Shown here in pieces: positions 1-64,000 of a DNA stretch of 64,000 bases. The notes below the pieces were generated by a model. It did not search any database. It saw only the letters and a program-made list of their open reading frames with translations, and had not been told where the DNA came from. Numbering within the stretch: position 1 is the stretch's first letter; the number at the start of each line of letters is the position of its first letter. Source of the stretch: a virus; the IMG/VR virus record IMGVR_UViG_3300025133_008097, positions 1-64,000 of that record. One strand, given 5' to 3'. The position numbers and the translations under genes are program-made.

Positions 1-26
1 AACCGGTTATTTCAACTAAATACTGT

Positions 27-611
27 ATGAATGATTACTTTAAATTAGGCCTTATGGTCATTATTTATGTTTGTCTTATTGCATTTAGTATATGCTCTCT
101 AGCTACTCCCTCGGGGGCGAGCGACTATGTGAGTAATCATATCCGCATCCCGGCCGTACATAACGCACCCCCGAAAGTGGGTACGTGGTTTAGGACCCCT
201 ACAGTGATAGTGTGCGAGCATGCTCCGATCACCAATGCTCAAATCAACAGTGCTACAGCCTTTTGGGAGAGTCTCGGGTATCGGTTTTATACCACTCAAT
301 ATAAACACGACCCCCTTAATAAATGCCTCTCGGGAACTCCAGAAGGTTATATCCTTGTACGTCTCGTTTCAACAGACATTAAACTAGAGGAGTCGGCGCT
401 GGCCCAAACACATTTTTTTGTCGACAATGATACCGGCGAAATAGACTGGGCTGTAATTTATATGCGAAATGACATAAGGAAGACAGTATTGGAGCATGAA
501 TTGGGACATGCCTTAGGATTCTTGCACTATAATAAAATTAATCATCTTATGAATGAAAAGTGGACCATGGGCGGTTGGGACAAGAACGGACTAGAAAACA
601 AGCGACGATAG
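27..611 (+). CDS. Secreted/membrane-anchored metzincin (matrixin-like) zinc metalloprotease
   Basis: HELGHALGFLH fits HExxHxxGxxH, followed by a Met-turn (HLMNE); hydrophobic N-terminal segment LGLMVIIYVCLIAFSICSLA. Confidence 0.75.
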   Translation: MNDYFKLGLMVIIYVCLIAFSICSLATPSGASDYVSNHIRIPAVHNAPPKVGTWFRTPTVIVCEHAPITNAQINSATAFWESLGYRFYTTQYKHDPLNKCLSGTPEGYILVRLVSTDIKLEESALAQTHFFVDNDTGEIDWAVIYMRNDIRKTVLEHELGHALGFLHYNKINHLMNEKWTMGGWDKNGLENKRR

Positions 612-787
612 GTGATTTGGTAATCTGTGTGGACCCTGCGCGCAAAGATATCCATGGACATAATCGTAGATTTGTTGGATTAGTGCTTGACAAATCCATC
701 ACAGTCTATAAAATACAAGTAGTAGATACGGCCGAGATATTTTACTGGCCCGAAGATGCCACCTATTTATGGAAGGAAATAAAATGA
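560..787 (+). CDS. Small hypothetical protein (IGDLV, SH3/KOW-like small phage protein); true start uncertain, probably downstream of 560
   Basis: Fills the gap between two + strand genes; the IGDLVIC...VGLVLD pattern is typical of small phage beta-barrel proteins. Confidence 0.45.
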   Translation: MDHGRLGQERTRKQATIGDLVICVDPARKDIHGHNRRFVGLVLDKSITVYKIQVVDTAEIFYWPEDATYLWKEIK

Positions 788-1032
788 AGACAGAACAAGG
801 AACAAAAGAGACTCATCAGGATGGCCCATCATGGAAGATTGTTGCCAGATACCCAACATATGATGAAGCCGATCAGAAGCGCCTCGAATTGGCCATAGAA
901 CAAGATATGCAAGTGAAGGTTCACTGGCAAGGAAAGGCGTCAAGTCGATATTATGCGGTTAAGGCGCGCCAAGATCCGGAGAAGGCGCCACCCAAGCGCA
1001 CTAAGAATTCCCAAAAAGGAAAAAGGAAATGA
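784..1032 (+). CDS. Hypothetical basic protein
   Basis: ATG at 784 with GGAAGG SD-like motif upstream; stop overlaps the next start (ATGA). Confidence 0.55.
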   Translation: MKTEQGTKETHQDGPSWKIVARYPTYDEADQKRLELAIEQDMQVKVHWQGKASSRYYAVKARQDPEKAPPKRTKNSQKGKRK

Positions 1033-1331
1033 CTTTTCGAATCACTTCATATAGTGATCTTGGTGCCAGGGAACTCGACGGATCCCCCGAAAGCCATGAC
1101 ACAATAAAGAACACCGTCCCGGCCGGCTGGATATGGTTCGGGGGGCTTATATTCGATATTCGCACTGATGCGACGTCGTGTATAAATCTATATAAAGAGC
1201 ACGTTCCTACTTGCGATCGCGGCGCCTGTGCCTTTAGAACAGAAGCTCCAGAAATGAAGGTTATAAAAAGAGGAGGATCTTCAGATCCCCACTTTTTAAT
1301 TATCACGAGGCCTGTGGCTGTTGAGTCGTGA
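1029..1331 (+). CDS. Hypothetical protein
   Basis: Translationally coupled on both sides (ATGA, GTGA); AGGA upstream. Confidence 0.55.
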   Translation: MTFRITSYSDLGARELDGSPESHDTIKNTVPAGWIWFGGLIFDIRTDATSCINLYKEHVPTCDRGACAFRTEAPEMKVIKRGGSSDPHFLIITRPVAVES

Positions 1332-1870
1332 TGCGTACCGAAACTCGGCGCCAACGCTATGATAAAAAACTTAAAACTGCCAAGAAGTATCCGATTAGTC
1401 TCTGCGCTATCAATTTCCGCGTTGATGATAATCTTGGGTATTTGGTTAGGAGTGCTGCTTGCTTTGGCGCAGAGCGGCTTTATGTGGTTGGACACGTTCC
1501 TGAGCGCAGCCGCATAAAGGCTCCCTCTGGGAGTTTGATTGATTATGTCGAAATTGTCTCGTTTGCCACACCACGAGATTTCGTGGACTACGCGCAAGAA
1601 GAAGAAATTCAAATCGTCGCTGCAGAGTTGGTGGAAGAAGCAACACCCCTGGCTTCTTATGCTTTCGATTTTGATCGCCACGTGTGTTTGGTGGTGGGTA
1701 ACGAAGAATCAGGAGTTCCCGCTGAAATAATTTCTCATTCTGCTGTAATATATATAGAAATGCCGGGCATCGGGTATTGTTTAAATACTGCTCAAACAGG
1801 TAACCTTGTGTTATATGAAGCAGTGAGACAATACCAGAAGGTAATGTCTATAGCATCTCCAGTAAACTAG
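1328..1870 (+). CDS. SpoU/TrmH-family (SPOUT) RNA 2'-O-methyltransferase
   Basis: Three SPOUT motifs: DNLGYLVRSAACFG, VVGNEESGV and MPGIGYCLNTAQ. Confidence 0.85.
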   Translation: MMRTETRRQRYDKKLKTAKKYPISLCAINFRVDDNLGYLVRSAACFGAERLYVVGHVPERSRIKAPSGSLIDYVEIVSFATPRDFVDYAQEEEIQIVAAELVEEATPLASYAFDFDRHVCLVVGNEESGVPAEIISHSAVIYIEMPGIGYCLNTAQTGNLVLYEAVRQYQKVMSIASPVN

Positions 1871-1895
1871 TTAAAAGACAAGGACTTATATAGCT

Positions 1896-2105
1896 ATGTC
1901 AGACGATCAAAGAAAAAAAATACCAGCTTTCTTAAAAACCGTTTATCTTTCCAATCGAGAAATACGTTTAATTTTGGCCGGCTTGTATTCTTTGGGAATG
2001 TCGGAAGAAGAGGTACAAAGCACTTTGTGGAAAAAGCTTTTGTTTGAGAAGCTGCACAAAAAAGTTCGGCGCCGCCGAAAGACTGATTCCAATGATTCGC
2101 GATGA
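1896..2105 (+). CDS. Hypothetical protein
   Basis: Short ORF in co-directional operon context. Confidence 0.5.
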   Translation: MSDDQRKKIPAFLKTVYLSNREIRLILAGLYSLGMSEEEVQSTLWKKLLFEKLHKKVRRRRKTDSNDSR

Positions 2106-2304
2106 GATAATTTTAAAAGCAGCCATACAGTTTGACCCCGAATGGGACTATGACTTTCGCAAAGGAACCTTGGGTCTAACTTTATATGTTCATGCTGATT
2201 GTAAGGAAAAAGCCCATCTTATAAGAAAAACGATCCCCGGAGATTTTGAAGGATACCCAGTGATTGTAACCTATAATGCCGGTAACTGGTATGATAATCC
2301 CTGA
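2092..2304 (+). CDS. Hypothetical protein
   Basis: ATG at 2092 (MIRDEII) within the ORF called at 2044; overlaps the upstream gene end. Confidence 0.5.
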   Translation: MIRDEIILKAAIQFDPEWDYDFRKGTLGLTLYVHADCKEKAHLIRKTIPGDFEGYPVIVTYNAGNWYDNP

Positions 2305-2326
2305 GGTTACCGGCTAGATATTATCT

Positions 2327-2590
2327 ATGACTATTGAATTAGTGTTGTTCATTTCTGTGGTTGGTATATTGTTTAATATGATCAGTTTATGGGCTATCAC
2401 CCGTGTAAAAAACGTTCAGATAGAAGTTTTTCGTCGCGCGTGGACGCGCCTAAATTATTTAGAAGTGGGAATGTCTTACCATGGTTTAATTCCGATGCCT
2501 TGGGAAGTAGAAGAGATAGATGATATCGTTAATGAAATAAAAGCTTTTAAACAAGAAGGAAATGTTGTATACTTACAAAAAGAAGAGTAG
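2327..2590 (+). CDS. Hypothetical membrane protein
   Basis: N-terminal hydrophobic helix IELVLFISVVGILFNMISLWAI. Confidence 0.55.
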   Translation: MTIELVLFISVVGILFNMISLWAITRVKNVQIEVFRRAWTRLNYLEVGMSYHGLIPMPWEVEEIDDIVNEIKAFKQEGNVVYLQKEE

Positions 2591-2666
2591 TGCGGTGTAG
2601 CTCAGTTGGTAGAGCGGCTGACTGTTAATCAGCTAGCCGCTGGTTCGAGTCCAGCCACCGCAGCCA
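2591..2666 (+). tRNA. trnN: tRNA-Asn (anticodon GTT) with encoded CCA
   Basis: Acceptor stem TGCGGTG/CACCGCA; D arm GCTC-AGTTGGTA-GAGC; anticodon arm GCTGA-CTGTTAA-TCAGC; T arm GCTGG-TTCGAGT-CCAGC; discriminator G then CCA; 76 nt. Confidence 0.97.
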
Positions 2667-2689
2667 TTTTATATATTAAGGAAAAAAGA

Positions 2690-2956
2690 ATGTCTGATAA
2701 TGAAACAGAAACCCGGATAGCGTCACAACTCTTGCGGGCAGCACTAGCTCAATTTGATGCTGAACGGCATAATGCCTTAGCCACATTGGACCTCTATCTT
2801 CATAGAAGCACTGCAATTGGAGACCATCCAAATGTGGTGGAGGAGGTAATAAAAGCAACCAGGGATCTGGCTGCTGCAGAAGAGTCTATCGAGGCTTTAG
2901 AAAGAAACTTTCTTTCCAATACCTCCCCCTTTCCGGACTCCGCCGATGCCGAATAG
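2690..2956 (+). CDS. Hypothetical helical/coiled-coil protein
   Basis: ATG at 2690 after AAGGA; the longer ORF called from 2606 runs through the tRNA and is not credible. Confidence 0.6.
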   Translation: MSDNETETRIASQLLRAALAQFDAERHNALATLDLYLHRSTAIGDHPNVVEEVIKATRDLAAAEESIEALERNFLSNTSPFPDSADAE

Positions 2957-3464
2957 AACACCCTATACAACCATTTGTGTGTCTGGGGGTTTCGACCCTG
3001 TACATATTGGACACCTACGCATGATGGAAGAAGCCGCACAGCACGGTAATTTAATTGTTATTGTAAACTCTGATAAGTGGCTGATGAGAAAAAAGGGCTA
3101 TATTTTTATGCCCTTTAAAGAAAGATGTGAAATCCTGCAGGGTTTCGGCTGTGTATCTGATACAACCTATGTGGACGATACGGATGATAGTGTTTGCGAA
3201 GCGCTTAAGCGCTTGAAGCCCGACTATTTTGCCAACGGGGGTGATCGTAAAACAGACAATACGCCAGAAATGACAGTTTGTAATGAATTGGGGATCGAGT
3301 TGGTGTGGAATGTGGGCGGCGGCAAAATTCAAAGCTCTTCTACTTTAGTCAGTGACTCGGGCCTGCTTATCCAAACCGTGAAGGAAATTGACGGCATTGA
3401 TGTAACTCCGAGTAGGGTGGACATTGTCTCGGGAGGAGATGTGGCCAAGAACGGTGAGTATTAG
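2946..3464 (+). CDS. HIGH-superfamily cytidylyl/adenylyltransferase (TagD/RfaE-C-like)
   Basis: SGGFDPVHIGH motif, VIVNSD, LKPDYFANGGD and SSS motif. Confidence 0.85.
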   Translation: MPNRTPYTTICVSGGFDPVHIGHLRMMEEAAQHGNLIVIVNSDKWLMRKKGYIFMPFKERCEILQGFGCVSDTTYVDDTDDSVCEALKRLKPDYFANGGDRKTDNTPEMTVCNELGIELVWNVGGGKIQSSSTLVSDSGLLIQTVKEIDGIDVTPSRVDIVSGGDVAKNGEY

Positions 3465-3470
3465 CACCAG

Positions 3471-3496
3471 GGCCCTACTTATTTATAGACAGGGCC
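3471..3496 (+). promoter_or_regulatory. Hairpin (GGCCCT...AGGGCC) enclosing a TATTTATA motif immediately upstream of the phoH start
   Basis: Inverted repeat 3471-3476/3491-3496, TATTTATA at 3480-3487, ATG at 3500. Confidence 0.45.
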
Positions 3497-3499
3497 TAT

Positions 3500-4816
3500 A
3501 TGAGTCGTAAAAAAATATATGTATTAGATACTAGTGTTTATTTAACTAATGCCGAGTGTCTCTATGCCTTTAAAAACCATGATATTCACGTGCCTCTTAA
3601 GGTATTCGAGGAAATAGATAAACACAAGAAGCGTCAAGATGCCGTTGGTGCCCAGGCACGCAAAATCATACGTATTTGGGATGAGCTAAGAGCCTCAGGA
3701 TCTCTAGATAAGGGAGTCAGGATTCGAAAGGGTCTTGGGATTATTAAATCGATTAGTGCTGCGGGCCTCACCGCCGCTGACCTCCCTCGTGATTTGGACA
3801 TTAAGGTTCCCGATCACCTAATCATCGCAACCGCACTTAAAGCCCAGCGCGAAGGCACCCCCAAAGTAATCTTGGTTTCGCGCGATATCAATATGCGTGT
3901 GATTGCAGATGCAGTCGGACTTAATTCCGAAGACTTTCAAAGCAATCAAATTGTTGATCATAGTGAAAACATCTTTGAGGGCTGCACCACAGTATTGGTA
4001 GATGATCAAATCATTGATCGGTTTTATGAGAAGCAAAGCGTCTACCTAGAAGAGCCGGGCCTGTTTCCTAATCAATACGTAATGATGGTTTCCAATGCTA
4101 ACGCAAAAAAGACAGCGCTTGGAAAATATATCAACAAGGCAACCCCCTTGCGTCAGTTACTAAAGAGTCAAAAAATCTGGGGCATTAAGCCTCGCAACAA
4201 AGAACAACAATTTCTTATGGATGCTTTGATGGACCCCGCGGTGCAAATAGTAACCGTTATCGGCAAAGCAGGTAGCGGTAAGACGATCTGTGCGATCGCG
4301 GCAGGGCTTGAGCAGACCATCGACGAGGTGAAACAGGAATACACTCGCGTAATCGTCTCACGACCCGTACAGCCGCTTGGAAAGGACATAGGCTTCCTCC
4401 CGGGAACCATGGAGGAGAAGATGTCACCTTGGCTAATGCCTATCCAGGACAATCTCCAATTTTTGATGGGAAATGATAAAATAACTCTTGACATTTATAT
4501 GCAAAAGGGTACAATAGAGATAGAAGCATTGACTTACATTCGTGGTCGCTCAATCTCAAATGCCTTTATCATAATTGATGAGGCACAAAACTTGACAACT
4601 CACGAATTAAAGACTATAATAACAAGAGTGGGTGAAGGAACGAAAATTGTGTTGACCGGTGACGTAGAACAAATTGATAATGTTTATATCGATGCGACGT
4701 CTAACGGCTTAACACATGCTGTAGAAAAGTTCAAGAAGTTTGAGCTAGCCTCACACGTTACCTTACACAAGGGTGAGAGATCTAAAGTCGCCACCTTCGC
4801 CGCACAGAATTTGTGA
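3500..4816 (+). CDS. phoH: PhoH-family ATPase with N-terminal PIN domain (PhoH2/YlaK-like)
   Basis: PIN motifs VLDTSV, VFEEID, PDHLII, LVSRDINMR; Walker A GKAGSGKT; GFLPG, RGRS, IIIDEAQN and GDVEQID PhoH motifs. Confidence 0.93.
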   Translation: MSRKKIYVLDTSVYLTNAECLYAFKNHDIHVPLKVFEEIDKHKKRQDAVGAQARKIIRIWDELRASGSLDKGVRIRKGLGIIKSISAAGLTAADLPRDLDIKVPDHLIIATALKAQREGTPKVILVSRDINMRVIADAVGLNSEDFQSNQIVDHSENIFEGCTTVLVDDQIIDRFYEKQSVYLEEPGLFPNQYVMMVSNANAKKTALGKYINKATPLRQLLKSQKIWGIKPRNKEQQFLMDALMDPAVQIVTVIGKAGSGKTICAIAAGLEQTIDEVKQEYTRVIVSRPVQPLGKDIGFLPGTMEEKMSPWLMPIQDNLQFLMGNDKITLDIYMQKGTIEIEALTYIRGRSISNAFIIIDEAQNLTTHELKTIITRVGEGTKIVLTGDVEQIDNVYIDATSNGLTHAVEKFKKFELASHVTLHKGERSKVATFAAQNL

Positions 4817-4823
4817 GAGAAAA

Positions 4824-5072
4824 ATGGAAAAAGTAGAAAAAAATCCCGATCTCGTTATTCCCATTAAGAGCACCAACGCTCTTAAGGAATTGATCGTGGA
4901 GTATGTGGGAGAGAAACTGCAACCAGAAAATGATGAAGTTACTGTTGAGATGATTATAGATGTCTTCAGTACAGATTTTCCCGAATTTTTAATGCCTATC
5001 GCGGAAGAAAATTATATACGCGGATATGAGCAAGCACTTGATGATGTAGAGAAAACGATCCCGGGGAAGTAA
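4824..5072 (+). CDS. Hypothetical acidic protein
   Basis: ATG at 4824 after GAGAG; TAATG coupling to the next gene. Confidence 0.6.
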   Translation: MEKVEKNPDLVIPIKSTNALKELIVEYVGEKLQPENDEVTVEMIIDVFSTDFPEFLMPIAEENYIRGYEQALDDVEKTIPGK

Positions 5073-5689
5073 TGGAATATTACATTTATAATATTCCTCT
5101 TTTTTTGTTGGGCGACTCACCACCATCCGTCGACATTCCCTCTTTTTGTAAAGAGGTAGAAGAGTTGATACCAGAGCCACTTCTGCGCAACGTTGATGTT
5201 GTGTATGTAGGGAAATTCCAGGAAATGCAGAATCGAAATGCAGCTTATAGTAATGGTGCAATATATATTACCGGGGATGAACCGACTGTTCACGATATGG
5301 TCGAAGATTTCGTTCACGAAACTGCGCACTCACTAGAGATTGATAGTGGGTGGGATATATATGATGACAAGCTACACCAAGAATTTTTAGGCAAACGCCG
5401 GCGCCTTCGTAGTATACTAGAAGCGGAGGGATTTGATCTAAGTCCCCAACTATACGAATTTACCGAGTATAATAAAAAATTTGATCACTTTTTGGCCAAT
5501 ACTGTAGGTTATCCCCTTTTGGTGAACCTTACAATGGGCCTTTTTGCATCTCCTTATGGAGCAACATCACTTCAAGAGTATTTTGCTAATGGTTTTGAGA
5601 AATACTTTTTGGATGGTCCAGAAGTTATCCGCCAGATTAGTCCAGTGCTTTACACTAAGATAGAAACAGTTTTAAATGACAACACGTGA
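5072..5689 (+). CDS. Putative HExxH zinc metallopeptidase (zincin; lethal-factor/Pro-Pro endopeptidase-like signature)
   Basis: FVHETAHSLE plus a distal EYFANGFEKYF third-ligand-type motif. Confidence 0.55.
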   Translation: MEYYIYNIPLFLLGDSPPSVDIPSFCKEVEELIPEPLLRNVDVVYVGKFQEMQNRNAAYSNGAIYITGDEPTVHDMVEDFVHETAHSLEIDSGWDIYDDKLHQEFLGKRRRLRSILEAEGFDLSPQLYEFTEYNKKFDHFLANTVGYPLLVNLTMGLFASPYGATSLQEYFANGFEKYFLDGPEVIRQISPVLYTKIETVLNDNT

Positions 5690-6455
5690 ACACATATCAT
5701 ATTCCGAACTAAAAGATTGGACAACATGTCCACATTATCACAAAAAAGCGTGGGTGGAAAGAGTCGCGACTTTTGAGGGCAATGAGTATACGGCCTTTGG
5801 AACTGCTATTCACGATGTCTGCGAAAAGAAGCTCCTAAAAGAAGAGATCGACGAAGCCGAGATGTTCCAGATCGGTTTTAATAAAAAACTCCAAGAGCTA
5901 ATGGAAAAAAATATCGAGGTAAATGGAACAAATGTTGAACAAATGCGAACAGCAGGACCTGCAATACTGGCCCAAGTAGAAGATGCTCTAGGGGACTACT
6001 TTGGTGATTACGAGGTATTCTCTTCGGAGGAAATGCTTTATGTACCCATTGAAAATTTCAATATCAACTTCAAAGGATTTGTGGATGCGGTTGTGAAGGT
6101 GGGAGACACTTATCACTTATTTGACTGGAAAACCTGCTCGTGGGGCTGGGATTCTCGCCGGAAGAGCCAAAAGATGGTAACATATCAGCTAACTTTGTAT
6201 AAACATTTCTTCTGTCAAAAGCACCAAATTGACCCTCAAAAGGTTGAAACTCACTTTGCATTGTTAAAAAGAACGGCCAAAAAAGACCGTGTAGAGATAT
6301 TTAGAGTAACGAGCGGTCCAAAGAAAACTGAAAACGCTCTTAAACTTCTCTATCAAGCAATCTATAATATCACTAAAAGATTTAGCATCAAGAATAGGCT
6401 GAATTGTCATAAACCCTATCCTTGCAAATTGCTTAATACCGAACATTGCCCATAA
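5676..6455 (+). CDS. PD-(D/E)XK exonuclease, Cas4/AddB/RecB-like, with probable Fe-S cysteines
   Basis: ISYSEL...CP, GTAIH, KGFVD, FDWKT and QLTLY motifs; one N-terminal and three C-terminal Cys. Confidence 0.8.
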   Translation: MTTREHISYSELKDWTTCPHYHKKAWVERVATFEGNEYTAFGTAIHDVCEKKLLKEEIDEAEMFQIGFNKKLQELMEKNIEVNGTNVEQMRTAGPAILAQVEDALGDYFGDYEVFSSEEMLYVPIENFNINFKGFVDAVVKVGDTYHLFDWKTCSWGWDSRRKSQKMVTYQLTLYKHFFCQKHQIDPQKVETHFALLKRTAKKDRVEIFRVTSGPKKTENALKLLYQAIYNITKRFSIKNRLNCHKPYPCKLLNTEHCP

Positions 6456-6464
6456 GGAACTAAA

Positions 6465-7727
6465 ATGTCTGATAAAATCAAGATTTTCACTATTAGTGAT
6501 CATCCTCTTTCACCTTCTGGGGTGGGTACCCAAACTCGATATATTATCGAAGGCCTGCTCAAGACAGGTAAATATCAAGTGGTATCTTTTGGGGGAGCCA
6601 TCACACATCCAGACCACACACCACAGAAAACTGAATTGTGGGGGGAAGACTGGATTATTTGGCCCGTCGACGGCTATGGAACACCAGATCAAGTCCGAGC
6701 AATGATCAGCCAACAGAAACCGGATATTTTGTGGTTTATGACAGACCCCCGGTTTTATGAGTGGCTTTGGAGCATTGAAAATGAAATCCGCGCGCAAGTA
6801 CCGATGGTGTACTATCATGTGTGGGACAACTACCCCTATCCAAATTTTAATGGGCGGTATTATCGGTCCAACGATCATGTCGCGTGCATCTCTACTCTTA
6901 CACACGACATCCTCCAGAATGTAGCACCCACAGTTGACAGTAGTTATATCCCACACGCAGTGGATACTGACATTTTCAAAAAGTTTGAATCTCAAGAAGA
7001 GATCGAAACATTCCGACAAGAGCGCATGGGCCCAGAGGCCTCCAAAAAGTTTCTCTTTTTCTGGAACAATCGCAACGCCCGCCGCAAACAGTCGGGTAGC
7101 CTTATCTATTGGTTTAAAGCATTCCTTGATAAAGTGGGCCACGATAAAGCGGCCCTTATTATGCATACGGACCCCAAAGATCACAACGGTCAAGACCTAG
7201 AACACATTATTGGTGAACTAGGCCTTGTTGACGGGGAAGTCTTGTTCTCGAAAGAGAAGTTGGAAGCTCCCGATCTTGCAGCTGTCTATAATATGATCGA
7301 TTGCACCATTAATATATCAGATGCCGAAGGGTTTGGCCTCGCCACCCTGGAGGCTATGTCGTGCGAAAAGCCCATCATTGTAAACCTCACAGGAGGAATG
7401 AAAGACCAGATTACTGATGGTAAAACGGTTTTTGGTGTTGGTATTGAGCCCGTGTCCAAGGCAGTCATCGGCTCACAGAATGTGCCTTATATTTATGAAG
7501 ACAGACTATCAGAGGAGTCAGTTGTTAACGCGATGCTGGAAATGTATAACAAAACACCAGATGAGCGCGCTGAAATTGGCCGCTTAGCCCGAGAATATGT
7601 AGAAAACAAATTTAATTTGGAAGACTATGTTGAACGATGGGACACTCTACTCATGAGTATTCACGAGGACAAGGGATCTTGGACAACACGACAGAATTAT
7701 AAATCTTATGACGTAGGAGTCTTTTAA
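6465..7727 (+). CDS. Glycosyltransferase, GT4/GT-B fold
   Basis: SPSGVG, HAVDTDIF, RNARRK and SDAEGFGLATLEAMSCEKPII motifs. Confidence 0.9.
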   Translation: MSDKIKIFTISDHPLSPSGVGTQTRYIIEGLLKTGKYQVVSFGGAITHPDHTPQKTELWGEDWIIWPVDGYGTPDQVRAMISQQKPDILWFMTDPRFYEWLWSIENEIRAQVPMVYYHVWDNYPYPNFNGRYYRSNDHVACISTLTHDILQNVAPTVDSSYIPHAVDTDIFKKFESQEEIETFRQERMGPEASKKFLFFWNNRNARRKQSGSLIYWFKAFLDKVGHDKAALIMHTDPKDHNGQDLEHIIGELGLVDGEVLFSKEKLEAPDLAAVYNMIDCTINISDAEGFGLATLEAMSCEKPIIVNLTGGMKDQITDGKTVFGVGIEPVSKAVIGSQNVPYIYEDRLSEESVVNAMLEMYNKTPDERAEIGRLAREYVENKFNLEDYVERWDTLLMSIHEDKGSWTTRQNYKSYDVGVF

Positions 7728-8998
7728 TGAAAAAAAGAATTGTCGTTAAAGCACCGGCCCTATCTAGGTCGGGTTATGGAGAACAGGCCCGTTTTGCTCT
7801 CCGCGCTCTTCGCTCTAGAGAAGATATTTTTGATATCTATTTGATAAACATTAGTTGGGGCAAGACCGGAATGCTGTCTAACTATGATGAGGAACGCCTT
7901 TGGCTAGACTCTCTTGTACTGAAGACAACGCAATATATGCAAATTTGTCAACAGCAACAACAACCTCCTCAGTTTGATATATCTCTTCAGATTACTATTC
8001 CCAACGAGTTTGAAAAAATAGCTCCGGTTAATATTGGGTACACAGCTGGGATTGAAACCTCGAAAATAGCTCCTCACTGGATCGACAAAATCAACGGAAT
8101 AGCAGATAGTGTTATCACCATTTCTAACCATTCTAAGAAAGTTATGGAACAAACCTCATATGATTTTCCGGAACAAGGAGTTACCAACTTTCGTATTCAG
8201 AAGCCCATTGAGGTCGTAAACTATTCTTTTAAAGAAATAGAGGCTGACCCAAATGGTTTGGACATCCCCTTTGAAACAACAAAAAACTTTTTGTGTGTCT
8301 CTCAATGGGGCCCCCGCAAGAATATGGAAAACACTATTCGTTGGTTTTTAGATGAATTCTACGACGACAGTGATGTTGGCTTAGTTCTAAAAACGAATAC
8401 GGCAAACGAGAGCATTATGGATCGGGAACACACTGGCGCCCGTTTAAAAAATCTTATTCGTGACTTTCCCGATCGGAAGTGTAAGATCTATTTGGTCCAT
8501 GGACAACTGTCTGAGGAACAATTAACGTGGTTGTACCGGCACCCCACTATGAAGGCCTTAATTAATATTGGCCACGGCGAAGGCTTCGGGCTGCCACTAT
8601 TCGAAGCAGCATACAATGGCCTTCCCTTAGTGACTGTAACTTGGTCGGGCCAGATGGACTTTATTTGCCGGCCAAATAAAAAAGGCAAGATGGTGCCACG
8701 CGTCGTAAAGGTAGACTATGATCTTAAGCAGGTGCAGCCAGAGGCTCACTGGGAGGGAGTGGTTCAGGCGGACTCTATGTGGGCGTTTGCTAAGAAAGCC
8801 TCTTACAAACGAGCATTGCGAGATGTTGTTAATAAGGAGATTCATTACAAGAATCAAGCTGAGTCATTAAGGAAGTATATCCTCAAGAACTTCAAGGAAG
8901 AGGATGCGTATGCTAAATTTGTCTCCTATGTGGTTGACGAGGAAGAGTTTAATGTTGAGAGTTGGCTAGACGGTCTGGATCTAGAAGTACATGATTAG
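7727..8998 (+). CDS. Glycosyltransferase, GT4-like/GT-B fold
   Basis: SRSGYG, WGPRKN and GHGEGFGLPLFEAAYNGLPLV motifs. Confidence 0.88.
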   Translation: MKKRIVVKAPALSRSGYGEQARFALRALRSREDIFDIYLINISWGKTGMLSNYDEERLWLDSLVLKTTQYMQICQQQQQPPQFDISLQITIPNEFEKIAPVNIGYTAGIETSKIAPHWIDKINGIADSVITISNHSKKVMEQTSYDFPEQGVTNFRIQKPIEVVNYSFKEIEADPNGLDIPFETTKNFLCVSQWGPRKNMENTIRWFLDEFYDDSDVGLVLKTNTANESIMDREHTGARLKNLIRDFPDRKCKIYLVHGQLSEEQLTWLYRHPTMKALINIGHGEGFGLPLFEAAYNGLPLVTVTWSGQMDFICRPNKKGKMVPRVVKVDYDLKQVQPEAHWEGVVQADSMWAFAKKASYKRALRDVVNKEIHYKNQAESLRKYILKNFKEEDAYAKFVSYVVDEEEFNVESWLDGLDLEVHD

Positions 8999-9000
8999 AA

Positions 9001-9837
9001 ATGATTGTTTTTATAGCCGACTTTTTTGTTGACGAGATTCTCGGCGGAGGCGAACTCAATAATCATGAATTAATCGAGCTTCTTCGCGCCAAGGGCCACA
9101 ACGTAAAAACAATCAAGAGTGATCGTGTCACCCCCTCTTATCTAAAAAAGATTAATGCATCTCTGTTTATAGTAGGGAATTTCATCGGCTTGTCCGAGGA
9201 ATCTAAAAACGAATTAAAGAGCAAAAATTATGTCATTTATGAACACGATCATAAATACCTGAGATCTCGAAATCCGGCCCACTACAACGATTTTACAGCT
9301 CCGGGCGAAGAACTTGTGAATGTGGAGTTTTATGAGAAAGCGCTACGCATTTTTTGCCAAAGCGATTTCCACCAGAGTATTATCCATCGCAACCTAAAGA
9401 CAGATAATATCATTAGTGTTGGGGGCAACCTGTGGAGCGTCGAATCACTAGATCTCCTAGAGTGCCTGTCGTTGGCTCAGAAAAAGGACGGCTGTTCTAT
9501 CCTGAGTTCATCTATCCCGCATAAGAATACGCGGGAAGCGGTTGGCTACTGTGAAATAAAAAATCTAGATTATGATCTTTGCGCAAGCAACGATTATGAA
9601 TCATTCCTTGAACAGCTTAGTAAGAACGAAACCTTGGTATTCTTTCCTCAGACTCCGGAGACACTTTCGCGCATAGTGGTAGAAAGCCGTATGATGGGAA
9701 TGCGCGTTATCACCAACCGTTTGGTGGGAGCTACCCAAGAGAAGTGGTTTAAGCTAAAGGGAAAAGATTTAATCGATGTGATGCGCGGTAGAAGGCATAG
9801 TATCCCCCAGATGGTTTTGGAGTGCATTACTCAGTGA
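9001..9837 (+). CDS. Putative GT-B glycosyltransferase (divergent)
   Basis: GGGE acceptor-loop motif and C-terminal PETLSRIVVESRMMG resembling the GT-B E-x7-E motif. Confidence 0.55.
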   Translation: MIVFIADFFVDEILGGGELNNHELIELLRAKGHNVKTIKSDRVTPSYLKKINASLFIVGNFIGLSEESKNELKSKNYVIYEHDHKYLRSRNPAHYNDFTAPGEELVNVEFYEKALRIFCQSDFHQSIIHRNLKTDNIISVGGNLWSVESLDLLECLSLAQKKDGCSILSSSIPHKNTREAVGYCEIKNLDYDLCASNDYESFLEQLSKNETLVFFPQTPETLSRIVVESRMMGMRVITNRLVGATQEKWFKLKGKDLIDVMRGRRHSIPQMVLECITQ

Positions 9838-10757
9838 AAATATTATTAACCGTTAATCGAACGCTCACCAATGGACGAGATACCTGGCTTGATGGCGCCA
9901 CGTGGAATTTATATGCACCACTGAAAGATTTAGGTCATGACGTATATTTTTATGATACAGTAAATCCCGAAGAACGTAACTTTACGAAGGTAGTGGATTC
10001 TTTTAAACCAGATTTAATTTTTTGTTGTCTTACAAACGATCAACAAATCGCGCCATTTGAACCATGGGACGATCTGGTAAAATACACAGATTCTGGATTA
10101 GTGAAAACGTTTAATTGGTTTTGTGACGATACCTGGCGTTTTGAAAACTTCTCAAAGAGTGCGTGTCATTGTTTTACGGCTTGTTCTACCCCGGAAAGAG
10201 CTTATTTAGAGAGATTTAAAATAGAGGCTAACTATAGAAATATTATTTTAGGCTTGTGGCACTCCAATATAAATTTTTTTCCCTCCCATCCGGTGCAAAA
10301 GAAATATGATGTTCTGTTTTGTGGGCATCTTAATCGCGATCGCATAAACTATATTAATTATTTACAAGAAATGGGAATAGAGGTTACCCATTTTCACGGC
10401 CTCGGCCACGAAGAAATGCTTAAATGTTTGGCAGAGTCTCGAATTGGAATTAATTTTAGTAAAAACTTTAATGGGGGTGTGCCCACTCTCCAAATGAAGG
10501 GCCGGATGTTTGAGGTCCCCGGGGCACAATCTTTGCTGCTTACCGAAAATGCTCCGGGCTTAGAAGAGCATTATATTATAGATAAAGAAATTGTGACGTT
10601 TGAGGGCCCTCAAGAGATGTACGAAAAAACTCGTGTTCTTCTAAAAAATCCTCACATAATTGAATCTATTACCGGCCGCGGCTACCAGAGGTTTATTAAA
10701 GATCACGAATCGCACATTCGCTTGGCCCACGTATTGCAAGAAATCGAGGCCCTATGA
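9834..10757 (+). CDS. CgeB/YkvP-like glycosyltransferase (Glyco_trans_1_2)
   Basis: WFCDD, YDVLFCG, SRIGINF, KGRMFEVPGAQSLLLT and HESHIR motifs; GTG start at 9834 overlaps the upstream TGA. Confidence 0.8.
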   Translation: MKILLTVNRTLTNGRDTWLDGATWNLYAPLKDLGHDVYFYDTVNPEERNFTKVVDSFKPDLIFCCLTNDQQIAPFEPWDDLVKYTDSGLVKTFNWFCDDTWRFENFSKSACHCFTACSTPERAYLERFKIEANYRNIILGLWHSNINFFPSHPVQKKYDVLFCGHLNRDRINYINYLQEMGIEVTHFHGLGHEEMLKCLAESRIGINFSKNFNGGVPTLQMKGRMFEVPGAQSLLLTENAPGLEEHYIIDKEIVTFEGPQEMYEKTRVLLKNPHIIESITGRGYQRFIKDHESHIRLAHVLQEIEAL

Positions 10758-11671
10758 GAATTTATGTGCGCGATACGTGGACGCATGCCGGCGCACCCAT
10801 TTATAAGGGTTTTGCCGCCGCCTGGCATAAAATAGGATATGAAGTCATCGGCTATGACAAAGTCGAAGAAATAAGCGACTCCGGACCCTATGAAATAATG
10901 TGTAATGATTATTTGCTAGCACCCTTTACCGAGCTTCCCCGAGCAATTACTCAAGCCCGAAAAGTTTATTTATATGTGCAGCCTACTAACTTTCCGATGC
11001 CGTGGGGTGGCCACCCTAACTTTATTTCTTTAATTAAAGACAGCCCCTTAATTGAGCAATTAAACAACATGAAGAATGTTGCGCTGTGGAACTGGGGAGA
11101 TATGAATCCCCAGCTCAGGCAACAACAATTTCCAGAGTGGAAAAAGATAAATCAAGTTGTTTTAGCGTTTGATTCTATCTCTTACAAGCCGATTATAGAT
11201 CCAGCATATGAGTATGACGTCTGTTTTGTGGGTGGCTGGGCTGACAACGGATTTAATGAAAAAAGACAGATTATGATGGAACATTTTAATGTGCTCATGA
11301 AGACTGGCTTAAAATGTGGAGTGTTTATCAACAAAGGACTCACTCACGAACAAGAGAATCTGGTGCTGTATAACAGCAAAGTAGCTTTGAACATTCATGA
11401 TTCGTACCAGCGAATCCTGGGCAACGACTCAAATGAAAGAACTTTTAAATCTTTAGGCTTGACGGGCGCTCTTGTATGTGATAACATAAGACAAATAAGT
11501 GGTATGTTTCCTGATCTTCCGCTGTATAGCTCACCGGCAGAAATGGTAGAACAAATTCACTCTTATTTAGAAAATGAGAAATTGTTGAAAGAGACAAAGG
11601 ATCATTATCGCCAACTTGTAGCCGACGAACACACTTACGTCAATCGAGTAAAACAGATGAGAGAATTATGA
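10754..11671 (+). CDS. CgeB/YkvP-like glycosyltransferase
   Basis: YDVCFVGG, SKVALNIH, NERTF and HTYVNR motifs. Confidence 0.8.
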   Translation: MRIYVRDTWTHAGAPIYKGFAAAWHKIGYEVIGYDKVEEISDSGPYEIMCNDYLLAPFTELPRAITQARKVYLYVQPTNFPMPWGGHPNFISLIKDSPLIEQLNNMKNVALWNWGDMNPQLRQQQFPEWKKINQVVLAFDSISYKPIIDPAYEYDVCFVGGWADNGFNEKRQIMMEHFNVLMKTGLKCGVFINKGLTHEQENLVLYNSKVALNIHDSYQRILGNDSNERTFKSLGLTGALVCDNIRQISGMFPDLPLYSSPAEMVEQIHSYLENEKLLKETKDHYRQLVADEHTYVNRVKQMREL

Positions 11672-11961
11672 TAATTTTTATTGACATCGATGAAACTATA
11701 TGCGATACTCCGGAGAATAGAGATTACACCTTGTCGGTGCCAATCCAAGAAAATATCGAGAAGGCGAACAAACTATACGAGGAAGGACACACAATCGTAT
11801 ACTGGACCGCCAGAGGGAGTGTCTCTGGGAGAGACCTTACTGAGCTAACAAACCAGCAAATTAAGGACTGGGGAGCAAAGTGTCATGAAGTGCGTCTGGG
11901 GAAGCCCTATTACGATCTTTTTATTGACGACAAGAATATGAACACAAAGGACTGGAAATGA
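11668..11961 (+). CDS. Minimal HAD-superfamily phosphatase (capsule-biosynthesis type)
   Basis: Motif I DIDET, motif II WTAR, motif III K and motif IV IDDK in only 97 aa. Confidence 0.75.
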   Translation: MIIFIDIDETICDTPENRDYTLSVPIQENIEKANKLYEEGHTIVYWTARGSVSGRDLTELTNQQIKDWGAKCHEVRLGKPYYDLFIDDKNMNTKDWK

Positions 11962-12695
11962 GAATCGTACTGGTTGTGCCTGCATACAACTCGATGAAAT
12001 ATATCGAACAATGTATGGAGAGCGTATTAAATCAAAGTTATGACGACTACTATGTGCACGCGTACGACAATGAGAGTACGGACGGCACGTATGAGTACCT
12101 CTTAGAACTAGAAAAACAGCACGATCATTTGAAGGTCTCTCAACTGCCCAATATTCATCCGAACTCTTACCGCGAAGCTTTCGACGCCGGGTTTGAGAAT
12201 ACAGAGGCGGATTGCCTAACCTTCGTATCGACCGATGATTACTTAGATAAAGATTATGTTGCTAAGTGTATGAAGATTATGTCTCACGATCCCGAACGCA
12301 TCAAATGTATGCAGAGCGGTATTGTGGGAGTCCAGAATAGTATGCAGGTTAATAAGCAGATTCATCTTTACAAGAGTATGAATGAGTTTAAACAACAATG
12401 TATGACGCGCAGCCCCGTAAACACACCCACTGTTGTCTACAATATCAGCATCTATCCTCAAATTCAGGCAGCCCGGGAAGCACACGCTGCAGCCGGCCTG
12501 ATGGATGTGGGTGTTGGGGATTATGATATGTGGTGCGGACTAGCGGATCGAGGAATCTTTATTTACCCAGTGGATGCTTGCCTAGGTTATTACTATAGAT
12601 GGCACTCAGAACAGTGCACATGGCAGGTACACCAATATACAACCAATTATGATGAAATAGTTCGGTCCTATTGGAAAAAGAAGTGGACATTGTGA
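11958..12695 (+). CDS. Glycosyltransferase family 2 (GT-A)
   Basis: VVPAYNS, YDNESTDGT and STDD (DxD-like) motifs. Confidence 0.88.
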   Translation: MRIVLVVPAYNSMKYIEQCMESVLNQSYDDYYVHAYDNESTDGTYEYLLELEKQHDHLKVSQLPNIHPNSYREAFDAGFENTEADCLTFVSTDDYLDKDYVAKCMKIMSHDPERIKCMQSGIVGVQNSMQVNKQIHLYKSMNEFKQQCMTRSPVNTPTVVYNISIYPQIQAAREAHAAAGLMDVGVGDYDMWCGLADRGIFIYPVDACLGYYYRWHSEQCTWQVHQYTTNYDEIVRSYWKKKWTL

Positions 12696-12711
12696 TATCG
12701 TGTGTTATAAT
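12684..12711 (+). promoter_or_regulatory. Sigma70-type promoter upstream of neuB
   Basis: TGGACA-N16-TATAAT with extended -10 TG (TGTTATAAT). Confidence 0.7.
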
Positions 12712-12731
12712 AGCAGTGTAGGGGAAACATA

Positions 12732-14231
12732 ATGACAAGAAGAAAATTATTCGTTTTTGAAATGGCGAACAATCACATGGGAGACGTCGAGCACGGCTTG
12801 CGTCTTATCCGAGAATTTGGAGCAGTTAAGGATAAATTCCCAGAATTTGACTTTGCCCTCAAATTTCAGTTTCGGAATATGGATACCTTTATTCATCCCG
12901 ACTATCGCGACAGGATGGATCTCAAATATGTGAAGCGATTCTCCGAAACGCGCCTTTCTCGAACCCAGTTTTTGAAATTAAAGCTGGAGGCTGAGAACTT
13001 GGGATTTATCCCCATGTGCACCGGCTTTGATGAAGACAGCGTCGATCGAATAGAAGAAATGGGATTTCCCATCATTAAGATTGCTAGCTGTTCCTTTACT
13101 GACTGGCCTCTTCTAAATAAAATCGCGGCAACAGATTTGCCCATTATTGCATCAACAGCCGGTTCCACTCTCAAGGAAATTGACAATGTAGTCGCCTTTT
13201 TCACTAATCGCGAAAAAGACCTTACAATCATGCACTGCGTGGGGGAATACCCGACAAAGACCACAAACCTTCAGCTTAATCAGCTGCGTTTGTTCTCAGA
13301 GCGGTACCCTAACGTGCGTGTAGGATACTCAACTCATGAGGACCCCAATGATCCTAATATTGTCCCCCTAGCAATTGCGATGGGAGCAGAGGTGTTTGAG
13401 AAACACGTAGGCGTCCCGACGGAGCAATATGCACTGAACGCCTATTCGGCTACACCAGAACAAGCGCAGAGGTGGCTAGAGTCCGCAAGGCGCGCCTTCG
13501 CAACGTGTGGAGATGTCCGGGGTAGGCCAGGGGCCTCCAAGAGCGAATTGGCCGATCTACGGCGCTTTAAGCGCGGCGTCTTTGTTGCCCGCGATATCAC
13601 TGCGGGGGAACGAGTAACACGTGAGGACGTATTTTATGCCTTCCCTTGTGGAGAAGGTCAAGTGTTGGCCAACGACATGTCTAAGTACACCGAGTTCGTG
13701 GCCACCACAGACTACAAAACAAACGACGCAGTAATGTTTGAAACAACCCGGGAAACCAAGCTACGCCAGAAAGTGTGGGACATTGTTCAGGATGTAAAAA
13801 GCCTGTTTAAGGACGGCAACGTTGTTATCCCAGGTAAAGCCGAGTTGGAAATTTCTCATCATTACGGAATAGACAAGTTTCGAGAGTTTGGTATTACAAT
13901 GGTTACGGTCGTAAATCGTGAATACTGCAAGAAATTAATTGCCGTCCTTCCAAAACAGTATCATCCAGAACAATATCATCTGCAGAAAGAAGAAACATTT
14001 TTGATTCTTTTTGGCGAATTGGAGTTGACATTGGATGGCGAAACCACTATATTAAAGACAGGCGATGTGGTAACTGTGAAACCAGAAGTGCGACATGCTT
14101 TTACAACAACGACGGGTGCAATAATTGAAGAGATTTCTTCTACTCATATCGTGAATGATTCGTTCTACACAGACGAAACGATCATAGATAACAAGAATCG
14201 AAAAACAATATTGCAACATTGGTTGAATTAG
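12732..14231 (+). CDS. neuB: NeuB-family PEP-dependent nonulosonate synthase fused to SAF and C-terminal cupin (lyxose-isomerase-like) domains
   Basis: EMANNHMGD, KFQ, KIAS, HCVGEYPT, GYSTHE and EKH motifs; SAF segment ARDITAGERVTRED; cupin HPEQYHLQKEETF...EEISS. Confidence 0.85.
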   Translation: MTRRKLFVFEMANNHMGDVEHGLRLIREFGAVKDKFPEFDFALKFQFRNMDTFIHPDYRDRMDLKYVKRFSETRLSRTQFLKLKLEAENLGFIPMCTGFDEDSVDRIEEMGFPIIKIASCSFTDWPLLNKIAATDLPIIASTAGSTLKEIDNVVAFFTNREKDLTIMHCVGEYPTKTTNLQLNQLRLFSERYPNVRVGYSTHEDPNDPNIVPLAIAMGAEVFEKHVGVPTEQYALNAYSATPEQAQRWLESARRAFATCGDVRGRPGASKSELADLRRFKRGVFVARDITAGERVTREDVFYAFPCGEGQVLANDMSKYTEFVATTDYKTNDAVMFETTRETKLRQKVWDIVQDVKSLFKDGNVVIPGKAELEISHHYGIDKFREFGITMVTVVNREYCKKLIAVLPKQYHPEQYHLQKEETFLILFGELELTLDGETTILKTGDVVTVKPEVRHAFTTTTGAIIEEISSTHIVNDSFYTDETIIDNKNRKTILQHWLN

Positions 14232-14239
14232 GAGAAGAT

Positions 14240-14446
14240 ATGAGCCAACCAGATAAGAGTAAAAAAGTGGTAAGCCAAATTGGCTATGATGATGCTGATG
14301 TAGAGCCGTTTACCAACAACTATCAGAGCTTGTATAGGGATTTGTTAGAAGAAAATCGGCTTCTTAAAGCTGAATTAGAAAAATATCAGGACGCCATAAA
14401 AGAGCTTTATGGCATTATACCAGAGGAGGACGACATCTATGAGTGA
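14240..14446 (+). CDS. Hypothetical coiled-coil protein
   Basis: AGGAG SD then ATG at 14240. Confidence 0.6.
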   Translation: MSQPDKSKKVVSQIGYDDADVEPFTNNYQSLYRDLLEENRLLKAELEKYQDAIKELYGIIPEEDDIYE

Positions 14447-14897
14447 AAAAATAACGACAGATAGCGGATTAGTAATGGCCACCCTAATAGAAGGAACTGG
14501 CGATACTCCATCTACTGGAGATAAAGTATTGATACATTATGAAATTTGGGTTGGAGAGGGAGTAACCACTTCCGAATATAATTCTGAGACCAATACCTAT
14601 AGTGACAGTATTCATGATAGTACTTATGATGAAAGAAATCCTTTTCACGGCCCAATAGAGGTGGTAATTGGCCGGCCAACACCGGATGATGATATCTATA
14701 CAATGGGAGATTCTATTCAAGGCATAGATGAAGCACTGGTGACGATGAAAGAGGGAGGAAAGAAGGAGCTTTTTATTCCGGCTTCACTAGCTTACGGAGA
14801 TTTGGGAGCCAGTAGTTTTCATACGTTCCACGGCTATCGCACCCCTCCCAGCACCCCTCTCAGGTGTCATATTGAGTTGGTAGAGATAAAGAAGTAA
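14439..14897 (+). CDS. FKBP-type peptidyl-prolyl cis-trans isomerase
   Basis: EGTGDTP, VLIHY, IQGIDEALVTMKEGGKKELFIPASLAYG and IELVEI motifs; GAGGA SD before ATG at 14439. Confidence 0.88.
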   Translation: MSEKITTDSGLVMATLIEGTGDTPSTGDKVLIHYEIWVGEGVTTSEYNSETNTYSDSIHDSTYDERNPFHGPIEVVIGRPTPDDDIYTMGDSIQGIDEALVTMKEGGKKELFIPASLAYGDLGASSFHTFHGYRTPPSTPLRCHIELVEIKK

Positions 14898-14899
14898 AA

Positions 14900-16813
14900 A
14901 TGACGAAGCGCCGAGCGCCAGGGTCAATGCAGAAAGCACCAAAGGACTCCCCCACTTTCGGGCCAGATTCCGTGGCTGAGGTAATTCCTCTTGACTTTGA
15001 TATCAAAAGTTTCACTCAGCCCAATCAAAAGATTTCTGATTATGTGATGGACTTTGTTGCTAAGCGTGGGGTTAAAGATGTCTTCTTGATCCCTGGCGGC
15101 GGATGCATCCACTTGGTGGATTCATTGGGTCGCCACCCCGATCTTAATTATATTTGTAATTTGCACGAGCAGGCTAGCGGCGTCGCCGCCGAAGCTTATG
15201 CTCAATACACAAATAACCTCGGCGTTGCTCTGGTTACCACCGGTCCCGGAAGTACAAATATTGTTACAGCAGTTGCGGCCGCGTGGCTAGACTCCACCCC
15301 TCTGATGATAATTTCAGGCCAAGTCCAAAAACGAGATATGGTAAATGGCCGCGGCACCCGGCAGATTGGGTTTCAAGAAATTCAGTCCACCGAGTTGGTA
15401 AAAGAAATCACTAAATATGCAGCTGTGGTAGATGACCCCAAATACATCAGATATCATTTTGAGAGGGCCTTTCACGAAGTCACCTCAGGGCGCCCGGGCC
15501 CAGTTTGGCTGGATATCCCCCTCGACATTCAAGCAGCGGAAATAGATATTAATGCGCTTCTCGGTTATTCTCCAATAATGGAGGCTCCTAAAATTGAAGA
15601 GGAGACCATTGATGCAATCATCGATGAGATAAATATTGCGGCGCGCCCAGTATTGCTCGTGGGTAACGGGGTCAGACTTTCTAAGTGCGAAAAACAGATG
15701 AACGAACTCGTCGATGCACTAAAGATCCCAGTCCTCACCACCTGGAAAGCCATTGACTTTTTTGGCGAAGACCACGAATGTTTTGCCGGCCGTCCCGGAA
15801 TCGCCGGCCAGCGAGGGGCCAATTTTACACAGCAAAATGCAGATTTGATCATTACGATCGGGGCGCGCCTAGACCATGGCCAAACAGCGTACCAACCCCA
15901 GAACTTCGCGCGCGGCGCAGTAAAAGTCATTGTTGACATCGACCCCTTCGAGATCCGCAAAATGGGAGAAGTGGAATACCCGATCTATGCTGACGCTCGC
16001 GAGTTCATTGCGAAGCTCCTTGCACGACGCTCCCAGATTAATAACGACAATAGCGACTGGCTGGAGACAGCCAAAGAGTGGCAGGAGGAATATCCGGTTG
16101 TTTTGGACGAGTATTGGGCCCCCGGCGGTCTTGTTAATAATTACGTATTTGTGGATGTTCTGTCTGAGTTGATGAAACCTACCGACTTGCTTATTCCTGG
16201 CTCGTCCGGAGCGTGCAGCGAAGTTACTATGCAGGCTTTTAAAGTAAAAGACGGAATGAGGATATTCAATAGTGAGGGCCTTGGGCCAATGGGGTTTGGA
16301 ATCGCGGCAAGCATGGGAGGCTGTATTGCTAGCGGCCGAAAGCACACTATTTGCGTCGATGGCGACGGCGGCTTCTTTATGAATGTTCAGGAACTGGAAG
16401 TAGTCCGCAGAGAGAAGCTACCCATTAAATTTTTTGTATTAAATAACGATGGCTATGTTTCCATTCGAAATACTCAAAATAAGCATTTCGGAGGACGTCA
16501 GGTTGCTTCGGGCCCGGAGAGCGGGTGTACACTACCGGATATTAAAAAGACGGCAGCCTGTTATGGTATTAAGTATTATTGTATTGATAGTCATGATGAG
16601 CTTCGTAAAAAGATGAAGTTGGTGCTGAATTATAAGGGCCCCGCAATTTGTGAAGTTAAGATGCCTCCCACGCAGGAGACGGCCCCTCGTACTGCTGCTT
16701 ATAAAAAGAAGGACGGCTCATTCGCCTCACGACCAATGGAAGATATGTATCCGTTTTTAGACCGCGATGAGCTAGCAGAAAATATGTTCATCGAGATCTT
16801 AGAGGATGAATAG
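14900..16813 (+). CDS. ThDP-dependent acetolactate-synthase-like enzyme, YerE-type (branched sugar C-acetyltransferase candidate)
   Basis: HEQ, TTGPGSTN, WLDS, RQIGFQE and GDGGFFMN...NNDGY ThDP motifs; lies among sugar-nucleotide genes. Confidence 0.85.
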   Translation: MTKRRAPGSMQKAPKDSPTFGPDSVAEVIPLDFDIKSFTQPNQKISDYVMDFVAKRGVKDVFLIPGGGCIHLVDSLGRHPDLNYICNLHEQASGVAAEAYAQYTNNLGVALVTTGPGSTNIVTAVAAAWLDSTPLMIISGQVQKRDMVNGRGTRQIGFQEIQSTELVKEITKYAAVVDDPKYIRYHFERAFHEVTSGRPGPVWLDIPLDIQAAEIDINALLGYSPIMEAPKIEEETIDAIIDEINIAARPVLLVGNGVRLSKCEKQMNELVDALKIPVLTTWKAIDFFGEDHECFAGRPGIAGQRGANFTQQNADLIITIGARLDHGQTAYQPQNFARGAVKVIVDIDPFEIRKMGEVEYPIYADAREFIAKLLARRSQINNDNSDWLETAKEWQEEYPVVLDEYWAPGGLVNNYVFVDVLSELMKPTDLLIPGSSGACSEVTMQAFKVKDGMRIFNSEGLGPMGFGIAASMGGCIASGRKHTICVDGDGGFFMNVQELEVVRREKLPIKFFVLNNDGYVSIRNTQNKHFGGRQVASGPESGCTLPDIKKTAACYGIKYYCIDSHDELRKKMKLVLNYKGPAICEVKMPPTQETAPRTAAYKKKDGSFASRPMEDMYPFLDRDELAENMFIEILEDE

Positions 16814-17687
16814 GGTACTCATCACCGGTGGATCGGGTTTTATTGCTCAAAGCTTATTGGGGGCCCTCCGCGGCGACTGGACAGTCATTTGTGCGGGCAG
16901 ACGCCAATTAGACCTCCTAGACAGCGAAAAAGTCTACAATTTCATCAAAAATGGCCAATTTGACGTTGTAATACATACAGCAAACTATGACGCTGCACCC
17001 TCTTTTACTACTAAAGATAAGAACAAAGTCCTCGAACAGAACCTTACAATGTTCTATAATCTTGCTCGATGTAGCGAGTTCTTCGGGAAAATGCTCTATT
17101 TTGGCTCCGGAGCAGAGTTCAGTCGCCCGCATTGGGTTCCGATGATGTCGGAAGACTACTTCGATACACATGTTCCTACAGATCAATACGGATTATCAAA
17201 GTATATTATGACTAAATATGCCGAAAAATCTAACAATATCTATAATTTACGTTTGTTTGCTATAACTGGGGGCGCCGATGACTGGAGATATCGCTTCGTT
17301 TCCCTGGCTTGCTGCAAGGCGCTCTTTGATATGCCCATTACATTCAGACAAAACATCTTTTTTGACTTTTTATACATCAAAGATTTGATAAATATTGTTA
17401 AATGGTTTATGGTGAACTCGCCGCGCCACCATGTCTACAACACCTGCAGAGGAGAAGTCCACAGTTACCGGTGGATTGCTGAAAAAATATGCCAATTTGC
17501 TGGTAAAAACCTGGAAATTCGCAGCGACGTTCCTGGTTTGATGTCCGAATATAGTGGAGACAACTCTCGCCTACTCGAAGAATTAACAGATTATAAGTTT
17601 GTGCCCATGGAAGAAAGCATACAAGAGATGCTGTTGCATCTTCAACAGAATAAAGATTCCATTACACCCGAAACTTTTGCGTACTGA
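16806..17687 (+). CDS. NAD(P)-dependent epimerase/reductase (extended SDR)
   Basis: TGGSGFIA, GSGAE and YGLSK catalytic motif. Confidence 0.88.
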   Translation: MNRVLITGGSGFIAQSLLGALRGDWTVICAGRRQLDLLDSEKVYNFIKNGQFDVVIHTANYDAAPSFTTKDKNKVLEQNLTMFYNLARCSEFFGKMLYFGSGAEFSRPHWVPMMSEDYFDTHVPTDQYGLSKYIMTKYAEKSNNIYNLRLFAITGGADDWRYRFVSLACCKALFDMPITFRQNIFFDFLYIKDLINIVKWFMVNSPRHHVYNTCRGEVHSYRWIAEKICQFAGKNLEIRSDVPGLMSEYSGDNSRLLEELTDYKFVPMEESIQEMLLHLQQNKDSITPETFAY

Positions 17688-17707
17688 GGAACAAGGAGAA
17701 ATAAAAA

Positions 17708-18841
17708 ATGCCTATAACTAACTGCCGCGTTTGCGCCGGCCCCTTTTTCAAGGAGGCGCTCTTAACCTTTACTAATATGCCTAAAGCTGCGCAGCATCTG
17801 CCCACCCTAGCCGATCTTATCAACGACAAAGGCATCGATTTGGAGGTATGTCAGTGCCAAAAGTGCGGCCTGGTGCAATTAACAAATGACCCAGTCCCCT
17901 ATTATAAGGATGTGATAAGAGCCGCGGCATTCTCGGGAGAAATGAAAGCTTTTAGGGAAGATCAATTTAAAGACTTTGTACACCAGTATAGTCTCCAGGA
18001 TAAAAAGGTAATTGAAATTGGAACCGGAAAAGGGGAATATCTTTCTTTAATGAAAGACGCCGGCGCCAAAGCGTACGGAATTGAGCACGCCCAGGAGTCG
18101 GTAGATGAATGTCTCTCTGCGGGACTGCAAGTGACAAAGGAATATATTAATCACTGGGGCTACCGTTTGCGTGATGCGCCATTTGATGCTTTTTTCATTC
18201 TCAACTTCTTTGAACATATTCCAGATCCTAATGCAACTCTATCCTCACTTCACTTAAATTTGGCAGATGATGGACTCGGGCTCATCGAAGTCCCCAATTT
18301 TGATATGATCTTGAAGAACAATCTTTTTACAGAGTTTATCGGAGACCATCTTTTCTATTTTACTAAAGAGACGCTGGCTTACGTTCTAGAAAAGAATGGC
18401 TTCGAGGTATTGGAGTGTAAGGAGATCTGGTATGATTATATTATTTCGGCCACTGTAAGAAAGAGGCAGAAGACTGATGTTAGCAGCTTTGATACTCAGC
18501 GCCAGAAGCTACAAGAAGAGATAGATGCTTATACAACGCGCCATAATAGGGTGGCTGTGTGGGGCGCGGGCCACCAGGCGCTAGCAGTCTTATCCCTTCT
18601 CGATCTTGAGGACAAAGTTGAGTACGTTGTCGACTCTGCCCCATTCAAACAGGGTAAGTACACGCCAGCCACCCACATTCCTATTTTTCCTCCGGATACT
18701 TTAAATGTTGAGTCCGTCGATGCAGTCATAATCATGGCGGCTAGCTATTCGGATGGGGTCGCAAAGAAGCTGCGAGATCGTTTTGATCCTACAATAGAAG
18801 TGGCAATTTTACGCGATCACGGTCTCGAACACATAAAATAA
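17708..18841 (+). CDS. Class I SAM-dependent methyltransferase, NDP-hexose C-methyltransferase-like
   Basis: N-terminal CRVC and CQCQKC Zn-site cysteines, EIGTGKG SAM motif, EHIPDP, EVPN, C-terminal WGAG...VVDSAPFKQGKYTP domain. Confidence 0.8.
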   Translation: MPITNCRVCAGPFFKEALLTFTNMPKAAQHLPTLADLINDKGIDLEVCQCQKCGLVQLTNDPVPYYKDVIRAAAFSGEMKAFREDQFKDFVHQYSLQDKKVIEIGTGKGEYLSLMKDAGAKAYGIEHAQESVDECLSAGLQVTKEYINHWGYRLRDAPFDAFFILNFFEHIPDPNATLSSLHLNLADDGLGLIEVPNFDMILKNNLFTEFIGDHLFYFTKETLAYVLEKNGFEVLECKEIWYDYIISATVRKRQKTDVSSFDTQRQKLQEEIDAYTTRHNRVAVWGAGHQALAVLSLLDLEDKVEYVVDSAPFKQGKYTPATHIPIFPPDTLNVESVDAVIIMAASYSDGVAKKLRDRFDPTIEVAILRDHGLEHIK

Positions 18842-18849
18842 TTTTTATT

Positions 18850-18878
18850 TTGTGCTTTTAGGGAAACTAGTGTATACT
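18850..18878 (+). promoter_or_regulatory. Sigma70-type promoter upstream of the RHH gene
   Basis: TTGTGC-N17-TATACT in the longest intergenic gap of the window. Confidence 0.55.
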
Positions 18879-18897
18879 TAGACGTGGAAGCAAACAT

Positions 18898-18912
18898 ATG
18901 TATGATATACAT
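18898..18912. promoter_or_regulatory. Palindromic putative operator ATGTAT-GAT-ATACAT
   Basis: Perfect 6-bp inverted repeat between the promoter and the GGGAG SD of the RHH gene. Confidence 0.45.
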
Positions 18913-18923
18913 AGGGAGTAAAT

Positions 18924-19160
18924 ATGAGCAAGCGAAAACCATATACCTTTACATTGAACGAAGAAGCAATGTCTTGGTTTAAAGAATACTCTAAGAAAAC
19001 TGATCGTTCGATGTCGAGTATTCTCAACTCACATATCTTGTCTTTGAAAGAAGAGCACGAAACTCGTTTTATCGGTGGGCCTGAAGTCGGTGTACGAGAA
19101 GATTTTCGTGCACGTCCTTATCCACCCAACAGCCTCATTGTAGATTTATTAGGAACCTAG
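18924..19160 (+). CDS. Ribbon-helix-helix (CopG/Arc-like) DNA-binding protein
   Basis: Alternating beta strand KPYTFTL, helix A NEEAMSWFKEYSKK, turn TDRS, helix B MSSILNSHI. Confidence 0.65.
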   Translation: MSKRKPYTFTLNEEAMSWFKEYSKKTDRSMSSILNSHILSLKEEHETRFIGGPEVGVREDFRARPYPPNSLIVDLLGT

Positions 19161-19163
19161 ATA

Positions 19164-19517
19164 ATGGCAAAGAAGAATCAAGAGTTTGTATCAGATGTAA
19201 CAGGTGAAGTGTGGCACAAGATTAACTGGAAGAAGTGGGATAAAATCATTGACCACGTAGGAGTTATGGTAGAGTCACACAATAGTCCAGGAAAAAATGG
19301 TACAACCGCCGTTCTTAACGAGGGCGACGAAGTATTTATAGACGATATCCGCGGCCGAATTAATCCTCAGTACCGTGCTGCCGATCCCACCGGAAAGATC
19401 TGGTTCATTCCGATCAGCAAGGTGAAGGTAATAGAAGGCTCTGGTCCAGGCGAGGGCACCAAATATGACCGCGGCTATCGCGGCGGCGTAAGAATTAAGG
19501 AGAACGACAATGGCTAA
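19164..19517 (+). CDS. Hypothetical protein
   Basis: ORF in operon context with AGGA SD. Confidence 0.6.
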   Translation: MAKKNQEFVSDVTGEVWHKINWKKWDKIIDHVGVMVESHNSPGKNGTTAVLNEGDEVFIDDIRGRINPQYRAADPTGKIWFIPISKVKVIEGSGPGEGTKYDRGYRGGVRIKENDNG

Positions 19518-20811
19518 TTCACATATGAAGATGTTTCAATCCCCCCTAGAGGGCAACCCTTTAGACGAGGCTGTCGACAAAACTGTCGCCTTCGACATGA
19601 GGAACACCACCATTAAGGACGAAAAAGATCGCCAACACTGGCTAAAGGGGTATAAGCCAGCAGTGTACGAAAAGATGGCAAAATACCCAGAAAAGATCGC
19701 CAACGGCGAAAGCATCGCGATTATTCAGTTTCAATATGACTATCTGTGCAATATGGATTGCGAGCATTGCTGCATTGATAAGTTCTATGTTCCTAAAGCT
19801 TGGGAGGCCGCATCCGGCCGGCGCAAGTTTGAACTAGATGACGTACGTGAATTGTCACGACAGGCTGATGAGATGGGTCTCGCAAACTTTGTTATTACTG
19901 GCGGCGAGCCTCTTATCATGAAAGAGTTCGATGAACTTATTGAGGCTATTGACCCCTCTAAGTTTTACCTCGTTAGTGACTCAAATGGCTGGAACCTAGA
20001 CTACAAGCGCGCTGCTCATCTTAAAAAGATCGGTCTAGACAAAGTCCAGCTTAGCTTAGATGGAATCACCGCGGAAGCTCACGATACTTTCCGCCGAAAG
20101 CCCGGCGCCTTCGATCGCGCAATGCGCGCAATTGACGCTTGTAAAGAAGCGGGCTTGCACATTATTTTATCCACTGTAATTTGGAAGGATCGAATCTACA
20201 CAGACGAATGGGTTCAGTTTTTAGACTTCGCAAAAGAGAAGCAAGTTGGAACTTACATTGTATACGCAAAGCCCGTTGGCGCCTACGAGGGCCAGACGGA
20301 TGCGATGATGACAGAGAAGGAAGGAAAGATCCTTCAGAAATTCGAGGAAGAATACGACATCTTTACTCATATGACCCCTTCATATGGCCGTGACATCGGC
20401 TGCATCGCTGTGAAGAGAATGATTCCCATCTCTCGTTATGGAGATGTAATGCCCTGCCCTTACCAGCATGTATCTCTCGGAAATTTCTTTGAGGAGCCTT
20501 TAGCGGATATTATTAATCGGGGTCTTAACATTAAGTGGTTTGATCCGAAGAAGAATATGCCCTGCATTTGTGGGGTTGATAAAGGATTCATTAAGAATGT
20601 TATCTCCCAGACTTATGGAGATAACGAGGTGCCGGTAAGATACGACCGCGTATTTACTGACGATGATTTTCTTGACAAAGGCAATATGGGTGATGTACAA
20701 TTAGGAAGTGGATGCGGTCAAGAGGTGGACACCTGGAAGAACGCTCCTCTAATCACCCTGCGCGGGAAGAAGATGAAAGATCACAACTTTGTTGACGACA
20801 CGGGAGCATAA
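19510..20811 (+). CDS. Radical SAM enzyme with C-terminal Twitch/SPASM-like cysteines
   Basis: CNMDCEHC (CxxxCxxC), TGGEPL, SNG, VQLSLDG; C-terminal GCIA...MPCPY...CICG. Confidence 0.9.
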   Translation: MANSHMKMFQSPLEGNPLDEAVDKTVAFDMRNTTIKDEKDRQHWLKGYKPAVYEKMAKYPEKIANGESIAIIQFQYDYLCNMDCEHCCIDKFYVPKAWEAASGRRKFELDDVRELSRQADEMGLANFVITGGEPLIMKEFDELIEAIDPSKFYLVSDSNGWNLDYKRAAHLKKIGLDKVQLSLDGITAEAHDTFRRKPGAFDRAMRAIDACKEAGLHIILSTVIWKDRIYTDEWVQFLDFAKEKQVGTYIVYAKPVGAYEGQTDAMMTEKEGKILQKFEEEYDIFTHMTPSYGRDIGCIAVKRMIPISRYGDVMPCPYQHVSLGNFFEEPLADIINRGLNIKWFDPKKNMPCICGVDKGFIKNVISQTYGDNEVPVRYDRVFTDDDFLDKGNMGDVQLGSGCGQEVDTWKNAPLITLRGKKMKDHNFVDDTGA

Positions 20812-20816
20812 GATAA

Positions 20817-21125
20817 ATGATTACATTCACAGAAGCAGCCGTGACTCATCTTAAGGGCGCCCTAGAAGAAGGGGACATAATAAGGGTCGCCGTAAAGGGC
20901 GGCGGATGCTCTGGAATGTCATATTCATTGAGTGTAGAAGACGAGTTCGACGAGGAGGATATTCTTATTGAATATGACGATGTAAAGGTTTATGTAGACC
21001 CTCACAGCTCATTTATTTTAAATGACACGACGGTAGACTATGTGGTGACGTTACAACAGCAAGGATTTAGTTTTAATAATCCCAATGCGAATACTACTTG
21101 TGGATGCGGGTCTTCCTTTAGTTAA
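20817..21125 (+). CDS. iscA: HesB/IscA/ErpA-family Fe-S carrier
   Basis: GGGCSGMSY and NPNANTTCGCGSSF motifs. Confidence 0.93.
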   Translation: MITFTEAAVTHLKGALEEGDIIRVAVKGGGCSGMSYSLSVEDEFDEEDILIEYDDVKVYVDPHSSFILNDTTVDYVVTLQQQGFSFNNPNANTTCGCGSSFS

Positions 21126-21158
21126 GTACTGGTACTATATACAGAAAAGGAGCCCACC

Positions 21159-21548
21159 ATGGCCTATACAAAAAAAGTAATTGATCACTTCGAAAACCCA
21201 CGCAATGTGGGATCAATGGATAAAAATGATAATAGTGTTGGAACCGGCATTGTGGGTGCACCCGAATGTGGCGATGTCATGAAGCTCCAAATTAAAGTGG
21301 ACGACGACAACTGCATATGTGATGCAAAGTTTAAAACCTTTGGTTGTGGGTCAGCGATTGCTGCATCGTCGCTTGCTACGGAATGGATCAAGGGGAAGAC
21401 CCTGAAAGAAGCTGCTGAAATTGATAATATGCAGATTGTAGAGGAGCTATCTCTACCCCCCGTTAAAATTCACTGTTCTGTATTGGCAGAGGAAGCTATT
21501 AAAGCAGCCATTGAAAATTTAGAAAGTAAAGCTGGACAGAAAGAATAA
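21159..21548 (+). CDS. iscU: Fe-S cluster scaffold IscU
   Basis: HFENPRNVG, GAPECGDVM, FGCGSAIA and LPPVK-IHCS motifs. Confidence 0.96.
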   Translation: MAYTKKVIDHFENPRNVGSMDKNDNSVGTGIVGAPECGDVMKLQIKVDDDNCICDAKFKTFGCGSAIAASSLATEWIKGKTLKEAAEIDNMQIVEELSLPPVKIHCSVLAEEAIKAAIENLESKAGQKE

Positions 21549-21561
21549 ACTTTGATATACT
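21533..21561 (+). promoter_or_regulatory. Sigma70-type promoter upstream of the rfbH-like gene
   Basis: TGGACA-N17-TATACT with extended -10 TG (TGATATACT); same -35 hexamer as the neuB promoter. Confidence 0.65.
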
Positions 21562-21587
21562 ATCAATAAGATGGGAATAGCAGATAT

Positions 21588-22946
21588 ATGAGTGATAAAA
21601 AACAACAAATTTTAGATCTAGTTAAAGAATACATTCTTGAAAAGAGACAATCGGAGTCTTGGACTCCCGGGGAAGACTGGGTTTCGTACTCCGGGCCCAT
21701 TTTCGACGAGAACGAATATGTAGCCGCCTTCGAGAGTCTCCTCACAGAGTGGCTCATCTTCGGAAAGAAGGGTCGTGAATTCGAATTGGAGTTCGCACAA
21801 CACCTCGGAAAAGATGCCGGCATTCTTACCAACTCGGGCTCCTCGGCTAATTTGCTAGCAGTTAGTGCTCTTAAGTCTCGTAAATGGTTTAATCTCAAAC
21901 CTGGCGCCAAATTTATCACCCCGGTGGTTTGTTTTCCGACCACCATCAACCCTCTCATCCAAAATGGTTTCGAACCAGTATTTGTGGATGTGACGATTCC
22001 AGATTTGAATTTAGATCTGGATCAAGTAGAGAGAGTTCTGGAAGAAGACCCAGAGATTAAAGGAATTATGTTCGCTCATGTATTGGGTAATCCTCCTGAT
22101 ATGGATCGCTTAATGTTCCTGGTTAAAAAATATGATTTAATTTTTGTAGAAGATGCCTGCGATGCATTGGGCTCTTATTATGATGGTAAAAAGCTTGGCT
22201 CTTTTGGTACAATCTCTACTTGCTCCTTTTTCCCCGCCCACCATATGACAATGGGAGAGGGCGGCTTTGTAGCCACTGACAGCAGCGTGAAACGTATGGT
22301 TCTTGCTAGTTATCGTGACTGGGGGAGGGCTTGCTATTGCAATACTGCCAAGCCCGGCTCTGTAACCAGCGGCACTGCCTGCGGAGATCGATTTAAGAAT
22401 TGGCTACCAGGAATGCCTACTACAACTTTTGATCATCGCTATGTTTTTGATGAAATAGGGTATAATTTGAAGCCATTAGATTTGGCTGCTGCAATGGGCT
22501 TGGAACAAATTAAGAAACTTCCAATGCTTGATGCATCTCGACGAAAGAATTTTGATCGCCTGAAGGAAATTTTTGCACCCTATGAGGAGTATTTTCATCT
22601 ACCAGAGGCCACCGAGAAGGCGGACCCCTGTTGGTTTGGGTTCCTTCTTACTATCCGCGATGGTGCTAATTTTGGTCGTCATGATTTAGTGAACTTTTTA
22701 GAGAGCAAAAAAATTCAAACTCGTTCCTATTTTAGTGGTCTCGTACTGGCTCATCCCGGGTATATACATCTTGCGGGTCCTTACGGAAATTTAGAAGAGA
22801 CCTTCCCGGTGGCCGCTAAAGTGACTCATGATAGTTTCTTTTTGGGCACCTTCCACGGGCTCACCACTGAGAAGTTGGACTACATAGAGGCCAGTGTGAA
22901 AGAGTTCTTTGATCGCCCAGCCGGACTGACGATATTGGAGAATTAG
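21588..22946 (+). CDS. rfbH: E1/RfbH/DdhC-type NDP-4-keto-6-deoxyhexose 3-dehydrase (PMP- and [2Fe-2S]-dependent)
   Basis: DegT-fold motifs NSGSSANL, HVLGNP and EDACDA; SFFPAHHMTMGEGG has His in place of the Schiff-base Lys; WGRACYC...C...DHRY Fe-S ligand pattern. Confidence 0.88.
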   Translation: MSDKKQQILDLVKEYILEKRQSESWTPGEDWVSYSGPIFDENEYVAAFESLLTEWLIFGKKGREFELEFAQHLGKDAGILTNSGSSANLLAVSALKSRKWFNLKPGAKFITPVVCFPTTINPLIQNGFEPVFVDVTIPDLNLDLDQVERVLEEDPEIKGIMFAHVLGNPPDMDRLMFLVKKYDLIFVEDACDALGSYYDGKKLGSFGTISTCSFFPAHHMTMGEGGFVATDSSVKRMVLASYRDWGRACYCNTAKPGSVTSGTACGDRFKNWLPGMPTTTFDHRYVFDEIGYNLKPLDLAAAMGLEQIKKLPMLDASRRKNFDRLKEIFAPYEEYFHLPEATEKADPCWFGFLLTIRDGANFGRHDLVNFLESKKIQTRSYFSGLVLAHPGYIHLAGPYGNLEETFPVAAKVTHDSFFLGTFHGLTTEKLDYIEASVKEFFDRPAGLTILEN

Positions 22947-22947
22947 G

Positions 22948-23244
22948 ATGGCCTTTATTATCGTAGAGCCCTGCGTGGGAACCTGTGACACCGCCTGTGT
23001 TGATGCATGTCCAGTGGATTGTATTCATGGTCCCATCGATATCGTTGGCGCCGGCGCAGAGGTCACCGCCCCCGGATTTAACCCCACAGGTCTGCAGCTA
23101 TATATTGACCCAGAAGAGTGTATTGATTGTGCAGCTTGTGAGCCAGAGTGCCCGGTAGAAGCCATTTATGACGAGACCAGCGTCCCCGCTAAGTGGGATT
23201 CTTTCATAGATAAGAATTATAATTTCTTTGGACGTAACCGGTGA
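22948..23244 (+). CDS. Dicluster (7Fe/8Fe) ferredoxin
   Basis: CVGTCDTACVDACPVDC and CIDCAACEPECP motifs. Confidence 0.93.
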   Translation: MAFIIVEPCVGTCDTACVDACPVDCIHGPIDIVGAGAEVTAPGFNPTGLQLYIDPEECIDCAACEPECPVEAIYDETSVPAKWDSFIDKNYNFFGRNR

Positions 23245-24191
23245 AAATTGTTTATATTACCGGATGCCTAGGGTTTATGGCATCCTATGCGGTGAGGAGA
23301 GCGCTAGCGCGCGGCTGGAAAGTCCGCGGCGTGGACAAACTTACCTATGCCGCTAATCCCACCCTACTAGAAGAATTCTACCAGCATCCTAATTTTGAGT
23401 TTGAGGAAACTGACATCAAGGATCTTGAGCGTCTTTATGATTGCGACTACGTCATTAATTATGCGGCAGAGTCTCATGTAGGAAATAGTATTGTTAATAG
23501 TGATGAGTTCATGGATAGCAATATCTTAGGAGTCCGGAATTTACTTGATTTGGTGAGGTTTAAACCAATCAACTGTAATGATCGACCCACCTTTTTCCAT
23601 ATTAGTACCGACGAAGTGTACGGAGATATTGACGCCGGCGTACACACCGAACACGACCTTCTCAAGCCAAGCAACCCCTACTCGGCAGCTAAAGCCGCCG
23701 GCGATATGTTAATTCACGCGTGGGCGCGCACCTATGGAATTCAGTATATTATCCTCCGACCTACAAACAATTATGGCATCGGCCAATATCCCGAGAAGCT
23801 CGTCCCTCTAGCAATAAAAAATTTGTTAAGAGAAAAGAAAGTAAGACTTCACGATAAAGGCGAACCAGTTCGAAACTGGCTGCATGCTGATGATACAGCC
23901 GCGGCCGTGATGGCTATTATAGATTCTGGTACAGTTAACCAAATTTATAATGTAGCTGGAGGGTTTGAGCAGTCAAACAAAGAGACGGTGCGTAAGATTA
24001 TATCGGCTTACCACGGTCCCGATGCCCAATGGGACGACTATGTAGATTTTTCGGTAGTCCGACCAGGACAGGATGTGCGATATGCGCTTGATGACTCAAA
24101 GCTGCGGGCATTAGGCTGGGCCCCCACAAAAAATTTTGATGAAGAAATACCCAAAATTGTGGAATACTATAAAAACCATTTTATTTGGTAG
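23241..24191 (+). CDS. rmlB: NDP-glucose 4,6-dehydratase, RmlB/RffG-like
   Basis: DKLTYAAN, AAESHV, STDEVYG, YSAAK, NNYG...PEKL, RNWLHADD and RPGQDVRYALD motifs. Confidence 0.88.
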   Translation: MKIVYITGCLGFMASYAVRRALARGWKVRGVDKLTYAANPTLLEEFYQHPNFEFEETDIKDLERLYDCDYVINYAAESHVGNSIVNSDEFMDSNILGVRNLLDLVRFKPINCNDRPTFFHISTDEVYGDIDAGVHTEHDLLKPSNPYSAAKAAGDMLIHAWARTYGIQYIILRPTNNYGIGQYPEKLVPLAIKNLLREKKVRLHDKGEPVRNWLHADDTAAAVMAIIDSGTVNQIYNVAGGFEQSNKETVRKIISAYHGPDAQWDDYVDFSVVRPGQDVRYALDDSKLRALGWAPTKNFDEEIPKIVEYYKNHFIW

Positions 24192-24236
24192 CGCCAGCGC
24201 TGCGTACTTATGACGTATCTATAAAGAGGACTTTCC

Positions 24237-26033
24237 ATGAAAATATTACTAACGTGCGCTACGATTGATGAATTTCATCGAATTGAGAACGCACATGATA
24301 GCCACTATCCCCTTGGATTAGGGTATCTCCACTCTTACCTAGAGAGCTTAGATCGAGGCTATGAAGTGCTGACTCGGTTTCTGAATAATGTTACAAAAGA
24401 AAAATGTATGGAAACCCTCGCCAAAGATCTGGAAGAATTTAAACCAGATATAGTAGGGATCTCGATGATGACCCATAGTCGCGTCGGTGCCTTCCGCCTT
24501 ATAAAATATCTAGAAGAAAAACACCCTCAGGTTAAAATTGTTATCGGAGGTATGCACGTGAGCGTGATGTATCGCCAACTAACAGAGCATTATAGAAATG
24601 TAGTGTGCGCTATCGGCGAAGGCGAGATAACACTGGGTGAACTGGTTCAGTGTTGGGACGAGGAAGGAGACCTTAATAACGTCGCCGGAATTGCTTTTTA
24701 CGACCACAAGAAAGAAGAAGTGGTGACCACCGAAGAACGCGGCCTAATTGATGACCTTGATATCTTGCCCTTTCCTAAACACGAACTGTTTTTGTGGGAA
24801 GGAAAGACAATTGCCGGGCTTCTCACAAGTCGCGGCTGCCCCTATAAATGCAATTTTTGTGTCCTCGACGCAGCCTCTCGCCGTAAGGTTCGATGCCGAT
24901 CAGCAAAGAATATCGTCGACGAGGTAGAGCAGATACTCGAACGTCACCCTACTGTTAATACTGTATGGATTCACGATGATGCGTTCATGATTATCAAGGA
25001 TAGAACAATTGAGTTTTGCGAAGAAGTCATTCGCCGCGGCATAAAAACGCAGTTTATTTGTAGCGCCCGGTTTCGCCCTATTTCGCGCGAGGTCGTCATG
25101 CTGATGAGAGATGCTGGGTTTATCCAGGTTATGTTTGGTTTAGAGTCGGGCTCGGAACCCGTTATGAAGTTGATGAAAAAAGGCCTCACCCAGAAAGCAG
25201 TGCGTCATGCGATGAAGCTGTTTGCGGAGACTGGGATTAAACCTACTGCCTTTTTAATTTCTGGCTTGCCGGGAGAGACTCATGAGACAGTCGCTGAAAC
25301 AATCGATTTCGTTCAAGAACTTCAGTATCTCCATTATCTTTATTATGATGACATCGGTGTGGCTAGCATTTATCCGGGTACCGAGTTATTTACTTTAGCC
25401 AAAGAAGCGAAGATGGAGGTCCCCGGTTATGGGATTATCGATGACGAATTCTGGCTTACTGGCTTGGATGTTCCATTTTATGAGGTGGACCATAAATACG
25501 AGCAGCTGCTTGAATGGAAAGAACAAATCCGAGATGCAGTATCTCTCGATCGGATATTAAAAAATCCAGATACATTTTTGCAACAAAGAAAACTAATACC
25601 TCACATTATTCAGTATGCATGGCGGTTTAATCTTAACGGCATAGTTTCTGAGGTAATGAAAATTCTCAATAATAACCAGAATTTAACGTTAAGCATGCTG
25701 CGGAGCCTCTTTTTAGGAGAGACTCGAACAAAAGAACTTCAGTCGGTTCATACAGCTTTTGAAAAAGGGCTTATTAAAACACTTTTGTCGCAAATGGACA
25801 TTGGGGCCCAAAAAGACTTCATTGTAAAACATACCGAACAAGTTAAGAAAGATAAAGAAACAGTTGCGCGCTGGGTTGCCATTCAAGAAAAAGAGCAATC
25901 CGGAGTCGAGGGCAAAAACTCCACGCATGCGGCAGCAGTAGTTACTAAGGATGGAACAATGATTGCGCCGTTTGTCGACGATGGCTTTGATGATGAACGA
26001 AAGCGAAAGAGAGCCTTTAACATCATTCAATAA
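24237..26033 (+). CDS. Cobalamin-binding radical SAM enzyme (class B methyltransferase-like)
   Basis: B12 domain YPLGLGYL, IVGIS, IGGMH and GEGE; TSRGCPYKCNFC; GLESGS. Confidence 0.9.
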   Translation: MKILLTCATIDEFHRIENAHDSHYPLGLGYLHSYLESLDRGYEVLTRFLNNVTKEKCMETLAKDLEEFKPDIVGISMMTHSRVGAFRLIKYLEEKHPQVKIVIGGMHVSVMYRQLTEHYRNVVCAIGEGEITLGELVQCWDEEGDLNNVAGIAFYDHKKEEVVTTEERGLIDDLDILPFPKHELFLWEGKTIAGLLTSRGCPYKCNFCVLDAASRRKVRCRSAKNIVDEVEQILERHPTVNTVWIHDDAFMIIKDRTIEFCEEVIRRGIKTQFICSARFRPISREVVMLMRDAGFIQVMFGLESGSEPVMKLMKKGLTQKAVRHAMKLFAETGIKPTAFLISGLPGETHETVAETIDFVQELQYLHYLYYDDIGVASIYPGTELFTLAKEAKMEVPGYGIIDDEFWLTGLDVPFYEVDHKYEQLLEWKEQIRDAVSLDRILKNPDTFLQQRKLIPHIIQYAWRFNLNGIVSEVMKILNNNQNLTLSMLRSLFLGETRTKELQSVHTAFEKGLIKTLLSQMDIGAQKDFIVKHTEQVKKDKETVARWVAIQEKEQSGVEGKNSTHAAAVVTKDGTMIAPFVDDGFDDERKRKRAFNIIQ

Positions 26034-26050
26034 TGATGTAAAATGTATCT

Positions 26051-26944
26051 ATGACAGTACTAGTCACCGGTGGGAGCGGCTTCATTGGGCGCAGACTTGA
26101 GAGATATCGTCCAGATTGGGTATATCTTTCGTCGACTGATTGCGACCTCCTTGACCGTTCCGCGGTTGATAAAATGTATGCAGATATACAGCCCGAGGCT
26201 GTTGTACACCTTGCTGGTCGAGTCGGCGGAATCAAAGACAACTCTTCCAATCAGGTAGAGTTCTTCGAACAAAACGTAGTGATGAATTTAAACGTCGTCG
26301 CCGGCGCTTACCAAGCAGGTGTTCCGCGACTCCTGGGAGCATTAAGTACCTGCGCCTTCCCCGATGTAGTTTCTCAGTATCCGTTTACTGAAGATGAGAT
26401 ATTTGACGGACCGTGCGCAACCACAAATTTTGCGTATGGATATTCTAAACGATTATTGCATGCACTAATACTAGCTTATCGAAGTCAGCATAAAGTAGAT
26501 TATAGCACGTTCAGCCCCTCTAACGTGTATGGCCCCGGTGATCATTTTGACACCGATACTTCTCACTTTGTTCCCGCTCTCATTAGCAAAGCCGCCAAAC
26601 TAAAAGACGGAGATACTCTAGAGCTGTGGGGAACCGGAGCGCCGCTCCGCCAGCAGCTATATGTGGAGGATCTTTGTCAAATTATCCCTCTATTATTAAC
26701 ACACCATCACAGCGATGACCCGATTATTGTGGCACCCAACGAAAATTTAAGTATTGACGAGATGGCAAAAATTTTAATTTCTCATTTAAACATTGATGTG
26801 AAAATTGTTTATAATAATCAATTAGATGGGCAGCATCGTAAAGATGGTGCCAACGCTTTGCTGCTTCAAACAATTGGAGACTATAACTTTACTTCATTTG
26901 ACAGCGGCATAAAACAGACTTATAATTGGTATCAACCCTTTTAG
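26051..26944 (+). CDS. fcl: GDP-L-fucose synthase (epimerase/reductase) family
   Basis: TGGSGFIG, HLAGRVGGI, LSTC, YGYSKR, NVYGPGD, SHFVPALI and WGTGAPLRQ motifs. Confidence 0.88.
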   Translation: MTVLVTGGSGFIGRRLERYRPDWVYLSSTDCDLLDRSAVDKMYADIQPEAVVHLAGRVGGIKDNSSNQVEFFEQNVVMNLNVVAGAYQAGVPRLLGALSTCAFPDVVSQYPFTEDEIFDGPCATTNFAYGYSKRLLHALILAYRSQHKVDYSTFSPSNVYGPGDHFDTDTSHFVPALISKAAKLKDGDTLELWGTGAPLRQQLYVEDLCQIIPLLLTHHHSDDPIIVAPNENLSIDEMAKILISHLNIDVKIVYNNQLDGQHRKDGANALLLQTIGDYNFTSFDSGIKQTYNWYQPF

Positions 26945-26952
26945 GTATTAGA

Positions 26953-27756
26953 ATGGATTGTTCAAAACTAGAGGACAACGTACGCGCTTATTTGTTGAGC
27001 TATCCAAAGAGCGGCAATAGTTGGCTGCGATATATAATTGAATATACGACAGGCATACCCACGATCTATGAAGGTCATATGCGCGCGGACAAGATAGCGT
27101 CGATAAATGCTGCCGCCTTTGGTCTACTTAAAACTCTGGATGCCCCCAGTATTGATTATCCGGTGAGTTCTCAGCCTAGGATCGCCTGGCGAGAAGAGAG
27201 AATGAATTACGATCAAGGTCTTATATTAAAAAAGCATACCTCCAGAGATATCGCATCCCACCCAGAACTTGATCCTCCTCCAATTAAGCCCGAGACCAAA
27301 TTAATATTGTTAGTCAGAGATCCTCGCGACGCCATCGTGCGCCACAATATGCACGAGGCTTGGGAACAGTTTGCAAAAAATGTTAAATATTTTAGTGAAT
27401 GGCCGAGCGACAAACTGTTAATATATTATGAAGCACTTCTTAAATATCCGGAACATAGCATTCGCGAAGTTAGCCTGTTTTTAAATGAAAAGCCGGAGGA
27501 CAAGATAGTTGAGCAATTTATGAAAGACTATGATAAGCATGTCGAGTTATCCGCCTCTACCTATAGAACATATGGGGCAAAGTCCAACCGGCGGGCCTAT
27601 GAGACACAATCGATCAATGCGCCAAATTTTGGAATCGGCCACCATCACCACAATGCCAAGCACGCCGGCGAAAGAAATAAGAAACTAAGGGGAATATGCG
27701 ACGACCCGCAAGTTGCCGAGATATTACGGCCATATTTAGAGGATAAGGAATGGTAA
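26953..27756 (+). CDS. PAPS-dependent sulfotransferase
   Basis: 5'-PSB loop SYPKSGNSW and 3'-PB motif [16 protein letters not shown]. Confidence 0.8.
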
Positions 27757-28736
27757 TGAAAACAGCATTAGTAACAGGTATCACAGGACAAGACGGCTCT
27801 TATTTAGCCGAGCTTCTGTTATCTAAAGGATATAAAGTGATAGGCGTCAAGAGGCGCACCTCCCTGATAACCACCGATCGTATAGATACGATATTTGAAA
27901 ATTCCAACTTGATATTGGAATATGGCAACCTCCATGATGCAGGCTGTTTTTGGAAGCTTTTAAACAAATATAAGCCTGATGAAATCTATAATCTGGGAGC
28001 ACAGTCACACGTTCGCGTCTCCTTTGATGTCCCCGAGGAGACAGTCGACTCGATCGTTATGGGAACTTTGCGCTTGATGAATGCTTATAAGGAGCTTTGC
28101 CCCGAAGCGAAATTCTATCAGGCGTCATCGTCTGAGATGTACGGCGATAATCTGAACGTTCCCTTTGATGAGGAATCCCTTTTACAGCCAGCGTCGCCCT
28201 ATGCTTGCGCGAAGGTCTTTGCTCACCACCTAGTAAGAAACTACCGCGAGGCTTATGGACTCCAAGCATCGAGCGGGATCTTGTTTAATCATGAATCCCC
28301 CCGTCGCGGCGAAACGTTTGTTACAAGAAAAATTACAATGGCGGCAGCCCGAATCAAACTTGGCCTACAAGAGCACTTACACCTAGGTAATCTAGATGCA
28401 AAGCGCGACTGGGGCTATGCTGGCGACTATGTCGAAGCGATGTGGCGTATGCTGCAGCAAGACAAGCCAGATGATTTTGTCATCGCCACAGGACATTCCT
28501 ATACCGTGCGAGAATTTTTGCATTATGTATTTGAATACGCGGGTTTAAATGATATTGATAAGTATGTTAAGATAGACCCACGACTATTTAGGCCACACGA
28601 AGTTCCCTATCTGCTGGGAGACCCATCCAAAGCAAAAGAAAAGTTGGGGTGGGAGCCTAAAGTCGATTTTAGAGGATTGGCAGAAATGATGTATGATGCC
28701 GATTACGACTTTATTAAAAATACGGAGGTAAAATGA
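27756..28736 (+). CDS. gmd: GDP-mannose 4,6-dehydratase
   Basis: [55 protein letters not shown] and RDWGYAGDY motifs. Confidence 0.96.
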
Positions 28737-28906
28737 AAAAGTCTACAACGAAAAAGGCGCCTGCTGCGCAGGCCCTAAAAGAAAGTCATGTCCGAGAGGT
28801 CGTCGACCAAATGCTACGAGATGCTTTAAGCTCCTTTAGTCGCGATATGGAAGGCCATCTCAAAGATATTGATGCACGAATCAAGAACCTGGAGAAGCGG
28901 CCGTAA
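28733..28906 (+). CDS. Small hypothetical coiled-coil protein (57 aa; not in the supplied ORF track)
   Basis: GGAGG SD, ATGA overlap with gmd, TAATG overlap with the next gene; [10 protein letters not shown]...[12 protein letters not shown]. Confidence 0.65.
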
Positions 28907-29118
28907 TGAAGCTATCTACTCAAGCTATGGGGGCGCTTATGATGGCCCTTCAAAAGTCTTTGTTGGAGCAGAGCGACATTGTGCCGCTTTTAAAAGAGAT
29001 GAATTTCCAGGTCAACCCTGAGGATTCAAGTCAAAGTACTTTAGTTATTACTAATCCACCTGTAATAAAACTAGAGGATACCATTCTGGCGGACGTAGTT
29101 GGTTCGTTAGAGGTATAA
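28906..29118 (+). CDS. Hypothetical protein
   Basis: Coupled ORF in operon context. Confidence 0.6.
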   Translation: MKLSTQAMGALMMALQKSLLEQSDIVPLLKEMNFQVNPEDSSQSTLVITNPPVIKLEDTILADVVGSLEV

Positions 29119-29122
29119 TATA

Positions 29123-29374
29123 TTGCCACGCTATGAATACCACTGTGGCAATTGTGAGCTAGACAGCACAATCCAGCACCTATCTAGCGAAACAGTGGAA
29201 GAATGTCCAGAGTGTCACTACGAGGGGGCACTCTGTAAAAAATTATCCAAATTTAGAACTTCGCCTGACTCCAAATGGGTGAAGAAAAAGATTGGTGAAA
29301 CTACCGAGCAGTTTATTAAGGATGCTAGGGAAGAATTAAAACAGCAGAAAGATGATCTAGACGATAAACGATGA
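29123..29374 (+). CDS. FmdB-like zinc-ribbon protein
   Basis: PRYEYHCGNC...CPEC; TTG start. Confidence 0.7.
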   Translation: MPRYEYHCGNCELDSTIQHLSSETVEECPECHYEGALCKKLSKFRTSPDSKWVKKKIGETTEQFIKDAREELKQQKDDLDDKR

Positions 29375-29700
29375 GTTTAATTATAGCACTTGTAATCTCG
29401 CTACTTCTCAATATTTTATTGGGATGGTACTTGGTACGCCTACTGATTAAATTTATGTTTATATCGGAAAATCATGCTGACTTATTTTTAACGCTGAAAT
29501 CATTTGAAGTGTTTACCCGATCACTTTATAGTATGGAAATGTTCCATGGCGAGCCAGTGATTCAAGATCTTATTCACAGAACGCAAGTTGTGCTAGAAGA
29601 GTCAGAGCGATTCCGTAGCATTTTTGAATATACCCTCGATTATGAATTAGAGGAAGAACTAGATGACATCACAAAAACGGCCGAAGAAGAAACGCAATAA
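29371..29700 (+). CDS. Hypothetical membrane-anchored protein
   Basis: N-terminal TM helix LIIALVISLLLNILLGWYLV. Confidence 0.6.
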   Translation: MSLIIALVISLLLNILLGWYLVRLLIKFMFISENHADLFLTLKSFEVFTRSLYSMEMFHGEPVIQDLIHRTQVVLEESERFRSIFEYTLDYELEEELDDITKTAEEETQ

Positions 29701-30364
29701 AAATTATTATTTTACAAAAGTTCACGAAGACGCAATTATCAAATATGCGGCAACGGAGGACAGAGAACTTCGAACGAAGTTGTATATTGAATACATCCAG
29801 CCCGCATTTGATCAAATGGTCGACAAGATCATTTACACCTATCGCTTTACAAGTTTGCCAAATATTCATTCCTTAAAAGATGAATGTAAAATTTGGCTTA
29901 CTACTATCCTTAACAAGTATGATCCCAACAAGGGATCAAAAGCGTTTTCTTATTTTTCTGTGGTAACCAAAAATTGGTTTATTCACAAAGTTAAAAAAAC
30001 TCAAAAACGAAATCGCACTGAAGTTTATCTAGAAGACGTTGTTAACGAACTAGAACAAGATTTAATATCGCAAGAGCCTACCTACGAGAGTCGTCGGCAG
30101 GATATCGAGTTCTGGTCCTCTTTTGGCACCGAGATGAACACATGGGACTCCTTTATGCTTAAGGAAAATGAAAAGAAAGTGCTAATGGCTGTCCGCATTC
30201 TTTTAGATTCCGCCGATACAATTGAAATTTTTAATAAAAAAGCTATTTATTTATACCTGAGGGAGATTACTGGCCTCAACACGAAACAGGTTGTTAACAA
30301 CTTAAATAAATTAAGAAAGCGATATAGGATATTTAAAGAGAAATGGCAAAACGGCGAAATTTAA
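29663..30364 (+). CDS. Phage sigma factor, T4 gp55-like / sigma70 region-2 containing
   Basis: KYDPNKGSKAFSYFSVVTKNWFIHKVKK matches the region 2.3-2.4 pattern; C-terminal YLYLREITGLNTKQVVNNLNKLR is HTH-like; sits at the head of the structural block. Confidence 0.7.
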   Translation: MTSQKRPKKKRNKNYYFTKVHEDAIIKYAATEDRELRTKLYIEYIQPAFDQMVDKIIYTYRFTSLPNIHSLKDECKIWLTTILNKYDPNKGSKAFSYFSVVTKNWFIHKVKKTQKRNRTEVYLEDVVNELEQDLISQEPTYESRRQDIEFWSSFGTEMNTWDSFMLKENEKKVLMAVRILLDSADTIEIFNKKAIYLYLREITGLNTKQVVNNLNKLRKRYRIFKEKWQNGEI

Positions 30365-30645
30365 ATTTGGATGATTATATAGAGGAGACCACGACCAATA
30401 TTCGGGAGGATCGCGCCATGGCCAAATCATTGCTTATGGATGCGATAAGTGATATGAAAGTCTCCGATTCGGCTCGCAAGGAGCTGGGATCCATTGCCGC
30501 CAAATATGTAGAAAACCTTCAGCGCTCAAACGAGCAGATGGTCAAGCTAGCTGCCCTCCTTCAGAAACAAAAAACTGAACACTTTGGGTTGAGCGCAGAC
30601 GATAAAGAACAAATATTTGATTTGTTAAATGAACAAGAGGAGTAG
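30343..30645 (+). CDS. Helical protein, possible T4 gp16-like small terminase subunit
   Basis: LLMDA...SNEQMVKL resembles, from memory, the gp16 oligomerisation helices; not aligned. Confidence 0.3.
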   Translation: MAKRRNLNLDDYIEETTTNIREDRAMAKSLLMDAISDMKVSDSARKELGSIAAKYVENLQRSNEQMVKLAALLQKQKTEHFGLSADDKEQIFDLLNEQEE

Positions 30646-30647
30646 AG

Positions 30648-32027
30648 ATGTCGGACGTTTCCACTGAGACCTTCACAATTAAAAATGTTAACTGCGAGTT
30701 TCTTCTGTGTTGTCCTACTGTGCTGGACTCTGCTCTCGGCAATCGTCGATTATTTAATGCCACGAGGGGTCTTTCTCATGCAATGCGTGGAATTAATTAT
30801 GTTCGTCGGGCGATAATGCCTAATCCAGTCCCGGGGATAGTGGTCGGGTATCAAACCACCGCATCTCCTATAATTCAAAATCCTGCCGATGCGGCGCGCT
30901 ATATGGCAGCCCAACGACCGAACTTCGAGGCGTTCAACTTTATCTATAAGGTGTACCAGCCTTGCCTATACGGCACATCGGACGGATCCCTCCTACCCAA
31001 AGATTTCGAATCTGATCGGGAAGAAATCTTTAAAAGGAAGGTGGGAGCCATGAAAGACATTACTGTTTCCTTGAGTGCTAATTCAGTGCAAGGAGCAATT
31101 CCGCCCGGCACCTATGTGAAAGTAAAATATGAAGATATCCGCCGCGCCAAAAATCCTCAGATAATAGAGATAGGTGAAAAGATTTTTGATATTGCCCTAG
31201 CGCAAGGGCCGCCTCCAGGCAATCCTTTTATTTTGGGCGGCCCTTATGGAGCGGCCGGAACCGTTGGTTCCACTGGCGCAGTTGAAGGAACACCGTTTGT
31301 TACAGAACAGGCACCTAATAATCCGGATGTGAAGGGAGACGACACGGGCCCGATTATTGGCCTAGGTCGATATTCTTCTGGCGTACGCAATGATAATCTT
31401 AAGATTCTTGAGCGCTATATGGAACAATATGGAGTTACCAATAGATACGTGAAGATTGCTATTTTGGGGGTGGTTTCAAAAGAATCGGGCCTAAAGCCCC
31501 AATCAGAGTATGGATGGTCGAACGCATCCGTTGAGCGCTCGCGGAAATTCTTTGGCGGCCGCGTAAAGATGTTCAACGATACTGAACTTAAAGCACTAAT
31601 GCAAGATGATGTTCTGTGGTTTAGTCACATCTATGGGCCCAAGTTTTTCGGTCCTGGATCAAGAGGTTCTTGGGCGGACCATACGGGCGAAAGAGATGGC
31701 TACAATTACCGCGGCCGCGGCTTCAATCAGATCACTTTTAAAGCAAGTTATAGAAAATATGGCAGACTCGCAGGCCTCGATTTGGTAGGAAACCCGGACC
31801 TACTTAATGATCCAGAGCATGCAGCCAATGCTGCAGTGGCATTTTTAGTTAATGGACTTAAGAATCCGAAATCACCGGTGAAAGAGGATATCAATAATGT
31901 TTCGAGTCAGCGCGACGCCAATATCGTCGTCGCCCGCGCAAATGCTGGATGGGGGAAATCCCTCACAAACACTTCTGTGCAAGGTGCCATTAGCGCCACC
32001 AACAAAGCGAGCCACTTGTTTGTGTAA
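30648..32027 (+). CDS. Baseplate hub/gp5-like protein with C-terminal GH19 lysozyme domain
   Basis: KESG catalytic Glu, YRGRGFNQIT and LVGNPDLL GH19 motifs; PGTYVKVKYED resembles the gp5 OB-fold strand. Confidence 0.7.
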   Translation: MSDVSTETFTIKNVNCEFLLCCPTVLDSALGNRRLFNATRGLSHAMRGINYVRRAIMPNPVPGIVVGYQTTASPIIQNPADAARYMAAQRPNFEAFNFIYKVYQPCLYGTSDGSLLPKDFESDREEIFKRKVGAMKDITVSLSANSVQGAIPPGTYVKVKYEDIRRAKNPQIIEIGEKIFDIALAQGPPPGNPFILGGPYGAAGTVGSTGAVEGTPFVTEQAPNNPDVKGDDTGPIIGLGRYSSGVRNDNLKILERYMEQYGVTNRYVKIAILGVVSKESGLKPQSEYGWSNASVERSRKFFGGRVKMFNDTELKALMQDDVLWFSHIYGPKFFGPGSRGSWADHTGERDGYNYRGRGFNQITFKASYRKYGRLAGLDLVGNPDLLNDPEHAANAAVAFLVNGLKNPKSPVKEDINNVSSQRDANIVVARANAGWGKSLTNTSVQGAISATNKASHLFV

Positions 32028-32041
32028 GGAAAGGAGTTGTT

Positions 32042-33013
32042 ATGGCGATTAATGATGCATATGATGCCGATGTCTTAAACGACGTAGAAAGACAGCACTA
32101 TGATGCTTTGGATGATATCGGTAAAGCTCGGTTTATTGGAGTAGGGTACCAGGGACGTAAACTTTATGATTGTCCCAAATACGATGTAACGCAGGACGAC
32201 AAAGTCATTCAGAATGGTAATTCCTTTATTGTTCTTGGATACGACCGGCCACACTCTCGGGCGAGTGGATTCGGCGCAACGGGTAACAAGTGTTCGTCGA
32301 TGGATATTGTGGTGGGGAGACTAGGGTACCAGGCCCGTTCTCATACACCTCTGGGCAAGGAAAAAATAGTAAGTCCTAACTTTAAAAAGGACGCTGCCCG
32401 TATTTATATTAGTCAACGAGCGGCTGTTGATGATATCAAGTATTTTGGTTTGGCCAAAGGAACCGTGGGTAATGTAAAAATGGGCGCCCCCCGATCAACG
32501 ATCGCTCTCAAGGCCGACACTTTACGTTTCATTGCTCGGGAAAATATTAAGTTTGTTACCAAGACAGACAAAAAGAACTCTCAAGGAGGAAAGCTTGCTA
32601 ATGCGTGGCAGGGGCAGTACGGCATAGACCTGATCGCAATGAATGATGACTCGGATATGCAACCCATGGTTAAGGGAAACAACCTAAGAGAATGTTTGAG
32701 CGAGATGATGGATCACATCAACGAACTCCGTGACAAACTGGTAACAGTGTTGGACTATCAGCGTAACTTAACCCAAACGCTTCTTACCCACACACATCGT
32801 ACAATGTTTTACGGGTTAACCTCAGCTCCCGACTTTGAACAACTGATGCCCAAAGGTATTGAGTCAATGCTGAATACGGCCATGAATGTTGAGATCCCTG
32901 CAATGTCGGACGACCTTATGAAGTCAACAGAAATTGTTAAAAACTATTTATGTGCACCCGGCGGAATGCGCCACCGAAAATATATCTTGAGTAAATATAA
33001 CAATACGAATTAA
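32042..33013 (+). CDS. Putative baseplate spike / gp5 C-terminal-like protein
   Basis: Short alternating beta strands (IVLGYDR, DIVVGR, RIYISQ, IALKADTLRFIARENIKFVT); lies between the lysozyme hub and the wedge genes. Confidence 0.45.
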   Translation: MAINDAYDADVLNDVERQHYDALDDIGKARFIGVGYQGRKLYDCPKYDVTQDDKVIQNGNSFIVLGYDRPHSRASGFGATGNKCSSMDIVVGRLGYQARSHTPLGKEKIVSPNFKKDAARIYISQRAAVDDIKYFGLAKGTVGNVKMGAPRSTIALKADTLRFIARENIKFVTKTDKKNSQGGKLANAWQGQYGIDLIAMNDDSDMQPMVKGNNLRECLSEMMDHINELRDKLVTVLDYQRNLTQTLLTHTHRTMFYGLTSAPDFEQLMPKGIESMLNTAMNVEIPAMSDDLMKSTEIVKNYLCAPGGMRHRKYILSKYNNTN

Positions 33014-33015
33014 TT

Positions 33016-36000
33016 ATGGCGACCACATCCTCTAAAGGCAATACTCTCGATTTTGACAGCATCAATGTATTTAAGAAATTTTCTTCTTATATGCCTTGGT
33101 ATGATAGCACTGGGGGTCACTATTCTGTTATTGTGCAGCCGGCTGCCATAGAATCCACAATAGAATTAGATGATACCGCGGCCCTCAAGGAGCAAGCAAT
33201 AGATGCTTTTATAGAATTCTACTTGCCAGAGTTCTATCCTTTTCTATATGAAAACGGCACCGGGAGTGACTTTTTAGCTACTTATACCACCATCCGATCA
33301 GAAATTTCGGACAGCTTAGTGTTCGTTAAAAATAGTGCGACTGAATCACCTTTTCCTAGTACCACAAAGTTTTTGTTTAGTACCACCTCTGGTGAAATTA
33401 ATTTTAAGCTGATTCGCTTGGGACTCTTGTCCCATGGGATGACACAAGAAGAGACCACCGCCAATATACAATCCATTGCTCGCGAGCTTCTGGTAACACG
33501 CGCCCGAAATCGAGACTGTCCTGACGATTTCGATAGTGGCCTCCCCTCATACAGTTCGGGGCTGCCATCTTTTGCTACGGCACGCACTTATTTTAACAAC
33601 CAACAAGGAATCTCCGCCTCCCCTGGTACTGCGACTCAAATGTCTTTGGGAACACTTACCGAGATTATAAATGATCTCCAAATCGCACTACGATCATATG
33701 AGCAGCAGGTTAACATGTTCCCAGCACCACTTCGGATTCCCTTAAGTTTGCCGGCAATTAGATCGGACCTTAAGCGACTTCTGGGGACATTAAAAATATA
33801 TATAACGAAAGACATTAACCTCTCGGGCTATGTTGTCTCTCCCTTTGGAGACGATGATACTTTACGACTAGAGTGGGATCCCCAACAGCAGATTCAATCT
33901 ATAAGCTATGAGATTGACATGGGAGATGATGCGGTGGAAGAACCTCTGAAGATAGGGCTCTTCTCTTTAGTGAAATATGGTGCGGCTACAAAAGATCGGT
34001 GGCTAATGGCAACCATAGCTAATCAATATGCGATTCGAGAAGACTTTAGATCTAATAACACCGCATTGGGCCCAGGCCTGCCCTCGTTTCTTGAGTTTGT
34101 GGAAAACACCTACAGGGACCTCTTGGTCGACCCTTCTGCAAACCCAAGCGCCGGGGAAACAGCTATCAATTTCACCGGCCCCCCCATTCCTGGCGTCAAC
34201 GCGGACTTATATAGTAAGGTTTTCAACGGCCGCGACCCAGATAGTCCCATCGATCTTGCCAACCCCTCAGCTTTGGCAGAAAAGATTAGTACCTTTATGA
34301 CCTCCGAAGAGGTAGGGAAGATTCAGGCCGCCCTCCAAAACCCGGTGCTCCTAACTGCCATGTATAATGATTCTAAGTCGAAATCTTATACGACGAATTT
34401 TCCTCTTCCGGAAATTATTGACGAGGTAATAGAACTTATTAACGCTGCTCAAGGGATAAGTGTCCAAACTGAAGAGAGGAGAAGGATCAAAGAAGAAATC
34501 TCAGCGATAGAATCTGAAATCACTTATTATGAAGAAAATGTCATCACGCTTTTTAATGATGGAACTATGGGGGGCACAGAAGATGACCTCGCTGCGTACG
34601 CCGATCTAAAAGTAGATCTACAAAATGCCCGTAATAGACTATCAAAAGCCAAACAAGGCGGGTCATCTGCAGCAACTTCCACACCAGGCGGCGGGACGTG
34701 CGAAGGGTCTGAATGTGCCGAGGGTATTGTTGATCGGGTTTTGTCGTTATTAGGCCTCGCTGATTTAATTGCAGAGGCGCTTATTTGTACAACGATGGGA
34801 ACAACCTTTTCCCTGGAGCGAATCAACCAAGCAATCGATCTAGGATTTAGTATTAAGGATTTCGTGGAAGATTACGGTTCTCCTGAGCTACCGCGTCCCA
34901 TGCTTATAATGCCGGATATGCCGTCTATTAATATTTCATTTTCGATCACTGGGGACCCTCCTCTCTGGAAACAGATCCGCGATATAATACTTCAGACATT
35001 GGCCGAAGTAGCCTTTGATATTATTAAAGGCATTGCTGAACTTATCAAGCACAACTGCGATAACTTATTGAATCGTCCCGAAAACGAGGGTGAGATAGAT
35101 TTAGCGAGTGCTGTGGCAAACAATCCTGTAGGTGGCAGCGCGGGGAATGGTCTTGACCCAACCTCACAAGACTTGGTTGACGAGGCCTTTGCCGCACACG
35201 GATTTGATCAAAATACAGGCTACGCTTATTTAAGTGCAATCGGCAGCCGGCTGACTCCTTTAGAGATATGTCGACTGTTCCACTCCCCTGATGCTGTCTC
35301 AGATGAGACCATCGAGAAAATTCGTTTAAGCAATCTTGAATTCGACGAAGAGAACATCCGAGCAATGCAAAGTCGAAACGAGATTCTAGGGTTCTTCCAG
35401 AGCATGGCCCAGATTGCGGATGTGTTTCAAATTTGCAATGACATTATTAATAATGTGGACATACGAGCTTCTTTTGAAAACTATTGTTTATCTTGCGACG
35501 ACATAGCATCCTTGGCCGATCAGGCCAGCATCCAGAAGCTCGCCGACTTCCTAAACGGCGACGGCATTCCAGTAGACGTCCCAGAGATTGATTTCTTGTG
35601 CCCCGAGAATGACAAGTTCGTGCCCAATCCGATTGTGAGTAGGGTAATACCTCAAGTGTATAACACTCTGATTGAGAATGTTAAGATGCAGTTTGTATAT
35701 TCGTTGGAAGCAGCCCGAGTTACTCTTTTGGAGCCCTTTGTTTCGGTTAATGAAAACCCAACCCTGCAGGCAGCCATAGGTGCGATTCCTCCCAAGATGC
35801 GACCACCAACCCCTCCCGCTATCGACCCAGCCTTCTTATCTATTTTGGTAGACCTTCTAAACACATTATCTAACGCTCAAATACAGATAGATCCAGATAT
35901 ATGTCCGGATGTAAACGTGGCAAAGTTTGGAGTCGACGTTGACGACTTCTTACCAATGTTGGGGGATTTAGCCGATATTTTGAACAATGCTTTGTCGATC

Positions 36001-39000
36001 CATGGAGGAACCATATCCGATGTGCAAACCAAACTGACAGAGATTCAGGATACTTTTGATAATTCCAGCGCCAATTCTATTCCCTATGTTACTTACGTTT
36101 TTCCCAAAGCTTTTAAGCGCGCTTGGGCCTCGAAGTCCCGGCAAGCTGTACCAGATTATCTAGATATAGATGGAACCGGCGATGCCAGCCGCAACGGCCG
36201 CTGGGCTGTTCGAACAAAATATCCCTATACGCCCGGCAATCCTTTGATTGGAAACCCCGGGAGCGCGACAACATATAAGTCCAACCTGAGAAATGACCGT
36301 CATTCGTCGGCCCTAGGCCGCCTCCAAATGAGATATTTCTTTCAAAACGACATGGGCTCTCTCTCAAATGAGTCCATAGCAATCCGATTTTCTTCTAATG
36401 ACGATATTGGACACGGGCGCCCCATAGTGCAGCTGCGCTACCCCGCCGGGCTTCTTGAGGGCGTCAGCGCTGCTGGTTACATCGAGATAGAATCCCCGGA
36501 TGAATCTTTTTCGCCCTTCTATCCCGCAGCCGGGGGGAGTGCTGGGACCAATCAGGCAGCCATTGATAGTAAATTGTCAGGAATGGGAACCGGCCCAGCC
36601 TTTAATCCCTATGCTTTTAATTTTACATATCCTCTCCTTCGGCAGCTGCAAACTCTAACTCCTGGTGCGATGAAGTGGCAGGACAGAAAGTATCTTGAGG
36701 ATAAACTACAAAAACAGGTATACCCCACAGCACTTAACGGTTTAATAGAGCGTACCTTTGATTATATTTATACTCGCGGTATTTTTAATATGCCGAAGCT
36801 GATGGCACTTAACCTCTTTAAAGATAACTCAAATTGCCGGCCCACCGATGTGGGAGACCTTCTCGACGTCCGCGGAATTATTGATCAAGGAAAGAAAAAT
36901 TTTAGACAGTCAGCTTGCCGAGATCCTGGCACCACACAAGAAAGAGTAAGTGACGCCTTAAAATTGTCACTTATAAATTTACTCATTCAGGTCCATATCG
37001 TTGAATTTTTAGTTAAAAACATTTTTGTTTTTGGAGCATTTAATTTTGGCGAGATTATGGATAAGTCAATTCTCAGAACCATGATGTTTAAGACCGTCGT
37101 CGCTCAGGTTGAAGATCAGTTAACTGCCGGCCGCCCCGACTTAAAAGATTTTATTTATGATCATTTTGCTATCGTAATGGAACGCAGTTCTTTGGGCCCC
37201 GATGCAGGATACCCGGCGCGCCAAGACGACGGGATTGCTCACTCTTATGCTCGCCCCCGATCGGCGGACCCGGACCTAAAAGATGGTGCTGATATTTCAT
37301 CTGTGGATTTTTCTAAGCTTGTGAACTTTTTGGTAGCGGAAAGAATCAATCATACGCTTGAAGAGTGTGGAGAAACTGTTAACACGCTTCAGTCAATTAA
37401 TAACGTGCTTAAGGGCGCCGGCGCGAACGAAGCCTGGGAGGATGTTTTTATTAAAGATATTATAGGTGTACGCGAGTGCCCATATGGTCGTACTTCTAAA
37501 TCCGAGAATGGTAGGATCTTTTTAAGCAAATATGTATGGTGGGACAGTATTTCTAATTGGAGTGATTTAGGAGCGTGCACGGTTGATATTCCATGGAATA
37601 AATTTTCGGACGATCCTACCGTGGAGAACAGTGTTCGCTTGGCGGAAAGAAATGCCTGGGACGCCGGCCACTCCGCTCTAGTCTCCGGTCTGGGGAACGG
37701 TGTGAGTCAAGAGATTATAGACGGCGCCGTCGAAAATTATATAATTAATCATGGCCCGCGCCCCTCTTCAATCACTAAGCGGCGCATTGGCTCCTTGCGA
37801 GAGATACTGGGGGATGCTAACGGTGGTGCAATGCCTATTGAAACTCCGCGAGCTATTGATTTTGTAGATCTTATGGAAGGGATTACGGGCCCTCGCCCAG
37901 TATTTGAGGGCCTCGCCTATGGTTATAAATTGATATTTAATTATCCCTATGAAGATTCCGATTATGCGGGTGGTGCAAATTTCGATTATGATCAAGATAA
38001 TAGCTTTTTTATAGAATCGTTTAAGACAACAGGCGACTCTAGAGATATAATGCGCCTCGCAATGCAAGTGCAGAAAAAGGGAGCCACTGGGGCTCAGGGA
38101 GAAGAGATGAATGCTATTCTCGATTCGGTCCAATCGGATATGATGCCCCAATCAGGCGCCAACAACGCAGGGTCCCAAGTACTAGGCGAACTGCTCACAA
38201 TTGAAATGAATTCTGTCGGGACTCTCAATGCAAATACAATTGCTGATGTTATTCTTGCTGGAAACTGGGAGCCTCCCCCCGGAATGGTCTCCACTGGAGG
38301 TAGTATAGAAGATAACGTAGATGCCGGCCTTTTCCAGGTCGAAGTAGATACTCACCCCCCAACAAACCCTTGGTCAGAAGATGTTAATGCGACTACTGCG
38401 TACTCTGTTATGCAGAACTTCAATAATCACTCAACAGATCGCTATCTAGAAACAATAAAGACCCATCCGGAGTTTTCGCGGTTCATGAACCAGACATTTA
38501 ATCCGGAACTTATTATGATGGTCCCCCTTCTTTATAATTTTGGTTTGACAAGTCACTTCTTCCCCGGCATCGAGAGAGACTTTCAGACCACTAAAAACGT
38601 TATTCTTAAGTTATTTGAAACAGTTGGAAACACTAATAAAACTCCTTCGATTATTCAACGGAATGCGGCCGACCGCCTAACCGATAGTTTTGGTTCATCA
38701 GGAATGAGCGATATGGATGAGAACATCCGCGAATATATCTTGAAAGCTTTAGCTTTGGCTCCCATCAAAATTTTGAAGGGTGTCGTCGAGTTAACCGACC
38801 CGCACGTGGCTATTTCTAAAATCATTAGAGATATCACCGGCCAGGCCTTTCTTCTAGTCTCGAATGCGATCGATACGGGAATCAGCCAGACGGCGGCCGG
38901 GATCACACCTTCCCCCGCCGATCCGGCATCGAGCATGCTAAAGGGAGTCCTAGAAAAGATGTCAGGAGAAGACTTGCTTGCCCTTGGTTTGTGCGGACTT

Positions 39001-39279
39001 AGTTCGCTTAATGCCCAGGCTGCCGCGGCCCTTCCCGATCCCCCCGGCCCTCTAGAGGCGCCCCTGCTAGGCCCTCGTCTTACTCTCGACGGCGTGGACT
39101 TTACCGGCTCGATCGCGGGAATGTTGATGATGCCGCCCGGGCCCATGGGACTTATCTATTTGCTTATCATGATCCTAGAGGGCTTGGGAGACGATCTGGA
39201 CGCCGCGGCAGAAGGTGGTACTACTAGCGCCGACCGCCAAAGCAATGTATCGGACGGTCAAACTCCAAATGTTTGTTAA
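33016..39279 (+). CDS. Very large (2087 aa) virion-associated protein of unknown function
   Basis: Uninterrupted ORF in the baseplate cluster; coiled coil near aa 490-545; hydrophobic C-terminal segments. Confidence 0.75.
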   Translation: MATTSSKGNTLDFDSINVFKKFSSYMPWYDSTGGHYSVIVQPAAIESTIELDDTAALKEQAIDAFIEFYLPEFYPFLYENGTGSDFLATYTTIRSEISDSLVFVKNSATESPFPSTTKFLFSTTSGEINFKLIRLGLLSHGMTQEETTANIQSIARELLVTRARNRDCPDDFDSGLPSYSSGLPSFATARTYFNNQQGISASPGTATQMSLGTLTEIINDLQIALRSYEQQVNMFPAPLRIPLSLPAIRSDLKRLLGTLKIYITKDINLSGYVVSPFGDDDTLRLEWDPQQQIQSISYEIDMGDDAVEEPLKIGLFSLVKYGAATKDRWLMATIANQYAIREDFRSNNTALGPGLPSFLEFVENTYRDLLVDPSANPSAGETAINFTGPPIPGVNADLYSKVFNGRDPDSPIDLANPSALAEKISTFMTSEEVGKIQAALQNPVLLTAMYNDSKSKSYTTNFPLPEIIDEVIELINAAQGISVQTEERRRIKEEISAIESEITYYEENVITLFNDGTMGGTEDDLAAYADLKVDLQNARNRLSKAKQGGSSAATSTPGGGTCEGSECAEGIVDRVLSLLGLADLIAEALICTTMGTTFSLERINQAIDLGFSIKDFVEDYGSPELPRPMLIMPDMPSINISFSITGDPPLWKQIRDIILQTLAEVAFDIIKGIAELIKHNCDNLLNRPENEGEIDLASAVANNPVGGSAGNGLDPTSQDLVDEAFAAHGFDQNTGYAYLSAIGSRLTPLEICRLFHSPDAVSDETIEKIRLSNLEFDEENIRAMQSRNEILGFFQSMAQIADVFQICNDIINNVDIRASFENYCLSCDDIASLADQASIQKLADFLNGDGIPVDVPEIDFLCPENDKFVPNPIVSRVIPQVYNTLIENVKMQFVYSLEAARVTLLEPFVSVNENPTLQAAIGAIPPKMRPPTPPAIDPAFLSILVDLLNTLSNAQIQIDPDICPDVNVAKFGVDVDDFLPMLGDLADILNNALSIHGGTISDVQTKLTEIQDTFDNSSANSIPYVTYVFPKAFKRAWASKSRQAVPDYLDIDGTGDASRNGRWAVRTKYPYTPGNPLIGNPGSATTYKSNLRNDRHSSALGRLQMRYFFQNDMGSLSNESIAIRFSSNDDIGHGRPIVQLRYPAGLLEGVSAAGYIEIESPDESFSPFYPAAGGSAGTNQAAIDSKLSGMGTGPAFNPYAFNFTYPLLRQLQTLTPGAMKWQDRKYLEDKLQKQVYPTALNGLIERTFDYIYTRGIFNMPKLMALNLFKDNSNCRPTDVGDLLDVRGIIDQGKKNFRQSACRDPGTTQERVSDALKLSLINLLIQVHIVEFLVKNIFVFGAFNFGEIMDKSILRTMMFKTVVAQVEDQLTAGRPDLKDFIYDHFAIVMERSSLGPDAGYPARQDDGIAHSYARPRSADPDLKDGADISSVDFSKLVNFLVAERINHTLEECGETVNTLQSINNVLKGAGANEAWEDVFIKDIIGVRECPYGRTSKSENGRIFLSKYVWWDSISNWSDLGACTVDIPWNKFSDDPTVENSVRLAERNAWDAGHSALVSGLGNGVSQEIIDGAVENYIINHGPRPSSITKRRIGSLREILGDANGGAMPIETPRAIDFVDLMEGITGPRPVFEGLAYGYKLIFNYPYEDSDYAGGANFDYDQDNSFFIESFKTTGDSRDIMRLAMQVQKKGATGAQGEEMNAILDSVQSDMMPQSGANNAGSQVLGELLTIEMNSVGTLNANTIADVILAGNWEPPPGMVSTGGSIEDNVDAGLFQVEVDTHPPTNPWSEDVNATTAYSVMQNFNNHSTDRYLETIKTHPEFSRFMNQTFNPELIMMVPLLYNFGLTSHFFPGIERDFQTTKNVILKLFETVGNTNKTPSIIQRNAADRLTDSFGSSGMSDMDENIREYILKALALAPIKILKGVVELTDPHVAISKIIRDITGQAFLLVSNAIDTGISQTAAGITPSPADPASSMLKGVLEKMSGEDLLALGLCGLSSLNAQAAAALPDPPGPLEAPLLGPRLTLDGVDFTGSIAGMLMMPPGPMGLIYLLIMILEGLGDDLDAAAEGGTTSADRQSNVSDGQTPNVC

Positions 39280-39295
39280 AAAAACATTTTTTTGA

Positions 39296-39302
39296 TATTT
39301 AT
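39296..39302 (+). promoter_or_regulatory. Candidate late-promoter motif TATTTAT
   Basis: Located just upstream of the AGGAGG SD of the gp25-like gene; similar motifs precede other structural genes. Confidence 0.4.
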
Positions 39303-39316
39303 TAGGAGGGCTCATT

Positions 39317-39700
39317 ATGTCATCTGGACTTGCACCACGATTACCTGTTACTACTAGTAGATTTGATTTGATACAAGATTATGAAGCCCTCGTGGCTCAA
39401 AATCTTAAAATGCTTATTCTTACCAACCCGGGAGAAAGGATCATGGATATTAATTTTGGGGTGGGAATGCGTAAGTATTTGTTTGAGATGAACGATGATA
39501 CAACATATGCCTCGATCGCTAGCAAAATCAGGAGCCAGGTCACCCGGTATCTCTCTTTTGTGGAGATCCTTAAAATTGAATTCAACACACGCGAAGATAA
39601 CCCGGATTTGTATCCTCACACCGTGCGCGCAACTATAACTTTTAAGATTGTGCCGCTGCAAGTGACAAGCTTGCTGCAAATTGATACAAATACGAACTAA
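39317..39700 (+). CDS. Baseplate wedge subunit, T4 gp25/GPW-like
   Basis: QNLKMLILTNPGERIMDINFGVGMRKYLFE is the gp25-family signature. Confidence 0.9.
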   Translation: MSSGLAPRLPVTTSRFDLIQDYEALVAQNLKMLILTNPGERIMDINFGVGMRKYLFEMNDDTTYASIASKIRSQVTRYLSFVEILKIEFNTREDNPDLYPHTVRATITFKIVPLQVTSLLQIDTNTN

Positions 39701-39718
39701 TTATGGGGAGGTAGATAC

Positions 39719-41509
39719 ATGGCTAAGAAGTTACAAGCAATTAATTACACCAGTAGAGACTTCGCCACAATTCGGCGAGATCTTGAAAATTTTACAAAAA
39801 GATACTATTCTAATACCTATAAAGATTTTAATGAGGCGAGCTTCGGATCCCTAATGTTAGATACTGTTGCCTACATTGGCGACATCCTATCCTTCTACGT
39901 AGACTATCAGGCCAACGAAAGTTTTCTAGAAACAGCTATTGAATACAATAATGTGGTGCGCCTATGTCGCCAACTAGGGTTTAAGCTTAACCCAAACCCC
40001 TCTTCCTATGGTGTAGTAACACTATATATCAAAGTTCCAGCGTCGGTGAGCACAATGGGCCCTGATCTTAATTATGTCCCAACACTTCAAGCCGGCTCAG
40101 AATTTTCGTCCGAGGCGGGGGGATTTTATACTCTTCTAGACGACGTCGATTTTAAGAAACAACAGAATCAGATCGTTGTTAGTGACGCAACCACTGCTGG
40201 GGCCCCCACGCATTTTGTAATCCGCGCCCAGGGCCGAGCCACAAGTGGACGAGTCGGCAGAGATAAGTTTACTATAGGCGATTTCGAAAGGTTCCGACGC
40301 CTTCCATTGTCGATTTCTAAAGTCAACAACATCGTGAGTGTGTACGACCTCGCCGGCCATCGCTACTACGAGGTTGACCACTTATCGCAAAATATCATAT
40401 ATAAGGCCGTCCGCAATACAACTGCCACTAGGGCAACCGTACCCAATATCCTTAAGCCCTTCCCGGTCCCGCGCCGATTCACGGTAGATTTCGTCGATGG
40501 ACAAACTGTACTGCAGTTTGGATATGGTTCAGATTCTCAGTTAACGTCGGACGCTGTTACAAATCCAGCCAATCTTATGCTGGACATGACTGGCCGCGAC
40601 TATGTGACCGATGTGGGATTTGACCCCAACAATTTGATGAATACCGACAAGTTCGGTATCGCACCATCCAATACGGAACTAATCGTGGCGTATCGATATA
40701 ACACTACGACTGATGTGAACGCTCCTGTTAATTCTATTACCAAGGTCAATCGTCCCAAGCTTGTATTCGAACGCGAGAGTGTTCTCGATAGTAAGAAGAG
40801 AGGAGGCGTAGTTACTTCTGTTCAGGTTGTGAATGAAGAACAGTTTGTTGGGAGCGTCTCTCTGCCTAATTCTGAGGAGATTAAACAACGAGCGTACGGT
40901 TTTTTCGCGACACAGAACCGTGCCGTGACAGCGGAAGATTACAAATCCATTTGTTATGCAATGCCAGCGAAGTTTGGTTCGATCAAGAGAGTGTCAATCG
41001 CCCGCGACTTTGATGCTTTTAAAAGAAACTTAAATTTATACGTTATATCTGAGAATATGAGTGGGAAGTTAACCATTCCGAATGCCACCTTGAAGAATAA
41101 TCTTAAAAATTGGATCTCACAGTATAAAATGATTAATGATACTGTTGATATATTGAATGCAAAAATTGTTAATTTTGGAATTGAATTTGAAATATCAATT
41201 GATTTAAGTGCGAACAAATTTAATGTTCTTAATTTGGCCAGCAGAGCCTTGGGCAAAAAGTTTGGCCAAACATATGATATTGGTGAACCCATTCTTATCT
41301 CAGATGTTAATAGAGTCTTGAACAAGGTCGAAGGTATATTGGACGTAGTCAGCGTAAAAATTGTAGAAAAGAGTGGTACCACATACGGAGGAGACTCTTA
41401 TGATTTTAATGCCAATCGAAGCGCCGATTCTCGCCGAATTTTAGCGCAAGAAAATGTTATTTTTGAACTTAAGTTCCCCGGGAACGACATTAAGGGGAGC
41501 GTTATCTAA
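39719..41509 (+). CDS. Baseplate wedge subunit, T4 gp6 / baseplate J-like
   Basis: YTSRDFATIR, LDTVAYIGDILSFY, FGYG and QNRAVTAEDY motifs. Confidence 0.88.
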   Translation: MAKKLQAINYTSRDFATIRRDLENFTKRYYSNTYKDFNEASFGSLMLDTVAYIGDILSFYVDYQANESFLETAIEYNNVVRLCRQLGFKLNPNPSSYGVVTLYIKVPASVSTMGPDLNYVPTLQAGSEFSSEAGGFYTLLDDVDFKKQQNQIVVSDATTAGAPTHFVIRAQGRATSGRVGRDKFTIGDFERFRRLPLSISKVNNIVSVYDLAGHRYYEVDHLSQNIIYKAVRNTTATRATVPNILKPFPVPRRFTVDFVDGQTVLQFGYGSDSQLTSDAVTNPANLMLDMTGRDYVTDVGFDPNNLMNTDKFGIAPSNTELIVAYRYNTTTDVNAPVNSITKVNRPKLVFERESVLDSKKRGGVVTSVQVVNEEQFVGSVSLPNSEEIKQRAYGFFATQNRAVTAEDYKSICYAMPAKFGSIKRVSIARDFDAFKRNLNLYVISENMSGKLTIPNATLKNNLKNWISQYKMINDTVDILNAKIVNFGIEFEISIDLSANKFNVLNLASRALGKKFGQTYDIGEPILISDVNRVLNKVEGILDVVSVKIVEKSGTTYGGDSYDFNANRSADSRRILAQENVIFELKFPGNDIKGSVI

Positions 41510-43038
41510 TGGCTTTTAAAAGATATACGGCGAGTGCTGACACGACTCTCACCAACGCATTCGAAGCTAACCTGACTACACGCGGCACTGGATCTAATAT
41601 GGGCTACGCTGATTCAGTAGAGGTTTTTTCCATCTACGGGCAGACGTCTAGCTCGGCAAACGGACAGAGCCAAGAACTCTCACGCACATTGATAAAGTTT
41701 CCCATAGACTCTATTAGCACTGACCGCTCTGCCGGCAACATTCCTGGCAGCGGCAGTGTTACTTTTTATTTAAAGATGTTTAATGCCAAGCATCCGTGGA
41801 CATTGCCTCAAGATTTTACTTTAGTAGTCGCCCCCGTTTCTTCTTCTTGGATCGAAGGCACCGGCTTGGATATGGATGACTATTCCGATCTTGGAAAATC
41901 TAATTGGTTTTCTGCTTCGACAAATACTTCTTGGACCCACCGCGGCGGTGATTACCGTACCGGATCATCAGGCCCCGTGTATAAGCAAACTTTTTCATTA
42001 GGGTATGAAGATTTAGATATCGATGTAACCCATGTTGTAGAGAGGTGGATGCAAACCTCTGGGACGACTCTCCACTTTGATAATTATGGATTTGGAGTGA
42101 TGCTCACTTCGAGCCAAGAAGCCTATGCCGCGGCAGCTACCACTAACGGCGTCATAGAGAATACCGGCGGCGCAGCGCAATCTTATTATACGAAGAAGTT
42201 TTTTGCCCGATCCAGCGAGTTTTTCTATCGACGTCCGCGCATTGAGGCTCGGTGGGACTCTCGGGTTCAAGATGACAGAGGAGCTTTCTATTATAGCAGT
42301 TCCGTCGCCCCCGGTGTCGATAATCTCAATACGCTCTATCTCTATAATTATGTGCGAGGCCGGCTCACTAATATTCCGGGAGTAGGTCTTGGAACTCTAT
42401 ATGTTTCTTTGTTTTCCGGAAACGCGGCCAACACACTTCCTGCCGGGAATGCAATGGTGTTACATAATAGCGCTACCGTTGTAACGGGCGGTTATGTGAG
42501 TGCGGGGATTTATTCGGCATCGCTGTGCATGACATCTTCGTCTGCCGGCGCACCAACCAAACTGTTTGATGTGTGGGCTTCGTTGCCTACAGGGTCAACG
42601 CAGTACAAGACGGGCTCTGTCATTACTAGTACTTTTAAATCATTTGAGGGCGCCCCCACATTTGATCGTGTCACCTCTATGAAAGAGTTGCGATCTTCGT
42701 ATAGCCCCAATCAAACGACTCGTTTTAGGACATTCGTGCGAGATCGTAATTGGAGTCCCACGATTTATACTGTGGCCACCCGCAACAACCCCACAGAGGT
42801 AATCGAGAGCGCATCCTATAAAGTTGTCCGGATGGCCGATAACCTAGAAGTAATTCCTTATGGTACTGGCAGTGATTATGCGACTTATTTATCATTTGAT
42901 GTAACCGGGAATTACTTTGATTTAGATATGAGGAACCTTGAAGAGGGATATATGTATGGAATTAAACTTGCCTACTATAATGATAGTATTGGCAGCTGGA
43001 TAGAACAGCCCGAAACCTTCAAATTTAGAGTTGAATAG
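41509..43038 (+). CDS. Virion protein with DNRLRE/CBM96-like beta-sandwich domain
   Basis: ADTTL, RTLIKF, YLKMFNA, SWIEGTG, DIDVTHVVERW and NYGFGV pattern; Ser/Thr-rich. Confidence 0.55.
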   Translation: MAFKRYTASADTTLTNAFEANLTTRGTGSNMGYADSVEVFSIYGQTSSSANGQSQELSRTLIKFPIDSISTDRSAGNIPGSGSVTFYLKMFNAKHPWTLPQDFTLVVAPVSSSWIEGTGLDMDDYSDLGKSNWFSASTNTSWTHRGGDYRTGSSGPVYKQTFSLGYEDLDIDVTHVVERWMQTSGTTLHFDNYGFGVMLTSSQEAYAAAATTNGVIENTGGAAQSYYTKKFFARSSEFFYRRPRIEARWDSRVQDDRGAFYYSSSVAPGVDNLNTLYLYNYVRGRLTNIPGVGLGTLYVSLFSGNAANTLPAGNAMVLHNSATVVTGGYVSAGIYSASLCMTSSSAGAPTKLFDVWASLPTGSTQYKTGSVITSTFKSFEGAPTFDRVTSMKELRSSYSPNQTTRFRTFVRDRNWSPTIYTVATRNNPTEVIESASYKVVRMADNLEVIPYGTGSDYATYLSFDVTGNYFDLDMRNLEEGYMYGIKLAYYNDSIGSWIEQPETFKFRVE

Positions 43039-43048
43039 TATTTAGGAT

Positions 43049-46000
43049 ATGAGCTTTAAAAATTTATTTGACAAAGCGGAAGCGCGGACAACCTTAGCCA
43101 ACCAGTCAGCACAAGAGGTTGGCTCGGCTATTGAGTCCGAAGCGTTTCAGACACAGGACATCATCAAGGAGGAGAGATTCATCCCCGCGGTGGACTATTC
43201 TTCGGCGTCTAGCTTTGCTCGGTACGGCTCAGCCGAGATGTACTATCGAGATTCCATAGATCGTATTATTCAACAGTACCCTTACGACGGATCACTACGA
43301 GAGAGACTCCAGTGGGAGAATGATTCTACTGAAATCGACCTTTATTTATATGACAATCTATATCCTCGTTCGACCGGCTATATTTTGTTATCCGCCGATG
43401 GATGGGGCGCCCAAACATCAGCGGCCGACGGCTACGGTCTCCCGACATCCCCAGAATATATTTATCTGAAGGGTGGCCCCCACGCCAACCCCAACGGTAT
43501 GGAGAAACTACATCTTCAGTTTACTGGGTCCAATTACTACGATACTGGGTCCAATAGGGGATCCAACCTTAAATACGACCTTTCTGGCTCCGGCGTTACC
43601 GTGGAATTTTGGATGAAAAAAGACGCGTGGACAGGCAACACTACCAAAGAGGTAGTTCTCGATGTTTGGAATGGAAATACGATAGGGAATGGTGATTACG
43701 GCCGCCTTCGCGTGGCCCTAGATTCGGCCGCAGATGGTGGCGCGCCATTTCTAGTCACTCTCAAATCAGGCTCAAAGGGCGTCATCGATCAATCAGTAGG
43801 CAGCTCTGTAACGGTGGCTGACGAGGCCTGGCACCATTACGCTCTTACTTTCATGTCTTCCGAGACCGGAATCGACACGCGGCTTTATGTTGATGGGAAT
43901 CTAAACCAGAAAACGAAGCTCGGCTCTGACGCGCTCAATCAAGTCACGGGAGCATTACAAGGAAATATCGGTGCCTTAGTGACGACGACAGCGGGAGGTG
44001 GAGCGCAATATGCAGGAAAACTCTCGGCTTCCCTCGACGAGTTTAGGTATTGGAAGACGAAACGCACCGGCAGAGACGTCGGTCGCTTCTGGTTTACGCA
44101 AGTGGGTGGGGGCACGAACGATGACCCGATGCCGTTCGAAGATACCACAGTAACTGCCAATACTGATTTAGGCGTTTACTATAAGTTTAATGAGGGCATT
44201 ACTGGAGTTACCGCGACCGATTCTAACATTTTAGATTATTCCGGGCGAGTCACCAACGGTGCCTGGACGGGCTACTCTAGTAGTTCTCGTAATACAGGCT
44301 CGGCCATTATTTCATCCAGCGCGGCAATAAAGGAGTTCCAAGATCCAATTATCTATCCTTTTCATCCTGAGGTTGCCAGCTTACGCACAAGCCTAATTCA
44401 ATCTGGTTCGGAGCATGATGCGGATAACACCGCTATGATGTACAGTACCATACCCAGTTGGATCACTGAAGATGATTTCGAAAGTGGTGAACACGTCCGG
44501 AAACTCACACAGATTCTGTCTAGCTATTTTGATACCTTGCATCTTCAGGCCGAGTCGCTTAATAAATTAAAAGATATCGATTATGTTAGTGGGTCCAATA
44601 AGCCTACTGTTTATGGACACAGGCTTCTCTCCTCACACGGGCTTGTTACTCCCGATTTATTTGTAGACGCGAGCGTGTTGGAGAAACTGGGAGACAGGAG
44701 CGAAGATAGAGTTTTTGAAAAATCCCTATCCGAACTTAAAAATCTTATTTATCAAAACATTTATAACAACTTAAGTTATATCTATAAGTCAAAGGGCACG
44801 GAGAAGGCGTTTAGAAATCTTATTCGCGCTTTTGGAGTGGATGATGACCTGATAAAGATCAACATGTATGCCAACAATGTTGAATTTGATTTCACCACCA
44901 ATCGAAAAAACAAGGCAATAGCTAAGAAGTATGTTAATTTTAACACCATTTCCAATAGTGATGCTAGCGTTTTTCAGTTACGAAACCCGGGCGACACAGC
45001 CAACACGACAGGGTTTATATCCTCTAGTACGAATCTTACCGGCGGATATGCCGTTACTCTAGAGAGTGAGGTCTACTTTCCTAAAAAGTTTAGTCGCAGC
45101 GATGATTGGTATACCGATACCAACATCATTTCCTCATCCTTGTTTGGCGTCCACGCTACAACAACACAGCCGACCGATACTCCTGGCTCCGAACCAGCAC
45201 AGACGGATACCACTATCCCGGTAGACAACGCGACCAACTTTCAGGTGTATGCTGTTCGAGATAGCGTGGATTCTCCAAATATTCAGTTTATATTAACTGG
45301 CTCGGATGGAGGCTATGTGCCCCGGCTCACAAGCTCTTTGTTCTTGGATGTGTATAATAACAATCAGTGGAACGTGGCCGTAAAGATTAGGCCTCAACGA
45401 TATCCTTGGGTAGCTCAAGTTAGCGACGCTAGTAATGCCGGTTACTTTGTTGAGTTCGAAGGAGTCCACGTCGAAGCGGGGATTATTCTCAATAGCTTTA
45501 ATGTTACGGGCACCATCGCCGGCGGCGTCTCAGGCCTCCCAGCATTTATGAGCGGCTCCCGCCGTGTGTTCTTGGGCTCTAACAAAACCAACGTTACCGG
45601 AGCAACCCTTCAGCGAAGCGACACCAAGATAGGGTCATGTAGGCTCTGGCTCGATAACCTTACCACTGAAGAGATGCAAGCGCATGCTCTAGATCCTCAA
45701 AACTATGGTCGAACTAATTCCGGGATGTATGCCTTCCCGTTCCAGTCTTCTGCTAGTTACGGAGATATTCCGGCCTGTGATACTCTTCTGTTGAATTGGA
45801 ATTTTAACCAAAATACTGGATCAAATGCGGACGGAGGGTTTAGGGTTGCTGATCTTTCCTCCGGATCGGCCTCTCGATCGGGCAGTGCGGGATGGCTTAG
45901 TAACCTTCTTTATATGCAGCACCCTGGCTCCGGCTCGGAGTTCGAGGCATCGAGCACTTCTGTCACAGATAAAGATTTTGTAATAACGTCAAAACAAAAT

Positions 46001-49000
46001 CTACCAGAGGCCCTAGAGTCTTCCGATATGATTACTGTTTTGTCACAACAAGATGATGTTGAATTCACGATCGACTCGCGTCCAACCAATTACTTCTTAG
46101 CTTTCGAGAAGAGCATGCAACAAGCGATCTCAGAAGAGATGATAAATTATTTTGCTTCGTTAAGTGATCTGAATACCCTTATTGGCGCGCCAGTTAATCT
46201 ATATAGGCCCCACTATAAAGGTCTTAATTTTGTTAAACAACAGTTTTTTGAAACCGTCTCAAATGACGAGATCGATTTTGAGAAGTTCTTTGAATATTAT
46301 AAATGGATCGATGATGCATTAAGTACTTTCTTGGCTCAATTGGCTCCCGTATCTTTGGACTTTGATCCTAACATTCGTACTCTAATTGAGAGTCATATCC
46401 TTGAAAGAAGTAAATATCAACATAAGTTCCCCTTCCTGGCCAAGTCAGAACCTGATATATCTGGAACGATTGGGACAATCGCCTCTCCCATAACGGTCAA
46501 CTCTATTATTAATGACGCCCAGGGGACTGGTATTGAATCAGCCCACGCGCCCACGAAGCGAGTCACCGGGATGCCGAACACTTCACTGCTTAATAGTTGG
46601 AAGTATGATCATGCGCCTCTCCCCACGGCTTCTTGGGTCGACGGCGCTCGCCCACAGCAGGACGCAGGCTCTTTGGCCTGGTGGCAAAACCGTGCCGTAC
46701 GAGGTGGTGACGCCGAACTCATGGTTTTAAATGCCACCGGAGGCATGCCTTCTGGTGCTTTGGCTGACCGCCAGGTCCTCCTTAACGCGATCAAGGCCTC
46801 CAACAGTCGCACCCTTAACCGCCCCTATAAATTCAGCGGCGGAGGCTCTGTGGTCCTTGGAGGCGTCGCACAGCACATCAATAAGCGCAAAGACTTTGTG
46901 TATGATGCGACAACTCCCATGGGCCCCGTCGTCGGAACCTCTAGCGTACCACAGAATATTATGGTCGCCGTCTCCGGAGATGTTGAGCAACTTATTAACA
47001 CCAGCGATGTTTACTTCCCTTCCCAGAAGAGCCGCCTTGGATTCGGTATAAATCCTTCCATTAATATTGGCAACACTTCATCGGTTCAGTTTTATAGTGA
47101 TTATCCCATTGTGGGCGACGGCGCCACCCTTGCGCCCTTCAGCCTCTACAGCTCTTCAATTGATGATGAGCTAGCAACCGAAATGAGCGCCTTTACGGGT
47201 AGTACTATCATTACGAATATGCACGCTGATTTAGCCTCAACACGGACGGATATTCCGATGCAGGGCCCCTTTACAGAGAAATTTGTGGGCGGCCGAGAGC
47301 ATCGCCACATTCGTCTTAATGAATTTAGTTCAAAGAATCCGGCCTTTAATGGCCTAGACACTAGAGAAAATCGCCCGGAAGGTTTCCGGGTGATGATGGG
47401 CTACGAGTTAACCGGCGCAACGGGAACTACGAGTCCTTGGAAGTCGACCCCCGGGCGCCTACAAGTCGTAGGCCCTCAGTATCCCGAAATAGATACGGCC
47501 GCAGGAATATCCAATCTTTCTGATAGACCCAAAGCTAATCTTTCGCGGGTGGAATATGCCAAGCGCCCCGTAAACATCAAGAACATCAAGATGACAACCG
47601 GCTCCCTAAGCCAGTCTATGTCTGGCACAATCGATCATAATAGAATTGGTAACTACTCCAAGAACTATGAGGTTATTCAAACTGCTGGTCGTTCTCAAAA
47701 CGATCCATTCTTCCAAGATCAGTCGTTCGATTTTGCTCTTTATCCCGAGACCCTTGCAACAAGAGGCCGATTTCCGTTGGAAAACCCGCGCCATGGCGCC
47801 CTTTATTTCGCGGACGGTACTAATTCTACATACGCGGACGGCACGTTGGTCGGCTCTGGTACTTTCTTGGATACAATTATGGGAGGCGCCGAAGCGGCCC
47901 TCAAGCCGCATGCAGTCTCGATGTGGATATATGCGGACTCGTCAGGAACCGATGATAATATATTCTTTAGTGTGGCTGAAAACGCCGTTTCGACCGGCCG
48001 CTACTTTCGAATCTTCAACGTCCAGAGTGATCCTTATCTGTACGCCTGGCTAGGGACCGATGCCGTCTGCCAAAGCACGACTGGCCAATTTCAACAGGAT
48101 GCGTGGAATCATATTGCTTTTGTTACATCTGGTGGCGTCGACCATGGCGGAGACCTCAGTACGTATTGGTATATCAATGGAGTTGATGCCACGAATTCCT
48201 CCACGGCAGGAACCCCTAAGGCCATCACCGCGGACCAGAAGATGTGGTTGGGAGTCTATGGGTACAACATGGCCTACGACTTTTACCCGGGTTATGTATG
48301 TGATTTTGCTATTTGGGAGGCTTGTTTATCCCCAGACAACGTACAAGAAATATATAATAAGGGACGACGTTGGGATTTAGAGTCCAGCACCATCTCTAAT
48401 CAGCTAGCACTCTGGTCTTCCTTTGGCTCTTCGAATCTCAGTTCTGATTGGCGCCGCAATCCAAACGGCAACAGCCCTGCTGGTTTTAATGGCGGCAAGT
48501 ATGGGGGAGGCAACAACACTTGGCGAGTCGGCGGTAGTGAAGAATACCGAGAGTTGAGTGGCGCACTGAACCTTATGTGGACCGGCGGCCAGACACAAGT
48601 CCTTAGTGGCAACCTAGATTATGCTATCCCCGCGCGCACCGGTTCGGACTCCAATCAATCTATCATCGTTAATCGCTTTAATGCGCCCGGCGGCTGGGAT
48701 GTTTCATCTCAGGGTTATATGGACCCCGCGCATGAAGAGTATTCTGTTTATAACGCGTTGCCGTTCAGAAATCGCCATGTGATTAATTATGGCGTATCCG
48801 GAAGTGCCAGTGCGCCTCCCTCGGGCTCCACTATCATCGTTCAGGATCAGATCGATCGCCCCCGGGGCTTAGATCAGCTCTGGACGCTCCACACGGGCCG
48901 CTACGGCGCCGACGCTGCCTTCGGAGAGGTAACGCTCGCAGAGGTCCAGCAGAACGCCAACCTGACCGTTACAAAGCCCTCCTTCCATAAGATTCAGAGG

Positions 49001-52000
49001 AACGCGAAGAAGCGCGTCGTTATTACGGGCTCCTTCGTTGCTCCCCCCGCCGCAACAGATCAGCCTCTTTCCACCGGATCGAGTTATGACAATCTTTTTG
49101 TGCAGCACCCAGTTCCCCGCGCAGATAGGAATTACGCCTGGATAACAGCATCGATGTTTCCTCATGCTGCCTTTTATGGGTACGACCAAAAGGTTTTGCC
49201 CTTTAGTGGTTCCACCAAAGTTTATGAGTTAGCAAGAGCAATTGTTACAGGCCCCAGCGGCTCGTCCGGGTCTTCTTATGTAACCGCCTCGTACCCGTTT
49301 GGCACCGGCTCAGACGTAGACAAGTCCACTTATGCACCGTCCGTTGAGCCTCCCTATACCACGTTGTATGTAAGTGGTAATATCAACTTCGCCGGCTTCG
49401 CGTATGATGAATATGCTACCCGCTATGTTAATTTAGAGACTCATACCTTAGAGCCTCCGATATATATGCCCAACAATCACTCCTATTTGATGTCAGGAAG
49501 TGGTGAGGATGCTTTTGCGGAAACCTCTCTTTATAAAGCAGGAGGCCCGGGCGCTTGGAGAGAAATGGGCGCACGTAACGGAACAACCCTCCCCTCCAGC
49601 AACGCTGCCTTTACCGTGGCTTGGTGGCAAAAATTTGATTTGACAGGAAGTACGGGAATCGTGAACCAGGATGACGACCCTGGCGCCGACCTAGATTATA
49701 TGACTCCATGGCAATGGACAAACCGATGGGGCACATCTTCGAGGCGTAGATTTTGGTTCAAGTGGTATGGAGGTCTGGCCGTACCCTATTTCTTTATAGA
49801 TGGACCGTACGCTTCGCTGGGTGTCGGCGACGGAGAAATTCGGCCCACCAGCGCCATCAACTACTTGCGCTCGGGCCTATGGTATCATCTCGCTGCTACC
49901 TTTGATGGTATCGACCCCGACGGCGCCAATACCGAAGATCATATGAAAATATATATTAATGGCCGCGCCATAACAACAACAGTGGAAGAGGAATTGAAGG
50001 CGCCCTATGGTATTGATGGCCCCCTTTGGATTGGCGGGTCCAGACATAACTGCCACCCCTTTGTAGGAAATTTAGATGAAATGCAGGTCTATAATCGCGA
50101 CCTGTCGGCCCCTGAGATCCGAGATCTCTTTGAGCGCGCCGGCACAAACTTCTTTGGCGCCCCAAACCTCAAAGACAGTATGATGTCATGGTGGAGATTC
50201 GGCACCACTCCTGGCGACAGTGTCTCCGTAATCCAAGACACGATTAGGAATAATGACGCCATACAGTACTATACTAGTGGCGTAGTCTCAATTTCGGATG
50301 CCGTCCCCGCCTCTGGATCCGATGGCGCGCAGGGGAATTTGGACGTTTCCGTGGTGACTCCCACGGGCCCTGGTTCATATAATGCTAGCGCCTCCTATGG
50401 TCTGTATGCTATCACCGGCGCATTTTGGAGTAATTCATCTATCACTTTCAATCAGACAATGCTAAACCTTAACGGGCCATATCAGCATCCCAGCTGGAAG
50501 CAGATTCGCACAGGCGAACACCCCGTCGCTCGAAAGATGAGAGAAACTAATCGCATCTCGGTATCTGATCGGCCGCCTATGGTTGCAATATATCGCGCTG
50601 GCGCTGCTGATCCAATTAATGTCGTCCGCGCGAAGAAACCTCAGGGATTTACCGATTATGTTGAATCGCCGGTCGTCAGTCGTTATAAGCCACTGGTAGC
50701 GGCCTTTGAGGACTTATCTGAAAGTCCAGTCCCCGGCACCCGCGTTCAAATGAAGGTGGCGTGGGGAAACAATATTACTTATTTTACCCATAATGGGCTC
50801 AATAGCCGCCTCAACTTAGAAGTGGATCCCGCCGAAGAACAGGCGTATAACGGCGTCCGACAATTCATCAATAGCGAGAGTGAGAATCTGGGGGCCTATG
50901 TCTCTTACGGAGAACAAATATATCCAGCTGAAGCGAATGCATACAGGCAACAAGTGCGCTCGCGACTACATTATAAAATCGACAATATATGGGCCAACAA
51001 CAGAGCTGATCGGACATATCCTGTGACAAATTCACAGGGGTATTGGGACAATATCGGCCGCGCCCAAGATGGTGGGCCTGAGTCCCCTTGGCCACTTGAC
51101 ACTCCTATGTATATTACGTCTACTACATCATCGACCGGGTATCGTCCGAGCTATGTTACGGCCTTCTCTTTCCTCAACTCCGGAGGCGGCTTCGTTCGAT
51201 CTACCGCTTCTGTTTTTCTTTCAGGAGGCCTGGGCCCCGATGGCATCTCCTTCTATGGCGGCTTTAGTAACACCGGAATGCTACCCGGGAATTTTGCATC
51301 GAATATGCATAATTCCGTTGGTAGTGGAACTGGCTCCGGCGGCGGCGAGCTTCAAAACACTTATAATTTCTGGATGAGAAAGCCCGGGCCAACAGCGCGC
51401 GTAGCCGGCACCACGGACTCCCTAGGCGGCTGGATGACTGGCACCCTCCACCCAGCCGCCTCTTATATCCGTCCTATTCTCGAAGTCGGCCGCGCCGTCG
51501 TTCCCGGCGAAGCTGCCGAACTCGGTGGTCGCCGATTTGCCGCGTCCCTACAAGTCGGCTTTCACCCATGGGTGGCACCACAACAGAGCGGTCTTTCCCC
51601 GTACCGCCCCTATGATGAATATGCTCAGAACTTGCGTACTGCTGGTAAGGAGTACAGCATCGTCCCGGAATTTAGAATTAGCGAACATTTGGAAAACTAT
51701 TTTGGTTCGACCAGAAAAGAGCGCGCCACAAATGGCTTTTTATCCAGATTAACAAATCTTATAGAATTAACAGGTGCGACGGCGGCCGCAGACTCTAACG
51801 CCCGATTTTATAAGACCTACAGTAACAGTGATTTCTTAGAATTGTTTAAGATTGTGGATGAAGACTTCCGCGAAGAGCGAAAACCTTCTCGTTCCCGATC
51901 AGAAGACGACCCCGAAGCTCCAACTCTTCGCTCTCTGGACCTCCAACGCCATGGCACAACCCTTAAGGCATCCGCTTTCCTTTCCTTCTTGCCTTATAAG

Positions 52001-54700
52001 GGCTTCTATCCTGTAGAACGAACTGTTGCATTGGCTTCTTATTTTTCGCAATCGATGGGAACGTTTTTGCCGGCAACTCGCAGCGCCCCTGGCGTAGATG
52101 TGGACGGAAACACCACGGTCCCCGTTCGCGATGGTGTCTCGGCTCCCTGTTCCACCGCTAATGAGACATTATCTAAGATTCTACTGCAACCTCTGTTCGC
52201 CCCGGGCATCTTGTTTAACACTATCAAGTCTGGCATCGCGGTGAGTAACTATGTTATCCGCAACACTGCATCCGACCCCGGCCGAGATCGCCCTGCTTCG
52301 CTTTTTAATGTGGCTCCCAGCGCCGCCGGACATCATCGATACAGCCCGCTCCAACACACCGCAATGAACTCTTATTGGAATTGGACCAATTACTTCGCTA
52401 ATCCCATTTCGGTGCCATATCGTTACGGACACCTCACTCCAATAGATGATTATCACGAGTATAATTTTAACAGCTCCGCATCGATTCAGTCGTCATCCGT
52501 TTGTTCCGCGTCCTTTTTTCCTTTAAACTTGGGAACGAGTGCCTCAGCCGGAGCCTTTGCGGTCCAGGCCATCGGCATCGTCCCGCCCTCTGGCTCCAAT
52601 ACAACTGCATCAGCTGCTATTTGGCCAACTAATCGCTCGGGGTTTTATCTGCATAAGCTGCCTTTTGAGGCAATCCGACGCCCTCAGGATTATCTTTCGG
52701 CCCGTGGCCTCGCCGGCAGAGCATCACTGCACCGACCCCCGAAGTGGCAATACGGAGTGTTGCTGGGGACCGGTAGCTCGGACGCAGGTAACAACCCAGC
52801 AGTAGGCCTCGGTTCGGGTTGGTTGTATGACGAGGGTTGCGCAAGCTTCTCCTCTAGTATGGCAATGAGCGTTTACTTTAATGGAGTACTCGCCAATGAC
52901 AATCAGAACAAGATTCGCTGGCCTGGACAAATGAGCAGCCCGCTTTACGAACTGGCCATTGACAATTTCTTGTGTGAGACACTAAACTTCTTCCAAGATG
53001 GTCTAACAAGTTTCGTGTCAGCAGAGGAGACGGAGTTTAACCCAGTTAAGAAAAATCACTATTATGGCATGAGGGTGAATCTATATCGTACTACCGATGA
53101 TGAAGGTAATCCAAATTTTGGTATGTATAGTCGGGCCAGTGCATTTGGCGCGCCCCTTAAGGCCTCGGGTTCCCGCGGCGGAAACATTACTTATTCTCAT
53201 TTAACGCCCCCATACTACAATGGAGGAGCAACCGCAGATATCATTTATAAAGCCAGCTATAGCGATCGTCCGGCCCTGCAGGACATTATCTCACAGGTGG
53301 TTATTGAATACAATCGAGACGTCGAAACAAACTTAGTGGCCGGGACGTTTGGTTCAGATGGCCCGAATGGTTATCTAAGCAGCTCTTATATTGGCAACGT
53401 TACCGGTGCACTTCACACCGATTATGTTCACAATCAGATGCAAATTAGTGCCAGTGTTAATTTGTTGGATAAGATCTTGGCCGTCCCTGCAGGTCCGGGC
53501 GCAACAGCCAAGCCTCGATGGCTCATCCAATCTAAATTTGAAACCCCGGTTCTCAACTTTTATGATACCCCCTCACTGCCACATGGTACCTCTTCAATGG
53601 GAGACGCCGGAGGCCAGAGCGGAGTAGGGTGTATTAATGTGACTTCATCAACCGCCCCATTCCAAATTCGCGGGATGTGGCACCAGTACGGCCAAATACC
53701 AAGTGGCTCAGAAGGACTATTTTTGGGGGTTCAAGATCTTCCGACGAAATACTCATCATCTTATTATAGCGGCTCGATTGAACTCAAGTCTCTCAGATCG
53801 GTGGTAGGGTTTCAAAACGCCGGCGACCAAAGAGTTGGTCAACTAGCAGAAGCAAAAACTGTTAGAGAAGCAGTTATATGTGTGCCCTTTACTGTTAAGA
53901 ACAACCGGCGCCAATTTTTTAGTCTTCCTCCAACTCGAATGCTACACCGCGCCCGAGCATTCGCAACGCGTTCCCGGAACCGCCAAATCCCGGCACAACG
54001 AAGTTCTCGCTTCGATAGCCTAAGGAACAGAGCCGCAGTCTCTGCCCAGAAGTGGGATCAATATGGTGATGCATATGATAGGCAGCTTTCTATTTTAACA
54101 AGTTATGTGTTGCCCCCAACCTTGGACTTTTTTACCAACCCAAGTGTGCGCCCAGTTTATTTTACTGCTTTTGAATTTAGCGACACCTTTAGCCAAAAAG
54201 ATCTTCAAAACATGTGGCAAAATCTACCGCCGGAGAGCAACCAGAAATTTAAAAAATTGGAAAGCTCAGTTCATATTTCAGAATTTTGGACAAGCCGATT
54301 CTTTGGCCCGGAGAACGGCGGCAATGTTCAGTGGATGGTTTTCAAGGTTAAACAAAGGGCTGCAAAAGATTATGATATTTTCTCCAAACAGGGGCTCACG
54401 CAGGACACTCCTATCACTTCGCCGTCGATTCGATCGCCATATACGTTCAACTGGCCTTATGATTATTTCTCCTTAGTTGAACTACTTAAAATTGATGAAA
54501 ATATGGAATATGTTTCGGGAGAACTTCAAGATAGCATAGGGGCCTGGGAAGAAATGCCCCCTCAGCCACTACTTGGTGCATCCCCCGATGAGCCGCGGTC
54601 GGCTAGAGGAAGCCGAGAGGGCGAAGCTAGCGCCGGTGAAGAGGTCGCGCTCCTTAATGAAGAGGCCTCCGAAGGCACATCCCGACGACGGAGAAAGTAG
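43049..54700 (+). CDS. Giant (3883 aa) baseplate/tail protein with a gp7/P2-gpI-like wedge motif and several LamG/ConA-like lectin domains
   Basis: YKSKGTEKAFRNLIRAFG wedge motif; LamG signatures VEFW...WHHYALT...LYVDG...DEFRYW, SMWI...WNHIAFV...YING...DFAIW and AWW...WYHLAATFDG...YING...LDEMQVYNRDL. Confidence 0.8.
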   Translation: MSFKNLFDKAEARTTLANQSAQEVGSAIESEAFQTQDIIKEERFIPAVDYSSASSFARYGSAEMYYRDSIDRIIQQYPYDGSLRERLQWENDSTEIDLYLYDNLYPRSTGYILLSADGWGAQTSAADGYGLPTSPEYIYLKGGPHANPNGMEKLHLQFTGSNYYDTGSNRGSNLKYDLSGSGVTVEFWMKKDAWTGNTTKEVVLDVWNGNTIGNGDYGRLRVALDSAADGGAPFLVTLKSGSKGVIDQSVGSSVTVADEAWHHYALTFMSSETGIDTRLYVDGNLNQKTKLGSDALNQVTGALQGNIGALVTTTAGGGAQYAGKLSASLDEFRYWKTKRTGRDVGRFWFTQVGGGTNDDPMPFEDTTVTANTDLGVYYKFNEGITGVTATDSNILDYSGRVTNGAWTGYSSSSRNTGSAIISSSAAIKEFQDPIIYPFHPEVASLRTSLIQSGSEHDADNTAMMYSTIPSWITEDDFESGEHVRKLTQILSSYFDTLHLQAESLNKLKDIDYVSGSNKPTVYGHRLLSSHGLVTPDLFVDASVLEKLGDRSEDRVFEKSLSELKNLIYQNIYNNLSYIYKSKGTEKAFRNLIRAFGVDDDLIKINMYANNVEFDFTTNRKNKAIAKKYVNFNTISNSDASVFQLRNPGDTANTTGFISSSTNLTGGYAVTLESEVYFPKKFSRSDDWYTDTNIISSSLFGVHATTTQPTDTPGSEPAQTDTTIPVDNATNFQVYAVRDSVDSPNIQFILTGSDGGYVPRLTSSLFLDVYNNNQWNVAVKIRPQRYPWVAQVSDASNAGYFVEFEGVHVEAGIILNSFNVTGTIAGGVSGLPAFMSGSRRVFLGSNKTNVTGATLQRSDTKIGSCRLWLDNLTTEEMQAHALDPQNYGRTNSGMYAFPFQSSASYGDIPACDTLLLNWNFNQNTGSNADGGFRVADLSSGSASRSGSAGWLSNLLYMQHPGSGSEFEASSTSVTDKDFVITSKQNLPEALESSDMITVLSQQDDVEFTIDSRPTNYFLAFEKSMQQAISEEMINYFASLSDLNTLIGAPVNLYRPHYKGLNFVKQQFFETVSNDEIDFEKFFEYYKWIDDALSTFLAQLAPVSLDFDPNIRTLIESHILERSKYQHKFPFLAKSEPDISGTIGTIASPITVNSIINDAQGTGIESAHAPTKRVTGMPNTSLLNSWKYDHAPLPTASWVDGARPQQDAGSLAWWQNRAVRGGDAELMVLNATGGMPSGALADRQVLLNAIKASNSRTLNRPYKFSGGGSVVLGGVAQHINKRKDFVYDATTPMGPVVGTSSVPQNIMVAVSGDVEQLINTSDVYFPSQKSRLGFGINPSINIGNTSSVQFYSDYPIVGDGATLAPFSLYSSSIDDELATEMSAFTGSTIITNMHADLASTRTDIPMQGPFTEKFVGGREHRHIRLNEFSSKNPAFNGLDTRENRPEGFRVMMGYELTGATGTTSPWKSTPGRLQVVGPQYPEIDTAAGISNLSDRPKANLSRVEYAKRPVNIKNIKMTTGSLSQSMSGTIDHNRIGNYSKNYEVIQTAGRSQNDPFFQDQSFDFALYPETLATRGRFPLENPRHGALYFADGTNSTYADGTLVGSGTFLDTIMGGAEAALKPHAVSMWIYADSSGTDDNIFFSVAENAVSTGRYFRIFNVQSDPYLYAWLGTDAVCQSTTGQFQQDAWNHIAFVTSGGVDHGGDLSTYWYINGVDATNSSTAGTPKAITADQKMWLGVYGYNMAYDFYPGYVCDFAIWEACLSPDNVQEIYNKGRRWDLESSTISNQLALWSSFGSSNLSSDWRRNPNGNSPAGFNGGKYGGGNNTWRVGGSEEYRELSGALNLMWTGGQTQVLSGNLDYAIPARTGSDSNQSIIVNRFNAPGGWDVSSQGYMDPAHEEYSVYNALPFRNRHVINYGVSGSASAPPSGSTIIVQDQIDRPRGLDQLWTLHTGRYGADAAFGEVTLAEVQQNANLTVTKPSFHKIQRNAKKRVVITGSFVAPPAATDQPLSTGSSYDNLFVQHPVPRADRNYAWITASMFPHAAFYGYDQKVLPFSGSTKVYELARAIVTGPSGSSGSSYVTASYPFGTGSDVDKSTYAPSVEPPYTTLYVSGNINFAGFAYDEYATRYVNLETHTLEPPIYMPNNHSYLMSGSGEDAFAETSLYKAGGPGAWREMGARNGTTLPSSNAAFTVAWWQKFDLTGSTGIVNQDDDPGADLDYMTPWQWTNRWGTSSRRRFWFKWYGGLAVPYFFIDGPYASLGVGDGEIRPTSAINYLRSGLWYHLAATFDGIDPDGANTEDHMKIYINGRAITTTVEEELKAPYGIDGPLWIGGSRHNCHPFVGNLDEMQVYNRDLSAPEIRDLFERAGTNFFGAPNLKDSMMSWWRFGTTPGDSVSVIQDTIRNNDAIQYYTSGVVSISDAVPASGSDGAQGNLDVSVVTPTGPGSYNASASYGLYAITGAFWSNSSITFNQTMLNLNGPYQHPSWKQIRTGEHPVARKMRETNRISVSDRPPMVAIYRAGAADPINVVRAKKPQGFTDYVESPVVSRYKPLVAAFEDLSESPVPGTRVQMKVAWGNNITYFTHNGLNSRLNLEVDPAEEQAYNGVRQFINSESENLGAYVSYGEQIYPAEANAYRQQVRSRLHYKIDNIWANNRADRTYPVTNSQGYWDNIGRAQDGGPESPWPLDTPMYITSTTSSTGYRPSYVTAFSFLNSGGGFVRSTASVFLSGGLGPDGISFYGGFSNTGMLPGNFASNMHNSVGSGTGSGGGELQNTYNFWMRKPGPTARVAGTTDSLGGWMTGTLHPAASYIRPILEVGRAVVPGEAAELGGRRFAASLQVGFHPWVAPQQSGLSPYRPYDEYAQNLRTAGKEYSIVPEFRISEHLENYFGSTRKERATNGFLSRLTNLIELTGATAAADSNARFYKTYSNSDFLELFKIVDEDFREERKPSRSRSEDDPEAPTLRSLDLQRHGTTLKASAFLSFLPYKGFYPVERTVALASYFSQSMGTFLPATRSAPGVDVDGNTTVPVRDGVSAPCSTANETLSKILLQPLFAPGILFNTIKSGIAVSNYVIRNTASDPGRDRPASLFNVAPSAAGHHRYSPLQHTAMNSYWNWTNYFANPISVPYRYGHLTPIDDYHEYNFNSSASIQSSSVCSASFFPLNLGTSASAGAFAVQAIGIVPPSGSNTTASAAIWPTNRSGFYLHKLPFEAIRRPQDYLSARGLAGRASLHRPPKWQYGVLLGTGSSDAGNNPAVGLGSGWLYDEGCASFSSSMAMSVYFNGVLANDNQNKIRWPGQMSSPLYELAIDNFLCETLNFFQDGLTSFVSAEETEFNPVKKNHYYGMRVNLYRTTDDEGNPNFGMYSRASAFGAPLKASGSRGGNITYSHLTPPYYNGGATADIIYKASYSDRPALQDIISQVVIEYNRDVETNLVAGTFGSDGPNGYLSSSYIGNVTGALHTDYVHNQMQISASVNLLDKILAVPAGPGATAKPRWLIQSKFETPVLNFYDTPSLPHGTSSMGDAGGQSGVGCINVTSSTAPFQIRGMWHQYGQIPSGSEGLFLGVQDLPTKYSSSYYSGSIELKSLRSVVGFQNAGDQRVGQLAEAKTVREAVICVPFTVKNNRRQFFSLPPTRMLHRARAFATRSRNRQIPAQRSSRFDSLRNRAAVSAQKWDQYGDAYDRQLSILTSYVLPPTLDFFTNPSVRPVYFTAFEFSDTFSQKDLQNMWQNLPPESNQKFKKLESSVHISEFWTSRFFGPENGGNVQWMVFKVKQRAAKDYDIFSKQGLTQDTPITSPSIRSPYTFNWPYDYFSLVELLKIDENMEYVSGELQDSIGAWEEMPPQPLLGASPDEPRSARGSREGEASAGEEVALLNEEASEGTSRRRRK

Positions 54701-54709
54701 AGGCATAAG

Positions 54710-55747
54710 ATGGAGTTTTTCAATAAAAAAGAAGACGTCCTAGATGTTCAACTCACCGAGTATGGAAAATACCTCTTATCTCAGGGGAGGATGAAGCCGG
54801 CCTATTATGCTTTTTTTGACGATGAGGTGTTATATGATCTCTCGGCTAGTGGAGACCAGAACGAAGCGCAGAAAGATGTAGATCGAAGAATCCGCTATGA
54901 AACTCCTAATTTACGACCGCAAAGTAATACAACGGGAGTGGAAACCCGCGTAAGGCAATTTCAAAAAGCAGTACAAAAGAATGCCAACAAGAAGGCGCTA
55001 ACAGTCAATTCTATCGACTTTGCCGATGCTTTCGAAAACGTTCCCCACTTTGATCAGAAGTTTTTTGTGGCCACAGACCCCTTAGGAAGCAGTGATCTCA
55101 AGTCGACGTATGACCCGGCATGGGGAGTAAACCTTCTTCATAACGAGATATCTTCTAGCACCGATTATTATACTGTTAATTTAACGAGTAGTGCAGCAAC
55201 GTTGAATAACGGCGTGATTAAGGAAATCCCTCAGATCAATATTACGTTGGACTATAAGACTTTTTATACAAAGAACACCATGGCCGGCCCAGACTTTGAG
55301 ATTCTAGCTTCTTTGAATGCAGAAGGAATTAATTTAGCGTTGGAAAAAAATTATATCTTAATAGACGTCCAAGAGCACAATACAAATTATGAAAAAGAAA
55401 ATTTTTATATAGAGGTATTTGAGTCGGGAAGCGATGATATGCTTAAGCAGATGTGCTTTACTAAAGGGTTTAAAAAGCCAGACGCCGATAGTGCAGACAG
55501 TTATCTAGATCTTAGCACAGATTGGGAAATCCCCGGACCATCGATTACTCGCCAGTTCTGTATCGACGAAAATACTATTAACAATAATGGTCCTACTTGT
55601 CAAGATCCTTATGGCGACAGCTCGGCTGGCTTCGCCGCCACGCGCGGTGGCGGTGGCGACGACGATCAACGCTTTGAAATTGAGACCGGCCCGCAGATCT
55701 ATTCTACTGAAGAGGATAGTACCAAGGATGAGGAGCCCTGCGACTAA
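54710..55747 (+). CDS. Virion protein with an N-terminal LDxxLTxxG...DDExxY module (tail-collar/fibre-anchor-like)
   Basis: N-terminus resembles that of 62792-63745. Confidence 0.55.
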   Translation: MEFFNKKEDVLDVQLTEYGKYLLSQGRMKPAYYAFFDDEVLYDLSASGDQNEAQKDVDRRIRYETPNLRPQSNTTGVETRVRQFQKAVQKNANKKALTVNSIDFADAFENVPHFDQKFFVATDPLGSSDLKSTYDPAWGVNLLHNEISSSTDYYTVNLTSSAATLNNGVIKEIPQINITLDYKTFYTKNTMAGPDFEILASLNAEGINLALEKNYILIDVQEHNTNYEKENFYIEVFESGSDDMLKQMCFTKGFKKPDADSADSYLDLSTDWEIPGPSITRQFCIDENTINNNGPTCQDPYGDSSAGFAATRGGGGDDDQRFEIETGPQIYSTEEDSTKDEEPCD

Positions 55748-58728
55748 TGGGAAATATTTCATCCACAATATTTAATAATCCGTTACCCGCGGTATTGGTA
55801 AAAGAGGTTCTGCTAAGAGGGGATCAAACCAACCGAGCGATAACGAAGATAGATATCAAGCTCACACTTCAAAATATGAAGCTGGAAGATGGTGAACCGT
55901 TTTCTTTGTTTGTCGCTCTGGTAACCGACCGAGATGCATTAGCAGCGCTGCAAAAGAATCCGTCAGCTCTTCAATATGAAATATCTACACCGAACTCCCC
56001 AAGTGTAAAAACCGGTCGTATGCTGAAGAAATATATTGGCGTAGAAGACTTTTTCGTAGATAAAAAAATAAGACACCTACTCAATACTCGCGATGGCGCC
56101 GGCGTGACCACCAAAGAAATTTCAGTTGGGATGGATATTTTTGCCACCCAAAACCAAGATCTGTGGATTTATTGCATCCCCTATCAATCAAGTAAGGGAG
56201 CCGATGATAAGGTCAAACAAGTTATCGGCAAGCACAGATTCCAATTCGGCGCGCATGTAGTCGAGCCCATATTTGCGGGAGGCGCCCCCCCCACAACCAC
56301 ATATTTGTATACACTAGCCCAAGGAGGTAGACATTTCGGCCAGAAAGGCGACGTGTGGCCCGGAGCGGTTACTTTTCATAAGAACTCTTATTATGTCAAA
56401 CCTGTTTTCCGCGCACTTGGCCCCAAGCTCAAACGATCCCAGGTAAGTAATCAAAAAATTAAAGATCTTAGAGTGCTAGAAATTATTGATGGCCTCGATT
56501 TAGATAATTTTGTATTTAACACCAATAATATTAATCGCAGTAATGTTAAAAAATATGAGAAAGTAAAGGGCCTCTTGGGGAAGAAATATTTTTCTCCATT
56601 CCAGTATTGTCGCGACAGCAAGGGTGCCTTTAAGCTATTTTTAGGGATGGACTACAACACTTACATTCAGGATAATGCGCGCCTGGCGAATCTATTTGCC
56701 AACAAGGGATCTCTTAAGTCCTGTTTTACGATAAACGAAGTATCGGTTTATCGGGAAAGGAAAAATGAAATTTCTGAGGGGAGCAAACTGACCGCACAAC
56801 CGATTGCCCCATCTTCGGACTTCTTCGTCGAGCCGCCTAAGTTTGTTGGGGATTTGAGTTCTGCAGTAGCGACAATTGATATGGGTTTAGGCGATTTCTT
56901 AAATTTTGTTATTACAGACAAAGCGATGAAGAAGGAAGAAATATCTAATTTTGAATATACCATTACTTTTGAATTTGTAGATTCAACTGCTCAAGCTGTT
57001 AAAAATATTGTTGATAGATTAGAAATGATCTTCACTGAATTCCAATCATTTATGTCTAAGTTTGAGGGCCTCGGAAAAAAGAATTACGATATAGAAGAAT
57101 ATTTGAGAGTAAATGCTGACACTATTAAGTCGGACGACTCATGGGTTCGCTTAATTGATGAATTTTTGGCTTCAATTTTATTTATATTTGGGCCCGAGAC
57201 TTTCGGAAACGAGACCCCTCTCGTATGGAAAAAAAATCTAACAACCATGATAAATCCAATGTGTGCCACAGACGAAACTTTTCGGGAATTTACCGAGACC
57301 ATAAAAGGATATATTGGAGATCTGCGTAATATTGTGTCTCTCCCTGTCGTGGGCAGAAGCGATAAAAAGTTTAGTACTCGGTCCAAAGTAGCTCAAACCC
57401 AAGAGATGGTCCGGAAGATTAAGTATACGTATAAATCTCAGAAGGTTAAAAAAACCACGGATGCGGACGTTGGCTTTGATTACTTGGGTATAGCTAAGTT
57501 TTTAAAGGAGAGTGGCACTGGCCTCTCGGGGATTGAGCTTGATGATTTTGAAAAAAGAATGAACTTAGAGATCAATAAGTATAAGGTAGCCAATCCTAAT
57601 GTCACCTCTATTAATAGGTATGGGTTCTTATCTCCTTATCGCATATACACTCCCTACGAAACTCAGGATACCTTTGGGGACCACCTAGAGCTAGCCGATG
57701 GTCTTATAATTTTAGAAAATAATAAGAATCCCTCTATTTCACAGTTCATAGCTGATGGATCCCCGCAGGAAGTAGATCTTAAAATCTCCACGATGATGTC
57801 GATTCTGGGCACCAGCGGCATTTATATGGAGCCATTATTTACTGGACTGACAGAGCATGTCGCCGCTAAGCTGTCACTAAGAGACGAAGAACAATCTGAT
57901 TCTGATGATTATTTTGATGTAGACGCCTTTACTCTAGAAGGCCAAAGTGCAGAAGACCACGTTAGTGGCAGTAGCGGTGTTAGATTTAGAGATCTCCAAG
58001 GCCAAAAAAGTAAGATGTTGATGTTAGAATCCGACTTAGCCGAGAAAATGGTCGATGGTATCGCTCAGAATTTTACTGATTTTAAACTTCTTCCAAGACC
58101 CGGATCGGCGGGCTCCTTGGCGCATGCGCGGATACATCAAAACCTTGAAGAGTTTAGGGATACTAACTCATTTGAAAGAGACATTTTTTATAATTCTTTG
58201 AAAAAGATAGAAACATTGACGGGATATTTTAACGATAATATTCGTCGTCCTAAATGGGAAGTCCTAACCGCAGGCCAGCTTGCGCAGCTTAAAGAGACTG
58301 ACAGATCAATACTTTGTCGTTTGTCGCCGTGCCCTCCGGTAACGAGTGCTCCCACTCGTTATAATCTGGGTGCTTATAACCATTTATTTGTTTTGGGCGA
58401 CGGCTTTGCCGGCCAGAAACAAATGCGCGCTAACTATCTTAAAAGGTATAAGGGCTACCTCACTCGAATGACAGCTCTTAACCAGAGTGTCGCAGCCAAC
58501 ATTGCTCGCCCCGAAGCAAACTATGGACCAGAATATTATGTTGCGTCCGCGCCGTCATCCGCGGCCAATAAGGGAGTCGGGAAAAAAGTAGAAAAGGATA
58601 AAAAGGCTGCCTCTAAGAAAGGAAAAACATCTAAGCTCACACAACGAAGGGCACAATCAATGGCGGCACTTGAAAACACAGACGCAGCTAAGAACACCGG
58701 CAAAAAAGGTCGTCGAGGAGGATATTAA
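55747..58728 (+). CDS. Large (993 aa) putative virion protein with a Lys-rich C-terminal tail
   Basis: Long ORF, TAATG-coupled, in the structural block. Confidence 0.65.
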   Translation: MGNISSTIFNNPLPAVLVKEVLLRGDQTNRAITKIDIKLTLQNMKLEDGEPFSLFVALVTDRDALAALQKNPSALQYEISTPNSPSVKTGRMLKKYIGVEDFFVDKKIRHLLNTRDGAGVTTKEISVGMDIFATQNQDLWIYCIPYQSSKGADDKVKQVIGKHRFQFGAHVVEPIFAGGAPPTTTYLYTLAQGGRHFGQKGDVWPGAVTFHKNSYYVKPVFRALGPKLKRSQVSNQKIKDLRVLEIIDGLDLDNFVFNTNNINRSNVKKYEKVKGLLGKKYFSPFQYCRDSKGAFKLFLGMDYNTYIQDNARLANLFANKGSLKSCFTINEVSVYRERKNEISEGSKLTAQPIAPSSDFFVEPPKFVGDLSSAVATIDMGLGDFLNFVITDKAMKKEEISNFEYTITFEFVDSTAQAVKNIVDRLEMIFTEFQSFMSKFEGLGKKNYDIEEYLRVNADTIKSDDSWVRLIDEFLASILFIFGPETFGNETPLVWKKNLTTMINPMCATDETFREFTETIKGYIGDLRNIVSLPVVGRSDKKFSTRSKVAQTQEMVRKIKYTYKSQKVKKTTDADVGFDYLGIAKFLKESGTGLSGIELDDFEKRMNLEINKYKVANPNVTSINRYGFLSPYRIYTPYETQDTFGDHLELADGLIILENNKNPSISQFIADGSPQEVDLKISTMMSILGTSGIYMEPLFTGLTEHVAAKLSLRDEEQSDSDDYFDVDAFTLEGQSAEDHVSGSSGVRFRDLQGQKSKMLMLESDLAEKMVDGIAQNFTDFKLLPRPGSAGSLAHARIHQNLEEFRDTNSFERDIFYNSLKKIETLTGYFNDNIRRPKWEVLTAGQLAQLKETDRSILCRLSPCPPVTSAPTRYNLGAYNHLFVLGDGFAGQKQMRANYLKRYKGYLTRMTALNQSVAANIARPEANYGPEYYVASAPSSAANKGVGKKVEKDKKAASKKGKTSKLTQRRAQSMAALENTDAAKNTGKKGRRGGY

Positions 58729-58730
58729 TT

Positions 58731-61421
58731 ATGGGGGCATATTCTAACTTCTCTTTATTAGTTGAAGAGGACAACATAGGCATCAAACTAAGAGCATCCA
58801 AGAAACAATCGCCTTACTTTTTACATCCTCTGGTGCGCAATAGGTGGGGCACAAAAGACCTCCTCCGCGGCGCCCAAGGATATTATTTTGCCAAAGGGAG
58901 CTATAAGGGGCAGCCGCGGCTATTTGATTTTGTTAATCACCCATGGTACGGCCCCCGTATTAATCGCCCTCTGCAAGTTCCTGGCGGAGGAAGGTTTACT
59001 GATTCATATTTTACACTGTATGCCAACGACACGCCCTGGAATCAGGCGCCCACCAAAAAAGTGAAGAGTCAACTTGAAGATTATCTCTCAAAGCCTCAAA
59101 CGTCTGCACGAAAGGGTGATCCAAACTTTTATCAGTATTTGGCAGGAAATATTAGTGAGACGACATACTATAAGAGTAAACAACAGCCTATAGTTTCGCC
59201 CCTCTTAAAATTAGATACAAACTTTACCGATCACCATACGCACTACTATTATCCGCCCACCTCCAAAAGAGTGCTAGAAAAAAGTGATTATAATTTACAA
59301 GTAAATTCTTATTATAATTTTTATCTTGATACCTCTCCTCCCTATGAAACGGTAACGTCCAACGCCGGCGCCGGCGCAGAACTAGTGCTCCCCAATTTGT
59401 ACATGCTGGAATCTGACATACATAACACCGCTAGTGTAAACTACAGCGAGCAACTTACTTTAAACAATGCTAGTAATTTTTATGATGGACCGCAACTGGA
59501 TGTGTGGTTCTTAAAGCAAAACCAAACGAGTGCTGAGGGTAGCCAGTCGTATTATCAGCAGTTTTCTGAGACGCTAGGGCAATTGAACCGCTCTGGAGCC
59601 ATAAAAAAGGTCAAAGGGGCGTTTAAAAGAAAGTTTCGAAATGTTGTAGTTCTCTATCCTGATCTGGATATACTTAAAAAGTACATCATCAGGGATGACA
59701 AGGGCACACCAGGCGATACATCTGACGATGTGAAATCTACTTCTTTTTGTCCTTTTTATAATGAAGTTGTTGTTGGCTTTGACAAGAACGATGTTTTGGG
59801 GATTGGGGGTAAGCCTGGAGCACAGTCCTTTTTTACTTCGTTGTTTGCCTCCAAACTTGGCGCCGATGAGGTAAGAAGCTTTATAGTGATCCTACAATTG
59901 TATATCGTGGAGATGATGAGCGCCGGAAAGGTCGACCGCTTTCGGGGACAAAAATGGAGTCGGGAAGTAATTTCTCCCACCGGCGCCTGGCGCGCCTCCT
60001 TAACCAAGCTCGATGATAAGAGTGATGTGGTCTTTAAAATGCATGAGTTCCTCTATCGGTTAAGAAATAAGGAGTTGGACTATTTGTTGGATGTTTATAA
60101 TAAGTCTAAAGAAGAGGCGTCTCCAAATTCAAATTATACTATTCTGCGAGAGTGGGAAAAGGGAGGAGAGCTATTTCAGCTAAATATAAAAGATGCGATT
60201 AAAGTTGCAAACAGTGATGAGTTTGAAGAACTTCTAGAAGATAGAAAAAGAAATCTTGTTCAAGTATATAGGAATGCCGCAGCCCCCAGTGAGACGCTAA
60301 TGTATCTCATTGAAAAAAGAGTAAAGCCCACGGCAAAAGGTCTTCACGGCCCTCTTCTGCAGACAATGATTCTTTCAAAGGATGTTGTTTTTAGTGAACT
60401 GTTAAGATATATTGATACCCAAGTTAAATATGGAATAAGATATAAATATGAAATAAAACAAGTACGGGTAGTATTCGGAAATGAATATAGCTATGATAGT
60501 GTGGGCTTTGACTTCGGCCCCTCTAGGACAGGGGAAGGTCGTGCCGTAGGAAACGCTCTAGGATTTTATAAGCCGCCCGGGAACGCAACGGTTAACAACG
60601 AAGCTCCGAGTCTGCAATATGCATATCAGACACGCGGCAATCCTCAACGACGAGGAAAGTCTCAAGCAGGGAATTTTATATTTAGTCTTCCGAAGGCCAC
60701 GGTACAAAAATTAAAAAAGGAAAAGGTGTTGCCATCCTCTGTAAAAGGCGGAGTTACTTCTCCTGCAATTCAATACTATCGGGCAATACAAAAGGGAGTA
60801 GCCGATTTTTCTGGCTTGGTGGTAGAGCTGCATGCCGGCACCACCGCGAACAGCGGAATGACTGCACACACCATAGAGATCCCGTCAGACCTACAAGGCT
60901 CGTCGCGAAGGCTAACCAAGGCATTCAATGCCGACGACGAGCCTAATACTAACGCCAGTCCAATGCCCAATTACAAATATGCAATCGATCTTTTAAGTGG
61001 CGATGCTGTGGGAAGCCAGACAGAATTAGACCAAACAGTTAGAGAAATAGAGATTTATTTCCGAGGCATTATAGAGAGAAATGACCGCCAAAAGGTTAAC
61101 AAACTCTTGGAGTCTATGAGGAATATCCGCGATAATTTTGCACAGCCATTACCGGGGACACCCTCAGTGGTGGTAAGTGATGTTAGGTTTAATGCAGCCA
61201 CCACAATATATAATATGGTAGACAACAAGGTGCGAGACTTACTGAGTGTTGTTCCATCGGAGTCAGATATGAAAGAGGTGCCGACTCGCATGCCCCCCAT
61301 CCTGAAAGAGATTTTGGAGTCGGAGGGCGACGATCCGGCACAGCAAAGATCTATGGCCACCACATTTGGGGGCCCTAGAGGAAATAAGCGCAATACTCGG
61401 ATGAAGTTGAGGAAGATGTAA
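58731..61421 (+). CDS. Large (896 aa) putative virion protein
   Basis: Long ORF; FN3/Ig-like YIDTQVKYGIRYKYEI strand motif. Confidence 0.65.
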   Translation: MGAYSNFSLLVEEDNIGIKLRASKKQSPYFLHPLVRNRWGTKDLLRGAQGYYFAKGSYKGQPRLFDFVNHPWYGPRINRPLQVPGGGRFTDSYFTLYANDTPWNQAPTKKVKSQLEDYLSKPQTSARKGDPNFYQYLAGNISETTYYKSKQQPIVSPLLKLDTNFTDHHTHYYYPPTSKRVLEKSDYNLQVNSYYNFYLDTSPPYETVTSNAGAGAELVLPNLYMLESDIHNTASVNYSEQLTLNNASNFYDGPQLDVWFLKQNQTSAEGSQSYYQQFSETLGQLNRSGAIKKVKGAFKRKFRNVVVLYPDLDILKKYIIRDDKGTPGDTSDDVKSTSFCPFYNEVVVGFDKNDVLGIGGKPGAQSFFTSLFASKLGADEVRSFIVILQLYIVEMMSAGKVDRFRGQKWSREVISPTGAWRASLTKLDDKSDVVFKMHEFLYRLRNKELDYLLDVYNKSKEEASPNSNYTILREWEKGGELFQLNIKDAIKVANSDEFEELLEDRKRNLVQVYRNAAAPSETLMYLIEKRVKPTAKGLHGPLLQTMILSKDVVFSELLRYIDTQVKYGIRYKYEIKQVRVVFGNEYSYDSVGFDFGPSRTGEGRAVGNALGFYKPPGNATVNNEAPSLQYAYQTRGNPQRRGKSQAGNFIFSLPKATVQKLKKEKVLPSSVKGGVTSPAIQYYRAIQKGVADFSGLVVELHAGTTANSGMTAHTIEIPSDLQGSSRRLTKAFNADDEPNTNASPMPNYKYAIDLLSGDAVGSQTELDQTVREIEIYFRGIIERNDRQKVNKLLESMRNIRDNFAQPLPGTPSVVVSDVRFNAATTIYNMVDNKVRDLLSVVPSESDMKEVPTRMPPILKEILESEGDDPAQQRSMATTFGGPRGNKRNTRMKLRKM

Positions 61422-61424
61422 AAT

Positions 61425-62747
61425 ATGGCAATCAAATCAATTAATTGGTGGCTAGACATCGAAGAGTATGAGGGAAATGCTCTGGCCAACTCCTTTTCTG
61501 CAGGCCCAATCGTAAGATCTTGGGACGAAACAAATGCGGCAGATCCTCAGAAGTTCATGACAATTCAGGAACTGGTCGATGAGATAAATGAATTGTTTGT
61601 GCACGCCTGGGACGAGGGCAATGGCGACACTCAAAACCTATATGAAGTTATTCCCACCTTGGTTTCCACTAGCGAGACTGTGCAAGGCAGCACCGCCGGG
61701 CAAGCTACCATTCGGTTTGAGTTTATTCGGAAGTATCCCATTTATGCCCCCGGCGCCGCGGCCCAGAAAACATTTAAAATAGCTCTAGAGAGCGGCCCTC
61801 ACGGAGCTGCCACGCTGCAGCCCCAATCCCCTAAGCTTCCCGCTGCTAGAGTAGCATATACCAACGAAGAAAGCGTGCAAGGACTCACGCTCCCCTATTG
61901 GTCTGAGAATACCGTAATAACAGATAAACCTCCTATCGCTCCTGATGTGGTTTTTGTACCCTTCTTGGGAGTGAGCAATAAGATTTTATTGTTGCTTGAT
62001 GGCAATATGGGAGACTTGAATCTGAAGCCCATAATAATAAAGGATACTGATAGCTCTTTTATGGTCGAGGAACTTTTTTCCCAACTTAAATTGTCTGTAC
62101 CCCAATCTGATGTGCGCAATTATGTAAAAACTAAAGATGTTGAACTAAACTATCGCAGCGACGATCCTATAAGAAGCTATCAAATCTTTAGACTGCGGAA
62201 AAAGCCCACTTCATACGAGGACTTTAATACCCCTAGAAACCCGATCGCGACAATCTCGGAAGTCATAGCGCCCAACAAACCATCTACACCAGCGACACAC
62301 TTAAGCACCATCCGGCCCAACACTAAATATTATTATTGTGTGAGAGGGATCGATATCCATAATAACATTTCTAACCCTACAGAGGTGTTTGAAGTAGAAA
62401 TGGTGGACAATAATGGTCAAATTTTTTATACTATGAAGACCTACGATATGGTTCCTGCACCCCCGGATAACTGCACCATGACGGGCCGGCGCTTCATTTA
62501 TATTGCACCGGCACCACAACAGGCGGTCTTCGACAGAGAGACATTTATGAGTTCGAACGCTATAAAAGATAAACCAGAGAATATAAAAATAACTGATTTA
62601 CCGCCGGAAAATGTGTTAGGATATCTACCAGAAGATGCTTCACCGGTGTGGGATAAAAAATTCAAGGTTAGAGTAACCAGCTCAAAAACTGGTAAGAAAT
62701 TTGATTTGAACATTACTGTTAAAAACAGTGGAGTTAATAATCCATAG
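61425..62747 (+). CDS. Putative virion protein with a fibronectin type III-like domain
   Basis: PPIAP, YQIFRL and IRPNTKYYYCVRGID FN3-type motifs. Confidence 0.65.
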   Translation: MAIKSINWWLDIEEYEGNALANSFSAGPIVRSWDETNAADPQKFMTIQELVDEINELFVHAWDEGNGDTQNLYEVIPTLVSTSETVQGSTAGQATIRFEFIRKYPIYAPGAAAQKTFKIALESGPHGAATLQPQSPKLPAARVAYTNEESVQGLTLPYWSENTVITDKPPIAPDVVFVPFLGVSNKILLLLDGNMGDLNLKPIIIKDTDSSFMVEELFSQLKLSVPQSDVRNYVKTKDVELNYRSDDPIRSYQIFRLRKKPTSYEDFNTPRNPIATISEVIAPNKPSTPATHLSTIRPNTKYYYCVRGIDIHNNISNPTEVFEVEMVDNNGQIFYTMKTYDMVPAPPDNCTMTGRRFIYIAPAPQQAVFDRETFMSSNAIKDKPENIKITDLPPENVLGYLPEDASPVWDKKFKVRVTSSKTGKKFDLNITVKNSGVNNP

Positions 62748-62767
62748 GAATAATTGCTATTTTGTAA

Positions 62768-62775
62768 CTATTTAA
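62768..62775 (+). promoter_or_regulatory. Candidate late-promoter motif CTATTTAA
   Basis: In an intergenic gap directly upstream of the GAGGAGAGG SD of 62792. Confidence 0.4.
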
Positions 62776-62791
62776 GAGGAGAGGAAAAAAT

Positions 62792-63745
62792 ATGGGATTC
62801 TTGCAAAACGATGGCGACATCATCTTAGATGCCGTCTTAACTGATACCGGAAGGATGAGGCTCGCCAAAGGCGATGGGAGCTTCAAAATTTCTAAGTTCG
62901 CCTTGGGCGACGACGAAATTAATTATAGCTTGTATGATAAGAACAACACTAGCGGTTCGGCATACTATGATTTAACAATTTTACAAACGCCAGTGTTGGA
63001 GGCATTTACGAACAATACCTCAACCATGAAGTCGAAATTAGTTTCAATTAATAGAAATGATATTTTATATCTTCCTGTGTTGGAACTTTATACTACTGCA
63101 GGGAAGGGTTCTGCTAAGAATGCGAACGGCACCTTCAATGTCGCTGTTGATAAAAACACCGTGGATACTCTCGTGACGCCAGGTACCGGTATCCTAAATG
63201 GATTTAAGCCCAACGATGATGCTTCCCGAATAGAAGTCCACCAGGGGCTCGATACAACCGAACTCTCCAACGAAGAGCCTCTCTCTCGTGACTTGGTCGA
63301 GGTTGCCTACATTGTTGAAATTGACAATAGGTTTGGAGCTATTTTTCCACCGCCTGGCGGAGTCTCTAGTAATGTGCTAGAAACAGACACCCAAAGCCCT
63401 GCGGCAACACCATCATTTATTGATGATGATAACATTGCGTCTTATTATTTTACTTTACGCAACACCAATGGCTTTGTATCTAACCTAGGCGGCACCGAAG
63501 ACTCCTCCATCGCCGGTCCCCGCGGCACAAAACTAGGATTGAGAATTATGTCGAGTCTCGAATTGCGAACCAGTGACTATTTGTTTACCCAGCTTGGTAC
63601 ACTAGCAACATCGGCTCTCACCAACGATGCCGGGACGAATCTCAGTTCCGCCAATTATCGATTCATTGACACAAGCGTTCGTATAACGGGCGTTAACACA
63701 GGGTATAGGATTGACATTCCAGTTCGGTTTGTAAGATCGGTATAG
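62792..63745 (+). CDS. Virion protein with an N-terminal tail-collar-fibre-like module
   Basis: ILDAVLTDTGRMRLAKGDGSFKISKFALGDDEINY resembles the LTxxGxxxLA...I.kmavGD pattern of DUF3751-type fibre N-termini. Confidence 0.55.
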   Translation: MGFLQNDGDIILDAVLTDTGRMRLAKGDGSFKISKFALGDDEINYSLYDKNNTSGSAYYDLTILQTPVLEAFTNNTSTMKSKLVSINRNDILYLPVLELYTTAGKGSAKNANGTFNVAVDKNTVDTLVTPGTGILNGFKPNDDASRIEVHQGLDTTELSNEEPLSRDLVEVAYIVEIDNRFGAIFPPPGGVSSNVLETDTQSPAATPSFIDDDNIASYYFTLRNTNGFVSNLGGTEDSSIAGPRGTKLGLRIMSSLELRTSDYLFTQLGTLATSALTNDAGTNLSSANYRFIDTSVRITGVNTGYRIDIPVRFVRSV

Positions 63746-63760
63746 GAAGAAGGATAAACC

Positions 63761-64000
63761 ATGGCCACCACATTTAAATCTCTACGTTCGAAAGACGTTG
63801 TTTCCACTCGGACGATGCTTCACGAAGCGATCCCGGTTACGGGAACGATTGTTTCCGGAACGTACAATGATCTAAACATCAAAAACTATGCTCACGGAAT
63901 ATTCCAGTCAGTTTTTGATTACCCATACTTAAGTTCGTCGGCGAATCATATTTTTGATATCACCGCTGGCTACTCGAATGGCTCCGCGTGTTCTGCCTCG
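63761..64000 (+). CDS. 5' part of a putative virion protein, truncated by the window end
   Basis: AAGGA SD, ATG at 63761, open for 80 codons to the window end. Confidence 0.7.
   Translation, partial: MATTFKSLRSKDVVSTRTMLHEAIPVTGTIVSGTYNDLNIKNYAHGIFQSVFDYPYLSSSANHIFDITAGYSNGSACSAS

Follow-up and report, generated by a model that had tools for sequence, protein, structure and literature searches.

Large sugar clusters have been known in big marine myoviruses since 2005. The 'LPS' or cell-wall clusters of cyanophages P-SSM2, S-SCSM1, S-SCSM2R and S-SSM7 combine tens of co-located epimerase/dehydratase and glycosyltransferase genes, and are carried by lytic marine myoviruses larger than ~180 kb. 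P-SSM2 has 24 sugar-cluster genes and S-SCSM2R has 22, of which 13 encode transferases (PMC1079782, PMC7824862, PMC12801897), and gmd, fcl and rfbH are listed among marine viral AMGs (PMC10653327). The premise of the original prediction, that phages use few glycosyltransferases and common sugars, is therefore not supported. For branched sugars, the combination of E1, a YerE-like enzyme, an overlapping reductase, an enzyme able to make an alpha-keto acid and a methyltransferase has been proposed as a cluster signature, and a scheme of aldolase, YerE-like enzyme and reductase has been published for long-branched sugars (PMC9306805).

The window analysed here is a stretch of 64,000 nucleotides of IMGVR_UViG_3300025133_008097, a 116.8-kb record (~52% complete) of an uncultured marine virus. 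Positions 6465-28736, the island, contain 23 ORFs of at least 97 amino acids and a few small ORFs, all on the plus strand, in agreement with the original prediction of about 25 co-directional sugar genes; the Pfam and NCBIfam families also agree (Table 1). The island is very likely a sugar pathway and transferase locus that would make fucose and a branched, methylated dideoxy sugar. As predicted, it adjoins virion genes. Terminase, portal, capsid, sheath, tape measure and baseplate genes are on the same record, and 3' of the island are an endolysin-like protein, gp25-like and gp6-like baseplate wedge proteins and giant fibre-like ORFs.

Table 1. Features of the island and its upstream flank (positions in the window).
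Position	Strand	Feature	Evidence or remark
2946-3464	+	HIGH-superfamily nucleotidyltransferase (RfaE domain II-like, weak)	PF01467 56 bits
6465-7727	+	GT4 glycosyltransferase	PF00534 44.6 bits; first gene of conserved transferase cassette
7727-8998	+	GT4-like glycosyltransferase, weak	PF00534 23 bits, under cut-off; syntenic in all relatives
9001-9837	+	Predicted compact GT-B fold glycosyltransferase, sixth transferase	No Pfam match; AlphaFold model
9822-10757	+	Glyco_trans_1_2 (CgeB-like) transferase 1	PF13524 65.8 bits
10754-11671	+	Glyco_trans_1_2 (CgeB-like) transferase 2	PF13524 52.1 bits
11668-11961	+	Short HAD-like phosphatase-related ORF	Weak TIGR01689 and NF046079 matches
11958-12695	+	GT2 (GT-A) glycosyltransferase	PF00535 69 bits; soluble
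12684-12711	+	Sigma-70-like promoter site	TGGACA-16-TATAAT; precedes NeuB-cupin gene
12732-14231	+	NeuB-family synthase with C-terminal cupin fusion	PF03102 and PF07883
begin 14025, 20672, 26898	+	Further sigma-70-like sites	Near-consensus
14409-14897	+	FKBP-type prolyl isomerase with insert (SlyD-like layout)	PF00254
14900-16813	+	YerE-like ThDP carboligase (ALS-like)	Three TPP domains
16806-17687	+	SDR, YerF-like side-chain reductase	PF01370; overlaps ThDP gene
17708-18841	+	NDP-hexose C-methyltransferase	PF08484 and PF08421
19164-19517	+	117-aa protein	No family match; overlaps radical SAM gene
19510-20811	+	Radical SAM enzyme, SPASM/Twitch-type C-terminus	PF04055 and PF13186
20817-21125	+	IscA-type carrier	PF01521 85 bits; Cys31/95/97 kept
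21159-21548	+	IscU scaffold	PF01592 172 bits; Cys37/63/106 kept
21588-22946	+	E1/SpnQ-type PMP- and [2Fe-2S]-dependent NDP-4-keto-6-deoxyhexose 3-dehydratase	NF011936 RfbH 456 bits (cut-off 423)
22948-23244	+	4Fe-4S ferredoxin	Fer4 families
23241-24191	+	RmlB-like NDP-glucose 4,6-dehydratase (SDR)	TIGR01181 295 bits, under cut-off 365
24237-26033	+	B12-binding radical SAM enzyme	PF02310 and PF04055
26051-26944	+	GDP-L-fucose synthase-like epimerase/reductase (Fcl-like, SDR)	NF047922 177 bits, under cut-off
26926-27756	+	Sulfotransferase	PF00685 43 bits
27750-28736	+	GDP-mannose 4,6-dehydratase Gmd (SDR)	TIGR01472 443 bits (cut-off 415)

The island is genuine phage DNA, neither a chimera nor a host O-antigen locus, the two possibilities that the original prediction had raised against itself. 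Many bacterial and archaeal genomes hold homologues of the cassette at 50-58% identity, as would suit a host O-antigen locus wrongly joined to a phage contig. However, the best cellular identity is 58%, no close donor was found among these genomes, and the GC content and codon usage of the island equal those of the phage genes on either side. In related viral contigs from different samples the gene order and flanks recur, and a survey of such contigs found the island flanked by PhoH and the gp6-like baseplate gene in five viral relatives. Positions 10001-30000 are entirely covered in each of four independent marine metagenome runs, and the junctions near 12.7, 21.5, 26.9 and 28.7 kb are spanned by contigs of independent marine runs. 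A misjoined contig is thus effectively refuted. The capsid is 47-51% identical to those of Flavobacterium phage immuto and an uncultured huge phage. The best explanation appears to be that an uncultured marine myovirus of the T4-like ('far-T4') kind has inherited this glycan locus vertically, and that the locus is modular.

Pfam and NCBIfam profiles and nearest PDB matches agree with the original assignment of the RmlB-like, E1-type, YerE-like and SDR enzymes. The diagnostic features of E1 have been defined (PMC8987622); aligned to 3BCX, the island E1 retains His220 and the cluster cysteines Cys193/251/253/261. Related E1 proteins are encoded in at least 565 IMG/VR stretches, the best 80 of which provide all viral locus counts given here. 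The top PDB matches of the RmlB-like protein are all dTDP-glucose 4,6-dehydratases, and its gene adjoins E1 in 70 of these 80 loci. No E3-type NAD_binding_1 domain occurs anywhere in the record. The adjacent ferredoxin, which is specific to this window and absent from relatives L005 and L008-L013, is the probable candidate for electron donor to E1 instead of E3; SpnQ works with ferredoxin or flavodoxin systems (PMC8987622). The predicted cofactor supply by IscA, IscU and ferredoxin agrees with the families, the catalytic cysteines of IscA and IscU are kept, and the pair again adjoins E1 in viral loci L102, L104 and L105.

The ThDP enzyme is called YerE-like because it is closest to JanthE (8RPH, 383 bits), a characterised YerE-like enzyme; true AHAS proteins score at most 243 bits. 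Its predicted reaction is the carbon branching of a 4-keto-3,6-dideoxy sugar. Among 80 bacterial and archaeal loci of the ThDP gene, 54 have E1 no more than 10 kb away. The protein originally labelled NeuB does have a NeuB-family domain, but it is not a NeuB or PseI equivalog, scoring 141 and 129 bits against cut-offs of 400 and 340; its best PDB match is 3G8R (381 bits), and true NeuB scores 58 bits. Full-length NeuB-cupin is encoded directly upstream of the YerE-like gene in 26 of the 80 cellular loci, usually near E1, with at most one small gene between in 25 of the 26. NeuB-cupin is a distinct subfamily tied to the YerE-like enzyme. From this gene linkage, its product is more probably the alpha-keto-acid donor of the branch than a nonulosonic acid. 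With this separate subfamily and its linkage, the predicted nonulosonic sugars are not upheld. The structures nearest to the C-methyltransferase are the sugar 3-C-methyltransferases 4RV9, KijD1 and TcaB9. The FKBP was found on the phage side only, with no homologue near the cellular cassettes. Two cellular loci have homologues of the HAD-like ORF (41-43%) close to the ThDP gene, and the ORF is present in 17 of the 80 viral loci.

Gmd passes its cut-off. The Fcl-like protein falls below its own equivalog cut-off but has GDP-L-fucose synthases as best PDB matches (202 bits), so the predicted fucose enzymes are retained. The C-methyltransferase, both radical SAM enzymes and the sulfotransferase are likewise matched by Pfam families. 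The Twitch-type enzyme has CX3CX2C at residues 80-87 and just four to five C-terminal cysteines, with BlsE as nearest PDB match. The B12 enzyme, 50-65% identical in L008-L013 and nearest to AprD4, CysS, OxsB and TokK, may be either a methyltransferase or an AprD4-like dehydratase. Look-alikes of the 117-aa protein are viral only (97% identity in L005). The sulfotransferase gene is present in part of the natural population and absent from the rest: contigs of runs X10 and X11 that skip 26945-27755 and carry 16 other bases instead occur beside the full form.

The six predicted transferases are accounted for by GT4, a weak GT4, two Glyco_trans_1_2, GT2 and ORF 9001. The GT4 at 6465 is 52-80% identical in L005 and L008-L013. 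The AF2 model of ORF 9001 (pLDDT 91) points to a GT-B glycosyltransferase. Its top Foldseek matches are all GT-B transferases (E 1e-7), and its Atlas look-alike clusters are ~95% viral. The GT2 has no hydrophobic segment and lacks the C-terminal membrane helices of GtrB-type enzymes. All six soluble transferases are conserved across the phage lineage. Contrary to the original claim, the pathway is not self-contained. The record has no CMP-sugar synthetase and no E3-type reductase, and neither it nor any of three complete relatives encodes a PF00483 sugar-1-phosphate nucleotidyltransferase; carrier nucleotide and entry substrates are therefore guesses. The only nucleotidyltransferase seen in the record lies 3 kb upstream of the island (TIGR02199 53.7 bits, under the cut-off of 181.5).

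The analysis shows the identities of the genes, the catalytic residues of E1, IscU and IscA, the phage origin of the island, its conservation and the swapping of modules. In the pathway proposed here, we infer which sugars are formed, which nucleotide carries them, what NeuB-cupin does and, above all, the acceptor. Host sugar nucleotides would be the input, and two products are most likely. GDP-L-fucose would be made by Gmd and the Fcl-like enzyme. The other product would be an acyl-branched, C-methylated 3,6-dideoxyhexose: the RmlB-like enzyme would form a 4-keto-6-deoxy sugar, E1 would remove the C3 hydroxyl with electrons probably from ferredoxin, and the YerE-like enzyme would place on C4 a side chain whose alpha-keto-acid donor probably comes from NeuB-cupin, followed by reduction of the side chain by the SDR. 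The C-methyltransferase and both radical SAM enzymes would tailor the sugar, IscA and IscU may help to load the Fe-S enzymes, and sulfate may optionally be added. The six transferases would build an oligosaccharide at the cytoplasmic face, most likely on phage structural proteins. The chance that this full statement, pathway, six transferases and virion-protein acceptor together, is correct falls slightly short of even.

Because lipid-carrier and export genes are absent from this ~52% complete record, the favoured though unproven acceptor is cytoplasmic, probably virion proteins. The record also encodes no membrane-rich protein. Against virion proteins, no Ser/Thr-rich acceptor tract was found in them. 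Alternatively, phage sugars could be placed on lipid-linked O-antigen, capsule or S-layer intermediates and exported by the host. Such envelope remodelling is unlikely but plausible; while latency is prolonged or the cell is pseudolysogenic, the altered surface could, for instance, stop superinfection or prevent progeny from adhering to debris. For the cyanophage clusters, envelope remodelling is the prevailing hypothesis (PMC1079782, PMC7824862, PMC12801897). O-antigen transferases are soluble too, so missing membrane genes are compatible with use of host lipid-carrier machinery, and gene content is hypervariable between relatives, as in O-antigen loci. Expression also bears on the acceptor. 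Nine sigma-70-type sites scoring at least 11/12 lie on the plus strand and none on the minus strand (~1.1 expected), with sites conserved at equivalent places in L005, and the CTATTTA motif found upstream of virion genes is absent from 763 to 28584. Together these hint that the island is expressed early or by host polymerase, not late with virion proteins, which counts against a virion-protein acceptor. In cells, the homologous cassette includes GT2, GtrA and a GT-C enzyme and leads into a surface route of the Und-P/GtrA/GT-C type. However, the phage has not taken up that route, having the six lineage-conserved soluble transferases in place of this set. Genes for a priming transferase, flippase, polymerase/ligase or GtrA-type protein were found neither in the record nor in the three complete relatives, the latter lacking Bac_transf, Wzx-type and Wzy_C genes, and host flippases and polymerases would need to accept a foreign glycan.

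Two further uses of the sugars must be weighed against virion glycosylation. T4 and its relatives modify their DNA with glucose or arabinose, and hypermodification of phage DNA with an oligosaccharide, against restriction and CRISPR, would suit the GT-B fold of T4 alpha-glucosyltransferase (rank 20 among the ORF 9001 fold matches), the thymidylate-synthase-family gene in two of the three complete relatives and the varied viral DNA glycans reported by Pyle et al. 2024, as cited in PMC12619734. This is very improbable: a PF00303 hydroxymethylase-type gene is absent from the record and from complete relative G008, the two PF00303 matches in relatives score 298-383 bits, as for ordinary ThyA, and six transferases, sulfation and a bulky branched sugar far exceed known DNA glycans. 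A soluble glycoside or oligosaccharide serving as secondary metabolite, signal or storage compound, with no macromolecule decorated, is also improbable. Antibiotic sugar pathways typically feature ThDP-branched, C-methylated deoxysugars and B12/Twitch radical SAM enzymes (PMC12247030), and a metabolite role was proposed for a second cyanophage cluster (PMC7824862), but no aglycone enzymes (PKS, NRPS, terpene) or exporter were seen in the record, and the YerE-like enzymes characterised to date serve cell-surface glycans (PMC12247030).

The modules of the island are swapped between viruses. Of the 80 best viral loci, a YerE-like enzyme is encoded in 27 and a split transketolase in 20, and none has both; an SDR comes after the ThDP gene in 17 of the 27 and after the transketolase in 16 of the 20. 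Although large sugar clusters are already known in marine myoviruses, the chemistry and modularity of this system look new.

Among T4-related phages, the moraphages (Arch Virol 2025) are likewise large and aquatic, and fall near Rhodothermus phage RM378 in capsid trees. Their core genes include PhoH, gp6 and four glycosyltransferase groups, and the island phage also has such genes; the paper on them describes no deoxysugar pathway (PMC12619734).

Virion glycosylation in chloroviruses, mimiviruses and mycobacteriophages resembles the proposed system in virus-encoded Gmd and GDP-fucose synthase and in soluble cytoplasmic transferases. Chlorovirus PBCV-1 reportedly encodes both fucose enzymes. 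The giant viruses infect eukaryotes, and the mycobacteriophage examples are not known to make a rare-sugar pathway of their own. For the island phage, virion glycosylation is a prediction. Two glycosyltransferases are described in the mycobacteriophage examples (PMC11256854), and glycans are reported to protect the proteins of capsid and tail (Freeman et al. 2023, as cited in PMC12619734).

The cyanophage clusters and the island are both variable between relatives, with a HIGH-type nucleotidyltransferase nearby and a function assigned by inference. The lineages differ, the island phage capsid being 34% identical to cyanophage gp23. No [2Fe-2S] E1, ThDP brancher, radical SAM enzyme, Fe-S assembly or sulfotransferase is reported in the cyanophage clusters (PMC1079782, PMC7824862, PMC12801897), and cyanophage DegT homologues are only 27-39% identical. 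The yersiniose, erwiniose and caryophyllose pathways share with the island E1, a YerE-like enzyme, an overlapping reductase, a keto-acid-capable enzyme and a methyltransferase. In contrast to these pathways, the island dehydratase is RmlB-like, not CDP-glucose-type, E3 and a nucleotidyltransferase are missing from the island, and the alpha-keto acid would come from a PEP-dependent NeuB-family/cupin protein instead of a class II pyruvate aldolase. The island adds two radical SAM enzymes and is carried by a virus.

A testable sugar pathway, possibly a new one, lies inside the island, whose 23 ORFs of at least 97 aa, plus a few small ones, are closely packed (see the table). Family scans of the Pfam and NCBIfam type matched the gene families named in the original prediction almost item for item, and the six transferases it counted are reached when ORF 9001 is taken as the sixth. 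This ORF is without a Pfam match, and its predicted structure (pLDDT 91) is that of a compact GT-B transferase. Both enzymes of the GDP-L-fucose pathway are encoded. Gmd scores above its cut-off; the Fcl-like protein reaches 177 bits against a cut-off of 500, yet its top PDB matches are GDP-L-fucose synthases (202 bits), and its gene adjoins gmd or is separated from it only by the sulfotransferase gene. IscU retains Cys37, Cys63 and Cys106 and IscA retains Cys31, Cys95 and Cys97, the cluster-binding cysteines of ISC proteins. No cysteine desulfurase was seen among the ORFs scanned, so sulfur would have to be supplied by the host. ORF 19164 has no family match, and its look-alikes are solely viral and without an assigned function. 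The FKBP-type prolyl isomerase has an inserted domain in a SlyD-like layout and is encoded between the NeuB-cupin and ThDP genes, a position occupied by an HAD/NT5C-like gene in cellular cassettes.

Positions and content of features in the window and in the 116.8-kb record
Feature	Position	Strand	Content
SpoU-family RNA methylase	1328-1870		upstream of island
PIN-PhoH fusion protein	3500-4816		upstream of island
Island	6465-28736	+	putative rare-sugar genes
Transferases	in island	+	GT4, weak GT4, two Glyco_trans_1_2, one GT2
ORF 9001	9001-9837	+	putative GT-B transferase
Branch module	in island	+	NeuB-family domain-cupin fusion, FKBP, ALS-like ThDP enzyme with overlapping SDR, sugar C-methyltransferase
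FKBP-type prolyl isomerase	14409-14897	+	part of branch module
ORF 19164	19164-19517	+	
Iron-sulfur set	in island	+	SPASM/Twitch-tailed radical SAM enzyme, IscA, IscU, 4Fe-4S ferredoxin
Deoxygenation genes	in island	+	RfbH/E1 (456 bits, cut-off 423), RmlB-like dehydratase
Other genes	in island	+	B12-radical SAM, Fcl-like SDR, sulfotransferase, Gmd (443 bits, cut-off 415)
Late-sigma-like gene	29663-30364		weak match, near CTATTTA sites
3883-aa ORF	43049-54700		three Laminin_G_3 (ConA-like lectin) domains
CTATTTA sites	window 28584, 30243, 32944, 62768; record 92955, 98458, 100798	+	candidate late promoter

The island belongs to a phage genome. CheckV puts the completeness of the 116.8-kb record, of which the window makes up the opening 64 kb, at about 52%, and the remainder of the record encodes SbcCD, the large terminase, portal, a T4-type major capsid protein, sheath and tape measure. 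The island is followed by genes for an endolysin-like protein, gp25-like and gp6-like baseplate wedge proteins, and fibre-like ORFs of 2087 and 3883 aa. The nearest relatives of the capsid protein are from an uncultured huge phage (51%), Flavobacterium phage immuto (47%), Microcystis phage Mel-JY01 and Rhodothermus phage RM378; identity to cyanophage gp23 is only about 34%. The concern that the contig is a chimera or a host O-antigen locus, raised with the original prediction, was not borne out. The island matches the upstream phage genes in GC, GC3 and codon usage, and its gene order is the same in related viral contigs from other metagenomes. PhoH flanks one side and a gp6-like gene the other in all five viral records searched. 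The cassette is present in near-identical form in many marine DNA runs, and the runs listed as carrying 12732-22700 include none of RNA; positions 10001-30000 are fully covered in four runs other than the likely source run, and contigs of those four runs span internal junctions of the island and its exit to the downstream genes. In practice, both a chimeric contig and contamination with host DNA can be ruled out. The 3883-aa ORF is likely a giant fibre or adhesin; its GC, about 0.50, is above that of its surroundings, and the family scan of the giant ORFs yielded just its three Laminin_G_3 domains.

The window E1 aligns over its full length with Yersinia E1 (3BCX) and scores 456.4 bits against NF011936 RfbH. 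The catalytic His220, which replaces the lysine of aminotransferases, is kept: the "PAHH" of the window aligns to "PAHH" in 3BCX, whereas the H220K mutant 3BB8 reads "PAKH" at the same site. The [2Fe-2S] ligands Cys193, Cys251, Cys253 and Cys261 are all aligned to cysteines, with a 6-residue insert before the last, and C191, C249, C251 and C265 are invariant across seven phage E1 homologues. His220 and the four cysteines distinguish [2Fe-2S] E1/SpnQ enzymes from ColD and aminotransferases (PMC8987622). The partner RmlB-like dehydratase is closest to dTDP-glucose 4,6-dehydratases. No PF00175 domain, as expected of an E3 (AscD)-type reductase, occurs in the 116.8-kb record, and a gene for a 4Fe-4S ferredoxin adjoins E1, an arrangement that resembles SpnQ rather than E1. 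Since SpnQ, which acts on a dTDP-sugar, receives electrons from ferredoxin or flavodoxin systems (PMC8987622), the adjacent ferredoxin would be a sensible electron donor to the window E1.

The branching step appears to depend on a ThDP enzyme whose best solved relative, at 383 bits, is JanthE (8RPH), a characterised YerE-like enzyme (PMC12188165); 5AHK scores 280 bits and true acetohydroxyacid synthases at most 243. By these scores the window enzyme would be a YerE-like carboligase, closer to that group than to acetohydroxyacid synthases. Its gene is overlapped by that of an SDR, a reductase context. When one genome per prokaryote species was searched with the ThDP enzyme, about 590 homologous loci were found in cells of many phyla, and the best 80 of these are 42-58% identical. 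Within this best 80, E1 lies within 10 kb of the ThDP gene in 54 loci. In 26 loci a full-length NeuB-cupin fusion (50-58% identity) precedes the ThDP gene on the same strand, adjoining it or with a single gene of ~200 aa in between (HAD/NT5C-like in the cellular locus L014). Another 14 have a shorter NeuB-like gene, with one exception directly ahead of the ThDP gene, and SDR, C-methyltransferase and Twitch radical SAM genes co-travel in 13-15 of the 80. For example, an operon in a Bacteroidales MAG begins with GT-C (PMT_2), NTP_transferase, 4,6-dehydratase, E1, NeuB-cupin, an unknown ORF and the ThDP enzyme, and continues with SDR, an unknown ORF, B12-radical SAM, C-methyltransferase, radical SAM, GT2 and GtrA. 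This co-linkage indicates that the variable module of the window is a cassette that cells conserve for a single elaborate sugar; judging from these neighbors, they would attach it by an Und-P/GtrA/GT-C route. The cultured species Chromobacterium vaccinii and C. sinusclupearum carry a cassette of E1, NeuB-cupin, YerE-like, C-methyltransferase and radical SAM genes, and offer a tractable system for solving the sugar. Two B12-radical SAM enzymes were considered as orthologues of the cellular cassette enzyme and set aside as too weak, that of the window (27% over 345 residues) and the second one of L005, a close viral relative (24% full-length identity).

The product of the NeuB-like protein is probably not the nonulosonic sugar that had been proposed. 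The protein scores 381 bits to the uncharacterised 3G8R and just 58 bits to Neisseria NeuB, and falls far below the NeuB/PseI equivalog cut-offs (TIGR03569, 140.7 against 399.65; TIGR03586, 129 against 340.25). The record has no PF02348 match, the CTP_transf_3 domain of a CMP-ulosonic acid synthetase; some relatives, such as the viral locus L009, do encode this domain, as a cupin fusion. In the scheme published for erwiniose, caryophyllose and gastriose, a YerE-like enzyme acts with an aldolase giving a hydroxylated alpha-keto acid, a reductase and sometimes a methyltransferase (PMC9306805). By this scheme, the NeuB-cupin is read as the keto-acid supplier, and its linkage to the ThDP gene suggests that it may provide an alpha-keto acid to the ThDP enzyme. 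Taken furthest, the product would be an undescribed higher-carbon sugar, a 3,6-dideoxyhexose. The NeuB-cupin would make an ulosonic-type alpha-keto acid, from which the YerE-like enzyme would add the C4 side chain of this sugar. The same uncharacterised pathway would be present in at least ~590 bacterial and archaeal loci, and an abundant lineage of marine phages would use it, exchanged against a transketolase module and with its own Fe-S assembly proteins, as a variable virion "glyco-serotype". This full proposal is tentative, and we consider it more doubtful than probable.

Viral loci encoding E1 are widespread and indicate which steps are conserved. The survey of related contigs suggested with the original prediction was carried out by searching IMG/VR with an alignment of phage E1 proteins. 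It revealed at least 565 E1-encoding stretches, the best 80 of which are 54-88% identical. Because many contigs are cut, the following counts in this best 80 are lower bounds: RmlB-like in 70, SDR in 53, GT4s in 41-45, Fcl-like in 44 and Gmd in 40. The YerE-like gene is found in 27 of the same 80 and a split transketolase in 20, never together, with SDR the next gene in 17 of the 27 and 16 of the 20, respectively. For transketolases and YerE-like enzymes alike, branching of keto sugars is either established or has been proposed (PMC12247030). That two unrelated ThDP types are found at the same site by E1 speaks for carbon branching of the E1 product as the function that is conserved.

In gene content, the viral relatives show a conserved core with swappable modules. 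The common core of the viral relatives L008-L013 (45-72% identity) consists of two GT4s, the ORF-9001 transferase, one or two Glyco_trans_1_2, GT2, SDR, E1, RmlB-like, B12-radical SAM and Fcl-like genes, with the same genes downstream; Gmd is kept in four of these five and was not found in L008. NeuB-cupin, FKBP and YerE-like genes are present in the window and L005, where other relatives have the split transketolase. These two also share C-methyltransferase, ORF 19164, Twitch radical SAM, IscA and IscU genes between SDR and E1. The IscA/IscU pair recurs beside E1 in other viral contigs, and the ferredoxin is present in the window and absent from the compared relatives (L005, L008-L013). L009 has an extra set at 11734-17454 encoding a GT29-like (sialyl)transferase, a CMP-transferase-cupin fusion, SDR, a DHQS-like protein, a class III aminotransferase and a SIS protein. 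By gene content this set looks like a Kdo8N-type or ulosonic-acid module, and parts of it recur in 7-12 of the best 80 of at least 565 viral loci. The sulfotransferase is a live presence/absence polymorphism: in two marine runs a form in which 26945-27755 (about 809 bp) is replaced by 16 bases occurs alongside the full form. The Twitch radical SAM gene has an in-frame 12-base deletion at 19571 in two runs. Past about 22268, a position within E1, contigs of three runs no longer follow the window sequence; this points to a second strain, present alongside, that differs in the 3' part of the island. A joint at 22638-23466 was not counted as a variant, being weak, from one run and with 25 bases on the shorter side.

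The phage version of the pathway both adds to and omits from the cellular one. Within 10 kb of the ThDP gene, none of the 80 cellular loci encodes a homologue of IscA, IscU, ferredoxin, FKBP, ORF 19164, ORF 9001 or the sulfotransferase. The pathway had been described as self-contained, a view that does not hold: PF00483 nucleotidyltransferases are absent from the record and from three complete relatives (183-253 kb), so synthesis would begin with NDP-glucose and GDP-mannose of the host. No island protein has a hydrophobic segment, and none in the record has more than three, so that polytopic membrane proteins are absent. None of the five relatives searched, of which three are complete, has PF02397 (Bac_transf), PF01943 (Wzx-type) or PF04932 (Wzy_C), and the priming transferase, flippase, polymerase and ligase that mark Wzx/Wzy- or ABC-dependent O-antigen or capsule synthesis were not found in the record. 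Three features favor an acceptor at the cytoplasmic face: the transferases are soluble, genes for carrier and export are missing, and the GT2/GtrA/GT-C set of cells has been replaced. Among such acceptors, phage structural proteins are the best guess, by likeness to chloroviruses, mimiviruses and mycobacteriophages, and it is unlikely that the island glycosylates phage DNA; virion proteins contain no Ser/Thr-rich tracts as a clue to the acceptor. Alternatively, the phage sugars could remodel the host envelope, the hypothesis favored for cyanophage clusters (PMC1079782, PMC7824862). Comparison with the cyanophage genes of such clusters covered DegT, whose matches are 27-39% identical.

Promoter-like motifs indicate that the island may belong to a different temporal class than the virion genes. 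Nine sites of the form TTGACA-N16-18-TATAAT, with 11 or 12 of the 12 positions matched, occur on the + strand and none on the - strand, against about 1.1 expected. Seven of the nine are within 687-26926, four of them in the island at module heads, and the others are at record positions 66602 and 69637; these near-consensus sigma-70 sites cluster in the non-virion part of the record. L005 keeps them in the corresponding places, and L008, L010 and L011 have similar sites ahead of E1. Counted as a whole, promoter-like sites are no more numerous than in shuffles, the enrichment and strand bias being limited to the near-consensus class. The canonical boxes speak against a Bacteroidota host, though the capsid protein is near that of a Flavobacterium phage. 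A candidate late promoter, CTATTTA, occurs 14 times on the + strand and never on the - strand. Several virion genes are preceded by it at a distance of 15-35 nt, and it is absent from 763-28584; the variants CTAATTA and CTAGTTA precede other virion genes.

The large sugar-gene clusters of marine myoviruses have been unexplained for twenty years, and the biosynthesis of rare sugars is mostly associated with bacterial O-antigens and antibiotics. The present lineage gives a more precise way in. Its genomic slot is defined and conserved, its six-transferase cassette is conserved as well, it is highly abundant in marine metagenomes, and its sugar modules are exchangeable (YerE-like or transketolase, with or without the Kdo8N-like set, sulfotransferase and Fe-S helpers). 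If the proposed pathway is correct, phages make branched, radical-SAM-tailored deoxysugars and rare-sugar biosynthesis is also viral. The NeuB-cupin/YerE-like linkage would then predict that many bacteria make long-branched sugars by a new route, a prediction open to test in vitro. No paper was found in the literature that links phages to E1/ThDP-branched sugars or to this cassette. The GenBank phage collection contains no close relative of the island and no match to ORF 9001; there the ThDP enzyme matches only acetolactate synthases, at about 30% identity, and the best identities are at most 23% for the B12-radical SAM and 41% for E1. Clusters of 22-24 sugar genes are already on record in large marine myoviruses (PMC1079782, PMC12801897), and lists of marine viral AMGs include gmd, fcl and rfbH (PMC10653327). 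Like the large-phage polysaccharide clusters of the P-SSM2 type (PMC7824862), the island groups many nucleotide-sugar enzymes with several transferase families in a large lytic T4-like myovirus.
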